Shown here: positions 1 through 64,000 of the stretch, in pieces
How the letters are laid out: each line of letters starts with the position of its first letter
Position numbering within the stretch: the first letter of the stretch is position 1
Source: Macrostomum lignano
Taxonomy: Eukaryota
Direction of reading: 5' to 3'
Assembly: GCA_002269645.1 (NCBI GenBank)
Contig: NIVC01002544.1
Coordinates: forward strand, 99,045 to 163,044
DNA: 64,000 nucleotides
Made by a program: the position numbers and the translations under genes
The notes under the pieces: generated by a model
What the model saw: the letters and a program-made list of their open reading frames with translations, nothing else
What the model was told of the DNA's origin: nothing
Database searches by the model: none

Positions 1-115
1 GGATGTTTGAAATTTGACTGCCAAATTACAGGAGCCTGCAGCGAAATGCAGTAGAAATTATTAATATAATTAAAGCTCGCAATTATCTCCAGCTAAGAAT
101 GAATGCAAGCCAGCA

Positions 116-1708
116 ATGAAGCTCCAATTAGCAGGACTGATCTTCATTTTTATCTTGCAAGGATCGGCCGCTGACAATTCTGACACGAGTGAGTAACTGA
201 CTTTCTTGGTCTGACAATGAGTCATCGAAATCTCCTGATACGAGTACGAGCGTAGATACCGTGGTATCATTGCAGGCGAGTTCCCTATTCGAAGGAGCCG
301 CGTGCTGAGCACCTGGCAGTCGTCTTTTGGCGACGGCCAGACCTGCTTCTTCAACAGAAGCCAGACAGAGGAGGCCTCAGTTGTCAGTGACAAGCAGAAA
401 AGCTACCGGTTCTTTCACAGCAAAGGCAAGAGCCAAGCTGACGGCGGGTTTCACTGGTTCGCAGTGCAGCTGAATGAGCCAGTGCTGATCAGCTCTGTGA
501 CTGTGAAGGGCAGAGAGGGTGAGTCAGTCACTGTCTTTCATACTCGGCAATTTGCTGATACTCCTAAATTGGGAAAATTTCACTTCAGACGGAGTTCAAT
601 ACACCTACAACCGAGTGATCGACATTGAAATTTGGACATCGAGCTGGAGCAGGCGGGTGTTCTCCGGCGATGAGCACTGCACTTCAAGAAGCATGAGCGG
701 GCAGTTCAATGATTCACTGCCAAAATGGACACTTTGCGGTGTGATTAACAGCTCTCTGGAAAGCATCACTCGTGGTGAACTTCTCACTGTGTCCTGCGAG
801 AATGGGGTGGGTTCTGTCAATAATGCAGGCTAAATTGCTGCCAAACTGCAACTACAGTAGCTGAACTGCTTTCAGACATCCAAGCCAGCGCATCACCTGC
901 TGCTAAGGAAGGACGTGTCAAGCAAGGAACCGGACACAGATGACGATGATGTCATGAGCTTTGCGGATCTCAGACTGCAGGTTAGGCGACCTAAAAACCC
1001 GCCAGGTAAACTAATGACTGAAATTATTCTCTCTTGGTTTTAATATAAAATCTCTCAGTCATTCACAACAGTCTCAGTGATTTCCCAGTCATTCACAACA
1101 GTCTTAGTGATTTCTCAGTCATTCACAACAGTCTCAGTGACCTCTCATTCATTCACAACAGTCTCAGTGATTTCTCATTCACTCACAACAGTCTCAGTGA
1201 CCTCTCATTCACTCACAACAGTCTCAATGACCTCCCATTCATTCACAACAGTCTCAGTGACCTCCCATTCATTCACAACAGTCTCAGTGACCTCCCATTC
1301 ATTCACAACAGTCTTAGTGACCTCTCATTCACTCACACAACAGTCTCAGTGACCTCTCATTCACTCACAACAGTCTCAGTGATATCTCATTCATTCACAA
1401 CAGTCTTAGTGATTTCTCAGCCATTCACAACAGTCTCAGTGACCTCTCATTCATTCACAACAGTCTCGGTGACCTCCCATTCATTCACAACAGTCTTAGT
1501 GATATCTCATTCACTCACAACAGTCTCAGTGACCTCTCATTCATTCACAACAGTCTCAGTGACCTCTCATTCACTCTCTCTCGCACCTGCAGCCTCATCG
1601 CCGAACTCAGCCAGCAACGCAACCTTCTCAGCAACTGTGTCGGCCCTCGTATTTGTTTTAACCGCCCTAATCTGCGGCGTCGCTCTGGTCAGTAACTGGT
1701 CAATTTGA
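116..1708 (+). CDS. G1: signal peptide + one F-type-lectin-like domain + hydrophobic C-terminus (no Ig; TM or GPI signal)
   Basis: Exons 116-188 (MKLQLAGLIFIFILQGSAADNSDT), 276-518, 589-806, 876-1005, 1593-1708; GT-AG junctions with consistent phases; ends ASSPNSASNATFSATVSALVFVLTALICGVALVSNWSI*. Confidence 0.8.
1047..1575. repeat. 30-bp minisatellite in G1 intron 4 (~17 copies)
   Basis: Unit TCATTCACAACAGTCTCAGTGACCTCTCAT; lies between the donor at 1006 and the acceptor at 1592. Confidence 0.9.
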
Positions 1709-1949
1709 TTTTTTTTTGACAGGTAAGAGAATAACCGAATTTCGAATTCCAGCTGAAGCTGAAACTGAAGAGCAGACAGTTGCAGTCCTCAAGTCCCGAA
1801 GCAAAGCTGAGCAATGTGCCAGATAATCCGGCTGGCGTTGCTAAGGCAGTGCGCAAGGTGAGAGGCATCTGACCCCTGTACAGAATACTGCTGTGATGGC
1901 TCATGCAGGAGCAGGGAAGCTCAGTGGTACACGATTCCCCGCATTCATT

Positions 1950-2080
1950 TGGGCATTGTGCTCAAAAATAGGCCATTGGGTTTTCATGCATGCACAGACT
2001 GTACATGCCTGATGATTACAGTCAGGGCCGCTGTACACCCCGCGTGAGCGTGTGTGTGAGTGCCTGCTCCTGCGAATATT
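1950..2080 (+). mobile_element. SINE family B fragment (central domain)
   Basis: GTACATGCCTGATGATTACAGTCAGGGCCGCTGTACACCC, shared with 14300, 17440, 23140, 29440 and 49700. Confidence 0.55.
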
Positions 2081-2553
2081 GAAACTTCGAATGCTCAACA
2101 ACTGATGAGCAATGATGAATTGATGATGAAATCCGAGCCGGCTCCACCGATTTCAGACCGATTTCAAACTTACTGATTTCAGACGCTGCGACCGCGCGTC
2201 ACCGCCCGCAGCTGCGAGCCCGAGTGCAGCTACCTGTCGGTGAATCCCAACGCCGAGCCCGCCGACAACTCGGACAGGAATTCGGACACCGCAAGCGACT
2301 GCACCGTCTATTTGGAAATTGTGGCCGATGCCAACTAGCGAGCTGCTTCAATGATCATCAGATTCTTCACCTTGCATGCACTGCATCTGTGTACAGGGCA
2401 CCTGTTCTTGAGTGCGAGCTGAAATTTGTTTTAATGAACTCAAGCAATTGTTCAGTTTCAATGGTTAATACTCGTATTCAGCACAAATAAATCTTTGAAT
2501 TTCAAAATAAACGCTGACCTCTCGATGTCCATTGCCGAGCACCGTCGCTTCAA

Positions 2554-3620
2554 TCAGTCAGTCAGTCAGTCAGTCAGTCAGTCAGTCAGTCAGTCAGTCA
2601 GTCAGTCAGTCAGTCAGTCAGTCAGTCAGTCAGTCAGTCAGTCAGTCAGTCAGTCAGTCAGTCAGTCAGTCAGTCAGTCAGTCAGTCAGTCAGTCAGTCA
2701 GTCAGTCAGTCAGTCAGTCAGTCAGTCAGTCAGTCAGTCAGTCAGTCAGTCAGTCAGTCAGTCAGTCAGTCAGTCAGTCAGTCAGTCAGTCAGTCAGTCA
2801 GTCAGTCAGTCAGTCAGTCAGTCAGTCAGTCAGTCAGTCAGTCAGTCAGTCAGTCAGTCAGTCAGTCAGTCAGTCAGTCAGTCAGTCAGTCAGTCAGTCA
2901 GTCAGTCAGTCAGTCAGTCAGTCAGTCAGTCAGTCAGTCAGTCAGTCAGTCAGTCAGTCAGTCAGTCAGTCAGTCAGTCAGTCAGTCAGTCAGTCAGTCA
3001 GTCAGTCAGTCAGTCAGTCAGTCAGTCAGTCAGTCAGTCAGTCAGTCAGTCAGTCAGTCAGTCAGTCAGTCAGTCAGTCAGTCAGTCAGTCAGTCAGTCA
3101 GTCAGTCAGTCAGTCAGTCAGTCAGTCAGTCAGTCAGTCAGTCAGTCAGTCAGTCAGTCAGTCAGTCAGTCAGTCAGTCAGTCAGTCAGTCAGTCAGTCA
3201 GTCAGTCAGTCAGTCAGTCAGTCAGTCAGTCAGTCAGTCAGTCAGTCAGTCAGTCAGTCAGTCAGTCAGTCAGTCAGTCAGTCAGTCAGTCAGTCAGTCA
3301 GTCAGTCAGTCAGTCATAGTCACAGTCAGTCACAGTCACAGTCACAGTCAGTCACAGTCACAGTCACAGTCACAGTCACAGTCAGTCACAGTCACAGTCA
3401 CAGTCATAGTCACAGTCACAGTCATAATCACAGTCACAGTCATAGTCACAGTCACAGTCAGTCACAGTCACAGTCACAGTCAGTCACAGTCACAGTCAAT
3501 CAGTCACAGTCACAGTCACAGTCACAGTCACAGTCACAGTCACAGTCACAGTCACAGTCACAGTCACAGTCACAGTCACAGTCACAGTCAGTCACAGTCA
3601 CAGTCAGTCAGTCAGTCACC
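2554..3620. repeat. (TCAG)n perfect microsatellite (~760 bp) followed by (CACAGT)n
   Basis: Directly visible; the source of the SQSV ORFs. Confidence 0.97.
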
Positions 3621-3990
3621 CAGGTGCGAATTTTATTTATTGTGAATTGAATCAGCAAATGTTTAAATGCTGGCAACGCGGATAAACTTACTGAATATAA
3701 TTTCAGCATTTTAGTTATGAATATTAGTAGAAAACATCATTAATACCGAATTAAGTCAGAAATTAAAAATTGTCAAACAGCATCATTAGTTAAAATTGAA
3801 AGCTCCGACACTCTGAATAAACATAAAGGTGAACGCGCAACATTGCACAATGCCAACCTGTCCGCTCATTTTGCATCTTGATTAGAGCTGTAACAGTGGG
3901 GAGGGCAAAGTGTGAAATAAATTACAGCTGACAGATACACAGCCTGCAGAATACACAGCATATCATTGCCGGTGCCTTGGCAAAGTCGTC

Positions 3991-7022
<3,032 letters not shown>

Positions 7023-7406
7023 CTGCTGAGAGCTCTGCAAATTTAGCCTCATCTTCTCATAGTCTGTAAATAATGAACTGCTTCTTCCACGAGCTGCACA
7101 GTCTATTCGTAGCTATGAATGGGTGGCTTAAAAGGGCTTAAAATGATTTTTAGTGCCATTTTAACGCGCTCAGTAAAACAAAACACGAAAGCGAAACAAG
7201 CAGTCCAAACTGAAACATAGCCGCCTACTTTAACTTGAACTGTAGCAATGCAATTCGAAAAAGAGAGTAAATTTTTTACGATGTCAATTCGATATTTTAT
7301 TTATTCGATAGAATTAAAATATTGCTGGTAACGAAAAAATCGAATTACTACGTGTCAATGTCCACATTGACTTGATTATACATATCAATAATAATTATAG
7401 TAATAA

Positions 7407-7650
7407 TTAATTACACCTGCCCTAATTGGGCCAGATCATGAAGGCTGTGTACGGCTGTTCAGTGGGAGGTTGGGGTCGCCACACACCCTCAATTACCCCA
7501 GCTAATGCTGGCACCCATTTTACCAGCTGAGTGAACTGAAGCAATTCAGAGTTGAGTTCCTTGCTCAAGGACACAAATTGTTCCAGTGGGATCGGGAATC
7601 GAACCCCCGACTTTCAATTCGCGGGTCCGACGCTCCAACCGCTAGGCGAG
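7407..7650 (-). mobile_element. tRNA-derived SINE family A (CORE-like)
   Basis: Minus strand has an A-box/B-box head (TAGCGGTTGG...GGTTCGATTCC) followed by GTGTCCTTGAGCAAG; second copy at ~26000-26175. Confidence 0.65.
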
Positions 7651-8208
7651 TTTGCTATCCACCTAAAATTTCAGACATCAAAAAGAGATACTGAGAGTTC
7701 TGTGGAGGCAGTGGAACTGAAGCTGGTAGTCGCTGAGAGTTCCGGGATGCAACACAATGATGGTTCCGAAGCCGAGGTTTGTTAGTTTGGCTTTGACAGT
7801 TTAAACTTGTGCAGTGGCATGAAGTGAATGCATTATTGACAAACCGTCTCCTTTGTGGCAGGCGGGACCGAGGGTTCCTGACTCTGACTGCAGCTACCTG
7901 ACAGTCAGGCCACCGGCTGCTAAGCCGGCCACTGAGCACCCGGATGACAGGAGCGACTGCACTGAGTTCCTTAAAATTGTAGCTGATGGCGATTGACATG
8001 ATCAACTGCTCAAACTATAATCAATATTTTATTATTAGATAGAATTCAATATGTAAATTTAGCCATTGCCAGTTCATATTGTAAGAATTTCAGAGTTAAA
8101 GCAGTCGTATGCATGAGTGAATTACAGGAATTGAAGTATTTAAATGGCGCTGTAAATAAAATGCAAGAGAGTTTAAACTCCAAAGAAGCAACGGCTATTA
8201 ATGCGTCT

Positions 8209-8418
<210 letters not shown>

Positions 8419-8681
8419 CAAATATTACGAATTATTTACGAAACTTTTCTTAAATTCAACATTTGAAATGACACACAAACAGGCTATATTTAACACATAA
8501 GATAAGATAAACCAAGTGTTGATGGGGGTGATGTTGCTGGCTTATTTATAAAATACAAAACTATAATTTTAAATATCACTTGCGAATTTGGGTTTTAAAC
8601 AGAAACATATTTCCCGAAGTTAAACATTTCAAACTGAAAAAGTTTATATAATCTACGGCTCGTATTCAAACATGCCAAGCA

Positions 8682-11674
8682 ATGGAGGTCTGGTTCGCAA
8701 TGGCAGACCTGTTGCTGCTGCTGCTGCTGCTGCTGCTGGTCCAGACAGCCGCGCATGCTGAAGTTGGAGCAAACTGTGAGTTCTGCATGAGCAATGAATG
8801 TCAGCATGAATAAAAAGAATGTAAGTGCTCAATCTGTGCTCATTATTGCAGGCGAGTTCCCCATTCGCAGGAGCCGCGTGCTGAGCTCCTGGCAGTCGTC
8901 TTTTGGCGACGGCCAAACTTGCTTTTACAACAGAAGCCACACTGATGAGGAATCCGTGCTCAAAAACAAAACCTTTAGCTACCGGTTCTTCCACAGCGCT
9001 GGCCAGAGCTCAGCAGACGGCGGGTTTCACTGGTTTGCAGTGCAGCTGAATGAGCCAGTGCTCATCAGATCTGTGACTGTGAAGGGCAGAGAGGGTGAGT
9101 CACTCACTCAAATGCGTGCTCCAAGTCTGCTGTCTCTGCTCACGGTGCTCTCGCATTCCATATGGTGCATCGAAAGTCTTTAAAAGAGCCAGAGGCATTG
9201 TGATCTGGACATCAGACAGCAGCAGCCAGCTGTTCTCAGGAGATCACTGCAGTTCAAGGAGCATGAGCAGCCAGTTCAATGCATCACTGCATCTCTGGAG
9301 ACGGTGCGGGCTGACTGAGGGCGGCCCAAGAATTTCCGCTGGTGAAAATTTCACAGTGGATTGCATGGCTGAGGTGAATACATTTCAAATTTAAACTGCC
9401 TGTATATATTTACTAGCAAACTCTATAATGATGGATAATAAATAATCTTATTAAGTAGAATAAACAACCTGCTGCAGAGTTGTTAGAAAGTTGTTTTTCA
9501 ATAACAAATTCTCAGGTGAGGTACATTCTTCTTAGAAGAAGCATAACAAACGCGGACGTCTCGAGCTCTCTTGACTACATGAGTTTCGCTGACCTCCGGC
9601 TTCAAAAGTTGCAGCTGAGTAAGTCACGACTGTGGTGATTGCAGCTGCTCAAATGTCAGAAATATCGTACCTGAACTGCTGCTACCTGTGAACAATTTTA
9701 CGTTTTAGGGATCTCAGAAGCTCAACTCGTTGCGGAGAACTCCAGCTTCACAGTGAATTGCTCATTGGGCTGCACAGACCAGTCAGATGCTGGCTTAGCA
9801 GCTCTGATGCAGCTCTGCTTTCCGAACGGCAGCTGCAATGCATCACGGGAGCTGCGGGTTCCCAGAGCGCAGCCTCAACACGCTGGAAGCTACACCTGCA
9901 GACTGGGCTCTGTGGAGATGCGCACTGCAGTCTCTGTGCTGTGTGAGTGCAGACTTGGCATGGGCTGGCAAGCCTGTCTCTGTGCTGTGTGAGTGCAGAC
10001 TTGGCATAAGCTGGCAAGCCTGTCTCTGTGCTGTGTGAGTGCAGACTTGGCATGGGCTGGCAAGCCTGTCTCTGTGCTGTGTGAGTGCAGACTTGGCATG
10101 GGCTGGCAAGCCTGTCTCTGTGCTGTGTGAGTGCAGACTTGGCATGGGCTGGCAAGCATGTCTCTGTGCTGTGTGAGTGCAGACTTGGCATGGGCTGGCA
10201 AGCCTGTCTCTGTGCTGTGTGAGTGCAGACTTGGCATGGGCTGGCAAGCCTGTCTCTGTGCTGTGTGAGTGCAGACTTGGCATGGGCTGGCAAGCATGTC
10301 TCTGTGCTGTGTGAGTGCAGACTTGGCATAAGCTGGCAAGCATGTCTCTGTGCTGTGTGAGTGCAGACTTGGCATAAGCTGGCAAGCATGTCTCTGTGCT
10401 GTGTGAGTGCAGACTTGGCATAAGCTGGCAAGCCTGTCTCTGTGCTGTGAGTGCGTGACTGTGTGACTTGGGATGGGCTGTCAGGCATGTCACTTTCATT
10501 TTCTACTGACACATTTCTGTCAGATCCAAATCGATGCCTTTAATTTAATGATGGTGTCAAGTAATCCTGAGAAAAGCATATCTTGTCAATCTTTTATTCG
10601 TTATTGATAAATATGACGATTTTTATTTTGAATTCTAATTCGGTAACTTACTGACTTTTGCAGCAGTCTCCCCGCGTCAAGTTGTGATGAAGGGCTCCAA
10701 GCTCACTATGAGCTGCTCGCTGCACTGCAACGGCTCAGATCTGTGCTCAAACTCAAGCGGACTGCATCTCTGCTTGCTGAACGGCAGCTGCACAGGCAGT
10801 CACAGGATGGCCGTTGCTGTGGCGCAGCCTCTGCACTCTGGAAACTACACCTGCAGACTGGGCTCTGTGGAGTCTCGAACTTCGGTCACCGTGCTGTGTG
10901 AGCTCTTTAAATTCTCTTCAAAAGTTTCTTATTACAGACAGGATATCACAGGTGGCTCAACATGCACTCAGATTTAATATTTTTCAGACCCCCATCGAGA
11001 GTGTCAGTGTCAGTGCTGAATTTCAACAGCTGTCAGAACCTGTCAGATGTCATCGTGCAGTTTACATCAACAGAGTCTGAGCCAATCTCCGAGCACAGAT
11101 GCGGCGCAGAAGCTGCTGGAATTGAAATGCAGAATCTCACACTCATTCACCAGGTTGGTCTTAAATTCGTCAATCCAAAATTAACCTTTATTTGCTCAAT
11201 TGACTGTGACGGGTGCGGGCTTGCAGAGCTCTAGCGAGAACGGAACCATCAGCCAGTGGGTCCCGGACTCGAGCCTGCAAAGCGGCGGTGTCATCTCCAT
11301 AAAGTGCATCGCTCAGCAGCAGCTCCCGCAGCAGCTCGGCTTTCGGGTATTGAGTCAGGAGTCTGTGGAAGCCATCTGCACAGAACCGGAGATTTTGAGT
11401 TCCCTGTCCATTGCGATTGCCGCTGCCACAATTGGCGGTGCAGTCGCCCTGTCTGCTGTGTTGGTTGCGGTTGCGGCCGTGGTGAGAAACTGTTGGACAC
11501 TTCGACCTTTATTCTTCCCTTAACTGCATGATTCACTGCTCAATGCTATTCATGTTGCAGCGGATTTCCAGGCGGTCTCGTTCCAGAAGTTCGCCATCTG
11601 CCAGGCTGAAGATCTACTCAATTGTGCAGGTCAACTCCATGATGATCCCGTACGATGCGCAGCCGACAGATGCT
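8682..11674 (+). CDS. G3: SP + F-lectin-like + 2 Ig-like + MP + TM + tail; carries two lesions (possibly pseudogene)
   Basis: Exons 8682/8700-8775, 8852-9094, 9162-9373 (acceptor reads CAT, not CAG), 9516-9618, Ig 9709-9942, 10664-10897, MP 10988-11153 (C-run at 10989-10993 one base short), TM 11227-11481, tail 11561-11674 (RISRRSRSRSSPSARLKIYSIV...). Final exon not securely found. Confidence 0.7.
9930..10460. repeat. 46-bp tandem repeat (~11 copies) containing the Ig exon end and splice donor
   Basis: Unit GTCTCTGTGCTGT/GTGAGTGCAGACTTGGCATGGGCTGGCAAGCCT; period measured 9941 to 9987. Confidence 0.92.
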
Positions 11675-12004
11675 GTGAGTGCCATGCGTTTTATTTTCTT
11701 TTTAAGAAATATTTGCAACCAGTCATTTAAAAAACTATTGAACTCAAATTTTGAATTATTCCTGTTTGTGAGTTACACGAACTGTTACACAGTGTGAACA
11801 AAATTTTTATGGATATTTTTTGTTTTACATAAAAATTCTGCTAAATTTCTATCTCTACTTTCAGTAACTGATACCTTATATCTAAAATGAGTTCCGAAAG
11901 ATATAAACAAGTAACCGGACTTCATTGGGGGCAGAGAAGCTCAGCAGTAAACGCTGTTGGATCTATGAAGCTTGAACTTTTGTTGTTTGATTTGATTTTG
12001 ATTT

Positions 12005-13410
12005 TCAAGTTGGAACTGCTCTCGTCGGCATTCCGAGTGTCATTAGTCAAGTTGGAACTGCTCTCGTCGGCATTCCGAGTGTCAATAATCAAGTTGGAAC
12101 TGCTCTCGTCGGCATTCCGAGTGTCATTAATCAAGTTGGAACTGCTCTCGTCGGCATTCCGAGTGTCATTAGTCAAGTTGGAACTGCTCTCGTCGGCATT
12201 CCGAGTGTCATTAATCAAGTTGGAACTGCTCTCGTCGGCATTCCGAGTGTCATTAGTCAAGTTGGAACTGCTCTCGTCGGCATTCCGAGTGTCATTAGTC
12301 AAGTTGGAACTGCTCTCGTCGGCATTCCGAGTGTCATTAATCAAGTTGGAACTGCTCTCGTCGGCATTCCGAGTGTCAATAATCAAGTTGGAACTGCTCT
12401 CGTCGGCATTCCGAGTGTCATTAGTCAAGTTGGAACTGCTCTCGTCGGCATTCCGAGTGTCATTAGTCAAGTTGGAACTGCTCTCGTCGGCATTCCGAGT
12501 GTCATTAGTCAAGTTGGAACTGCTCTCGTCGGCATTACGAGTGTCATTAGTCAAGTTGGAACTGCTCTCGTCGGCATTCCGAGTGTCATTAGTCAAGTTG
12601 GAACTGCTCTCGTCGGCATTCCGAGTGTCATTAGTCAAGTTGGAACTGCTCTCGTCGGCATTCCGAGTGTCATTAGTCAAGTTGGAACTGCTCTCGTCGG
12701 CATTCCGAGTGTCATTAGTCAAGTTGGAACTGCTCTCGTCGGCATTCCGAGTGTCAATAATCAAGTTGGAACTGCTCTCGTCGGCATTCCGAGTGTCATT
12801 AGTCAAGTTGGAACTGCTCTCGTCGGCATTCCGAGTGTCATTAGTCAAGTAGGAACTGCTCTCGTCGGCATTCCGAGTGTCATTAGTCAAGTTGGAACTG
12901 CTCTCGTCGGCATTCCGAGTGTCATTAGTCAAGTTGGAACTGCTCTCGTCGGCATTCCGAGTGTCATTAGTCAAGTTGGAACTGCTCTCGTCGGCATTCC
13001 GAGTGTCATTAGTCAAGTTGGAACTGCTCTCGTCGGCATTCCGAGTGTCATTAGTCAAGTTGGAACTGCTCTCGTCGGCATTCCGAGTGTCATTAGTCAA
13101 GTTGGAACTGCTCTCGTCGGCATTCCGAGTGTCATTAGTCAAGTTGGAACTGCTCTCGTCGGCATTACGAGTGTCATTAGTCAAGTTGGAACTGCTCTCG
13201 TCGGCATTCCGAGTGTCATTAGTCAAGTTGGAACTGCTCTCGTCGGCATTCCGAGTGTCATTAGTCAAGTTGGAACTGCTCTCGTCGGCATTCCGAGTGT
13301 CATTAGTCAAGTTGGAACTGCTCTCGTTGGCATTCCGAGTGTCATTAGTCAAGTTGGAACTGCTCTCGTCGGCATTCCGAGTGTCAATAGTCAAGTTGGA
13401 ACTGGCCTCG
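12005..13410. repeat. 42-bp minisatellite (~33 copies)
   Basis: Unit CAAGTTGGAACTGCTCTCGTCGGCATTCCGAGTGTCATTAGT. Confidence 0.95.
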
Positions 13411-14214
13411 TGGGCATTCCAGGCGTCACGTCCGGTAGTAGATTAGTCCAGTTGTTGACTGGGCCACCCGCAGCTTGGGCTAGCCCCACCCCCAGCTTTG
13501 ATGACACTTGCTGCGTTGGATATGGTCATCATGCGCACTTCATGAACTTCCGATCTGTTCCACAGCTTCAACTGCAGCGCCAGCGTACTCCCATGAGTGC
13601 AGCACTGCCTGTACTCAAGCACTCCTGGGCGGAGTTTGACTCCCCTCAACTCAACTCAAGAGGATGATGATGCTCAGGTTTCTCAGGCGCGGTTGAATCA
13701 CCGTTCATAGCATATTTGACAAAGTCGTCATGAGTGAGAAGGAAGCCAGCGTTCTTCGTATCACGGCTTAGGACTTGAACGAATTGAAGCGCGGTCAGTG
13801 TTTGCTGTCGTACGCGTGACTTTGATTTAGCGGGTTGTCTTTGTTACAGCATCCGAGTACGCGAACATGCCAAATCGGTTCTGCACAATGTCCACGGCGA
13901 AGTTTGCTACTCCGTCCAAAAATAGCACCTCCGTTCTTGATGAGGCCAGTCACATAGAGTCAATAGTGTGTTTGGAGTCGACATTGGTTATGCCGATGAC
14001 TTCGATCCGACAATGTCCACTGTCCAGAGTTCGTCCGAATCTCTCAGTTCCTTTTCAACTTTTTAATTTCTCATTGCTCTCTACGCTCGGGTTTGCTTGT
14101 ACAGCAAGTATACCTAAGGCAAAAAATAATCAAACAACAAAAGTTCATGCTCGGCAGATTCAACAAACGCGTCCGACCCTCGCGACACGACCCCTTGCTT
14201 GGTGCGCGGCTGCA

Positions 14215-14560
14215 TTCATTTAGGGCTTGTGCTCAAAATTGGCCAGGGGCTCAGGCTCGATTCACAGCCATGAGGGCCAACCCCCCCCCCCGGCACAGAG
14301 AGTGTACATGCCTGACGATTAGAAAGTCAGGCCGCTGTACACCCTGTGTGAGCGTGTGAGGGCGTGCCTGCATACAGTATTAAAGTAGGTGCTCATTAGT
14401 CAGTGGAATGGGCAGAATTGCCTTAACGCTGGTTGTGGGACGGTGGGTGTTTCTACCCGGACCTACACAAGCACCGCACTGAAACATTTGCAGGCCTGCT
14501 GTTGCACGGAGGAGCTGCCAGAGTGCAGCTACTTAACAATAATCCCACCTGGAGGTCAGG
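14215..14560 (+). mobile_element. SINE family B copy
   Basis: CCCCCCGGCACAGAGAGTGTACATGCCTGACGATTAGAAAGTCAGGCCGCTGTACACCC...AACAATAAT tail. Confidence 0.6.
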
Positions 14561-15049
14561 CAGAGGCCACCACAGCCGATTTGCAGCACTCTGCCAGCGA
14601 ATGCACCGAGTTTATTGAGATTCTGGCTGATGGAGAGATTGAAGACTCATAAGTTCGGTGTGTACTCAAAAGCTCACAGTTGAAGGATTTAAGTGACGAA
14701 TCACCAAAATACCTGATGGTCCTCCACACCTGCCTTCTTGCTTCTAATTAATTTAACATATACGAAAAACAATATGATATCAGCAAAACGTGAATATCAT
14801 TGACTTTTTGTTAATGTTACTTTGAACTTATAGATTTTAATCAAACTTTTTCAATCAAGTTTCGCTAAACATGTGCGCCAATAAAGCATTAATTTTCTGC
14901 TTTTAACTCAGAAGTGGCTTTAAATGGACAGTTTAGCCCTGGACACATGGCTTGATTTCTTGCAGGATGTTTACTTAGAACTGATGATTGGGCTGTTTTG
15001 AGGGGCCTGTTCCTGGAAATAGATCGGAAGCTTATCGGAAAGTGACACA

Positions 15050-15645
<596 letters not shown>

Positions 15646-15949
15646 GTTTGCACACTTGAAACTTCCGTACCAGATCGACGTTTGAGCAAGGGTGCTGATA
15701 TTATAACTCATTTGAGGCGCCTGTGGTATTGGTGTAGCTAAAAATACATTCCCAAAACCCAAAATAGAGCATTTTCATTTAAAATAAGAATGGCCAGGAC
15801 TTGGCACGCTGACCAACGCGGAGAGCGTTGCCGAACTGTTTACGAGTTGCAGTGGACGCTTCCGCAAACAGACTGAAATTCCAGCCCGCACGGCAACTGA
15901 GGTCTGCGCTGGTCACTGCCGAAAATTTGATTCGGCAAATCTCAACGCC

Positions 15950-18900
15950 ATGGCAGCATTTGAACTCATGGTGGTTGTATTGTTTCTGGCACTGCACCGA
16001 ACAGGAGCGACCGAAGACTGTGAGTTCGATGACGTGTTTTCAAAAATTTCAAAATATTTTTTTCCGCAGAAGGGGGAGGGCGCAGGAGGGCATGTCCACC
16101 CAGTAAAAGCTATGGGGGGCATGCTAATGCTTTGCCCCTCCCGCGACACTTGGTGACCCGTCATGGAAATCAAAAATTTTGTTTTAGGGTGTTAAAATAT
16201 AGCGCCTGCAGCGCCAAAATGAGGCTCTCGGCGCCAAAATGAGACCCTCGGCGCCAAAATGAGACCCTCGGCGCCAAAATGGGTGCCTGTCTGCGGCGCC
16301 AAAATGAGTGCCTACGGCGGAAAACAGGGTGCCTGCGGCGCCAAAATGAGTGCCTGCGGTGCCAAAATGAGTGCCTGCGGTGCCAAAATGAGTGCCCGCG
16401 GCGCCAAAATGAGTGCCCGCGGCGCCAAAATGAGTGTCCGCGGCGCCAAAATGAGTGCCCGCGGCGCCAAAATGAGTGCTCGCGGCGCCAAAATGAGTGC
16501 CTGCGGCGCCAAAATGAATGCTAACAGCACGTATTTCCATAATAATGTTGGAATGTATTCTTATGTTTTAGAAATTTAGTCATGGGAGCTATTGACTTAC
16601 CATAAAAACCATGGCGACGCCCCTGTGCAGGTGAGCTCCCGATTCGCAGGAGCCGCGTGCTGAGCACCTGGCAGTCGTCGTTTGGCGACGGTCCGACCTG
16701 CTTCTACAACAGAAATCAAACTGATGAAGATGCAGCAATGCAGGAAACAAAAGCTACCTGCAAATTCTTTCACAGCGCTGACAAGAGCTCAGCAGACGGC
16801 GGGTTTCACTGGTTCGCTGTGCAGCTGAATGAGACAGTGCTCATCAGATCTGTGACTGTGAAGGCTCGGCAAGGTAAAATGATAGGATTGATAATTTCGT
16901 ATTTGTGAAGTGAAGATTTAGTATTTACTGTTTGTCGCATCGAATCTTCAGTCACAATTTCGCACCTGTCTGACCACCTGCGGGCGAGCAGCATTGAAAT
17001 ATTCACATCCGGAAACAGCAGCGAGATGTTCTCCGGTGTTGACCACTGCATTTCAAACAGCATGAGCAGGCAGTTCAACGACTCGCGTGAGCAGTGGAAA
17101 TTGTGCGGCAATACAAAAAGCAAGCAGAAAGGGAACATCGCTGCTGGGGAAAATATCACTGTGAGCTGTGTGGCAGAGGTGAGTGCTGAGTCAAACTCTC
17201 GTGAGTCATTTTAATTTTTCTGCAATGCAAAATGAAGCTTATGCATCAGTTTTAACCAAAAAATTTCAGGTTCGACATCTGCTGCTGCGGAGACCCCAGT
17301 CGGCTGAGGGGCAGAACTACATGAACTTCGCCGACTTGAGACTTCAGACTGTGTCGCTGAGTAGGTTGATGGATGAAGATGAATGGAGATGAAGATGGAT
17401 GAATTTTTGATTTTGACTTTGACTTTCCAATCGTCAGGCATGTACACTCTCTGTTCCTTGGGGGGGTGGTACTCATGGGTTGCGAATCTGAAGTCAGAAG
17501 CCTCAAATGAAAGTGGCAGCGCACGGAATCGAACCAGGGGTCGCGGCGCGAGAGGCAGATGCCTTTACCGCTGAGCTCCTGGGGCTCTCTACGAGCGCAT
17601 GCTATTTAACACCCAGAACTAATTGTCCTTGATCCACAACAAGCCTGAAGATACACCTCGGAGTTGATTATCAGCTTTATATTTCTTTTATACACCCAGT
17701 GGGCAGCTAATTATGATTTGCAATTAGGCCATATTTTATATTGAAAAGTCACCAAAATGCTGACTGTATTTTTCAGAATTAGAGAGTCCTCAAGTGGTTG
17801 CTGTGGGCTCCAATTTCACGGTGAGCTGCTGGCTGCAGCAGTGCAACGGCTCAAAGCTGAGTACGAACTCAAGCGAGCTGCAGCTCTGCATTCCAAATGG
17901 AACCTGCGTCTCAAATTTGAAATATTTTATTGCCGATGTGCAGCCTGAGCACTCGGGCAGCTACTCCTGCAAGTTCGGCTCGGTTTCCAAGTCAACTGAA
18001 GTAGCTGTTCTGGGTAAGAGCGCTTTAACTCAGCACTCTGTGTGACTCATGGATGAAGGAATCTTACATGGATGATGGACTCCTTCATCCATGGTGTGAC
18101 CGCAATAAGAGCGCATTTCAATTGACCTGCACCTGCAGCATAGGCTCGATAAATAAATCGTCTTCAATCGCAGTCCTATGTGAGAGACTGCTCTATGCTC
18201 ACATTCTTTCCAACATGCAATTTAAACCTGAGCTTGGATAAAGACGTATGAGCATGCCTGCATAAGCATGAGCAAAACCGACTCCAGAGCCATCTCAGTT
18301 TTCGATACGAGCTACTCCACTTTTAAGCTAGCGCCAGATACTCCACTTCTGAATTGCAGCCTCATCTCCAGACCAAGTGGTGGCGGACAGCGGCAACATT
18401 TCCATCAGCTGCTCCCTGAACTTGAACTTGTCGGATTCAAACATGAAGTCAAGCCGGCTGCAGCTGTGCACTCCAAGCGGGGACTGCCGACACACCCAGC
18501 AGATCCACATTGCTGATGTGAAACCTCGGCATTCTGGAATTTATGCTTGCAAATTCGGCAATGCGTCGAAGTCACTTCAAGTCGCTGTTCTGAGTGAGTC
18601 ATTGATTAGTTGCCTTAAAATGCTTACACTAAAGATGGCGAGAATGCATTCCGATAGGACGGAGATTTTATTCCACCAAAGAATGTAGGGATTTCAATAG
18701 AATAGAAATAGGCTCAGCTTGACTACATTTATGAATCTTAACTTTATTAAATTTCCAGCTTCATCTCCAAGCCAGAATGTTTCCGAAAACGCAAGCTTCA
18801 CCGTGAGCTGCTCGCTGCACTGCGGAAATGCATCGCAATGCTCAGATCGCTTATTGGGTGGCGACCTCCGGCTGTGCCCTCCGAATGGGAGCTGCCTGAC

Positions 18901-21900
18901 AAATTCAAGTCTGCAAGTGGACAGAGCTCAGGCAATGCACTCCGGAGTTTATACTTGCAGATATGACGTCATTGAGATCGAGACAGAAGTCTTTGTTCTT
19001 TGTAAGTAGAAAGTAGGCTGCCTTCAGAATCTTGTTGCTCAGTGTTGCTCAGTGTTGCTCAATGCTGCTCAGTGTTGCTCAGCGTTGCTCAATGTTGCTC
19101 AATGTTGCTCAGTGTTGTTCAATGTTGCTCAGTGTTGCTCAGTGTTGCTTAATGTTGCTCAATGTTGCTCAGTGTTGCTCAGTGTTGCTCAGTGTTGCTC
19201 AGTGTTGCTCAGTGTTGCTCAGTGTTGCTCAGTGTTGCTTAATGTTGCTCAATGTTGCTCAGTGTTGCTCAGTGTTGCTCAGTGTTGCTCAGTGTTGCTC
19301 AATGTTGCTCAATGTTGCTCAGTGTAGCTCAATGTTGCTCAGTGTTGCTCAATGTTGCTCAGTGTTGCTCAGTGTTGCTCAATGTTGCTCAATGTTGCTC
19401 AGTGTTGCTCAGTGTTGCTTAATGTTGCTCGGTGTTGCTCAGTGTTGCTCAGTGTTGCTCAGTGTTGCTCAGTGTTGCTCAGTGTTGCTCAGTGTTGCTC
19501 AGTGTTGCTCAATGCTGCTCAGTGTTGCTCAGTGTTGCTCAGTGTTGCTCAGTGTTGCTCAGTGTTGCTCAATGCTGCTCAGTGTTTCTCAATGTTGCTC
19601 AATGCTGCTCAGTGTTGCTCAGTGTTGCTCAATGTTGCTCAGTGTTGCTCAGTGTTGCTCAGTGTTGCTCAATGTTGCTCAGTGTTGCTCAGTGTTGCTC
19701 AGTGTTGCTCAGTGTTGCTCAGTGTTGCTCAGTGTTGCTCAATGCTGCTCAGTGTTGCTCAGTGTTGCTCAGTGTTGCTCAATGTTGCTCAGTGTTGCTC
19801 AATTTCACAATCGATTAACTCACCTTCATCAGGCGAGTTCCCAGTTCGGCGAAGTCGCATTCTGAGTTCGTGGCAGTCATCATTCGACGATGGTCCGACG
19901 TGTTTCCACAGCAGGAATCAGGCAGACGAAGCCTCCATCATCAGCAACAGGCAAACCAGCTACAAGTTCTTCCACAGCGCCAACAGAAGCCAAGCAGACG
20001 GCGGGTTTCACTGGTTCGCCGTGCAGCTGAATGAGCCAGTGATCATCAGATCTGTGACTGTGAAGGGCAGAGAGGGTGAGTGAGGACAACTTATTTATAC
20101 GCTTCTTCTGTAAGGACTGATTCTCCTGTTCTGAAGATTCCACTGTACAGTAATACGTTTCAACGACATCATAAGTAACTCCTCATCTTATTTTCAGACG
20201 GTGTGACAAGTACTTACAATCGAGCAAAGGACATTGAAATATTTACCTCCAACTCTAGCAGCTCCCTGATCCATGGGGATAACTGCAACACCAAAAAAAT
20301 GAGCTTTCAGTTTAAAAATTCGATGCACCATTGGAGGCCATGCGGCGTGACTGATAAGCAGGGAGACGTCGCAGATGGGGAAATGTTTCACGTGAAATGC
20401 GTTGCTGAGGTAAAAATTTGGAAAAAAAAATTTGGAAATTCTACAGTGATTTGAGTACCATTGTCTTTCCAAGCAACCTATGAGCATTTAAACTGCAGGT
20501 CCGAAGTCTACTCCTGCGAAGAAACGTGTCTAAAGACACGGACGGGCACATGAGCTTTGCTGACCTGAGGCTTCAGACTGGGAAAATCAGTAAGATTTTT
20601 GAGCTGTCATGAGTTGTGTCCAAGTCCTGGTGTGTGTGCTAAGTTGAAGCGCTAGCAGTACATGCAAAATGACTGAAGTTCGTCTCAAAAGTGTCTCAAA
20701 TCATTGCATTTCAGAAGTCGAGAGCCCCAAGGCGGTGCTGCAGCACTCAGCATTCTCAGTGCGCTGCCTGTTGGACTGCAACGGTCGAACCGAATACTCA
20801 CCGAAGTTGGAGCTCTGCCTTCCAAACGGAAGCTGCGTTGGACAAGCTGAAGCCGTCATTCACAGGGCGCAGCTGTGGCACCATGGAAACTACACGTGCA
20901 AGTTGGGCAGCTCGCAGAGCTCAAAGTTCTTAACGGTGTTTTGTAAGTTTTCATCAATAGAAACATGACTTGGTGTTGCATCAGTACTGAATCATTCAAA
21001 AGATTCCATAAGTTGATTCTGGACTCTGGATGACAAATCGATTGCTTAGCATTTGATAATTAGCGTTGCACTGGGACTCCTCTCGTACACAGATTGGAAG
21101 AAAATTCTCGCAAGGAGTCGTGCCAGCTTAAGGCTGGCTGATGGCAGTAGAAGCCATCAATGGCAGCAGATCAGGCCGCATTTCAGGTGACTTCCCTATC
21201 CGGAGGAGCCGCATATCGAGTGCTTGGCAGTCGTCTGCATTCGAAGACACCTGTTTTAATAAAAGAACTGCTGAAGCGGAAGTGAACTTGGAACCATGGA
21301 AGTATTTTCACAGTAGTCGCAGTAGCTCAGCAGACGGCGGGTTTCACTGGTTCGCAGTGAAGCTGGATGAGCCAGTGCTCGTCAGATCGGTCACTGTGAA
21401 GAGCAGAAACAGTGAGTGACTTTTCACTTCTTCATGAGTATTAATCATACCTAAATCTGAGTCCGAATCGTTTTTGTCTGGAGTCTATTAGGTTAAAAAA
21501 CTTCTCAATAAGGTGTTGTCCTGTCCGGCGCAATGGAAAAGCGATGCCAGGTTTTTATTAGTTTTTAGGTCCGTTGCAAATTTATGTTGCTCGTACTAGT
21601 GAAGTAGCCTCTTCAAATTCAAGAAAGCAGAATCAAAGTTGGTCTGCAGAGTAAATTAAATGCTTTTTTACCCAGCATCACTTTTGCAAACACACCAAAT
21701 CCATGAGCAGTCGCGGTTTAATTCCAGACGCAGACTACACGAGGGCAAAGGGGATCGAGATCTTTACGTCAAACAGCAGCGATGAAATATTTTCCGGAAA
21801 CCACTGCGCCTCGAAGAGCATGAGTGCTCAGTTCAATTGCTCATTTCATCTCTGGAGTCTGTGTGGGCAGACAGAGAAGCAAGGAGCAATTCAACCTGGC

Positions 21901-24900
21901 GAAAATTTTACTGTGAGCTGCGTTGCCGAAGTGAGTGACAGCGTTGCGAAGAGATTTATCGATTGCGAGTATTATCAACTCGCAAGACTTACATGTAGAA
22001 TTGTCAGAGCTGTTCAGCACCCATCAAGACCATGAATAGTGGCGGGGTACGAGGTCAACGCGAACTACCAAGAAACTTTCCAGTGGTGGATGGAGACAAT
22101 GGAGTGGCCTAGAGAGTCTGGGGGAGATGGGGATAGCTACAAGAGTCAGTCAGAGTTAGACTACATCCACAGGTGCTTCGCTCGTTTGGCCCATCATGAA
22201 ATTGGAGTTTACAAGAATCTGCTCACAATGGGTGCTGATTCTCAGTTGAGTACCTCTACTCCAAAGTTCGCCTACTAAACGACTCATAGCAGCTGGGCAG
22301 GTGGGAAGGCAGAAGCCATTTCTTCCGACCAGTGAGATTGACCTGAGCACTCTACAAGCTTGAGCAGGAGGGTTGGTAGCTACTCCATCTCCCTCCCTGC
22401 AGAAGAAAGCGCAGTTGTCTGCATTGCCGACCGTAATGGGATTTGGCGGATCATTCTGACTCAATGAAATTCCATAATGGGACTCGGTAATGAGGTTCTG
22501 GAATTAAAAAATCGATGTGGTCTAGGATCTGCTCTAAAAAATAGCGACTTCCGGCCCATGGCTGACCATCACTGTTCCGACTTACCTTTTCAGGTCTGGC
22601 AGCTGCTTCTGAAAAGAAGTGCCTACATTGAGAACAATGAGTACATGAACTTCATGGACCTAACACTCCAAACTGTGCCGATTAGTAAGTTAACCATGAT
22701 TTCTATGCTTCACGATTCACTTATACATTAAAAAATGTTCTAAAACTTTTAGAAGTGCACAGTCCTCAGTTGGTGGCGCAGAACTCCAGCTTCACTGTGC
22801 GCTGCGCCATCAAATGCGATGAAGACGGAGCTGATGTGGCCTCCAACTCGTCTGAGCTGCGGCTCTGCTCTCCGAACGGAAGCTGCTCAGAAGGATCAAC
22901 AGTTCGAATCGACAGTGCTCAGCCCCTGCATTCTGGGAAATATACTTGCAAACTGGGCTCGTTCGAGAGGTCAGCAACAGTCGCAGTGCTGTGTGAGTTC
23001 ATCTAGTTCGACTGACATCAGTGGTACAGCGCGGTGCTCTGATGTGCCAGTGGCCCAGGCTCGATTCCAAGTGCAGTCACACTAATTTGAGGCTAAATTG
23101 GAATCTCGGCTTGGCTCTGCTCGTGCAATTAACGCAGTGAAGTGTACATGCCTAACGATAAATAAAGTTGGGGCCGCTGTACACTCCTGTGTGAGTGTGT
23201 GCCTATGCGTATGACTGCGTACGTATCTGCGCGCTTCTGTGCCTGCTCAGGGGAGTCGGCGGAATGGGCAGTGATGCCTCTCGCCGGTTGTGTGACAATG
23301 TCGCTTAAAGTGCGCCAGGGTGCACAGAGCCCCTGTCTCTAACAATAATAACTTAGTTTGGCTAAAAAGTAGTAATATCCTTGACTATCCGTTATTAAAT
23401 TCCAAATAGCCATTGTGCCAAGTGGTAAAGCGTCTGACTCTTGCATCAAAGTCCCTGGTTCGATTCCGTGGATATTTTTGGGGTTAGGATATTTTCAGCA
23501 GGACGAACGAAAAAGAGCAAAACTATAATTTCAAGTGCCGATGATGATTTCAGCATCCTCAGAACACCAGCTGGTGGCAGAGAACTCAAACTTTTCCGTG
23601 AGCTGCTCGCTGCACTGCAACGGCTCTGAGCAGTGCCCCGACTCCAGCAAGCTGCAGCTCTGCTTGCCAAACGGCACCTGCATTCGGGAAAGCCAGCTCA
23701 ATGTTGCCGGAGCGACTCCGCTGCACTCTGGAGTTTACAGGTGCAGAGCCGGGCCTGCCAATGCGTCAACTCTCGTGACTGTGCTGGGTGAGTCCCGTTT
23801 ACCCTGGCCTTGCCTCCTAGCTGATAATATGTCTTCATTTAGTTTTCCAACGTGTGTCTTTCAATTTTGCTGATGTCAGCCTCTCTCGAACTCCAGCATC
23901 TTCACCTCATCAAGTGGTGGCCGAAAACTCGAGCCTGATATTGAACTGCTCGCTGCATTGTGGGCTCGAAGCAGTCGAATGCGAAGACTCAGCTGCTCAT
24001 GGAAAAATGAAAATTTGCCGTCCCAACAACGGCAGTTGCAGCTCAGATCGATCGTTTCAAATTTCTGCAGCAACTCCGGCTCAAGCTGGAACCTACGCGT
24101 GCAAGATCGGCTCGGCTGAGGCACCGACCTCAGTAGCTGTGCTCTGTGAGTTTGCTGTCACTTCTCGTGACTTTTGGAATGTCATGCTCAATGGTTGTCA
24201 CGTACATTAGAGGCCGTTAGTTTTCCTAAGCATCACTTAGCGCTTGAGATTTTTTCATTCTAGTGGCACTCACTGGATAGTAGGAAATAAAGTTCTACGA
24301 GGGGATGTCTGGAAAAGTTCTGACACTTTTAATCCCAGAGCAGAAACGGAACCAGCTGAAATTTTTATGGCGGCACATTTTGGAGGCCACTCCATCGAAA
24401 GGTTATGCTTGAAAAAGCACCACAATGCCACTGATGGTCTTACAAGAACTGAAAGTCGCAACAAATATAAAGAGATGGTTTGTCTTTGAAAAACCAATTT
24501 TGGTTCTCATATTCTCATTATATTATCAATATGCGCTTGTTCGAACCGGTGCACATCCTCGTTAATTCAGCTGTGCATTTATAACAATCGATCGATCAAT
24601 ATTTCAATTCGGAATGCCGCAAAATTCTGTTCACTGCGGCCTATCTGGTTCAAATTTCCAGTCAGCTCAAAGTCGCTTCAAAGTCCGTCAGTCAAGCGGT
24701 GCCAGGACTCCGCAATAGCACCGACGTAGTAGCCCGAATATTCGATGTAGTCGTTCAGGCCGTCGAACGTAGGCGAGCAAGAGACGTAGCTCTCGGCCAC
24801 GGCGTCATCTGGTTGGCCAGTCAGCCACAGGCTGCCGTCGATGCTGGAGTTGCAGCTGGTCCAGAACCAGCTTCCGCTCGGCTCCTCGCTGCCGGGCAGC

Positions 24901-27900
24901 TGCCAGCCACCGAGCATCACGCTGGTGTCGGTTGTTAGGCGCCAAACTCCGGATATGTTGCAGCTCCTCCAGGTCGCTTACGTCAGCCATGATGACGAGT
25001 CCAGGCTCCGCATCGATGTCAGTCTTGGCTACGAGCCAGTCGTGAATTCCAGAGTACATCTTGTACTTTGTGCCGCACAGGTCGTCAGAGAATCCGGCAG
25101 GGCACAGAGCACCGGGCGGCAGTCCCGGCTGCTGCCTCACGAACACCGGCGCCCTGCGAGTGCAGCCGCAGTCTCTCACGCGCTTGCTGCACCTGTTGAA
25201 CACGAACAGCTGGCACGGACCGTCGGCCAGGCTGAACGCCTGACAGTCGAGCTTTGAGTCGCACAGGCTGGCGCAGTCAATCTTTGATGTGGCATCGCTG
25301 CGAGTCTGCACAAACTCTGGCCTGATGCACTGAAACTTGTCGAGCTCCTGGTATCGAGCTGCCGAGGCCGCAGTCAGCAGCGCAGCCGCTGCAACAAGGC
25401 CCAGAAGATGCGGCATCCCTGGTTAAGGCTATGCGAAGAAATTCGCCTGACTTCGAGGCTTAAGTAGGCAAAAATTTCCGCCAGTTGAGTTCTCCGTTCG
25501 ATACTTTCTTAGAAATGCTTTGATCCAGGCGGCACTTCCCTTTGAGTCAAGACAGAGAAGAGAGCTGCATCCATTAGCATTCGAATTGCTGGATTGTCCT
25601 CTCTTGGCCATCCATCCATTGTATTGAAAGCAATGCTTTTAGGCATGGTGAGGAACAGTCAGCGATTGGAGTGGCTTTTATGCTGTTACTCGCGTGAACT
25701 GCTCACTAAATCGGTAATTCAATATCGATTATTTTAAAAGCATCCTTATTATTGGTCTAATGGTTGATATGGTTCGATTGGTTTCAAAAGACATTTGAGG
25801 CTTTCTGAATCGACAAGTAGCCAAGAGCACATGATGCAGCTTTGAGCAATGCACCAGTCTTGACGATCGGCAATGGTCTCTCTTACTGGTTACCTAACAG
25901 TATCATTGGGCCATCCATACACTACATGACGTACGACTCGCAAAGTACTCGAAAAATCGAGCTTAGCGCAGTTGTTAGTAATGCTAATATTATTAATAGA
26001 TTACACCTACCCTAATGGGCAGATGAAGGCTGCGTACGGCTGTTCAGTCCAAGGATTGGGGGTGGGTGGCCACACACCCTCAATTCCTATCAAGACACTA
26101 GCTAATGCTGGTACCCATTTTACAGCTGGGTGAACTGAAGCAATGCAGCGTTGGGTGTCTTGTTCAAGGACACAGTTTGGTCTTATGAGACAAAAAATGT
26201 CAGAACTTGCCGGACATCACTCATATTTCAATAGAGGGCTCTTATCTGCTCAAAAAGGTAATTCTATGAGAAATTTTTTCAGAGAAATTACCTACGGGTT
26301 GGAAAGTCACAATACAAGCATTATTAGTCCAAGACTGATGATGACACAGGCACAGGTTCAACCCTAAAGCCTGGAAACCAGGTCATTTATTAAAACTTAA
26401 TGACTTCTTGGAAAAACTTGTCGAATGCCTAAACATTTCAGCGATTACTTCAAATAAATCCGTGGCTGTCAACTCAAGCTTCTCCGTTCGGTGCATTCGG
26501 CACTGCGACAGAACTTGTCCTGTGCTGAATTCGAGCAAACTGCAGCTCTGCTTGCCAAACGGCACCTGCTCAGCCAATGACGAACTGCATATCAGCAGTG
26601 CCCAGCCTCATGAGCACTCTGGAAACTACACTTGCCAAATGGATGCTGTTCGAACATCAGCCTCTGTTACCGTACTTTGTAAGTCGACTGTTATTGAGAA
26701 ATTTCGCCTTCAGATGGAACAGAGACACGTTGAAAAGTCCCTCTCTCTCTGAACACACTGTAGACCCGCCATCAAGCGTATCAGTCTCTGCCCCGAACTC
26801 AAGCAGCTGCGACAGTCCGTCCGACATCGTCGTGCACTTTACATCCTCCGCATCTCAGCCTGCACCCGAGCACAGTTGCAGTGCTGCTGCTGACATGGCT
26901 GCAATGGAAAACTTCACCCGCCTTTCAGAAACGAGTTTTACTAAAGTCAATAACGGTTCTTACGTCAGCCAGTGGAAACTCGACTTTGATAGCAATGAGA
27001 AGCTGTCTAAGCTAGAGAGCGTCTTCATCAACTGCACGGCTGAGGGGAGCCACTCGGACAGCGGGTTCGCCTACTCACTGAGTCGCAGTCTCAACTGGAG
27101 TTGCAGAAGTCTAAGAGGGGAGTTCAGCCATCCCCCAGGATTGAACAAAAGCTTCTTCTTAGCGATTCTGAGCATGGGAGCAGCGGCCTCTGTGATTGCA
27201 TTGGTTATAATTATTGTTGCGGCTTTGGTCAGTAGCTTGTCCGCCATACACGCTGCCCACTTGCATGCGCTTTAGCATATTGATTTATCAAATAGTCGTT
27301 TTGCACATTTCAGTGCAAATCCGGAACCACTGAGCCGTCAGCAATAACGCTGAGCCTCAAGTCGCTTCCCTCAGTGAGTCAGTTAGTCCCGGATCCACCG
27401 GAGACGGTTGAGGCTCCTCCGGTGAGTTGCTCGCTATCTGTGCAAATACTAAGTTTTTAGCCTTAATGGGCATATTGAATCCGAATGGCTGTGGGAGACG
27501 TCAGATCTATCGGTTTTGGCCATAGACAGAAGCTCGAAACCAATAAAAACCAAACCAATTTTTCTACAAAAAACTCAAAACAGACGCCCAAATAAAAGTA
27601 ACGTCATTAACTGAGGGGGTGCAGAAGATTACAATTTTAACAAATTAAACTACTTTTTTGCTTATCTAAATGCATACCCGTGTCGCATCGTGCCCATGAA
27701 GATCCGTGAGGATCGACCTTCAGGCAGATGGGACAGTGAGAACTTACTTTGTGATAGGAGTACAATCGCGAATTCTCCTCTGACTTAGCGACTTCGTTTT
27801 AGCGTTTAAAGTTTTTCAGTCAACTATAGCTTGACGAGATCCGTAACACGAATAAATTATGAGCTTCGACGTCAAAAGCCAGCATCAACATTTTTTTCAC

Positions 27901-28057
27901 ACTTCAGACGCGCCACTACTTTGACTACGAGGAGCCGGAGTGCAGCTACATGCTGGTGATGCCGGCCGCCCAGGCTGCCCAGGCCAGGCGGGTCCGGACT
28001 GAGTCTGACGACAGCGAGTGCACCGTCTATGAGGAAATCGTCGGGGACGGCGACTGA
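15950..28057 (+). CDS. G4: 21-exon receptor, SP-L-Ig3-L-Ig-L-Ig4-MP-TM-tail with ITSM (~1420 aa)
   Basis: Exons 15950-16019; L1 16631-16873, 16952-17178, 17270-17360; Ig 17777-18013, 18360-18593, 18759-19001; L2 19833-20075, 20198-20409, 20499-20589; Ig 20715-20942; L3 21187-21411, 21728-21930, 22594-22684; Ig 22753-22992, 23554-23787, 23897-24145, 26442-26678; MP+TM 26764-27227; tail 27314-27373 (or 27421), 27908-28057. Every exon length fits its phase with no stops; no second SP exon seen. Confidence 0.85.
16210..16515. repeat. 21-bp minisatellite in G4 intron 1
   Basis: Unit GGCGCCAAAATGAGTGCC(T/C)GC. Confidence 0.9.
17425..17580 (-). mobile_element. SINE family B copy with clear tRNA-like head
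   Basis: Minus strand: GGAGCTCAGCGGTAAAGGCATCTGCC...GGTTCGATTCC, then ...GAGTGTACATGCCTGACGATTGGAAAG. Confidence 0.7.
18135..18185 (+). pseudogene. Remnant 3' end of an Ig exon (matches G7 Ig1)
   Basis: CACCTGCAGCATAGGCTCGATAAATAAATCGTCTTCAATCGCAGTCCTAT/GTGAG versus 51338-51390; no 5' half present. Confidence 0.7.
19032..19800. repeat. 10-bp minisatellite (TGTTGCTCA[G/A])n
   Basis: Intron between Ig3 and L2 of G4; paralogous array at 53163-53910. Confidence 0.95.
23035..23345 (+). mobile_element. SINE family B copy
   Basis: GGCTCGATTCC B-box, central GTACATGCCTAACGAT...GCCGCTGTACAC, AACAATAATAA tail; aligns with 49545-49870 (minus). Confidence 0.7.
23408..23475 (+). other. tRNA-like sequence (pseudo-tRNA or isolated SINE head)
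   Basis: GCCAAGTGGTAAAGCG...GGTTCGATTCC boxes are present, but acceptor and anticodon stems do not pair well. Confidence 0.45.
24678..25416 (-). pseudogene. Intronless SP + PAN/apple + C-type lectin gene nested antisense in a G4 intron; one +1 frameshift
   Basis: SP MPHLLGLVAAAALLTAASA; PAN-like DCASLCDSKLDCQAFSLADGPCQL; the CTLD continues after removing 1 nt near 24930-24936: SVMLGGWQ...WFWT...WLTGQPDD...LND. Confidence 0.7.
26000..26175 (-). mobile_element. SINE family A partial copy
   Basis: Aligns with 7407-7575 (GCTAATGCTGGTACCCATTTTACAGCTGGGTGAACTGAAGCAAT...TTCAAGGACAC). Confidence 0.65.
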
Positions 28058-28199
28058 CGAGCGAAAATTGAAATAAACCTTGCGGACTCTGTTTAATCTG
28101 TTTACGAGCTAATCGCTCTTGATCTCGAGCTTCCCTTGCTCTTCTTTTTTTCCTTGGTGTTTGGTCCCTGAGTGTTTTTTCGTCTATGCATGACATTTA

Positions 28200-28900
28200 G
28201 AAATGACATATTTCCCAACTGGATGTCGTGCAGTCGCTTGGGTGTCTCTCAGAGGTCACTCCTTGTGGACACCGCGGTTGTAAAATCTCGCGGCTCGTTC
28301 TGTTTGTCATCGGATCGGTGAAAATGCTTGGCTTGGTTTGCACGACGTGGCGTCTGGTCACCTTGCCTTCTTTGTTCTCCACAGACGCCACAGCTTGGCC
28401 TTCCTGTCGTATAACCATGCCCGGTGCCGCCTCAGCTTCTAGTTATCGTAAATTCCAATCCACACCGGCTCACATGCTGAGTCACCGGGCCGCGCAGCAG
28501 TTGTCCGCGCATCAGCTCTGCTGCCTTGCGATGCTCTTGATCTTGTCCGCTCCCAAGTGTCCATCACGCATCGTGTCCAGCGCCCATAGTGCTTTTTTGC
28601 ACTCTGCAGTAGAGAAGCCCATTTTCGATGACAAAATCGTCACAATCGTCAAAATCGAGTAGACTTGCTCCTGAGCTGTCCAGCCATACTTAACTTGTAC
28701 AAACAGTCTCTGCATGGTCTGATCCATCTTGGATGCACGTCTGATTTTGCTCTTGTCCGACGGCTCGTCCAGTAGATGTCCTGGACGGTGTTGACGTCAA
28801 AATTTTGTTTGCCAGCGTCGTTGGGGTTAAGCCTTGGGACTTTCTTCCAGTCTTTTGCAGACGGTAGCCAAAATCGTATCTTCCATCTATGAGCTCCAAG
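28200..28900 (-). mobile_element. Degenerate Gypsy-type integrase remnant
   Basis: Minus-strand fragments GHLGADKIKSIAR (integrase zinc-binding-like) and PGMVIRQEG...GKVTRRHVVQTK (Gypsy integrase C-terminus-like); broken by stops. Confidence 0.45.
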
Positions 28901-29329
28901 AAAAATAGAAGGCTTGGCGATGCTATTAGTTTTTAAGACTCATGCTTTCAGAAACTAAATTTCTGAGACAGGAACTTCTGATTCATTTTATCCAATGCAA
29001 TGCTCATCCTTTGCTTGACAGCTTGCTTTGTCTGATGCTTTGTATAACTTGTTCTATGAAAATATTGTTTCCATATTAGTGTTTATTCTCTTGTCAATAT
29101 TGGCGTCAACAATTTCACTTTGCCCTAAAAACTTTTGCCCTCAATTATGTTCCAGTTGATAAACAAGAGAGACTCGATTGCCAGTTTATTGAATTCGATA
29201 ATTAATCCGGTTTTGCATGACTCAGACAGCTCTGCCAGAAAGACAGTCTATTTATGCGCTATCTATTTTCTGCTTCCAAAGCGCTTGCAAGTCTCTGTAG
29301 AAAGGTACGTGTAAATAATTATAACTACC

Positions 29330-29560
29330 GGAGGGCTGTGGACCCCTGGCGCAACGCCCTTGGCGACACCGTCCCGCAACCAGCGCAATTCTGCTCATTC
29401 CGCTGACCCCTGAGCACATACGACGTACACTCGCTCACACAGGGTGTACAGCCGCCCTTGACTTTCTAATCGTCAGGCTTGTACATCTCCGTGCTTTGGA
29501 GGCCCTCATTTGTTTGAACCGCGAACGAAAACTCAATGGCTAATTTTTGAGCACAAGCCC
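29330..29560 (-). mobile_element. SINE family B copy
   Basis: Reverse complement of the central domain (GGGTGTACAGCCGCCCTTGACTTTCTAATCGTCAGGCTTGTAC). Confidence 0.6.
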
Positions 29561-30187
29561 ACGGAACTGCACCAGGTGTCGCTGCGTCAGATGCGTTTAC
29601 GGCTGCTTTGACCCCCAGAAAGATAAGCTTGCAGTGCATGAATAATTTTACTTGAATATTCCATAATTAGTGCAAGAGCGAGCCTTGTCGCTCCCTGCTA
29701 TCCCTGCTGTTATCTTTCCGTACGCGTCTGCTGCCATTACTGTGCGAACTTGAATGCCGGCATCAATAAATCTCTATTCAGACTCTGTTTTCGATAATAA
29801 ATTCTACCATGCGTCCTTGTTCTGACTAACGTGTTTCTGTCTCAGTGTTTGTAATTTATAGCCCTACCGATCGCAATCTGCTTCAAGGTCAAAGACAGAA
29901 AAAGCATTGCTGATTCTGCAGTAGCAGGTCGCACATCCGGTGTCACGAAGCTGAGACTGGAAGTGCTGGACTGTGCTAGTCAGGATGATGGCCTAAAATT
30001 ATCAGTCAGGAACTTACCATGTCCTATAAATATAATGCAAAGAGTACTAATAAAAGGCCATCTGCTTTGAATACATTAGAAAGGAATCAGGAAGCTTGGA
30101 AAAGCTACTTAAAAATATTTGTTTCGCAATGAACTCAATGACTTAAGCCACTCTTGTAAGAACTTGATTTTTAGATTAGTTTATTCC

Positions 30188-33100
30188 ATGGTGCCTGCGA
30201 TTCTAGTCCTGATTGTCTCGCTGGGACCGGGTGCTCTGGCAGACTGTAAGTACATTATTGCTGCAGCCGCGACTGATGGAGTGCTCAGCCATTGTGCCTC
30301 AAAATTGCAGGTGAGCTTCCAATTCGAAGGCATCACGTGCTGAGCACCTGGCAGTCGTCCTTTGGCGACGGGCCGACCTGTTTCTTCAACAGAACTCGCA
30401 GTGCTGAGGCCTCGGTGATCGGTGACAGAATGCAAAGCTACAGGTTTTTGCACAGCGCTGACAGGAGCCAAGCAGACGGCGGGTTTCACTGGTTCGCAGT
30501 GCAGCTCAACGAGTCAGTGCTGATCAGCTCAGTGACTGTGAAGGGCAGAGACGGTGAGAGAGGACTTGCTTAGCAGATTTGAGGATTGAAAACTAGAATA
30601 AACTCCTGAAATAGCCATGTGAAGAGCCATCCTGCTTGGTAACCATTGATTTAATCTAGAAAACCGCTCGCAAAATTGCAGACAGCGAATCCAGCGTCTA
30701 TCGTAGAAGCAGCGGAATTGAAATCTGGGCGTCCAGCAGCTTCGAAGAGATATTTTCAGGCGAGCACTGCAGCTCAGAGAGCATGAGCAGGCAGTTCAGC
30801 GAGTCCCAGCAAAATTGGACTCTGTGCGGCGTCACTGAGAGCGCAGACGCCGCTGTTTCCGGCGAACTGCTCACGGTGGAGTGCACGGCCGAGGTGGGTT
30901 GTTGCTATGCTTTAGAAAACGTCCCACTTCATAGCCATAAACTATTGAAGCACAAAAATCGAATTTTCAGGTTCGGCACTTACTGCTGCGAAAGAACATG
31001 ACGGCAGAGGCCGCCTCGCCGCCTCTTGACTTCATGAGCGCGGCCGATCTCCAGCTACAAACTGTGCAGCTCGGTGAGCACACTGAGAGTCCATCTGAAT
31101 GGAGCGTTACTAAAACTGTGCTAATAAACCGGTTGAATTCACAGGCATGTCTGCACCAGAGCTGGTGGCGGAGGGCTCCAGTTTCACAATCAGCTGCTCC
31201 CTGTCCTGCAGAGCAGCCGCGGTGAGCACAGACTCAAGCGAACTGCAGCTCTGCCTTCCAAACGGCAGCTGCACAGCAGACAATCGGCTGCAGATTCGTA
31301 GGGCGCACCCGATGCAATCCGGAAACTACACCTGCAAATTCGGCTCCTGGAAGTACTCGACTACAGTTGTTGTGTTGTGTGAGCATCTTAGCTTGAAGTT
31401 CAAATAGTTAAATCAGTTTTAGCCACTTCAAGCTTCGCATTAAAGATTTCATTCTGTGGAATTTAGGGGATTTCCCAATTCGGAGGAGCCGAGTGTTCAG
31501 CTCGTGGCAGTCGTCAGCCTATGGACGGACCTGCTTTCACAACAGAAGCGCTTCGAGGGAGGCACGAGACATTGAAAGCAGGGAGAGCAGCTACCGGTTC
31601 TTCCACAGCGGCGGCGAGAGCGAAGCAGACGGCGGGTTTCACTGGTTCTCAGTGCAGCTGAATGAGACACTGCTCATCAGATCTGTGACTGTGAAAGTGA
31701 GAGAGGGTGAGTGCCGATCAGCTGAGCTCAACATTCTTTCATAAGCGCTGGATTTCAGGTGAGACAAACTTCCCAAACTTCAGTCGGAAGCAGCACCGAC
31801 TTTCTGAGGGCCAAGGGTATCGAAATTTTCACTTCCAACCGAGTCCAAGCGATATTTTCCGGTGATCATTGCCGCTCAAAAGGCATGAGTCGCCAGTATG
31901 AGGACTCGGAGGCCTATTGGACAAAGTGCGGCCAAACTGACAAGAAGGGCAGCATCACCGCGGGAGAATCTTTAAAGGTGGACTGTGAGGCTGAGGCAAG
32001 TATTTTGAGGATATACAATCCAAATGCAGTTAGACCACGCGATTAAAAGCAAAGAACCATTTTGCACTGCTTTCCTGCAGGTCCGGCACCTGCTGCTGAG
32101 GAGAAGCAACCTTGCGGCAGGTGATGGCTACATGAACTTTGCAGATCTCTCACTTCAGGTTGTTCCTCTCAGTGAGTTCTCAAGTAGTTTACTTCTGAAG
32201 AAGGTCGATAAGAATCTTCAAGATTGCATAATTTAGCTCTTAAATTGCAGGAACTCACAGCCCTCTTGTGGTGGCTGAGAACGCCAGCTTCACAGTGAGC
32301 TGCACGGTGAACTGCAACGGCTCAGAAGTCTTCAGTCCGACTCAAGCGAGTGATTTGAAGCTGTGCTCTGCAAATGGCAGCTGCAGATCAGGTGTCAATT
32401 TTCAAATTCTTCGTGCTCAGCCTCATCACGCAGAAAAGTTTACGTGCCGATTTGGTGATCAGAAGATTTCAACAGCAGTTTCTGTGCTTTGTGAGTTCGA
32501 GCAATGAGATTTGCGCGTCTCTGAAGTTCTCCATGGGAGAGGCTAAATAACCAACCTATTTCAACACTTCAGCTCCCTCTAGGACTCAAGTTGTCGCGGA
32601 GGGCTCAAACTTCTCAGTGAACTGTTTGCTGCACTGCAGTGACGCATCAGACTGCAGGGAATTCCTCAAAACACTCAAGATTTGCCCACCAAACAGCAGC
32701 TGCACTTTGGAAAGTGAGCTGCTAATTGGTGCTGCCAGAACTTATCATTCCGGAATCTACAGGTGCAAACTGAATGCTGTTGAGGCCGCTACTGTTGTGA
32801 CGGTATTGTGTAAGTTTATCTTTCTTACCTGGTCCTGTAGTCTATAATTATGCTGACTTTGAGTCGATTTTGTTGTTGCCTTTCAAACCAATGAAGTCGC
32901 ATCTCCGAGTCAAGTGGTGGCTGAGAACTCCAGCTTCGAAGTGAGCTGCTCACTCCACAGTGGCAATGCGAATGTGAGCACAGACTCGTCTGGTGTGCAG
33001 CTGTGCCTTCCGAATGGCAGCTGCATCGCTCAGTCCCGAATTGAGATGGAGAATGCGGAGCCTCGGTACTCTGGACAATATTCGTGCGAATTCGAAACCG

Positions 33101-36100
33101 CGACAAAGTCCACCGAAGTTGCAGTTCTGAGTGGGGGTTGTCGCCTGCCGTTGATGTTTAAATAAATTCCGTTCAATATTTTATTTGACTAAATCTGAGA
33201 CTTCCATGTCTCAGATGCTGAGACACATGTACAGCTTAATATGAGGCTTATTGGACACACGCACTCCCACCTGTACCTGCAGCTGCGACAACCGATCAAG
33301 TAGTCGCTGAGGACTCCAGCTTCAATGTGAGCTGCATCTTGCACAGCGATGAGTACAATTTGTTTGGCAGGCCGCAGCTGTGCCTCCCAAATGGCAGCTG
33401 TTTCAACAAGACGGCACTGCAAGTTTTCAACGCAACCGCTCAGAGTTCAGGCTCCTACAGGTGCCGTCTCCGCGGGGCTGAAGTCACAGCGACTGTTTCT
33501 GTACTGTGTAAGAAACTGGCCTCTCTCTGTTTTCACTTTTATGCAGGCATTACAAATGGATTTGAATTTTTCAATTGCAGCATCGTCTAAAGATCAAGTC
33601 GTGGCTGCAAACTCCAGCTTCAAGGTCACCTGCCAGCTGCACCCTGACATCGGTGCAGATTGGAGTAGCCTACTGCTCTGCCAGCCCAACGGAAGCTGCA
33701 GCACAGGTAGTCGCATACTGCAGATTTCCAGTGCTGCACCCGAGAATGCTGGAATCTACACCTGCAGATTGGGCTTGCTGGTTGCGTCAGCCTCTGTTGC
33801 AGTGCTTTGTAAGTCCTGGCCTCTGTCATGCTGCTTAGTTAAGCACTCAGAATGTTGCCGTGACTCCTGACTTGATTTTGCCAACAGACCCGCCAAGAGT
33901 TGTTGCTATTTCGGTTTTCAACTCACACAGCTGCTCAAGTCAATCAGATGTGATCGTTCAGTTGAACTCATCTGCATCTCAGCCGGTTTCGGAGCACAGC
34001 TGCAGGGTTGATGAAGATGGACAAAGAATGAGAAATATAACGCTCCTGTCATTCGTGAGTTTCGATGGATTAGGAATTTCTGAAGGGTATTGAACTTTAG
34101 TTTGAGACTAGCAATCTACGCCCCCCGTTGGGGAGCTAAAGAAATGAAATACACGTTTTTTAATAAGCTACATGTAGCCTTGAAATCCTAAAAAATCTCC
34201 TGTCAAACTTCTAATAGCCCTATCCCCAACCCTAAACATAACCCTAAATTTAATATTTTGTCCATGAGTTTTTGCATGATGCTTCTATGATTTTTTGCAT
34301 GACGCTTCCATGATTTTTGCATGACGCTTCTATGCTAAACATTTTTAATAAGCTACATGAGCTAAGTTATAAGCTACCCTAACCCTAGCACTAACCCGAA
34401 TCTTAACGCTATAACCCTAACCCTAACCATATACCCTAACACCAACGCTAACACTAACCCTACAGCCTGACATCTGTATAAGTTTGTGAAGCGCTAGTAG
34501 TATTTTTTTAGCTTAGTATCTTAGCGTTGGGGAGCCAAAAAATGCAGTACAAGTTTTGTAATAAGCTACATGTAGCATCACTTTGCAATATCTCTCTGCA
34601 ATATTTGCATCTCTTTGCAATAATATACTGCTTTGCAAGCAGTCCCTTGTAAGCCTTGACATGTCAGTAATTCCCCCCCCCACAAGCTTTAACATTTCAA
34701 CTTCCCCTTGACATCTCAGCGATGCTCCCCATAAGCCATGAAATCTAAAAAAATCTGTCAACTTTCTAACCCTAACCCTAACCCTAACCTAACCTAACCC
34801 TAAAGCATTGACATTTCAGTAATTCTCTCTAAGAGTCATTATAGCACTACTACAGCATTATAGCGATTCCCTGCAAGCCTCGACATCGTAGGGATTCCCA
34901 AATGAATCTCTTAACTTCGACATGAAGCTTCTTATTTTTTACATTACGCTTTTTCTATCAGCGATCCCTCCCGTGAGGAGCCAACAAATAATGTAATAAA
35001 AAGTTTTCAATAGACTACATGTAGCTTCTGACTTTAGCCTTGACATCTCATTTATTCCCCCATGAGCCTTGACATCTCAGCTATTCCCCTCGTAAGCCTT
35101 GAAATGTCAGCAATGCCCCCATAAACCTTGATATCTGAAAAATCCCCTGTTAACCTTGAAACCCGCTAAAATCTAACCCTCAACCTTTGACACTACGCTT
35201 TGACATCGTAGCAATTCCCAAATTAATATTTTAACTTCGATATGACTCTTCTTTTATGTATACATAGTGCTTCTTTTCTTTTTTACATGACTCTTCTTCT
35301 ATCAGCGCCCCCCCCGTGGCGAGCCAACAAAGAAGGTAATAAAAAAATTGAGTAAACTACATGTACTTTGAAGTAGCTTCTGACTTTTGCTTTGACATCT
35401 CAGAAACCCCCCCCCCCTAATCTCAGTTATTCTCCGTGAGCCTTGACATCTCAGTAATTCTCCCAGCACAGCACAATAGCTTCATTTAATTTTTACATGA
35501 CACTTCTTTCATGTCTGACATGACGCTTCTTTTGATTTTTACATGACGCTTCTATGATTTCTAAAATGACACTTACATTAGTTTTTATATAAGGCTTCTA
35601 TGACTTTTTAAATGACGCTTCTATGATTGTTTATATGACGTTTCTATGATGTTTTTAGCTCATTAGCTTTTGATGTTTGACGCTTCTATGATTTCTTAAA
35701 TGACACTTCCATTAGTTTTTATATAAGTTTTGTAATAAGTTTTGTATAAGTTTTGTAATTTTTACATGACGCTTCTACGATTGTTTACATGACGTTTCTA
35801 TGATGTTTTTACATGACGCTTCTATGATTTTTTACATGACGCTTCTATGATTTTTTACATGACCCTTTTTTTTATTTTTACATGACGCTTCTATGATTGT
35901 CTACATGACGCTTCTATACTTTTTTACATGACGCTTGTATGATTTTTTTACATGACGCTTCTATGATTTTTTACATGACGCTTCTATGATTGTTTACATG
36001 ACGCTTCTATGATTGTTTACATGACGCTTCTATGATTTTTCTACATGACGTTTCTATGATTTTTTACATGACGCTTCTATGATTTTTACATGACGCTTCT

Positions 36101-39100
36101 ATGATGTTTTAAATGTCGCTTCTATGATTTTTTTAAATGACGCTTCTATGATTTTTTACATGACGCTTCTATGATTTTTTACATGACGCTTTTATGATTT
36201 TTACATGACGCTTCTATGATTGTTTACATGACGCTTCTATACTTTTTTACATGACGCTTGTATGATTTTTTTACATGACGCTTCTATGATTTTTTACATG
36301 ACGCTTCTATGATTGTTTACAGGACGCTTCTATGATTGTTTACATGACGCTTCTATGACTTTTTTACATGACGCTTCTATGATTGTTTACATGACGCTTC
36401 TATGATTTTTTAAATGACGCTTCTATGATTTTTATATGACGCTTCTACGATTGTTTACATGACGCTTTTATGATTGTTTACATGACGCTTCTATACTTTT
36501 TTACATGACGCTTGTATGATTTTTTTACATGACGCTTCTATGATTTTTATATGACGCTTCTACGATTGTTTACATGACGCTTCTATGATTATTTACATGA
36601 CGCTTCGATTATTTTACATGACTCTTCTATGATTTTTTACATGACGCTTCTATGATTGTTTACATGACGCTTCTATGATTGTTTACATGACGCTTCAATG
36701 ATTCTTTAAATGACGCATTTATGATTTTTATATGACGCTTCTATGATTTTTTAAATGACGCTTCTACGATTTTTTACATGACGCTTCTATGATTTTTTAA
36801 ATGACGCTTCTACGATTTTTTACATGACGCTTCTATGATTTTCACATGACGATTCTTTTTAAAAATTCTTTTAGTTTTCCTGACGTTGAAAAGCTTTAAT
36901 TAAAAAAATTATATTCTATGAAAATTCGAACCATCGTCGCTGCATTTAGCAGTTCAGTTTGTTCACCTCTAGGCTAGCTCTCATCGTTTTGATAACATCA
37001 AATTCTGCACTTATATAATTCAACACTTGAAAATCCAAGCATAGAGTAAATCACACGAAGCAGTTATGACATAATCAGTTTCTCAGTCAGTCAGTATCAG
37101 TTAACAATATGGTTACGCAATTTAAATCAAGTCTGGTGCTACGCTTCCACACTGCATTTTCAATTCAAGTCGAAGTTACAATTCAGTTATGATGCAATCT
37201 ATTTCAGAATCAGAATTCAACCAGTCAGTTTTTTTCTCTAGCATTCTTACGAGCTACAATACATTTCAAGTCGAAAAGTTTGCTTGACCTTTGCAAAAAA
37301 GCATGTTTTTCGAATATTTAATGCCTTTAGCATCGAGCAATTTCTTAGCCACGATGCATGTACAGTCACGGGAAAATTTCTGATCGAACAGTGCAAGTTC
37401 GAACAAAATCGGTCCAGCCATTTTTTCTCTAATCGATCACATAGACACAGACAGACCATTTTTAGTATATAGGACTAGCAATCTTCGCCCCCCGATGGGG
37501 GACATCTGGATAGAATCTCTGTTCTCTACAAGTAACAAAAAAACAGCTAAAAATCCTTCAAAAAGACAACAGACAAACTGCTCAAATGAAGTGCATTGCA
37601 AAAAGAAATCATCCCAAGACCGCAAGCATCCCCCAGATAGCAAGCATCCCTCAGATAGCAAGCATCCCCCAGATAGCAAGCATCCCCCAGATAGCAAGCA
37701 TCCCCCAGATAGCAAGCATCCCTCAGATAGCAAGCATCCCCCAGATAGCAAGCATCCCCCAGATAGCAAGCATCCCCCAGATAGCAAGCATCCCTCAGAT
37801 AGCAAGCATCCCCCAGATAGCAAGCATCCCCAAGATAGCAAGCATCCCCTAGATAGCAAGCATCCCCCAGATAGCAGGCATCCCCAGATAGCAAGCATCC
37901 CCAGATAGCAGGCATCCCCCAGATAGCAAGCATCCCCCAGATAGCAAGCATCCCCCAGATAGCAAGCATCCCCAAGATAGCAAGCATCCCCAAGATAGAT
38001 AGCATCCCCAAATAGTAAGCATCCACCAGACAATAAGTAGCTAGTGCGACAATTTCCTTAGCATTATAGCGGCTCCTTTAAAATTCGCTTACTTTTACGT
38101 TTGAAATTGTGTATCTTTTATGTTTAACAAGGTGGCTCTTTTATGTTATACATTGTGGCTCTTTTATGTTATACATTGTGGCTCTTTTTTGTTCTACGCT
38201 CGTACATGGTAACTCTTTTATGTTTGATACGGTGGCTTTTCAATGTCTGACATGGTGGCTCTTCTATGTTTGACATGGGGGCTCCTCTTTGTTTGACATG
38301 GGGGCTCTTCTATGTTTGACATGGGAGCTCTTCTATGTTTGACAAAGTGGCTTTTTAATGTTTGACATGGTGGCTCTATTATGTTTAACATGGTGGCTCT
38401 TTAATGTTCAAAAAGGTGGCTCTTTTATGTTTGACATGGTGGCTCTTTAATGTTTGACATGGTGGCTCTTTAATGTTTGACATGGTGGCTCTTTAATGTT
38501 AGACAAAGTAGCTCTTTAATGTTTGACATGATGGCTCTTAAATGTTAGACATGGTGGCTCTTTACGTTTTGACATGGTGGCTCTTTAATGTTGGACATGG
38601 TGGCTTTTTAATGTTAGACATGGTGGCTCTTTAATGTTCGACATAAAGTCACTTATATGTTTGACATGGTGGCTCTTTAATGTTTGACATGGTAGCTCTT
38701 TTATGTTCGACATGGTGGCTCTTTTATGTTCGAAATGGTGTCGCTTCAATGTTTGACATGGAGTTACGTATATGTTTTACATGGTGGCTCTTTTATGTTC
38801 GACATGGTGGCTCTTTAATGTTTGACATGGGGTCTCTTCAATGTTTGACATGGAGTTACGTATATGTTTGACATGGTGGCTCTTTAATGTTTTACATGGT
38901 GGCACTTTCATGTTTGACCTGGAGGCTCTTTAATATTTGACATGGTGGCTCTTTTATGTTTGACATGGTGGCTCTTTTATCTTTGACATGGTGGCTCTGT
39001 AATGTTCGACATGGAGTCATGTATATGTTTCACATGGTAGCTCTTAAATGTTCGACATGGTGGCTCTTTAATGTTCAACATGGAGTCATGTATATGTTTG

Positions 39101-42100
39101 ACATGGTGGCTCTTAAATGTTCGACATAGTGGCTCTATAATGTTTGATATGGTGGCTCTTCAATGTTTGACATGGTGGCTCTTTAATGATCGACATGGCG
39201 TCATGTATATGTTTGACATGGTAGCTCTTGAATGTTCAACATGGAGTCATGTATATGTTTTACATGGTGGCTCTTAAATGTTCGACATGGTGGCTCTTTA
39301 ATGTTTGACATAGTGTCTCTTTAATGTTTGACATGGAGTCATGTATATGTTTGCCATGGTGGCTCTTTAATGTTAGACATGGTGGCTCTTTTATGTTTTG
39401 CATGGTGGCTCTTTTATGTTCGACATGGTGTCTCTTCAATGTTTGACATGGCGTCATGTATATGTTTTACATGGATGCTCTTGTATTTTTAACATGTTGA
39501 CTCTTTAATGTTCGAAATGGTGGCTCTTAATTGCCTAACATGGAGTCACGTATATGTTTGACATGGAGTCATGCATATGCCTGATATGGTAGCTCTTTAA
39601 TGTTTTACATGGAGTCACGTATATGTTTCACATGTTGGCTATTTTATGTTTGACATGGTGGTTCTTAAATGTTCGACATGGTGGCTCTTTAATGTTTTAC
39701 ATGGTGGCACTTTCATGTTTGACCTGGTGGCTCTTTAATGTTTGACATGGTGGCTCTTTAATATTTGACATGGTGGCCCTTTTATGTTCGACATGGTGGC
39801 TCTTCAATGTTTGACATGGAGTCATGTATATGTTTGACCTGGTGGCTCTTTAATGTTTGACATGGTGGCTCTTTAATGTTTTACATGGTGGCACTTTCAT
39901 GTTTGACCTGGTGGCTCTTTAATGTTCGACATGGTCGCTCTTTAATGTTCGACATGGTGGCCCTTTAATGTTCGACATGGTGTCGCTTCAATGTTTGACA
40001 TGGAGTTACGTATATGTTTTACATGGTGGCTCTTTTATGTTCGACATGGCGTCATGTATATGTTTGACATGGTAGCTCTTGAATGTTCAACATGGAGTCA
40101 TGTATATGCTTGACATGGTAGCTCTTGAATGTTCAACATGGAGTCATGTATATGTTTGACATGGTGGCTCTTAAATGTTCGACATGGTGGCTCTTTAATG
40201 TTTGACATGGAGTCATGTATATGTTTGACATGGTAGCTCTTGAGTGTTCGACATAGAGTCATGTATATGTTTGCCATGGTGGCTCTTTAATGTTAGACAT
40301 GGTGGCTCTTTTATGTTTTGCATGGTGGCTCTTTTATGTTCGACATGGTGTCTCTTCAATGTTTGACATGGAGTCATGTATATGTTTGACATGGTGGCTC
40401 TTGTATTTTTAACATGTTGGCTCTTTAATGTTCGACATGGTGGCTCTTTAATGTCTAACATGGAGTCATGTATATGTTTGACATGGAGTCATGTATATGT
40501 CTGATATGGTAGCTCTTTAATGTTTTACATGGAGTCACGTATATGTTTCACATGGTGGCTATTTTATGTTTGACTTGGTGGTTCTTAAATGTTCGACATG
40601 GTGGCTCTTTAATGTGTTACATGGTGGCACTTTCATGTTTGACCTGGTGGCTCTTTAATGTTTTACATATAGTGTCTCTTTAATGTTTGACATGGAGTCA
40701 TGTATATGTTTGACATGGTAGCTCTTGAATGTTCGACATAGAGTCATGTATATGTTTGCCATGGTGGCTCTTTAATGTTAGACATGGTGGCACTTTCATG
40801 TTTGACCTGGTGGCTCTTTAATGTTTGACATGGTGGCTCTTTAATATTTGACATGGTGGCCCTTTAATATTTGACATGGTGGCCCTTTAATGTTCGACAT
40901 GGTGGCTCTTCAATGTTCGACATGGAGTCATGTATATGTTTGACCTGGTTGCTCTTTAATGTTTGACATTGTGGCTCTTTAATGTTCGACATGGTGGCTC
41001 TTTTAGGTTTGAAATGGTGGCTCTTAAATGTTTGACATGGTGGCTTTTTAATGTTCGACATGGTGGCTCTTTTATGTTCGACATGGCGTCATGTATATGT
41101 TTCACATGGTAGCTCTTGAATGTTCAACATGGAGTCATGTATATGTTGGACATGGTGGCTCTTTAATGTTCGACATGGTGGATCTTTAATGGTCGACATG
41201 GTGGCTCTTTAATGTTCGACATGGTAGCTCTTTAATGTTCGACATGGTGTCTCTTTAATGGTCGACATGGTGGCTCTTTAATGGTCGACATGGTGGCTCT
41301 TTAATGTTTGACATGGTGGCTCTTTAATGTTTGACATGGTGGCTCTTTAATGTTTGACATTGTGCTTTTTGTGTTTAGCATTTTGTGTTTTTAAGGTTTT
41401 TGAATAAAAAAATCTTTTTGCACTACTAAGATTCGAACCCAGATCGCTGCATTAGCAGTCCAGTCTGTTCGCATCTATGCTATCTCTTTTCAATTGGAGA
41501 TCATGAATTGTGGCCCTTATAATTAAATTCTTATAGCAAATCGGTTAGAGTAAAAAGTTATGACATAATCAATTTCTCAGTCAGCCAGTATCAGTGTCAA
41601 TTCAAGTTAGCAATATTGTTACGCAATTTAAATCAAGTTTTGTGTGCATTTGTTCGGCACTGTTTTCAACTGGTTGTGATGTAATCTTTATCACAATTGG
41701 AATTCAGTCAGTCAGTTTTTTCTCTAGCATTCTTACAATGCATTTCAGGTCGAAAGAGCTGCTTGACCTTTGCAAAAAAGCATGTTTTTCGAATATTTAA
41801 TCCCTTTAATATTGAGCAATTTCTTAGCCAAGATGCATGTACCGTCCCAGGAAAATTTCTGATCGAATGGTGCAAGTTTGAAGAAAATCGGTTGAGCCAT
41901 TTTTTCTGAAATCTATCGCATACCTACCCACATACAGACAACTCATTTTTAGTATATAGGATTTTTAGTATATAGGAAGGACTGCCTGACGGGCTGATTG
42001 CAGATCTCAAGCAGCAAAGGCTCTGTGAGCAGGTGGGCACTCGCTGGTGATGAGGCTGAGAAGCTGGGCTGGAGCAGCGGCTCAGTGAGCTGCACCGCGG

Positions 42101-42622
42101 CGCAGAACTTGCCAGACCACATCAAATTCTCCGGGTTCAGCCATAGAACTGCGAAGTGGAGCTGCAGTCTAAAGTCAAGTGCTCGAGCTGCTTCAGCCAG
42201 TCTGTGGATTATCTGCATCTGTGCTCTGCTCATCCTCGCCACGCTGCTCATGTTTGCTGCAATCGCTGTGAGTCCTCTGAAATATTTTAGCGCCTTTCAC
42301 GAACTCCAGTTGATCAAAAACAAAAACCAAAACTATTTTAGCGCATTTGCCGCCACTCTGAACCGGTTTCTGCAGAGATGAACGCGGTTCCAACTCCGTT
42401 GAGAACACCTGAGCCAAATTCTGGTCAAGCCGAGGTGGGTCTTTAGCTCTTACATGTTCTAGTTGCAGTATCAAAAGTACTTTTACTTTTTTCTGAACAT
42501 TCCAGACAGTCAGTAACTTGAGAGAAGCTTCATCAGAGTGCAGTTACTATACAGTGGTCCCGGCTAAAGGTGCTCCAACTGCTGCAGATGGCTATCGAGA
42601 GATGGTCGCTGATGGGGACTGA
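30188..42622 (+). CDS. G5: 17-exon receptor, SP-L-Ig-L-Ig5-MP-TM-tail with ITIM-like and YxxM motifs (~1065 aa)
   Basis: Exons 30188-30245; L1 30311-30553, 30682-30893, 30971-31073; Ig 31145-31378; L2 31467-31706, 31784-31995 (GC donor), 32081-32171; Ig 32251-32490, 32573-32809, 32897-33130, 33283-33507, 33581-33808; MP 33888-34054; TM 42004-42267; tail 42342-42434, 42506-42622. Phases consistent. Confidence 0.83.
34108..37474 (+). mobile_element. Helitron-like non-autonomous element copy A
   Basis: Starts CTAGCAATCTACGCCCCCCGTTGGG; ends AATCGGTCCAGCCA...ACAGACAGACCATTTTTAGTATATAGGA, resembling Lep1/HINE-type rolling-circle ends; internal 23-bp minisatellite. Confidence 0.55.
35760..36845. 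repeat. ~23-bp minisatellite (ACATGACGCTTCTATGATTTTTT)
   Basis: Directly visible. Confidence 0.92.
37620..38025. repeat. 18-bp minisatellite (AGATAGCAAGCATCCCCC)
   Basis: Directly visible. Confidence 0.92.
38140..41360. repeat. 23-bp minisatellite with two interspersed variants (GACATGGTGGCTCTTTAATGTTT / GACATGGAGTCATGTATATGTTT)
   Basis: Directly visible, ~3.2 kb. Confidence 0.92.
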
Positions 42623-43724
42623 TGCTGCAATGAAAATTGACAAAATAATACTGCCAGAAGAGAGTCAGGAAACTTGAAATAGGAAGTTGTGGTAACCAAG
42701 ATCTTATAGACAATTCAAATCGGTTTTCCTTGGCCGTATTATTGATTAACTAAACTCTCAGATGCAATATCTGTGTTTCTTTTTTCAGTACGTGCGAAAT
42801 AAATATGCCATAAGTTAACCGGCTTTAGTTCGAAGTACTCGTAATGCATTCGCAACGCTATTTGTGGCACAGAATTATCCAGTTTGGCCATTGTCGCTCT
42901 CAGATAACAGCCTAAGAATGACCTGTCTCAGTCTAAAATTCAATAATCTGCCCTTGAAGTTTGTAAGTGTCCGAGTCACCTGTGCACCACGCGTTCAAAA
43001 GTTACAAGTCTAGAAATGACCAAAGCACAATAAGTAAGACAAAGGAAGCAGGAATGTTTTAATTTTAGACTATTTTAGCTATTTAGGTATAACAAAAAGT
43101 AAATAAAGTACGCTCGTACTCCTATATATAAAGTAGTATTTACTGAACATCCAACTCATCAAATATTTTAATTAATAATTGAGGCAGAATTAGTTTTTAT
43201 GGCTTGTACCTAATAATTATTGTTTAAAGCAATTGATAAAAACAATTAATATCGTATTCGCGTGTCTATTGCAGTAATTGCAAGCCACTAAGCTATATTT
43301 AATGTGGCTAAAATATTCTAAAATCTTCATTTTCGACCGTTGTAGCTGCCACCCTCAGACTGCATGCAGTACCTGATATACATACAGTAGGTCTACGTAA
43401 GCCAAGGTCGGCCAGAATCTTCAAGATAAGGATCGCATTGCCTTCAATCTTATGAAAGGCCCATTATTTATCGTATTTGTATATTAACGTCTAATTTCTG
43501 GTAAATGGCTAAAATTCTGCATTTCATAAACAAACCTTCGAGCTAAATTACATTTCAAAATTTAAAAGCGTGCAACGAAAGTTCAACAAAGTTTGCAGAG
43601 GCCGGGCCGGTCATAAATAAACACAACAAGGAGTCATAAAAGTGTCAATGCGCTTATTCGTATTTGCTAATGATACATCGCTAAATTTTCTTTGCAAAGT
43701 GAAAAGCCACAATCAGAAATACGG

Positions 43725-46700
43725 ATGCGAGCTGTTTCCAAATTTCTATTGCTTCTGGCTGTTGCGCACACCGCTGCTATCCAAGACTGTGAGTTTGAGT
43801 TGAGTTCGGGGGTTTCAACCAAGGCAATAAATTCTCAAATCGACAGCTTCATCACTGTTACTCGCAGGCAAAATAGAAATCCGCCGCACGCGCGTTCTCA
43901 ACTCGTGGCAGTCGTCCTTCGGCAACGGTCCAACTTGCTTCCACAACAGAACTGAATCGGAGGAAGCCGCTGTGCTCAGCAAGCCCAGCAGCAGCTACAG
44001 GTTTTTTCACAGCGGGGACGGCTCGGCAGCAGACGGCGGGTTTCACTGGTTCGCAGTGCAGCTGAGTGAGCCACTGCTCATCAGCTCAGTGACCCTGAAG
44101 GGCAGAGAATGTGAGTGGCACTGTGATGCAGCTCATGCACGCACAGAGCTCGTTCGACTTGATTTTCTCAACTCATTCTAGACGGGAAATCGTTCACTTA
44201 CTCGAGAACCAGGGGGATCGAAGTCTGGACAGCAGGAAGCAGCAGAGTGATGCTCTCGGGAGATCACTGCAGCTCCAGGAGCATGAGCAGCCAGTTCAGA
44301 GAGTCGCGGTGGTACTGGAGGCTGTGCGGCGTCACGGACGGCCAGCAAAGAAGCATCAGGGCTGGTGAGACACTGACGGTGAACTGCACACAGGATGTAA
44401 GTGTCTCAACCAGTGGCATCAATAAACTGCAGTGTTCTAATGCTTCTTTTTTGAACAAGTTATTTTTCAAATCCAGGTCCGGTACTTACTGTTGAGGCGT
44501 GACGTCAGAACTGCTGATCCTTCCATGACCCACGACTTCATGAGCTTCGCAGACCTCAGCCTGCAGACAATGGAGCTGAGTAAGTGCTGCGGATTGGACA
44601 GAACATGCTCACCTGGACACAGTTGATAGCAAATAGCAAAAATTCTGATCACGAAAATGTTCACGAAAATTGGCACGATTCACACCCATAAGGCGCAACC
44701 CCCAAGGCACAGAGAATGCCGTCAGCATTATATCAATTACTAACTTTGCGAAGTGTCTTCCCCTCGTCTGCAGAAGTGTCTTCCCCTGAAGAGACGGTTA
44801 GAAACGACAATGTCTCAGTCAGCTGCTCACTGCACTGCAAAGGTACGAAAGTCGACGCGCAGACAAAAAGATTAAAGCTCTGCTCTCCTCGTGGCAGCTG
44901 CACAGCTTCCAACGCGGTACACATCCCCAGAATCCAGTCAGAGGACTCAGGAAGTTACACCTGCAAGATTGGTACGGTCAGGAAGACCACCAACCTCACC
45001 GTGTATTGTGAGGCGCTCTTCAATAATTTTTCTCGAAATTATTTTCTTTCGCTTTTCAAACAACGGAAAATCCGAATGAATCCGAATCCGCAGACCCACC
45101 AACGAGAGTGGCGGTCTCAGTGCTGAACTCTCAGAACTGCCAGAGTTTGACCCATGTGACCGTGCAGTTCACGTCTTCCTCATCGCAGCCCGTGTCTGAG
45201 CACAGATGCGACGCCAGAGTTGGAGTCAACTTGTGGAATCTCACACTGCTACCAGTAGTGCGTGCTCAAAATTGATACAGTACTGACTGACTGACTGACT
45301 GACTGACTGACTGACTGACTGACTGACTGACTGACTGACTGACTGACTGACTGACTGACTGACTGACTGACTGACTGACTGACTGACTGACTGACTGACT
45401 GACTGACTGACTGACTGACTGACTGACTGACTGACTGACTGACTGACTGACTGACTGACTGACTGACTGACTGACTGACTGACTGACTGACTGACTGACT
45501 GACTGACTGACTGACTGACTGACTGACTGACTGACTGACTGACTGACTGACTGACTGACTGACTGACTGACTGACTGACTGACTGACTGACTGACTGACT
45601 GACTGACTGACTGACTGACTGACTGACTGACTGACTGACTGACTGACTGACTGACTGACTGACTGACTGACTGACTGACTGACTGACTGACTGACTGACT
45701 GACTGACTGACTGACTGACTGACTGACTGACTGACTGACTGACTGACTGACTGACTGACTGACTGACTGACTGACTGACTGACTGACTGACTGACTGACT
45801 GACTGACTGACTGACTGACTGACTGACTGACTGACTGACTGACTGACTGACTCACTATTAACTGCAAATGTCGCTGCACTGCAGAGCAAGGACGGTTACG
45901 TCAGCAGATGGGTATTTCCTACTGATGACGTAAAGAGGCTGGATATCAGCAGCGCCATCATCACTTGCTCTGCCGTGCAGAGTTTTCCGAAGGGCATCCG
46001 TATTCAGGCTGTCCACACAGACTCAACATTCACGAGCTGTTGCAGCGGAAGTCTGGTGTCTACAGTACTGGTGCTCCACATCGCTATGGGATTTTGTTTT
46101 GGCTTCATCGCGGCCGCAGCCTCCGCGGCAGCCATCAGACTCCGAATGCTCAACCGGGTAAGTACACACTCACAATGTGGCTGACATTGTGCACCAGAGG
46201 AGGTTGCAGGCAGTTGACGAAACTTCTCGAAGATGCTGCGAGTTGTTAGAACCATCAATTTGGATTTCTGTTGCTCATCGATTTCATCAAGACGTCAATT
46301 ATGAAGTTGCTCGTCCGATTTCATCAAGACGTCACTTGTGAAGTTGCTAGTCCGATTTCATCAAGATGTCACTTGTGAAGTCGCTCGTCCGATTTCATCA
46401 AGACGTCACTTGTAAAGTCGCTCGTCCGATTTCATCAAGACGACACTTGTGAAGTCGCTCGTCCGATTTCATCAAGACGTCACTTGTGAAGTCGCTCGTC
46501 CGATTTAATCAAGACGTCACTTGTAAAGTCGCTCGTCCGATTTCATCAAGACGACACTTTGAAGTCGCTCGTCCGATTTCATCAAGACGACACTTTGAAG
46601 TCGCTCGTCCGATTTCATCAAGACGACACTTTGAAGTCGCTCGTCCGATTTCATCAAGACGACACTTTGAAGTCGCTCGTCCAATTTCAGACAAGGCCGG

Positions 46701-46846
46701 ACTCCTGCGGCTCTGCAGGCTGTGCCCGGCGGCGTCCAACGGCAGGGAGACCGGCCGCAGGGGGACCGGCGGCACCGCAGTCTGCATCTGAGTACGAGAA
46801 CTCGGAGTACAAGCTGGAGAATGCGACTGGAATCTATATTCTGTGA
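43725..46846 (+). CDS. G6: SP-L-Ig-MP-TM-tail with three tyrosines (~483 aa)
   Basis: Exons 43725-43788, 43868-44110, 44182-44396, 44477-44579, Ig 44774-45007, MP 45094-45257, TM 45885-46157, tail 46691-46846 (SEYENSEYKLENATGIYIL*). Confidence 0.83.
45283..45852. repeat. (GACT)n microsatellite in G6 intron
   Basis: Directly visible. Confidence 0.97.
46262..46690. repeat. 36-37-bp minisatellite in last G6 intron
   Basis: Unit GAAGTCGCTCGTCCGATTTCATCAAGACGACACTTT; the last degenerate copy supplies the acceptor TTTCAG at 46690. Confidence 0.88.
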
Positions 46847-47213
46847 TGATGGAGGCTGGTTGGAATACTGCAGGGACTGTGTTTGAGTAGTCCCTGGAAT
46901 ACTGTCTCATCTGTCTGATTGTGATATCACTGTTACACTTGAAACAGTTTCCAATACATGCATATCACTTTTTTCATACTATCTAAATATTTACTGCAAT
47001 ATCACCTGCATATTCCAACTTAGTACAGGTGTGAGAGAGAAAACAGTAGCTTAAACTGTCAAAAAAATAATAACCACCTCTTGCTTCGTCTTATGAAAAG
47101 TTTATTATCAATAAAATGCTATTGTAAAATTTAGAAGTTTTTTGAAGTCGTAGGAAACGCAAGGACATAGCATTTGATGCGACAGTCTCGATTGAGCCTC
47201 TTTAGGAGTCAAG

Positions 47214-47709
47214 GGTCAGGAGTCAGGAGTCAGGATTCAGGAATCAGGAGTCAGGAGTCAGGAATCAGGAGTCAGCAGTCAGTGTGGGGTAGGCTGTGTG
47301 GGGTAGGCTGTGTGGGGTAGGCTGTGTGGGGTAGGCTGTGTGGGGTAGGCTGTGTGGGGTAGGCTGTGTGGGGTAGGCTGTGTGGGGTAGGCTGTGTGGG
47401 GTAGGCTGTGTGGGGTAGGCTGTGTGGGGTAGGCTGTGTGGGGTAGGCTGTGTGGGGTAGGCTGTGTGGGGTAGGCTGTGTGGGGTAGGCTGTGTGGGGT
47501 AGGCTGTGGGGGGTAGGCTGTGTGGGGTAGGCTGTGTGGGGTAGGCTGTGTGGGGTAGGCTGTGTGGGGTAGGCTGTGTGGGGTAGGCTGTGTGGGGTAG
47601 GCTGTGTGGGGTAGGCTGTGTGGGGTAGGCTGTGTGGGGTAGGCTGTGTGGGGTAGGCTGTGTGGGGTAGGCTGTGTGGGGTAGGCTGTGTGGGGTAGGC
47701 TGTGTGGGG
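47214..47709. repeat. (TCAGGAG)n followed by 14-bp repeat (GCTGTGTGGGGTAG)n
   Basis: Directly visible. Confidence 0.93.
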
Positions 47710-48719
<1,010 letters not shown>

Positions 48720-48732
48720 CAGGAGTAAGGAA

Positions 48733-48766
<34 letters not shown>

Positions 48767-48865
48767 ATCAGGAGTCAGGAGTCAGGAGTCAGGAATCAGG
48801 AGTCAGGATTCAGGAGTCAGGAATCAGGAGTCAGGATTCAGGAGTCAGGATTCAGGAGTCAGGAT

Positions 48866-48913
<48 letters not shown>

Positions 48914-48942
48914 ATCAGGAGTCAGGAGTCAGGAGTCAGGAA

Positions 48943-49016
<74 letters not shown>

Positions 49017-49017
49017 T

Positions 49018-49060
<43 letters not shown>

Positions 49061-49061
49061 T

Positions 49062-49102
<41 letters not shown>

Positions 49103-49105
49103 TGT
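48720..49105. repeat. (TCAGGAG)n heptamer repeat
   Basis: Directly visible. Confidence 0.95.
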
Positions 49106-49544
49106 CAGGATTTTTGTTTTCACATTTTTGCTGCACTCGGAAAGATTTAAATTAAGGGCAGTCAGTAATTCGGACAAATCCGGACAAATCCGGACAAAGT
49201 CGGACAAATCCGGACAAAGTCGGACAGTATATCCGAAACTACGAGCGCTGGGTCGGAATCGAGCTTCCATTGCTGGCACTCTGCCTGAGCTTTCTGTTGA
49301 TTTGGTTCCTGAACTTCCTCTTTTCCTCATGATCAACAGAACAGCAGGTAAGATGGCGAGTTTTTACTAAAAAAGTGCCACAGTTGACTATGTTTAAAAT
49401 CAAAATTTCATTCACTAAAAATATCTTAGATTCAACTTCAGCTGTGTAAATTTCAACGCGGCACGGAGTATTCGAGATTGGTAGGCATTCAAATTTTGAC
49501 ATATTACATTAATAAATAATAAATCAAGCTAGTTTTTTTTATTA

Positions 49545-49870
49545 GAGGCAGGGGGGTTGTGTGCACCCTGGCGCACTTTAAGCGACATAGGCACACAACC
49601 GGCGAGAAGCATTGCTGCCCATTTCGCCGACTCCGCTGAGCAGGCACACAAGCGCGCGGATACGTACGCAGGCACACACTCACACAGGAGTGTACAGCGG
49701 CCCTAACTTTATTTTATCGTTAGGCATGTACACTCACTGCGCCTTGGGGGGGTTGGCTCTCAAGGCCGTTAATTGCACGAGCAGAGCCAAGCCGAGATTC
49801 CAATTCAGCCCCAAATTAATGTGACTGCACTTGGAATCGAGCCTGGGTCGCTGGCACGCTGGCTACGCCC
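49545..49870 (-). mobile_element. SINE family B copy
   Basis: Reverse-complement match to 23035-23345. Confidence 0.7.
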
Positions 49871-52639
49871 CCCCCCCCTAAATCAAGCTAGTTACCTTAC
49901 AGTTTATTTCCAGCTTCCGGTAAAAGGAACTGGCCCACGGCAGTGTCTATGCGCGATGGCTTGCGACTGCTTGGGGGAACTTCGCACAGGACGAACTTTT
50001 GCACAAAAACAGCCGCGGCTGACAATTCTGGACCCGCACAACTTGGCTGAGAGGCTTGGATTAAGAATTACAGCCTCGTCATCGACACCTATGAAGCTGA
50101 CTCTGCTGCTACTGCTGCTGCTGGCATTGCTCTGCGCACGAGCGACTGACACGTGTGAGTTGAGTGCCGGCTTGTTGTAATCGCAGACAGAGAGCACTGC
50201 TCATCCCCATTGCTCCAACTTGCAGGCGAGTTCCCAATTCGTTGGAGCCGCGTGCTGAGCACCTGGCAGTCGTCCTTTGGAATCATCTTTGGAGAACCCA
50301 CGTGTTTCTACCAACGAAGCAGGTCGCGTGAGGATTCCTTACTAAACAATATAAGATACAAATTCTTCCACAGCAAAGGGCAGGGCGAGGCGGACGGCGG
50401 GTTTCACTGGTTCGCAGTGCAGCTGAATGAGCCAGTGCTCATCAGATCTGTGACTGTGAAGGGCAGAGGCGGTGAGTCACTCACTCAAATGCGGGCTCCA
50501 AGCCAGCTGTCTCTGCTCACGGTGCTCTCACATTCCAGATAAAGCATCGCATGTCTTTGAAAGAGCCAGAAGCATTGAGATCTGGACATCAGACAGCAGC
50601 AGTCAGCTGTTCTCAGGAGATCACTGCAGATCAAGGAACATGAGCAGCCAGTTCAGAGAGTCCCAGCAGCACTGGAGACTGTGTGGGGTCACGGAGAGCA
50701 ACAATTCACAGATCGCGGCTGGGGAGATCTTCACAGTGAACTGCGTTGCAGAGGTGAGTTTTGGAGCGAAATCTGGTAACCATCGCAACCGATTTCGCAA
50801 CACCAACGCAACCACTTCAGGTGCGGCAGTTGCTTCTGCGAAGAAACGTTACAGCTGCTTCAACTGACCACGGCTTCATGAGCTTTGCGGACCTGCGGCT
50901 TCAAACGCTCCCGCTGAGTAAAAGCAGCTGTTCTCAAATGTTTGCTTCTTTGATTACGCGAAAAAAACAGTTATTGAGCCCTCTAATTTTGTCTGAGATG
51001 GGATACTCCCCTTTGCCTGAAGTACTCAAACAAGAAGATTCTAGCATGTTCCCTTTTACCATTTAGCCTGTACAGTTGTAAGTTTTTCAACCGAGACTGC
51101 TAGGGTAGATTTATCAGTGCTTGATTGATCCAAACATCTCGCTTTCAGACATTTCAAGCCCTCAACTGGTGGCAGAGCAGTCCAGCTTTGAAGTTCGCTG
51201 CTCTCTGCAATGCGATGGAGCTGATCACCTGAGTACACACTCAGCCAAGTTGCAGCTGTGCTCACCAAACGGCAGCTGCACCGTCAGGAACCAGCTGAAG
51301 GTCGACAGAGCTCAGCCATCGCACTCTGGAGTTTACACCTGCAGAATTGGCTCGATAAATCAATCGTCTTCAATCACAATCCTATGTGAGAGCCTGATGT
51401 AGTTTGAGTTTGCTCTTATTAGTTCCTTAAATATTAACCTGCCTGTCACAGTTAAAATGTTCCTGTAAATTAAATATAGACAGCTTTTAATACGGAGACC
51501 TTGATCATGCCATTTCGTATCGCATTCCAGCGTCATCACCAAACCAAGTGGTTGCTGAGAACTCCAGCCTCACGCTGAACTGCACTCTGCACTGCGGAGG
51601 CGGCGATGCAGCTCAGTGCGCAGACTCCGCTGCTGTCGGACAGCTGCTGCTGTGTCGCCCCAACAAGACCTGCACAGCACAGACGAGTCTGCAGATCCCA
51701 GCGGCAACTGCAGCACAATCGGGAGACTACAACTGCAGCATTGGACAGGTGGTTGCTGTCACAAGTGTGGCTGTTCTCTGTGAGTAGCAGCTTTGCACCT
51801 GAGTGGTCAGTCACTGTCTGCATGTACATCGCTGACAAATGAAGTCATTCCTGTTTGTTATTTTACAGCTGCAACGCCGCATCAAGTGGTCCCTGAGGGC
51901 TCCAGTCTCAGCCTGGGCTGCGTACTGCATCATGCGGGCTCAGCTGATTTCCGCCAGCCTCAGCTGTGCTACCCGAACGGCAGCTGCTCAGCTGAGAGCT
52001 CGATAAGCGTTGCCAGTGCCAGGCCATCGAACTCCGGTCTCTACAGGTGTCGGCTCGGCTCACTGGAAATACCGTCACTTGTTGCTGTGCTGTGTAAGTT
52101 GCTCAGATCATCTTACACTTTCTTGCACTCTCAGTTTCTGAACAAGAACTGATCAGTTTCTCTGTGGATCAGTAAGTGATCAGTCTCCAGATTCATTCTT
52201 GTACAAAAGTAAGAGTTTCTCTACTGACAAGTGTAGCATGCTTAAGCAGGCAGTTCGGGCACCTATAGTTTGCACTCCGTGACCCCCACCCAGCCTATCC
52301 ACTTCCCTCTGCTCGAGCACATCCCAACGCGCACTCAATGAACTGGTAATCTGTGTTCTACCAGACAACACTCGTTAATATACAGACACAGCCACATTCT
52401 ATTTCTCCACCGTTTTGAGTGGCTAACTATGCACTCGCAACAACCAGCTAGAGTTGCTCGCTACAACAAGTAGAAAGCAATGAGTGTGGCGATTTATTCC
52501 TGCATGCAAGGCAAAAAATGTGACCAAGTAAGAGAGCAGAGTTCTGGTAGGAGTTCCGACTTGAGCTTGGATGAAGACGTATGAGTATGAACATGATCAG
52601 AAAAATCCATCTCAGGGTCGATATTCTACTCGTACTTTT

Positions 52640-52740
52640 AAGCAGCTGTGCACTCCAAGTGGGGACTGCCGACACAATCAGCAGATCCACATTGCTCATG
52701 TGAAACATCTGTCAAAATTACTTCAAGTCGCTGTTCTGAG
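52640..52740 (+). pseudogene. Deleted remnant of the Ig exon paralogous to G4 18360-18593
   Basis: CAGCTGTGCACTCCAAGTGGGGACTGCCGACAC...GTCGCTGTTCTGA/GTGAGTC is retained; the acceptor, 5' half and an internal segment are missing. Confidence 0.75.
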
Positions 52741-53162
52741 TGAGTCATTGATTAGCTTAAAATGCTTTCACTAAAGATGGCAAGGATGCATTCGATAGGA
52801 CACGGAGATTTTTTCCACCAAGAACTTCCATTTCAATAGAATAGAAATAGGCTCAGTTTGAATAAATTTATGTATCTGAAATTTATTAAATTCCCAGCTT
52901 CATCTCCGAGCCAGAAAGTTTCCGAAAACGCAAGCTTCACCGTGAGCTGCTCTCTGCACTGCGGAAATGCATCGCAATGCTCAGACCGTCCACTGGGTGG
53001 CGACCTCCGGCTGTGCCCTCCGAATGGGAGCTGCCTGACAAATTCAAGTGGACAGAGCTCAGGCAATGCACTCCGGAGTTTATACTTGCAGATATGACGT
53101 CATTGAGATTGAGACAGAAGTCTTTGTTCTTTGTGAGTAGAAAGTAGGCTGCCTTCAGAATC

Positions 53163-53910
53163 TTGTTGCTCAGTGTTGCTCAATGTTGCTCAGTGTTGCT
53201 CAGTGTTGCTCAATGTTGCTCAGTGTTGCTCAATGTTGCTCAATGTTGCTCAGTGTTGCTCAGTGTTGCTCAATGTTGCTCAATGTTGCTCAATGTTGCT
53301 CAGTGTTGCTCAGTGTTGCTCAATGTTGCTCAGTGTTGCTCAGTGTTGCTCAGTGTTGCTCAATGTTGCTCAGTGTTGCTCAATGTTGCTCAGTGTTGCT
53401 CAGTGTTGCTCAGTGTTGCTCAATGTTGCTCAGTGTTGCTCAATGTTGCTCAGTGTTGCTCAGTGTTGCTCAGTGTTGCTCAATGTTGCTCAATGTTGCT
53501 CAGTGTTGCTCAGTGTTGCTCAATGTTGCTCAATGTTGCTCAGTGTTGCTTAGTGTTGCTCAGTGTTTCTCAATGTTGCTCAATGTTGCTCAATGTTGCT
53601 CAATGTTGCTCAATGTTGCTCAATGTTGCTCAATGTTGCTCAGTGTTGCTCAATGTTTCTCTGTGTTGCTCAGTGTTGCTCAGTGTTGCTCAGTTTTGCT
53701 CAGTGTTGCTCAGTGTTGCTCAGTGTTGCTCAATGTTGCTCAGTGTTGCTCAGTGTTGCTCAGTGTTTCTCAATGTTGCTCAATGTTGCTTAATGTTGCT
53801 CAATGTTGCTCAGTGTTGCTCAGTGTTGCTCAGTGTTGCTCAGTGTTGCTCAATGTTGCTCAATGTTGCTCAGTGTTGCTCAGTGTTGCTCAATGTTGCT
53901 CAATGTTGCT
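53163..53910. repeat. 10-bp minisatellite, paralog of 19032-19800
   Basis: Directly visible. Confidence 0.95.
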
Positions 53911-56465
53911 CAATTGCACAATCGATTAACTCACCTTCATCAGGTGAGTTCCCAGTTCGGCGAAGTCGCATTCTGAGTTCGTGGCAGTCATCATTCGACG
54001 ATGGTCCGACGTGTTTCCACAGCAGGAATCAGGCAGACGAAGCCTCCATCATCAGCAACAGGCAAACCAGCTACAAGTTCTTCCACAGCGCCAACAGAAG
54101 CCAAGCAGACGGCGGGTTTCACTGGTTCGCCGTGCAGCTGAATGAGCCAGTGATCATCAGATCTGTGACTTTGAAGGGCAGAGAGGGTGAGTGAAAGACA
54201 ACTTACTTCTTCTTTCTGCCTTAGGCTTCTGTAAAGACTGAGTCTCCTGCTCTGAAGATTCCACCGTACAGTAATATGTTTCAGTAAGATCAAAAGTAAC
54301 TCCTCATCTTATTTTCAGACGGTGTGATATATAATTATAATCGAGCAAAGGACATTGAAATATTTACCTCCAACTCTAGCAGCTCCCTGATCCATGGGGA
54401 TAACTGCAACATCAGGAATATGGGCCTTCAGTTTAAAAATTCGATGCACCTTTGGAGGCCATGCGGCGTAACTAAAAAGCAGGGAGACGTCGCAGATGGA
54501 GAAATGTTTCACGTGAAATGCGTTGCTGAGGTAAAAATATTTCAAATATCTGCAGTGATTTGAGTCTTATGGTCTCTTAAAGCAACCTGAAATGATGAGC
54601 ATTTAAACTGCAGGTCCGAAGTCTACTCCTGCGAAGAAACGTGTCTAAAGACACGGACGGGCACATGAGCTTTGCTGACCTGAGGCTTCAGACTGGGAAA
54701 ATCAGTAAGATTTTTGAGCTGTCATGAGTTGTGTCCAAGTCCTGGTGTGTGTGCTAAGTTGAAGCGCTAGCAGTACATGCAAAATGACTGAAGTTCGTCT
54801 CAAAAGTGTCTCAAATCATTGCATTTCAGAAGTCGAGAGCCCCAAGGCGGTGCTGCAGCACTCAGCATTCTCAGTGCGCTGCCTTTTGGACTGCAACGGT
54901 CGAACCGAATTCTCACCGAAGTTGGAGCTCTGCCTTCCAAACGGAAGCTGCGTTGGACAAGCTGAAGCCGTCATTCACAGGGCGCAGCTGTGGCACCATG
55001 GAAACTACACGTGCAAGCTGGGCAGCTCGCGGAGCTCAAAGTTCTTAACGGTGTTTTGTAAGTTGATTCCGGCCTCTGGATGACAGTCGATTGATTAGCA
55101 TTTGGTTACAGCAGCGTTGCACTGGGACTCCTCTCGTACACAGATTGGGACAAAATTCTCAGTGTATGCTCACAAGGAGTGCAAGCTTAAGGCTGACTGG
55201 TGGCAGTAGGAGCAGCCTTCAACGGCAGCAGATCAGACTGCATTTCAGGTCACCTTTCTATTAGCCTTTTATCCTTACAGGGTATGTCAACTAAGTCCGG
55301 AAAGGGAAACGGATTGTCAAAGGGGTGGTTTCTCTCTCGGACGCCATTATTGGATCCACCAACCAGTGTAGAACGATCGATGGAGATGTGTACATATTCA
55401 AAATATTCACATAGACTTTTGCACTCAAATGATGTGGAGTAACTTCTATTCATCTTCGGTACGGTATTCAATACGTATCGATCCACGGCCTAAATAGGTT
55501 TGAAAAAATCATGAAAACCATCAGATAACTGAAAAGCTTATTGATCGAACTTGATGAACTCCATTCCCCTTTTTAATATGCTCACAGACCCGCCATCAAG
55601 CGCATCAATTTCTGTACTCAATCTGCCAACCTGCGAGAACTCATCCGACGTATTGGTACAGTTCGCATCGTCTGCATCTCTACCAGTGCCCGAGCACAGA
55701 TGCAGCGCTGTTGGTGGCGGATTGGAAGTGCGAAACCTCACGCAGCTGTCATTTGTGAGTCGCTTGCATTTTGCACTTTCACACTATGAGTGACTACGCG
55801 CTGACATGCTGACCAGCGAGCTTCATCAATTCCAGAGCTCGTGCGGAGACGGTTGGGTCAGCACGTGGGCACTGGCGATCGGGGGGAAGCTGAGCTCAGA
55901 GTGGCTTGTGGGCCTCGTCGAGTGCAGCGCAGTGCAGAATCTGCCGCCGGAGATCCGGTTCAAGGCGAGCACAGGGCCTCAGCTTGCTACAGCTGCGGCA
56001 GTCACAATGGTCTCATCAAACCTGATGTGCAGTCCTTACACATGTACATTTCACAGTTCTTGTACGGATTTCTAACAGCAACTGCTCTGCTAAGTGTGCT
56101 CTTGCTTGTCTTGGGCTCGGTGAGTAACCCCTCTCTCTAAATTATATTTTCCGTCTCTGTGCTCTAAGCTGCCGTGTTGCATCTGCTAACTTCAGTTTTC
56201 AGTCATCAAATTCAGAGTAACAAAGTCGTGGACAAAACAAACTATTCCAATGGTAAGCTTTGATTTTCTCAATCTGTACAGTCGACTCAAACTGTGACAG
56301 CTAAAGTTCGAACTCTTTGCGCTTTAGTCTGATCGATCCACGACGCCTGGATCTGGAGCACCGGTTGCTGCCGCTTCTGCTTCCATGGAGTATGAGAACT
56401 CTGGTTACAACCTGGAGGATGCTACTGGTGTCTACGTGACCTGAGGGTTTTCAAGCTGGCAAAGT

Positions 56466-57560
56466 GATCCTGATCCTGATCCTGATCCTGATCCTGATCC
56501 TTATCCTGTCCTGATCCTGATCCTGTTCCTGATCCTGATTCTGATCCCGATCCTGATCATGATCCTGATCCCGATCCTGATCCTGATCCCGATCCTGTCC
56601 TGATCCTGGATCCTGATTCTGATCCTGATCCTGATCCTGATCCTGATCCCGATCCTGTCCTGATCTTGATCCTGATCCAGATCCTGATCCTGATCCAGAT
56701 CCTGATCCTGATCCTGATCCTGATCCTGATCCTGATGCTTATCCTTATCTCGATCCTGATCCCGATCCCGATCCTGATCCTGATCCTAATCCTGATGCTT
56801 ATCCTGATCCTAAACCTGATCCTTATCCTGATCCCGATCCTGATCCTGATCCTGGATCCTGATCCCGATCCTGATCCCGATCCTGTCCTGATCCTGATCC
56901 TGATCCCGATCCCGATCCTGATCCTGATCCTGATCCTGATCCTGATGCTTATCCTGATCCCGTCCTGATCCTGATCCTGATCCTGATCCTGATCCTGATC
57001 CTGATCCCGTCCTGATCCTGATCCTGATCCTGATCCTGATCCTGATCCTGATGCTTATCCTGATCCCGTCCTGATCTTGATCCCGATCCTGTCCTGATCC
57101 TGATCCTGATCCTGATCCTGATCCCGATCCTGATCCTGATCCTGATCCCGATCCTGTCCTGATCCTGATCCTGATCCTGATCCTGATCCTGATCCCGATC
57201 CTGATCCTGATCCTGTCCTGATCCCGATCCCGATCCTGATCCTGATCCCGATCCTGATCCTGATCCTGATCCTGATCTTGATCCCGATCCTGTCCTGATC
57301 CTGATCCTGATCCTGATCCTGATCCTAGATCCTGATCCTGATCCTGATCCCGATCCTGTCCTGATCCTGATCCTGATCCTGATCCTGATCCTGATCCTGA
57401 TCCTGATCCTGATCCCGATCCTGATCCTGATCCTGATCCTGATCTTGATCCCGATCCTGTCCTGATCCTGATCCTGATCCTGATCCTGATCCTAGATCCT
57501 GATCCTGATCCTGATCCCGATCCTGTCCTGATCCTGATCCTGATCCTTATCCTTTCCTGA
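56466..57560. repeat. (GATCCT)n degenerate hexamer array immediately 3' of the G7 stop
   Basis: Directly visible. Confidence 0.95.
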
Positions 57561-58029
57561 GCCTAATTCGATTTATTGTTCTCAGTTCATGAGGATGTGT
57601 TTATCCCAGAGCTAGATTTACCGTACACATAGGCCAATATATTTTATTTTACTGCGCTTGATACACATTAGAAATAATGACGCAACACTCCCGAATACTG
57701 TAAAACAGTTTTGAAGCCGACAGTTCAATTACCAATATCACCTGATCTGTTTGATGCAGAAGCAAAATTCTTTTGATAGTTTTTTCAGAATTTATTCACA
57801 ATTCACTTTTTTTCCAATAAACCATATGATATATAGTATTAGCCAATGCTAAACATAGCTGTGCCTTAAGCTACATCATATCTAGCCTAAAGTCTAAAAG
57901 CTAAGCACTGCAGGTCATTTGATGTTTTCAACAGTTTAATATTGGTCCAAGACTTTTTAAAACAAATTTATATTACCATACCTAATTTCATACTAAATTA
58001 TATTAAAAAACAACAATATACACCTCTTG

Positions 58030-58790
58030 CCGGCCACAAGTGGTCACAGAGGGGGAGGTGTCAGAACACACGTCATTGGGCCGCACTTCTCAAAAATTCA
58101 TCTCCTCCAGTCAGAGTCGGAACGGGGGTTCTCGCATCCTTCAGAAGCAGCTCGGGGTAGCGCGTTGTTTGCCATTGGCTTCGTCTCCGCGGACCCTACG
58201 CCGTTGACGTAGCGTTGACGTTGACCTAGCAGGTCGTGTAACGGCTCACGGCAGCGACTCTTCGACCGGATGACGTGGCCAGCCAGCTTGAGCCAGCTTG
58301 AGAGCGCAGCATCACAGAGTGCTCGGCGTAGAGCAGAGAACAGTCTCGACGACTGCCCGAAACAGCTGAGCCCTGGTCGCGTCATCCAGAGCCTCAGATC
58401 GCAGCACTGCGAGTGCACCGAGCGTAAGGCGTCTCCTCAAGTCACGGCGATATCAGGCACGAGTTCGCCGAGGTATACAAAATGTGTGGAAGCGGGGTCT
58501 CATTCCTGACAGCATCTCGGCAGGTCCAGCGGCATAGTGAAGACTTCTGCGCGTGCAGCGTGAGAGGGCCGACCATCGCTGCCGCTTTCGTCAAGCCATC
58601 CAGCAGCCGTTGGGCGCCTTCGACTGTTGAAGACACTGCAACGCTAGGTCATCCACGTAGCCGAGCACACAAAGACGCTTCTCCGGATGCCTCCGACTCA
58701 TGCGACGTCTAAAGCATGAAGCCATTGCCATCGTCCGACTCAGGCAGTCTGTTCTCAGCACCCAGTACTCGTACGGTACCAGCCACAAAT
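58030..58790 (-). mobile_element. Degenerate LINE reverse transcriptase fragment (RTE-like)
   Basis: LGYVDDLAL (YADD-type motif) and LKLAGHVIR C-terminal motif in broken minus-strand frames. Confidence 0.7.
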
Positions 58791-59905
58791 AGAAAAAGCG
58801 CCAGCGTGTCAACCTAAAGTAGTAATAATCTGCAGTACATGTACAAAGACAAGTAAACTGAGACAGTGTACCATTAAATTCGCATCTGGATTTTTGCACT
58901 TCCGAATTCCAAATAGAGTCTGTCAGGCGAAATTTCAGCTGTTCCTGTCTGTTTGAAATTATTGAGTTATAGTTTAATAAAAGTTTCATCATTAAGCAAC
59001 GATGCATTGCATAAATGCAAAAGAAAACTCTATTTCAGTAATTCCTATACTGGAGTTAAATTGGAGGAGTAAGTGGGCGCAGGGCCCAAACGATATTTAA
59101 TGGTATTTATACCAGACATTAACTTTGGGGGTTGAGCCCAGAATAATAAGGAGAGGGGGGCGGAGGGAGACTGGAGAGCCAATCAGAAGGCGGCGAGGGA
59201 GACAGAGATAAGAATAACAAGATTGAGCTAGACAGAGGGCCTTTTCATATTGCTTGTTCTGGTTCCAGAACCAGAACCAATTTGTGAAGTATAACTTTTT
59301 GTCTCCATAACTAGAGGGAGATACGTGCTATAAAGTTTTTATTATTGAATGACAATCGCCAAGAAGAAAGTGAAAAATTGTGCTAAGTGAGGTTGTTAAG
59401 GCAGTCAAACATTCAACAGAGTTAAATAGTTATACTGCTGTTTTTCTTGAAGATCCGAACCGATTCTGATTCTGGAATTGGTAATATGAAAAGCCTCAGA
59501 GAGAGAGGTGAACTAAGAAATGACTAGGAAAGTCGCGACACCTGCAGAGTCAGAGACGGCCAAGCAAACTCAGTCCCCATCGGAGCCAAGAAACCCAAAT
59601 ATGATTTTCGTCGCTTATTCAAACCAAGTTCAGTTTGGCCAAGGACTTCTATTATCTAGAAGTCCTTGGTTTGGCTAAGCTGCAGCCAGAGAGTTTGTAA
59701 ACATTTTATTTCAACTTGCAGTCTTATACACAGATGGAACTTGTAGTCACCACCTGCCGGAACAGAACTTGCGACTGCAGCCCTGCATCAATGGTTTCTG
59801 CAGCCAAATACAAAAGCCATGACACAAGATCAAAATGGATTCTTTTTTGCTGCGCTTGTTGTACTAAACGACAGAATTGCTTTGAAGTGATCAGCAAGTG
59901 TCTGC

Positions 59906-62124
59906 ATGATGGAAGCTGCAGCGCTGATATCCCTGTTAGGGCTCTGCTCTGCATCGCTACCTGTCTCTGCGACTGTGAGTGAAAGCTTTTTAAACCCTCC
60001 AGGGTGTTTTTTCAAGCGAAATGGATTTCTAACTTCTCAAGTTCCTATGTTGCAGGTGGGGTGCCGATTCGCAACAAGACTGTACTCAACGCCTGGCAGT
60101 CCTCTTATTTCTATTCTTGCTTTCACGAGAGAGACCAGCTGAATGAGAGCAATGTTCTGAACACAAGCCAAAGTTTTCAGTTCATTCACAGCAATGACAA
60201 AAAGCATTTTAACGATAGCGGATTTCACTGGTTCGCTGTGCAGCTGAGTGAGTCAGTGCTCATCGGTTCTGTGACAGTGAAGGGCAGCGAGGGTGAGTTA
60301 CACCACAGACCAGTTTTATGAAGCACTGATTGACTAGTTGGTTAACTTACTTGACATAGCTTCAGGGAGTCCGGGCATCCGGATGCAGCGAGGCGTCGCC
60401 GCCCATTTTGCGAACCCCTGGCGACCAGGGAAGCTGGTGCTGCGGTGTTCTGCAGGGAGATCCGGTGGTGCCAGTGTCCGCAGCGCGGTAGCCTTAGGTA
60501 GCGGACGAGCTGGCAGAGATTCTCGGGCCTGAAAACGTCGGAGAGGTCCGAGTTTGGGCTGAGGTAGGTGAAGCCTGTCCTGAGTAAAGGCGGAGCATTC
60601 ACAGATGAAGTGCTCCGCATTCTCGACACCGGAGAGGCAGAAAGGGCATCATTCCTCGCTACGGATTTTTCCTGAAGGTAACGATGCCTGGCAAAACAGC
60701 CATGACCCGAGAGGTCCATGGTCACGGCCCTGATGTCCCTGCGGTTGAGTCCAAGCAGGACTCTTGGCTAGTTGGTTGATTTCATAAAAAACAGCAGCTG
60801 CTTTTTATTGACTGTCTAAGCTGGATGCTGTAATTTAACCCTAAAGTCATCGGTTCGCTTATGAAACTAAATCACTGCAGCATTCCTGAAACCCTCTTTC
60901 TTCCGGTATTTTTTACAATCTCGTTGATCTGGCAATAATTTCAGTCTTCTCGGATGCTGAAATGTTCCGCAGCTCAGCTGGCATCGAGATCTGGACTTCG
61001 AACTCAGAGGAGCAACTGTTTTCTGGCAATCACTGCAACTCAAAAAATATGAGCAAACAGTTTAATAAGTACCTGAGCAGTTGGAAGCGTTGCGGTGTCA
61101 CTACAAATAGGTCGATGAGTAGCACACGTAATGGGCTCTACATGGTGGACTGTCTTGCAGAGGTGAGCATTGATGCTACAGAGATTATGTGCTTAATTAG
61201 TTCATCTCACCCGGATCTCAAAATGTTGAGTGCAACATCCAGGTCCGGTATCTGCTCCTCAGGAGAAACGTGAGCCTGAGCTTCTCAGCCAGAGACTACG
61301 GCTATCTGAGCGTCTCAGATCTGACGCTGCAGACAGTGCGCCTGGGTGAGGCTGTGGACTTTCCCAAAGCACTTGAAGACCAGAGAAGCCTCAAAAGTGG
61401 CATGAAAATATCTGATAATATTGTGGGCTTTGGCCTGACTTTCTAGTCATCAGGCTTGTGCACTCTCTGTGCATTGGGGGCTGGCCTTCATGGTCATGAA
61501 TGACACGAGAACTGCCACGGTAAATAGCATTATAGCATTAAAGTATAAATTTATATGACTTGATTTGCAGTACCATCGACAGACCAACTTGTTGCTGCAA
61601 ACGAAAGCTTTAACGTGAGCTGCTCGTGCATTCTATGCAACGGCACGGAGTTGAGCACGAACTCAAGGCAGCTGCAGCTGTGCCAACCAGACGGAAACTG
61701 CACGAAACCTGGAAGCTGTCGTTGTGAAGGCACAGTCGCAGCACTCTGGCCTCTACACCTGCCAGCTTGGCTCTGCCGCAGAGTCAACTTCCGTCACAGT
61801 GCTGTGTGAGCTGAGTGTCATTGCTTGTCTCCATATTTAAATACAATTAATAGACAAAAAGCAACCATAACGTGTTGCATTTTCAGCATCCTCGCATGCG
61901 CAAACAGCAGCCGAGAACGACAGTTTTGCAGTGAGCTGCACGCTGTACTTCAATGGTTCGGAGATCATTGGAACAACACAAGCGGCATGCAGCTGTGCCA
62001 ACCAGATGGGGAACTGCAGTGGCGGGCCGGGAGCTGCGGATCAACAGGGCGCTGCGGCAGCACTCCGGCAGCTACACCTGCCAGGTGAACTCCACTCGAG
62101 TTTCAACCTTCGTTACCGTGCTGT
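59906..62124 (+). pseudogene. G8: SP-L-Ig-Ig..., several frameshifts, no TM seen in window
   Basis: Exons 59906-59974 (needs +1 G at 59939-59941 to give MMEAAALISLLGALLCIATCLCD), 60056-60292, 60945-61162, 61243-61345, Ig 61571-61805 and 61887-62124, both frameshifted. Confidence 0.72.
60344..60767 (-). mobile_element. 5'-truncated LINE with 10-bp target-site duplication
   Basis: TSD CTAGTTGGTT at 60334-60343 and 60768-60777; LNRRDIRAVTMDLSGHGCFARH is homologous to the 48320-48390 element; GTAA-type tail. Confidence 0.75.
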
Positions 62125-62330
62125 GTGAGTTCATTTCAATTTGAAATTGAATGGATAAAGAAAGGCCCTTTAACTCATCTGAAATGTTTGTTATAGCCCA
62201 ACAGAAACTTAGAAAATAAGTTTCCACTTGACTAAATAGCTTGTGATACAGATGATGATGTCGTTGTGTTGTTGTTGCTGCTGCTGTTGTTGTTGTTGTT
62301 GTTTTTTTTTTGTTGTGCTTTTAAACCTGA

Positions 62331-64000
62331 TGTAACCGCCCTTGTCGCCTGTCCGCTCCGTAGAGAGACGAACGAGGGGGGGGGAGACGAGAGAGGGGGC
62401 AATGACCGTAGGCTGCCTATGACCGGGCAATGACCTGACGGACCTCAGCACCAGACTGTCCCGTCCACATGATTGATAGCTTTGTAGTGCTTCGTGACCA
62501 GAGGGCCAAGGACCCACATGGACCCCACCTGCAGCCAAGGTGCAAAACCTGCAGCAAAGGCTGCCACCACTCTATGTGACCTGGCGCACCTGGATCTTTC
62601 TACCAGACTCTCGAGGCTAGAGCCCCGCCTGGGGTGGTTACCAGGAGATTTAGGCTAACAGGGGAGACACATGCAGCCGAGTACAGGGACTCTGCTTGGG
62701 GCATGATCGGGAACTCTGGCTCAATCTGGAGGATTTCTCAGCAGGGGATCCTTTGTGGCTGTGAGCGAGGCTGACTTGCGACTTTGATTACTAAGAGTAG
62801 TATGAGGCGAACATCTACTGTCTCTAGTTTAGATTGCTCAGGGCGAAGGGACGCGTCAGCATGGGGTTGCAACCTTCCTATGCCATTCTGTGCCAAGACT
62901 CGCTAATCCCTCTACTGCACGCACACACGGCCCCGCAGCACGCACTCACAGACGAGCTTTGCACGGGGAGAGGCCATTAACTTACCCAAACTTCCCTATG
63001 CTTTGCCACCCCGGGAGAAAGGCTTAGCAAGCCATGAGTGAAATGATGGTGAAAGAGTGAATAATGATGAGGTTAGTTAATAGTTAATAATTAGGCCCTT
63101 AGGCAAATAACCAGGCAATTAGGCGGCTTCACTATTGAGTAAAAATACAGCAAAAGGTACGGTATCACAACTGGCTCAGCCCTCTAATCAGACAATGGAA
63201 AATAGGCAAACCCCGGATAAGCAAAGGCAATTAGAGCACAAATCAGTAACAGGAACTTACCGGCAGCTGCACAGAGAGAGAGAGAGAGAGAGAGAGACGG
63301 AGTGACCGAGGGTGGCTGTAGGCTGCAGTCAGGCGACAGTGAAGCGGCGATGCGCTGAAGCGACGAGGCGCTGGTGTAGATCAGGCGAAGCTGATGATGC
63401 TGGGCGGTGTCAGACCGCTGGCCAATAGGCGAGCTCACTTGGGGAGCTGAAGATAACTTGGCGGTATCAGACCGCAGACCGGCAGGGATTCGTCTTATAG
63501 ACGAATGGGTCAGAACTCAGTCTGACGGCAAGTCTAAAGAAAGACTAGGAGCCCGAAGGTGGGCAAAAGTTGAGTCTTCTCATGCCGAAAACCGCCTCCT
63601 TTTATAGCCTTCCCAGCCGCCGCTCCAAGGTCGTTTCCATGGCTCCCTCTCTCTGATTGGCTGCCGGCCGAATGACGTCAGAATGAGTCATGATGAGAAA
63701 CATGAGACCGGCATAGCAACATGAGAAATAGGGAAATTGCGCAATCCGGAGGTGGGGTGGGGGGATAATTGGCGCAGCGGGTGGTTGCGAAAGTGTTGCG
63801 CAAGCAAACATTGAGAACAATAGGGCTGGGGTCGAGAACAAAGGAATTGAAATCGGGATAATTGGGAGAATCGAGAACAATAGAAAAGCAAACATTGGAG
63901 AAAAGGTGATAATTAGGTGCGAAAACGAGAACAAAAGAAAGAGAAAATCGAGAAAATGTGATGATTGGTGGGGGTAAAGAGAACAAAAGAATCAAAACGA
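62331..64000 (-). mobile_element. Possible LTR-like element (runs off window)
   Basis: Boundary TGTAACCGCCC (minus-strand end ...TTACA) and a compact minus-strand promoter; no coding region seen. Confidence 0.3.
63600..63690 (-). promoter_or_regulatory. Compact Pol II promoter-like cluster: AP-1, CRE, CCAAT, TATA
   Basis: Minus strand in order: TGACTCA (63684-63690), TGACGTCA (63673-63680), CCAAT (63656-63660), TATAAAA (63600-63606). Confidence 0.5.

Follow-up and report, generated by a model that had tools for sequence, protein, structure and literature searches.

A tandem cluster of receptor-like genes joining a predicted jelly-roll domain to immunoglobulin domains in Macrostomum lignano

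Gene content of the locus

The window analyzed here covers the final 64 kb of contig NIVC01002544.1 from Macrostomum lignano, with the contig end at position 64000. Module peptides searched against it by tblastn located eight neighboring genes, all on the + strand (E-values of matches 1e-10 to 1e-54). The modules are a signal peptide (SP), a lectin-type domain of three exons (L; exons LA, LB and LC), one-exon immunoglobulin (Ig) domains, a membrane-proximal domain (MP), a transmembrane helix (TM) and a tail. In all, the window holds 12 L domains and 27 Ig domains (24 Ig exons intact, three frameshifted), and LB and LC exons follow all 12 LA exons on the + strand. Each of the eight first L domains is preceded by a signal-peptide exon with a phase-1 donor, whereas the four internal L domains lack one; the genes therefore number eight. 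A first-pass annotation had proposed eight same-strand paralogs made of these modules, with 12 L and about 27 Ig exons. Tblastn, splice phases and SP exons bear this out, and the order of modules in each gene proved identical to that proposed.

Gene 1, 116..2338, + strand: SP-L-TM-tail, without Ig
Gene 1 exons, + strand: SP 116-188; L 276-518, 589-806, 876-1005; TM/tail about 1592-1693, 1753-1860, 2183-2338
Gene 2, 3991..7996, + strand: SP-L-Ig3-MP-TM-tail, 616 aa; open predicted model, canonical splice sites
Gene 2 exons, + strand: 3991-4054, 4185-4427, 4511-4710, 4780-4867, 4953-5186, 5265-5495, 5574-5807, 5893-6059, 6750-7004, 7862-7996
Gene 3, 8700..14652, + strand: SP-L-Ig2-MP-TM-tail, 560 aa
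Gene 3 exons, + strand: SP 8700-8775; L 8852-9094, 9177-9373, 9516-9618; Ig 9709-9942, 10664-10897
Gene 3 exons, 3' part, + strand: MP1 10972-11153; MP2/TM 11227-11481; last exon 14494-14652
Gene 4, 15950..28057, + strand: SP-L-Ig3-L-Ig-L-Ig4-MP-TM-tail, 1403 aa, 20 exons
Gene 4 L domain starts, + strand: 16631, 19833, 21187; SP exon absent before the internal L domains
Gene 4 Ig exons, + strand: 17777-18013, 18360-18593, 18759-19001, 20715-20942, 22753-22992, 23554-23787, 23897-24145, 26442-26678
Gene 4 3' part, + strand: MP/TM 26764-27227; last exon 27908-28057
Gene 5, 30188..42622, + strand: SP-L-Ig-L-Ig5-MP-TM-tail, 1034 aa, 16 exons; open predicted model
Gene 5 features, + strand: L starts 30311, 31467; MP1 33888-34054; MP2/TM 42004-42267; last exon 42506-42622
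Gene 6, 43725..46846, + strand: SP-L-Ig-MP-TM-tail type B, ending ...EYENSEYKLENATGIYIL before the stop, 483 aa; open predicted model
Gene 7, 50091..56444, + strand: SP-L-Ig3-(Ig)-L-Ig-MP-TM-tail type B; two lesions
Gene 8, 59906..62124, + strand: SP-L-Ig2; L intact at 60056-60292, 60945-61162, 61243-61345

Six of the genes look intact and two carry lesions. The predicted spliced models of genes 1-6 have uninterrupted frames, up to 1403 aa over 20 exons; those of genes 2-6 run from ATG to a single stop, and in gene 4 the one 4212-nt frame has its sole stop at the end. In gene 5, an 8-kb intron full of repeats (tandem repeats 35490-41375) separates MP1 from MP2/TM. The lesions of genes 7 and 8 correct the first-pass account. 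The bracketed Ig exon of gene 7 (52898-53132) has an 8-bp deletion, and a second frameshift in its MP2/TM exon, near 55960-55980, fits a 1-nt indel. Unless splicing bypasses the damaged Ig exon and the MP2/TM frameshift is an error of assembly, gene 7 is probably a pseudogene. In gene 8, the two Ig exons each carry a frameshift (61571-61805; about 61907-62124), and neither an MP/TM exon nor another membrane anchor was found from there to the contig end. Separately, there is an LA fragment in inverted orientation upstream of the window.

All exons are flanked by AG and GT, the sole exception being a GC donor at 31995 in gene 5. Phases are fixed (LA 1->1, LB 1->0, LC 0->1, Ig 1->1), and this symmetry means that L blocks and Ig exons can duplicate, move or vanish with the reading frame kept. 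As the gene models show, the intact genes encode predicted type I membrane glycoproteins of modular build, with one to three membrane-distal L domains of ~180 aa each and zero to eight compact Ig-like domains. A beta-sandwich close to the membrane, a transmembrane helix and a short tail carrying tyrosine motifs are encoded by seven of the eight genes.

Ig, membrane-proximal and tail modules

The assignment of the Ig modules to the Ig fold holds. Matches to Pfam Ig_2 reached 43.9 and 38 bits, above the cut-off of 27 (E=2.8e-11 in gene 2), and all 24 intact Ig exons (225-249 nt, each a phase 1-1 exon encoding one domain) keep both the B-strand Cys ('...V.C...') and the F-strand 'Y.C', so that the profile match, both cysteines and the exon structure are those of the immunoglobulin superfamily (IgSF). 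For the MP domain, structure prediction gives seven beta strands and exclusively Ig-like neighbors; it is all-beta and probably Ig-like.

A single transmembrane helix, present in genes 1-7, is followed in the intact genes by a cytoplasmic tail of 40-90 aa. Tails of genes 1-5 carry [E/D]CSYxx[V/I], a YxxPhi motif, and ~20 aa further on Tx[Y/F]xx[I]; that of gene 1 ends ...ECSYLSV...(22 aa)...TVYLEIVADAN. The proximal motif has Cys at -2 and is hence a non-canonical ITIM, and the true ITSM-type TxYxxI occurs only in genes 1 and 4, a distal Phe replacing Tyr in genes 2 and 3. Tails of genes 6 and 7 share EYENSxYxLE...G[I/V]Y. These motifs are conserved between otherwise diverged paralogs.

Fold and sequence of the L domain

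Modeling suggests that L is a divergent galactose-binding-domain-like jelly roll, from a superfamily to which discoidin, CBM32 and F-type lectins also belong. An AlphaFold model (pLDDT 75, pTM 0.77) compared with the PDB by Foldseek gave 70 matches at E<=1e-3. Among the matches listed (50 of 70), all 50 were jelly-roll modules of the same general fold, most of them carbohydrate-binding or discoidin/F-lectin-type domains, together with SUN, XRCC1 N-terminal, UBR4 and BIRC6 domains. TM-scores against CBM32, the galactose oxidase N-domain, SUN and the F-lectins 3cqo and 1k12 were about 0.4-0.55; the model also matched F-lectins 2j22 and 4gwi, with CBM32, the galactose oxidase N-domain and SUN scoring as well as the F-lectins or better (TMq 0.42-0.54).

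The first-pass annotation had called L an F-type lectin, a name that our data support only at the level of the superfamily, since L lacks the strict F-type motif and misses every Pfam gathering threshold. Alignment by hhalign does link L to F-lectins (score 35 versus 11 +/- 2 for shuffled controls; probability 69-73% against five solved structures), but a bacterial F5/8C-type domain aligned at least as well. Weak Pfam matches to F5_F8_type_C and F5_F8_type_C_2 occur in 10 of 12 L domains. The former profile (PF00754) was the best sub-threshold match, at E=5.2e-5, with the first member scoring 20.5 bits against a gathering score of 28.2; the F-type lectin profile PF22633 gave a best E of 2.2e-4 and 14.6 bits for the first member against a cut-off of 27.8. 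HMMER searches of L against PDB chains returned zero matches. The published fucose-binding motif HX24RXDX4(R/K) (PMC5712786) occurs in 0/12 L domains, which instead have H-x31-R in 11/12, R-x-D in 6/12 and a loop of 8-15 residues to the second basic residue. An FGDGP/Q motif in 5/12 domains (variants FDDGP in two, FGNGP in one) is a possible counterpart of the calcium-binding motif h2DGx, although its flanking residues match neither h (V/A/I) nor x (N/D/S), its position is ~27 rather than ~15 residues before the His, and hhalign left it unaligned.

Even so, likeness to F-type lectins (fucolectins) such as eel agglutinin AAA (1K12), striped bass MsaFBP32 (3CQO) and oyster bindin, which like L are jelly rolls of ~140-180 aa, extends beyond the fold as modeled. 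The alignment covers a core of '...WW/WF-x-V-x-L...SVT-x-x-x-R-x-D...R-x-x-x-[IE]-[IV]' plus the C-terminal strand, one His and two Arg are kept at similar positions, and repeat number per polypeptide varies in both. A keyword search of the review PMC5712786 brought up no pairing of an F-lectin domain with Ig domains.

Evolution of the paralogs

The paralogs are old and under purifying selection, with dS of about 0.7-1.4 and dN/dS of 0.22-0.43, and, one block duplication excepted, we detected neither positive selection nor recent expansion among them. The description of the family as variable, in the sense of rapid diversification, is not supported. The exception, identified by self-blastn, is also the one observed case of the module movement that symmetrical phases permit:

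18565..20949, + strand: gene 4, 2.4-kb block [Ig - 10-bp-unit minisatellite intron - L - Ig]

This block is duplicated into gene 7 (52711-55064) at 92% identity; dS between the two L copies (L5/L11) is 0.036, and the paired Ig exons are 97% identical. A shorter segment of L also departs from the overall divergence:

4346..4427, + strand: one copy of the ~82-nt tract, LA exon 3' end

The tract is near-identical at the nucleotide level, synonymous sites included, in all 12 L copies (pS 0.19-0.22, versus about 0.7 in the rest of L), and a 39-mer from it occurs 11 times at <=3 mismatches, on the + strand only.

Distribution, annotation and transcription

Among 1.84 billion representative proteins, L has 22 relatives, 20 of them from M. 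lignano; the others are a contig from a metagenome, on which the modules follow the same order, and a weak bacterial match. Database names for family proteins are 'hypothetical' or automatic, and our literature searches found no paper naming or describing a family with this L-Ig architecture, in agreement with the first-pass reading, which recognized no named family with it. The family is genuine, has no name and, to date, is almost confined to the genus Macrostomum.

Gene 1 corresponds to the 339-aa GenBank protein P0004 (BOX15_Mlig012084g1), whose annotation is transcript-derived (SP and LA 100% identical, tail exons 92-98%). Gene 2 is probably Mlig012084.g2, in the same transcriptional unit as gene 1 (Mlig012084), and gene 6 exons are 95-100% identical to UniProt models P0001 and P0003. 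In the published orthogroup OG0000001, which comprises 158 transcripts from three Macrostomum species, gene 1 is joined by Mlig012084.g2 and no fewer than 30 other M. lignano gene models. The family is transcribed, and in two species adults express it more strongly than hatchlings do; protein divergence between species is high (1.30), positional tags are mixed, 'Testes' and 'Tail' among them, and the orthogroup has neither a germline-FACS tag nor a social-environment response.

The GenBank annotation of the stretch inspected contains gene 1 and none of the other cluster genes. Together with the frameshifts in genes 7 and 8, the tandem repeats filling introns and the inverted LA fragment, this could indicate relics of an old expansion, unexpressed or non-functional save for gene 1. 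We regard such a largely dead array as very improbable: genes 2-6 keep frames of 483-1403 aa across 8-20 exons at dN/dS of about 0.2-0.4, the missing models are explained by the omission from the GenBank set of transcripts overlapping repeats, and the transcript-based orthogroup extends well beyond gene 1.

Oyster sperm bindin is built of F-lectin repeats that vary in number, and recognition of sperm, egg or mating partner could likewise be the role of this cluster, although we think it quite unlikely. The one to three L repeats, the between-species divergence, the 'Testes' tags of some members and the higher adult expression would suit a reproductive function, as would the fast evolution of Macrostomum reproduction-related genes (PMC7336406). 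The orthogroup, however, lacks the germline and social-environment signals, and its positional class is neither testis nor ovary but mixed; moreover, the membrane anchor and signaling-type tails are unlike secreted acrosomal proteins, and paralog dN/dS is well below 1.

Relation to known receptor families

The cluster had been likened to Siglecs, an analogy that draws on domain order and on the tyrosine motifs of the tails. Like Siglecs and other vertebrate IgSF receptors with ITIM or ITSM motifs, its products are type I proteins with a glycan-binding-type tip and variable Ig spacers on phase-1 exons, encoded in a gene cluster with pseudogenes and bearing two tail tyrosine motifs ~20-25 residues apart. 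The Siglec tip, however, is a V-set Ig domain with a sialic-acid-binding Arg, the proximal CxYxx[V/I] motif is non-canonical beside the Siglec ITIM, and the distal TxYxxI is confined to two genes. The resemblance is at most convergent, and the galactose-binding-like N-terminal domain rules out membership in the Siglec family.

Snail FREPs, CREPs and GREPs and amphioxus VCBPs are secreted proteins with N-terminal Ig domains and a fibrinogen, C-type lectin, galectin or chitin-binding domain. They too are lineage-restricted invertebrate multigene families that combine IgSF with carbohydrate-recognition-type domains, whereas in the cluster the lectin-type domain is N-terminal and repeatable, the products have a membrane anchor, and there is no evident somatic or unusual germline diversification. 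Reversed domain order, the TM helix of genes 1-7 and a different lectin-type fold rule out membership among snail FREPs, CREPs or GREPs. A further parallel is the Hydractinia Alr allorecognition complex, a tandem cluster of type I IgSF genes restricted to one lineage, with variable domain numbers, pseudogenes and tail tyrosine motifs; the cluster shares each of these features, but Alr proteins are not known to have a lectin-type jelly roll. Discoidin/F5/8 type C receptors (DDR, neuropilin, Caspr) are membrane receptors of the same superfold, but they pair the discoidin domain with kinase, CUB/MAM or laminin G domains and, unlike the cluster, are conserved across animals.

Proposed function

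On balance, the cluster probably encodes modular receptors for ligand recognition, most likely with a glycan-sensing or immune role. The L domain at the tip would bind a ligand, most likely carbohydrate, since its fold and the near-invariant His47, Arg79 and Arg87, which adjoin a loop hypervariable in length and sequence, fit such a ligand. The Ig domains may form a stalk of variable length, and the tails may couple binding to endocytosis or phosphotyrosine signaling. Recognition of non-self or environmental glycans, in immunity or microbe sensing, would be the most likely biological role, though the immune component is a guess, and the 'Testes' and 'Tail' tags suit a non-immune role equally. 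The cluster adds a variant to the theme of lectin-plus-IgSF receptors.

Alternatively, the proteins may act in cell-cell adhesion or tissue organization, in epidermis, gut, nerve or adhesive organs, with L binding protein as in the DDR discoidin domain, the neuropilin b1 domain or SUN-KASH pairs, and with an adhesive Ig array serving no defense role. In this superfamily, the ligands of many jelly rolls are proteins or lipids instead of sugars, and the protein-binding modules SUN2, XRCC1-N and UBR4 are among the structural neighbors of L; old paralogs under purifying selection resemble housekeeping adhesion molecules, and the mixed positional tags of the orthogroup include 'Tail', the site of the adhesive organs. 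We nevertheless judge adhesion unlikely. Core adhesion systems are usually conserved, while this family is limited to one genus or close relatives, and its neighboring genes differ strongly in architecture, two of them decaying. Glycan recognition remains the preferred reading, with the conserved basic triad and most fold neighbors of L suggesting sugars.

Cluster architecture

The family encoded by the cluster is lineage-restricted and consists of modular type I membrane proteins that carry a lectin-type domain at the tip, Ig domains as a stalk, and tyrosine motifs that are conserved. Searches with module peptides (tblastn) recovered the modules in the number and order given by the first-pass annotation: 12 LA exons, each followed by LB and LC, and 27 Ig exons, all on the plus strand. 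Splice sites are canonical across the module exons, with a GC donor at 31995 as the sole exception, and exon phases are constant (LA 1 to 1, LB 1 to 0, LC 0 to 1; Ig exons, each 225–249 nt, phase 1-1). Per gene, neighbors range from one to three lectin-type domains and from none to eight Ig domains. Signal peptide exons lie upstream of exactly the eight first L domains, with none ahead of internal L domains.

Signal peptide exons of the cluster
116-188, plus strand, signal peptide exon of gene 1, phase-1 donor
3991-4054, plus strand, signal peptide exon of gene 2, phase-1 donor
8700-8775, plus strand, signal peptide exon of gene 3, phase-1 donor
15950-16019, plus strand, signal peptide exon of gene 4, phase-1 donor
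30188-30245, plus strand, signal peptide exon of gene 5, phase-1 donor
43725-43788, plus strand, signal peptide exon of gene 6, phase-1 donor
50091-50154, plus strand, signal peptide exon of gene 7, phase-1 donor
59906-59978, plus strand, signal peptide exon of gene 8, phase-1 donor

Spliced reading frames run without interruption in genes 2–6 (616, 560, 1403, 1034, and 483 aa, respectively). The persistence of an open 4.2-kb frame across 20 exons is a strong argument for regarding each multi-L architecture as one gene maintained by selection. The alternative, that internal L domains begin separate genes, was rejected: they are not separated by signal peptide, transmembrane (TM), or tail exons, two of the introns measure only 88 and 244 nt, and the 1403- and 1034-aa frames are intact. 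In gene 7, one Ig exon has lost 8 bp between short direct repeats, and the MP2/TM exon is frameshifted in a way consistent with a 1-nt indel. Gene 8 has an intact L domain and two frameshifted Ig exons, with no membrane-proximal (MP) or TM exon downstream of these in the window up to the contig end.

The 3' edge of the window is the end of contig NIVC01002544.1 (163,044 bp; assembly Mlig_3_7, GCA_002269645.1), and because the window comprises the last 64,000 bases of this contig, the cluster could extend past it. Approximately 7.7 kb before the window, the upstream stretch of the contig (L001) holds an inverted, frameshifted LA fragment (2086-2261, minus strand; 67–78% amino acid identity) without LB, LC, or Ig nearby, adjoining a protein kinase gene that lies further upstream. 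This fragment is a relic ninth copy marking the left edge of the cluster.

GenBank protein BOX15_Mlig012084g1 (P0004) is 100% identical to gene 1 across the signal peptide and LA exons and 92–98% identical across the tail exons. GenBank annotation is transcript-derived and left out transcripts overlapping repeats, which plausibly explains why an annotation exists for gene 1 but not for genes 2 and 3; tandem repeats are abundant in the window. Genes 1 and 2 (116-7996) carry one transcriptional-unit name (Mlig012084.g1 and.g2), and in an older UniProt model, P0008 (A0A1I8JLC6), the last exon of gene 1 is joined straight to the LA exon of gene 2. Together these suggest read-through or operon-like co-transcription resolved by trans-splicing, a process described for M. 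lignano.

Affinities of the modules

Sequence comparison of L with all PDB chains gave no match even at E<=1​0 (HMMER, single sequence and profile), and Pfam gave sub-threshold matches only, with 10 of the 12 L domains matching both F5_F8_type_C and F5_F8_type_C_2. An AlphaFold model of L (pLDDT 75, pTM 0.77), built, like the profile run against representative proteins, from 11 paralogs (row 6 of the 12-sequence alignment left out), retrieved 70 PDB chains at E<=1e-3; the best 50 of the 70 were all galactose-binding-like beta-sandwich/jelly-roll modules, with TM-scores of about 0.4–0.55. Among the matches listed were CBM32 modules, the galactose oxidase N-domain, and the CBMs of EndoS2 and sialidase; SUN domains, XRCC1-N, and modules of UBR4 and BIRC6; and the F-lectins 3cqo, 1k12, 2j22, and 4gwi, without preference over the others.

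Against an alignment of five solved F-lectin sequences from the PDB search, the L profile reached an hhalign probability of 69–73% and a score of 35, compared with 11.4 for the reversed alignment and 11.3 +/- 2.0 (maximum 17.6) for 60 column shuffles. A bacterial protein with Pfam-recognized F5/8C domains matched L at a probability of 85% and a score of 40.6, equal to or above the F-lectins, and the F-type lectin motif HX24RXDX4(R/K), as published in PMC5712786, was matched by none of the 12 L domains. A strict F-type lectin identity was rejected on the motif test and this bacterial control. The F-type lectin fold originally proposed therefore holds at the superfamily level, where the jelly roll is recovered by structural matching, but not for F-type lectins in the narrow sense. 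We conclude that L is a new, divergent family within the galactose-binding-domain-like superfamily, near the discoidin/F-lectin group. Near-invariant in L are His47 (FFHS), Arg79 (KGRE), and Arg87 (preceding IEIW by three or four residues); hhalign superposes the two Arg on AAA Arg79 and Arg86, and the loop between them is the domain's most variable part (8–15 residues, pN 0.62). Carbohydrate binding by L is plausible.

The Ig exons exceed the Pfam cut-off for Ig_2 and retain the B-strand Cys and the strand-F YxC, together with an additional 'LC.PNG.C' pair. The MP unit, two exons that are fused into a single one in gene 4, had no Pfam match and was predicted with low confidence (pLDDT 64) as a seven-strand all-beta domain, its structural neighbors being solely Ig-like sandwiches, none significant. 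A hydrophobic helix ends the MP2 exon in genes 2–7, while gene 1, which has no MP unit, carries its TM helix on a separate exon.

Last exons are of two types, one in genes 1–5 and the other in genes 6 and 7. Tails of the first type contain [E/D]CSY[LMY]x[V/I], a conserved YxxPhi motif, followed in genes 1–4 by CTx[Y/F]x[E/K]I[V/L]xDG approximately 11–24 residues later. Genes 1 and 4 have this second motif as a true TxYxxI (ITSM-type); genes 2 and 3 carry Phe in it, and it is degenerate in gene 5, whose tail end is shorter and divergent (GYREMVADGD). Genes 6 and 7, along with UniProt model P0002, terminate in [E/D]YENSxYxLExAxG[IV]Y. A 37-bp tandem repeat (46279-46689, 11 copies) directly precedes the last coding exon of gene 6 and remains open in the reading frame of that exon, whose true acceptor at 46691 is backed by the UniProt model.

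Evolution of the cluster

The receptors had been called variable on first inspection, a term that, taken as hypervariable, does not fit the substitution rates: pairwise dN/dS among L domains is 0.22–0.43 with dS mostly 0.7–1.4, and median identity among Ig exons is 42%. These values indicate an old, non-hypervariable family shaped by purifying selection and birth-and-death turnover. For L as a whole, positive selection was rejected on the same dN/dS range, with no 8-codon window above 0.8, and a recent burst of expansion was rejected on Ig identity and dS, one 2.4-kb block excepted. This block (Ig, minisatellite intron, L, Ig) is common to genes 4 and 7 at 92% identity, with a dS of 0.036 between its L domains, and shows that block transfer of phase-symmetric exons alters architecture. 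The locus is a clean example of architecture evolving through phase-symmetric exon shuffling, with one transfer caught. A minisatellite with a 10-bp unit (TGTTGCTCAG, ~75 copies) fills the intron ahead of L5 in gene 4 (19033-19801) and of its duplicate L11 in gene 7 (53164-53912), and its translation is a long spurious 'LLSVAQCCS' ORF continuing in frame into the LA exon.

All 12 L copies share, at almost complete nucleotide identity, a tract of approximately 82 nt that ends exactly at the LA splice donor; synonymous sites are conserved as well (pS about 0.2, vs about 0.7 elsewhere).

Tract at LA 3' ends, near-identical in all 12 copies
4346-4427, plus strand, ~82-nt tract
437-518, plus strand, further example
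9013-9094, plus strand, further example
50390-50471, plus strand, further example

L002 and L003, two distant members of the family located elsewhere, lack the tract. Its origin could lie in gene conversion, or it could act at the RNA level, for example as a splicing enhancer or a target of small RNAs.

Distribution and putative roles

The L profile matched 22 of 1.84 billion representative proteins at E<=1e-3. Ten weaker matches were examined: eight were M. lignano proteins with 'hypothetical' or automatic names, one was a weak bacterial match, and one was a protein from a 1.6-kb JGI metagenome contig. An nr-level search returned M. lignano proteins only, as did a query with the spliced model of gene 2. 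On the metagenome contig (L004; JGI metagenome 3300040801, contig Ga0450804_0569779, 1598 bp) the coded order is L(part)-L-Ig-MP1, so the module order of the family is present in at least one other organism, an environmental relative from outside the M. lignano assemblies; LA and LB are fused there, and the gaps between modules are short. At other loci, M. lignano has more distant members with the architectures L-MP-TM, L-Ig-TM, and L-L; these stand alone, with no neighboring copies within +/-10 kb of L002 or L003.

According to Brand et al. 2020 (PMC7336406), orthogroup OG0000001 includes Mlig012084.g1 and.g2; its 158 transcripts come from M. lignano (with at least 32 gene models), M. spirale, and M. 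hystrix, and none comes from M. pusillum. As given there, its positional classes are mixed (non-specific, other, tail, and testes), it carries no neoblast or germline tag, expression is higher in adults than in hatchlings in two species, and mean protein divergence is 1.30 (PMC7336406). The published supplements and full texts searched gave no per-gene expression entry for Mlig012084 or other family IDs. Literature searches found no publication naming or studying the family, in keeping with the initial description of it as undescribed, and database labels at present offer only misleading automatic names.

The family is best filed as a variation on the known lectin-plus-IgSF receptor theme. Its L tip would bind glycans, and its tails may drive endocytosis or phosphotyrosine signaling. 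The Siglec-like label first applied is fair as a functional analogy but does not extend to membership in the Siglecs. Among the possible functions, immunity or microbe sensing is the most appealing, though adhesion and reproductive recognition are serious rivals; if adhesive or reproductive, the family would still be a large, genus-restricted, fast-diverging group of surface proteins.

It seems to us unlikely that the cluster represents a flatworm-lineage invention in which a lectin-tipped IgSF system supplies diversified immune or self/non-self receptors. Were this so, paired inhibitory-type (TxYxxI-bearing) and other tails would set signaling, receptor variety would arise from shuffling of exon blocks and possibly from skipping of exons with symmetric phases, and the ~82-nt tract would serve as a homology anchor for gene conversion or recombination between L modules, making the Macrostomum system a convergent counterpart of Siglec- or KIR-like clusters. 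We know of no variable IgSF immune receptors in flatworms, and literature searches found no described flatworm receptor family pairing a lectin-type domain with Ig domains. The cluster is a concrete, gene-level candidate for such a lectin-type/Ig family, and makes testable an independent origin of receptors with a lectin tip, Ig stalk, and tyrosine motifs outside vertebrates, molluscs, and chordates. To our knowledge, M. lignano is the one flatworm with routine transgenesis and RNAi.

Other elements in the window

Scans for tRNAs and Rfam families in the window were empty. Antisense to gene 4, in the 2.3-kb intron that separates its 7th and 8th Ig exons, a 203-aa ORF on the minus strand (24805-25416) starts like a signal peptide and shows a weak Cys pattern of the PAN/apple kind (Pfam PAN_3, E=0.027); an annotated-protein look-up (24808-25416) found no identical database protein. 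This ORF may represent a nested gene, or else the first exon of such a gene. Genes 6 and 7 are separated by a region (48041-48713, plus strand) with non-LTR retrotransposon fragments, namely an RNase H tail and a zf-RVT-like ORF, and a related-looking ORF, similar by eye and with no Pfam match, occupies the long LA-LB intron of gene 8 (60342-60725, minus strand). The MP1-MP2 intron of gene 5 (34055-42003) spans 8 kb at 38–40% GC and consists mostly of 23-, 46-, and 69-bp tandem repeats (35490-36856, 38092-41375), with a related 23-bp array upstream of the window on the same contig (L001 5371-7211).

Follow-up and report, generated by a model that had tools for sequence, protein, structure and literature searches.

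The window, i.e. the whole stretch of 64,000 nucleotides of Macrostomum lignano DNA analyzed here, harbors a tandem array of at least eight genes encoding type I receptors with Ig-like and discoidin-like (F5/8 type C) modules. For the last exon of one of these genes, G4, an immunoreceptor-type signalling tail had originally been predicted. The features of G4 are as follows:

15950-28057, plus strand: G4 gene; spliced assembly without internal stop codons, 4200-nt CDS, 1399 aa
26764-27227, plus strand: stalk and transmembrane exon; exon end TTG followed by donor gtcagt, phase 0
27314-27421, plus strand: candidate cytoplasmic mid exon of 36 aa, CKSGTTEPSAITLSLKSLPSVSQLVPDPPETVEAPP; phase 0-0
27908-28057, plus strand: terminal coding exon (tail exon); phase 0 acceptor, TGA at 28055-28057
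27926-27937, plus strand: YEEP (Y7), specific to G4 and present in no other paralog
27938-27964, plus strand: site 1 of the tail, ECSYMLVMP (Y14, YMLV)
28013-28054, plus strand: site 2 of the tail, conserved C-terminal peptide SECTVYEEIVGDGD
28072-28077, plus strand: polyadenylation signal AATAAA, 14 nt past the stop codon

G4 and G7 are 92% identical over 2.4 kb, and this stretch shows a recent duplication or gene conversion within the array. The introns of the array are rich in satellites.

Architecture of the G4 receptor

G4 consists of 20, probably 21, exons with GT-AG splice sites throughout and an intact ORF. The encoded protein comprises, in this order, a signal peptide, the modules D-Ig-Ig-Ig-D-Ig-D-Ig-Ig-Ig-Ig, a stalk, a transmembrane (TM) helix, and the tail. 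D denotes a discoidin-like module made up of three exons; the ectodomain is thus composed of three discoidin-like and eight Ig-like modules and the stalk.

Upon scanning of the whole protein with Pfam, the curated profiles placed G4 in the immunoglobulin superfamily (Ig_2, 76 bits, cut-off 27; Ig_3, 56.1 bits, cut-off 30; V-set, 47 bits, cut-off 26; I-set, 44.7 bits, cut-off 23.7); one exon scanned alone for Ig remained below threshold. The discoidin profiles F5_F8_type_C_2 (43.8 bits, cut-off 27.8) and F5_F8_type_C (36.5 bits, cut-off 28.2) were also found in the whole protein, and among single modules 10 of 11 matched F5/8 type C, below threshold. An AF2 model of the D module (pLDDT 67.6, pTM 0.70) was compared with the PDB by Foldseek. 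The top matches were 3nng (F5/8 type C), CBM32, and FVIII C2, with E-values of about 1e-4 and TM scores of 0.46-0.57. A search of PDB sequences with a profile built from the D module had no match; fold comparison alone gave matches. By profile and by their modelled beta-sandwich fold, the D modules belong to the F5/8 type C (discoidin)/galactose-binding-like domains, and sugar binding is putative.

The TM helix FFLAILSMGAAASVIALVIIIVAAL, encoded at 27153-27227, is the sole strongly hydrophobic 19-aa window of the protein (KD 2.72), and the donor context of the TM exon agrees with that of G1. N-glycosylation sequons are numerous before the TM helix (46) and absent after it. G4 is predicted to be a type I, heavily glycosylated membrane receptor.

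Its three D modules suggested a reading of G4 as three separate genes. This reading was rejected, because the phase-1 acceptors of the internal D exons fit the preceding Ig donors, and because neither a signal-peptide exon nor a tail is located between the D modules. A nested minus-strand ORF at 24681-25422, by eye a C-type lectin, found no support in Pfam. The databases searched contained neither a transcript nor a protein model of G4.

The terminal coding exon

Translation of 27908-28057 yields TRHYFDYEEPECSYMLVMPAAQAAQARRVRTESDDSECTVYEEIVGDGD, i.e. 49 aa followed by TGA, with TVYEEI, the ITSM match around Y41 within site 2, at 28022-28039; both the translation and the position of the motif were reproduced exactly as predicted. 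Directly upstream the sequence reads tttttcacacttcag, a strong acceptor with the AG at 27906-27907. With this acceptor, the TGA codon, the AATAAA signal, and its conservation in paralogs, 27908-28057 is, as had been claimed, a real exon and the final coding one of G4. The minus-strand ORF 27897-28196 was ruled out as owner of the exon, since the paralogs conserve the plus frame only. The tail module has a net charge of -8.

Between the TM exon and the tail exon lies the candidate mid exon, flanked by the acceptor tttcag and the donor gtgagt, with an alternative donor after 27373. The annotated mid exons of G1 (1753-1857) and G3 (11561-11674) show the same layout, and the gap between TM exon and mid exon amounts to 86 nt in G4, 65 nt in the annotated G1, and 79 nt in G3. 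Similarity between the mid exons of G4 and G3 is weak (shuffle p=0.0175). Inclusion of 27314-27421 in the G4 mRNA is likely, and the TM exon is probably not joined to the tail exon directly. Inclusion of the mid exon (phase 0-0) leaves the frame of the tail exon as it is.

Homologs of the receptors and of the tail exon

Profile A2, run exhaustively with HMMER against 1.84 billion representatives, gave seven matches, namely five M. lignano proteins as well as P0007 and P0008, which are near-identical to the window genes G5 and G1, respectively. Profile A1 retrieved five M. lignano proteins, and a word-indexed search with the C-terminus of G4 retrieved P0001 only, which shows 45% identity and has a different C-terminus. 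Neither the word-indexed search nor profiles A1 and A2 detected an ortholog outside M. lignano; judged from these searches, the Ig/discoidin receptor genes of the array are lineage-restricted. The search with the tail-only profile A3 gave zero matches and missed the known positives as well; it is therefore uninformative. Since every homolog detected is a paralog within M. lignano, the counts reported here are not independent events, and the conservation described is conservation within a single species. Our literature search found no paper on a Macrostomum Ig/discoidin receptor family, nor one under Mlig029700. The family is undescribed, and database labels read only 'Ig-like domain-containing' or 'hypothetical'.

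The tail exon was identified in seven distinct paralogs, five of them in the window (G1-G5) and two (L1a, L1b) on another contig, L001. The six copies other than that of G4 scored 59-93 bits against the tail profile (E 1e-17 to 1e-27), and a six-frame search of the window and L001 revealed no further copies. In every copy, the homologous position is occupied by a phase 0 AG acceptor. The additional copies in the window are:

2183-2338, plus strand: G1 tail exon, ...EPECSYLSV...SDCTVYLEIVADAN, stop; site 2 Tyr, exact ITSM (TVYLEI)
7862-7996, plus strand: G2 tail exon, AGPRVPDSDCSYLTV...SDCTEFLKIVADGD, stop; site 2 Phe
14494-14652, plus strand: G3 tail exon, ACCCTEELPECSYLTI...SECTEFIEILADGEIEDS, stop; site 2 Phe, mid exon 11561-11674 upstream
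42506-42622, plus strand: G5 tail exon, TVSNLREASSECSYYTV...ADGYREMVADGD, stop; site 2 Tyr, not ITSM, linker shortened

Annotated models agree with these exons. The G1 tail exon corresponds to P0004 and P0008, and the predicted TM-mid-tail splice product of G3 is identical to P0003. In P0002, a near-identical annotated model to G2, and in P0007, the annotated model for G5, the TM exon is joined straight to the tail. P0006, which maps to L001, belongs to the GenBank annotation of PMC5730564, which was based on RNA-seq. No contig encoding P0001, P0002 or P0003 was found on record. A homologous tail exon is present in frame with a TM or short mid exon in P0002, P0003, P0007/P0008, and P0006; hence, the claim that the tail exon is spliced to the TM exon is supported by the annotated models of four paralogs, one of them RNA-seq derived.

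Nucleotide matches between the tail exons of different paralogs reached a mean of 0.51 as compared to 0.06-0.09 for 150-nt flanks and shuffled exons. Protein identity of the tail exons from paralog to paralog is 33-56%, and their flanks are unalignable. The duplications of the tail exon are therefore old and the exon has been selected; sequence comparison indicates purifying selection. The module is common to genes whose ectodomains comprise 1 to 11 modules and constitutes their best-conserved C-terminal element. G6 and G7 carry a second tail type with three shared Tyr including YEN. As this second tail is also tyrosine-rich, tyrosine motifs recur in the receptor family.

Conservation of site 1 and site 2

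Site 1 and site 2 are two related half-motifs of the tail module, separated by 24-27 aa in six of the seven paralogs and by 16 aa in G5. The family motif of site 1 is (E/D)CSYxx(V/I)x(P/A), in which C12, S13, and Y14 are invariant in all seven paralogs. All seven genomic copies encode the Tyr by TAC, although Phe is one transversion away and is tolerated at site 2; apparently, the hydroxyl is of importance at site 1.

The family motif of site 2 is (S)(E/D)CT(V/E)(Y/F)x(E/K)(I/M)(V/L)(A/G)D(G/A)(D/E/N)-COOH. Its aromatic residue is Tyr (TAT) in G1, G4, and G5 and Phe (TTC/TTT) in G2, G3, L1a, and L1b; the allele P0002 has Phe as well. The core YEEI occurs in G4 only, the cores of the other paralogs being YLEI, YREM, FIEI, FLKI, and FIEM, and an exact TxYxx[VI] is present in two of the seven paralogs, G1 and G4. 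In P0002, P0007, and P0008, which are alleles or homeologs, differences from the window are found at Y+1, at Y+2 or outside, but never at the aromatic and +3 positions. Upon clustering of the tails without site 2, no grouping by Tyr/Phe state was obtained; the state of site 2 has therefore probably switched more than once.

Conservation of the tyrosines had been set beforehand as a test of the original prediction, and the ITSM tyrosine Y41 fails it, because it is replaced by Phe in four of the seven paralogs. Of the three tyrosines that had been flagged, the one in YMLV, which had been named last, is the only invariant one, the one in TVYEEI is Tyr/Phe-variable, and the one in YEEP (Y7), like Y4, has no counterpart in any other paralog. 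HYFDY is likewise confined to G4. The proposed immunoreceptor-type signalling tail is thus upheld as a selected exon of a TM Ig receptor, but not with respect to conservation of the ITSM Tyr. No part of the conserved tail is less conserved than the perfect ITSM/pYEEI match of G4.

Motif classes and chance expectation

The ITSM consensus T-x-Y-x-x-(V/I) (PMC8631942) is matched by TVYEEI of G4 and TVYLEI of G1. According to the predicted topology, with a single TM helix upstream and the signal peptide and sequons beyond it, the G4 motif is located in the cytoplasmic tail; its Tyr is not conserved among the homologs. The ITIM consensus (S/I/V/L)-x-Y-x-x-(I/V/L) (PMC8631942, PMC9546547) has no match in the G4 tail. 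Site 1 (C-S-Y-M-L-V) conforms to neither ITIM nor ITSM because of the Cys at -2, which is found in seven of seven paralogs. ITAM and hemITAM matches were likewise absent from the G4 tail. The exact YEEI of G4 is identical to the Y-E-E-I core that Songyang et al. are said to have described in 1993 as the optimal Src-family SH2 ligand, pYEEI.

Two degenerate patterns were also considered. Site 1 fits the highly degenerate YxxPhi pattern Y-x-x-(L/I/M/F/V) in all seven paralogs, and site 2 fits the degenerate LIR/AIM pattern (W/F/Y)-x-x-(L/I/V) in six of seven, G5 having Met at +3. The core of LIR/FIR motifs is Theta-X-X-Gamma preceded by acidic or Thr residues, as in 'DS-FVEI' of OPTN (PMC7615515).

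Chance expectation was determined from 200,000 shuffles of the 49-aa G4 tail. An ITSM (T.Y..[VI]) appeared in 2.4%, an exact YEEI in 0.15%, YxxP in 15%, and YxxPhi in 55% of the shuffles; any one of six immuno-type motifs was present in 24%. Hence, the motif matches alone are only weakly beyond chance, and conservation of the exon is clearly beyond chance.

Interpretation of the tail module

Because the exon is conserved beyond chance, the tail is a genuine, selected, family-specific cytoplasmic module. We tentatively propose, with a probability of about 0.4, that it is a linear-motif docking platform, in which the site 1 Tyr would form the phospho-docking core and site 2 an auxiliary contact. 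Tyrosine-based docking at the invariant site 1 Tyr is plausible. Ligand-driven clustering of the receptor would lead to phosphorylation of this Tyr by a Src-type kinase, and the phosphorylated site would be read by a putative SH2 protein of the pY-hydrophobic-x-hydrophobic class. Platyhelminths possess Src-family and Syk kinases with SH2 domains (PMC2820527, PMC3135232). The likewise fixed E/D, C, and S preceding this Tyr (-3 to -1) would occupy positions used by kinases and by SH2 domains reading -2, and not by YxxPhi sorting.

In the Phe paralogs, site 2 would provide a second, phosphorylation-independent contact; in G4, G1, and G5 it could additionally become a phosphotyrosine site, and the resulting two-site arrangement of G4 would have a geometry like that of vertebrate ITIM-ITSM pairs. 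As site 2 is Tyr/Phe-variable, ITSM-type switching can be no more than an elaboration within a subfamily and is not what characterizes the family. With its exact ITSM/pYEEI match, G4 shows the Tyr state of site 2; the ITSM label applies to G4 and G1 only. Phe in four of seven paralogs and conservation up to +8, past the usual SH2 reading, make site 2 a better candidate for a phospho-independent ligand. If site 1 docks, M. lignano would be tractable for studying tyrosine-motif signalling outside deuterostomes and cnidarians, because transgenesis is established in this species (PMC5730564); site 2, with its natural series of Tyr and Phe variants, represents a ready-made mutational experiment.

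Against a docking core, it has to be considered that site 1 also matches the generic endocytic YxxPhi signal, which occurred in 55% of the tail shuffles. A rather unlikely alternative builds on this match: unphosphorylated site 1 would be read by AP-2 mu2, and G4 would be an endocytic lectin/Ig receptor without kinase/SH2 signalling. The Ser/Asp/Glu-rich stretch and the hydrophobic pair in the C-terminal part would then act as an acidic-cluster or dileucine-like signal. In agreement with sorting, Y-x-x-(V/I) is kept in seven of seven paralogs, and the ectodomain contains lectin-like discoidin modules. The motif is located 11-17 residues into the exon; its distance from the membrane is 14-50 residues, according to the use of the mid exon. 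Most paralogs have an acidic Ser-rich run before site 2 (ESDDSE, NSDTASD, PDDRSD, DSDSE), and E-F-x-E-I-(V/L) of the Phe paralogs sets an acidic residue four positions ahead of the I-V/I-L pair. YxxPhi together with a C-terminal acidic cluster is known from furin, CI-MPR, and sortilin. However, the high frequency among shuffles reflects the degeneracy of YxxPhi, neither I-V nor M-V makes a good dileucine signal, G5 is devoid of the acidic run, and mu2 binding would explain neither the Pro at +5 nor the invariant E/D-C-S at positions -3 to -1. Sorting is compatible with phospho-docking, since known receptors use one Tyr for both. If the motifs are sorting signals, the genes encode an ordinary endocytic lectin-like receptor family.

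It also appears doubtful that site 2 is a phosphorylation-independent aromatic motif of the LIR (Atg8/LC3-interacting) or FIR (FIP200-interacting) type, or one for a lineage-specific partner, and that its match to TxYxx[VI] in G4 and G1 is coincidental. The interchange of Tyr and Phe, the retention of I/M at +3, and the acidic, Ser or Thr residues upstream follow the LIR/FIR pattern (PMC7615515), the Phe paralogs reading S-E-C-T-E-F-I-E-I. Furthermore, site 2 is conserved to +8 (VADGD), past the SH2 footprint, an exact ITSM is found in only two of seven paralogs and in 2.4% of shuffles, and the tails without site 2 do not group by Tyr/Phe state. Yet [WFY]xx[LIV] is very degenerate and G5 carries Met at +3. 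Moreover, a LIR in a plasma-membrane-type receptor has little known precedent, and the invariant site 1 Tyr would be left unexplained.

That the motifs are functionless, G4 being a silent or decaying member of a rapidly evolving array with a tail conserved solely through recent duplication, would fit the missing G4 model or transcript-derived protein in the databases searched, the recent duplication or gene conversion seen between G4 and G7 (92% over 2.4 kb), and the satellite-filled introns, but is highly improbable, as all 20 exons are open over 4.2 kb with canonical splice sites, AATAAA follows the stop codon, and paralog tails of 33-56% identity with unalignable flanks point to old duplications and a selected exon.

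Comparison with known systems

The docking platform proposed for G4 resembles vertebrate receptors combining ITIM and ITSM. PD-1, PECAM-1/CD31, CD33-related Siglecs, SIRP-alpha, and G6b-B are, like G4, type I Ig receptors with a short unstructured tail. ITIM + ITSM receptors share with G4 a pair of Tyr-x-x-(V/I/L) motifs with a spacing of about 18-27 residues, of which the distal one is T-x-Y-x-x-(V/I) near the C-terminus (TVYSEV in PECAM-1, TEYSEI/V in Siglecs). In contrast to these receptors, to which it has no sequence homology, G4 belongs to a flatworm, its proximal motif has Cys instead of I/V/L/S at -2, and its ectodomain mixes discoidin-like modules with Ig domains. The distal Tyr is replaced by Phe in four of seven M. 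lignano paralogs, and the distal motif of G4 lies within a longer conserved peptide ending in ADGD-COOH.

Furin, CI-MPR, sortilin, and DEC-205 have in common with G4 a membrane-proximal Y-x-x-hydrophobic motif, an acidic Ser-containing run, and a C-terminal hydrophobic pair; the ectodomain of DEC-205 is lectin-type, and CI-MPR binds mannose 6-phosphate. Unlike in these proteins, the pair in the M. lignano tails is I-V, I-L or M-V and not L-L/L-I. They show no homology to G4 and have no counterpart of the conserved Cys and the -3 to -1 positions.

Hydractinia Alr (PMC9546547) and Botryllus fester-type genes (PMC12582321) encode clustered lineage-specific IgSF receptors with ITAM/ITIM-like tails, the function of which was inferred from motifs and genomic SH2 effectors (PMC9546547, PMC12582321). 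As in the M. lignano array, the genes are arranged in tandem, are restricted to their lineage, and encode type I IgSF proteins that vary in domain number and carry tyrosine motifs in the tails. The Alr tails defy alignment because of their diversity, and it is the ectodomains that are conserved, whereas in the M. lignano array the tail is the best-conserved C-terminal element. Alr/fester tails are in part ITAM-like, unlike the G4 tail with its lack of an ITAM. In contrast to these systems, we know of no allorecognition biology in Macrostomum.

Snail FREPs and amphioxus VCBPs resemble the array in that Ig-like domains are combined with a carbohydrate-binding-type domain in expanded, fast-evolving families. 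They differ in being secreted without a TM helix or signalling tail, and the lectin domains they contain are of the fibrinogen-related or chitin-binding kind instead of discoidin-like.

Little is known about the receptors that flatworms use in innate immunity and cell recognition. It is improbable, albeit conceivable, that the array is a flatworm-specific immune-type IgSF/lectin-like cluster with a tandem pTyr module convergent with ITIM-ITSM. Its tails would then fall into three classes, a switchable Tyr-type (G1, G4, G5), a constitutive Phe-type (G2, G3), and an activating YEN-containing type (G6, G7), and paired-receptor logic would have been invented independently in Platyhelminthes. Such a cluster would be marked by the association of IgSF with lectin-like modules, a variable domain number, and recent exon shuffling.

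The G4 tail exon and its gene

Translation of the last exon of G4, one of the tandem paralogous receptor genes G1-G7, from 27908-28057 of the plus strand yielded TRHYFDYEEPECSYMLVMPAAQAAQARRVRTESDDSECTVYEEIVGDGD followed by a stop codon, the same reading as in the original prediction, and the TVYEEI peptide reported there was recovered. The acceptor consists of a polypyrimidine tract and CAG (tttttcacacttcag/ACG).

Features of the G4 tail exon
27926-27937, plus strand, YEEP
27938-27964, plus strand, ECSYMLVMP (contains site 1, the proximal tail motif)
28022-28039, plus strand, TVYEEI (within site 2, the C-terminal peptide)
28055-28057, plus strand, TGA stop codon
28072-28077, plus strand, AATAAA 3' of the stop codon

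Assembled G4 comprises 20 exons, all with canonical GT-AG borders, and an unbroken reading frame of 4200 nt from the ATG at 15950 to the TGA at 28057. The domain order is SP-D-Ig3-D-Ig-D-Ig4-stalk-TM-tail, D being a three-exon module. A single strongly hydrophobic segment is present (27153-27227), with 46 N-glycosylation sequons ahead of it and none beyond; therefore, a cytoplasmic tail and type I topology are predicted.

The 2.3-kb intron of G4 that separates Ig7 from Ig8 harbors a minus-strand ORF (24681-25422) of roughly 203 aa, cysteine-rich and with a signal-peptide-like start (MPHLLGLVAAAALLTAASAA). Its Pfam matches were just weak ones to PAN_3/PAN_4; the C-type-lectin appearance of an adjoining frame was discarded, as Pfam gave it no support.

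Paralogous tails and splicing

Homologs of the tail exon were detected in G1, G2, G3 and G5 by tblastn and a tail HMM, which gave no further match in the six frames of the window. Two additional copies (L1a and L1b) are located on another M. lignano contig, L001; all tail homologs compared are paralogs of a single species. The seven tail exons share a phase 0 AG acceptor a few codons 5' of the ECSY motif, and the TM-exon donors examined (G1-G5) are likewise phase 0.

The spliced G4 C-terminus retrieved one M. lignano protein with 45% identity. A C-terminal profile of the window paralogs retrieved M. lignano proteins that match the products of nearby genes in the window exactly or almost so (P0002 = G2, P0007 = G5, P0004/P0008 = G1), and P0003 was identical to the G3 TM-mid-tail product predicted beforehand from the DNA. 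These matches assign the window to M. lignano. For G4 itself, neither a model nor a transcript-derived protein was found in the searched collections. The TM exon is joined directly to the tail in the annotated models of G2 (P0002) and G5 (P0007), and through a mid exon of 35-38 aa in those of G1, G3 and P0006, a protein from the L001 locus; the GenBank annotation containing P0006 was built from a genome-guided RNA-seq assembly (PMC5730564). The comparative evidence argues strongly for use of the G4 tail exon.

A candidate mid exon was also located in G4:
27314-27421, plus strand, tttcag/.../gtgagt, phase 0-0

It lies 86 nt past the TM exon, the distances for the annotated G1 and G3 mid exons being 65 and 79 nt, and weakly resembles the G3 mid exon (p=0.0175). 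The mid-exon scan yielded none in G5 and one dubious candidate in G2, which is consistent with the direct TM-tail splicing annotated for both genes. Inclusion of the G4 candidate appears rather probable, and the tail frame is the same with or without it. The annotated, cytoplasmic G3 mid exon (11561-11674; RISRRSRSRSSPSARLKIYSIVQVNSMMIPYDAQPTDA) carries two extra tyrosines (YSIV, YDAQ) which are absent from the G1, P0006 and candidate G4 mid exons.

Conservation of the tail

Between paralog tail exons, 0.51 nucleotide matches per position were obtained, as compared to 0.06-0.09 for the 150 nt up- and downstream and for shuffled exons. Protein identities among the tails are just 33-56%, so the duplications are old. 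By this comparison, the tail exon is under purifying selection.

Site 1 has the consensus (E/D)-C-S-Y-(L/M/Y)-x-(V/I)-x-(P/A); neither the seven genomic copies nor the allelic proteins depart from its C, S and Y, and Tyr is encoded by TAC throughout. Site 2, (S)-(E/D)-C-T-(V/E)-(Y/F)-x-(E/K)-(I/M)-(V/L)-(A/G)-D-(G/A)-(D/E/N), is located at or near the C-terminus, 24-27 residues from site 1 (16 in G5). At its aromatic position, G1 (TVYLEI), G4 (TVYEEI) and G5 (DGYREM) have Tyr, preceded by V or G, and G2 (TEFLKI), G3 (TEFIEI), L1a (TEFIEM) and L1b (TEFIEI) have Phe, preceded by E. With site 2 left out, the tails did not group by Tyr/Phe state; on these short sequences, the state has probably switched more than once.

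The proposed immunoreceptor-type signalling tail is partly borne out. A functional cytoplasmic tail of an Ig-domain receptor, with tyrosine docking as a reasonable role, is retained; under the refuting condition set in the original prediction, namely tyrosines not conserved among homologs, the ITSM and YEEP tyrosines fail, since the former is Phe in four paralogs and HYFDYEEP has a counterpart in none. The conserved tyrosine is that of YMLV, which with Cys at -2 fits neither ITIM nor ITSM (consensus: PMC8631942). ITSM membership fails on conservation and ITIM membership on consensus. The exact ITSM is true of the G4 sequence, yet it is not the feature that is biologically conserved. The motif matches alone are weak evidence, and the paralog comparison carries the weight.

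Chance frequency of motifs in shuffles of the G4 tail
ITSM, 2.4%
YEEI, 0.15%
YxxP, 15%
YxxPhi, 55%
Any of six immuno-type motifs, 24%

Proposed role of the two sites

Phe is accepted at site 2, but no copy has it at site 1, from whose Tyr codon it is separated by a single transversion; this argues that site 1 may require the hydroxyl group of Tyr. Furthermore, the fixed residues -3 to -1 suggest a reader touching residues N-terminal of the Tyr; this would favor a kinase, or an SH2 domain that reads position -2, over AP-2 mu2. We tentatively propose, with a probability of roughly 40%, that site 1 functions in phosphotyrosine docking. An auxiliary contact would be provided by site 2, which in G4, G1 and G5 could be phosphorylated as well, and G4 would thereby have the geometry of an ITIM-ITSM pair.

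An endocytic YxxPhi signal combined with acidic-cluster sorting is less likely and would be compatible with docking at site 1. It is about as likely that site 2 is an LIR/FIR-like aromatic motif that works without phosphorylation (consensus: PMC7615515) or the ligand of a lineage-specific partner, its ITSM match being coincidental. That G4 is non-functional is very improbable in view of its unbroken 4200-nt reading frame and the purifying selection on its tail exon.

The nearest functional analogs, none of them homologous, are vertebrate ITIM+ITSM receptors and two clustered invertebrate IgSF systems with tyrosine motifs in their tails, Hydractinia Alr (PMC9546547) and Botryllus fester (PMC12582321). 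Profile A2, covering the C-terminus including the tail module, matched M. lignano proteins only among 1.84 billion representative proteins, a library with few free-living flatworm proteomes. The receptor family is undescribed and lineage-restricted, with a conserved bipartite tail.

A second tail type

G6 and G7 lack the ECSY...ADGD tail and carry a second, unrelated type (46745-46843 in G6, 56337-56441 in G7), ending in SASEYENSEYKLENATGIYIL and SASMEYENSGYNLEDATGVYVT, respectively, each followed by a stop codon. Three tyrosines are common to both, among them YEN (pYxN-like). A degenerate copy with substituted tyrosines (AAENENSEDKLENAAAV) is present at 5387-5437 of L001, and no copy was found near G4.

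The receptor array

At least eight related genes lie head to tail in the window; they are composed of phase-1 Ig-like exons (...FTVSC..LQLCLPNGSC..HSGxYTC...) and module D. Sub-threshold F5_F8_type_C matches were obtained for 10 of 11 D copies, and the whole G4 protein exceeded the Pfam cut-offs for F5_F8_type_C and several Ig families. An AF2 model of D, of moderate confidence (pLDDT 67.6, pTM 0.70), gave F5/8 type C, CBM32, factor VIII C2 and F-lectin as best fold matches (E about 1e-4). Module D is therefore classed, from profiles and predicted fold, as discoidin-like, and the receptors are a bona fide IgSF and discoidin-domain family. A weak Herpes_gE_N match (E 0.0088) in an Ig region of G4 (residues 406-435) and the UniProt name 'Glycoprotein E' of P0002 most likely reflect generic Ig-like similarity and no viral relationship.

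Family members range from G1 (275-2338)/P0008, with 328 aa and no Ig domain, in which a single discoidin-like module stands between the signal peptide and the TM and tail, to G4 with 11 ectodomain modules; what the two have in common is limited to the tail and the N-terminal D module. The G4 block 18565-20949 is 92% identical over 2.4 kb to the G7 block 52711-55064, spanning Ig3, a (TGTTGCTCAG)n minisatellite, D2 and Ig4 with introns, which indicates a recent segmental duplication or gene conversion reshuffling modules among paralogs.

An AT-rich block (about 34100-42000, GC 0.37-0.39), mostly satellite arrays, splits the stalk region of G5 between the two stalk exons. Additionally, nearly all long introns and intergenic spacers of the array contain a micro- or minisatellite of considerable length and high purity, with units (TCAG)n, (GATA)n, (GCCT)n, (ACTG)n, 42-bp x34, 46-bp x11 and 10-bp x77; several of these give rise to long spurious ORFs.

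Repeats in the array
35490-36856, satellite, 23-bp unit x60, G5 stalk-region block
37622-38030, satellite, 18-bp unit, G5 stalk-region block
38092-41375, satellite, 23/46/69-bp units x142, G5 stalk-region block
1052-1573, 2550-3618, 6081-6702, 9930-10449, 12005-13420, 15050-15646, 19033-19801, 45282-45856, 47282-47710, 56465-57564, micro- and minisatellites
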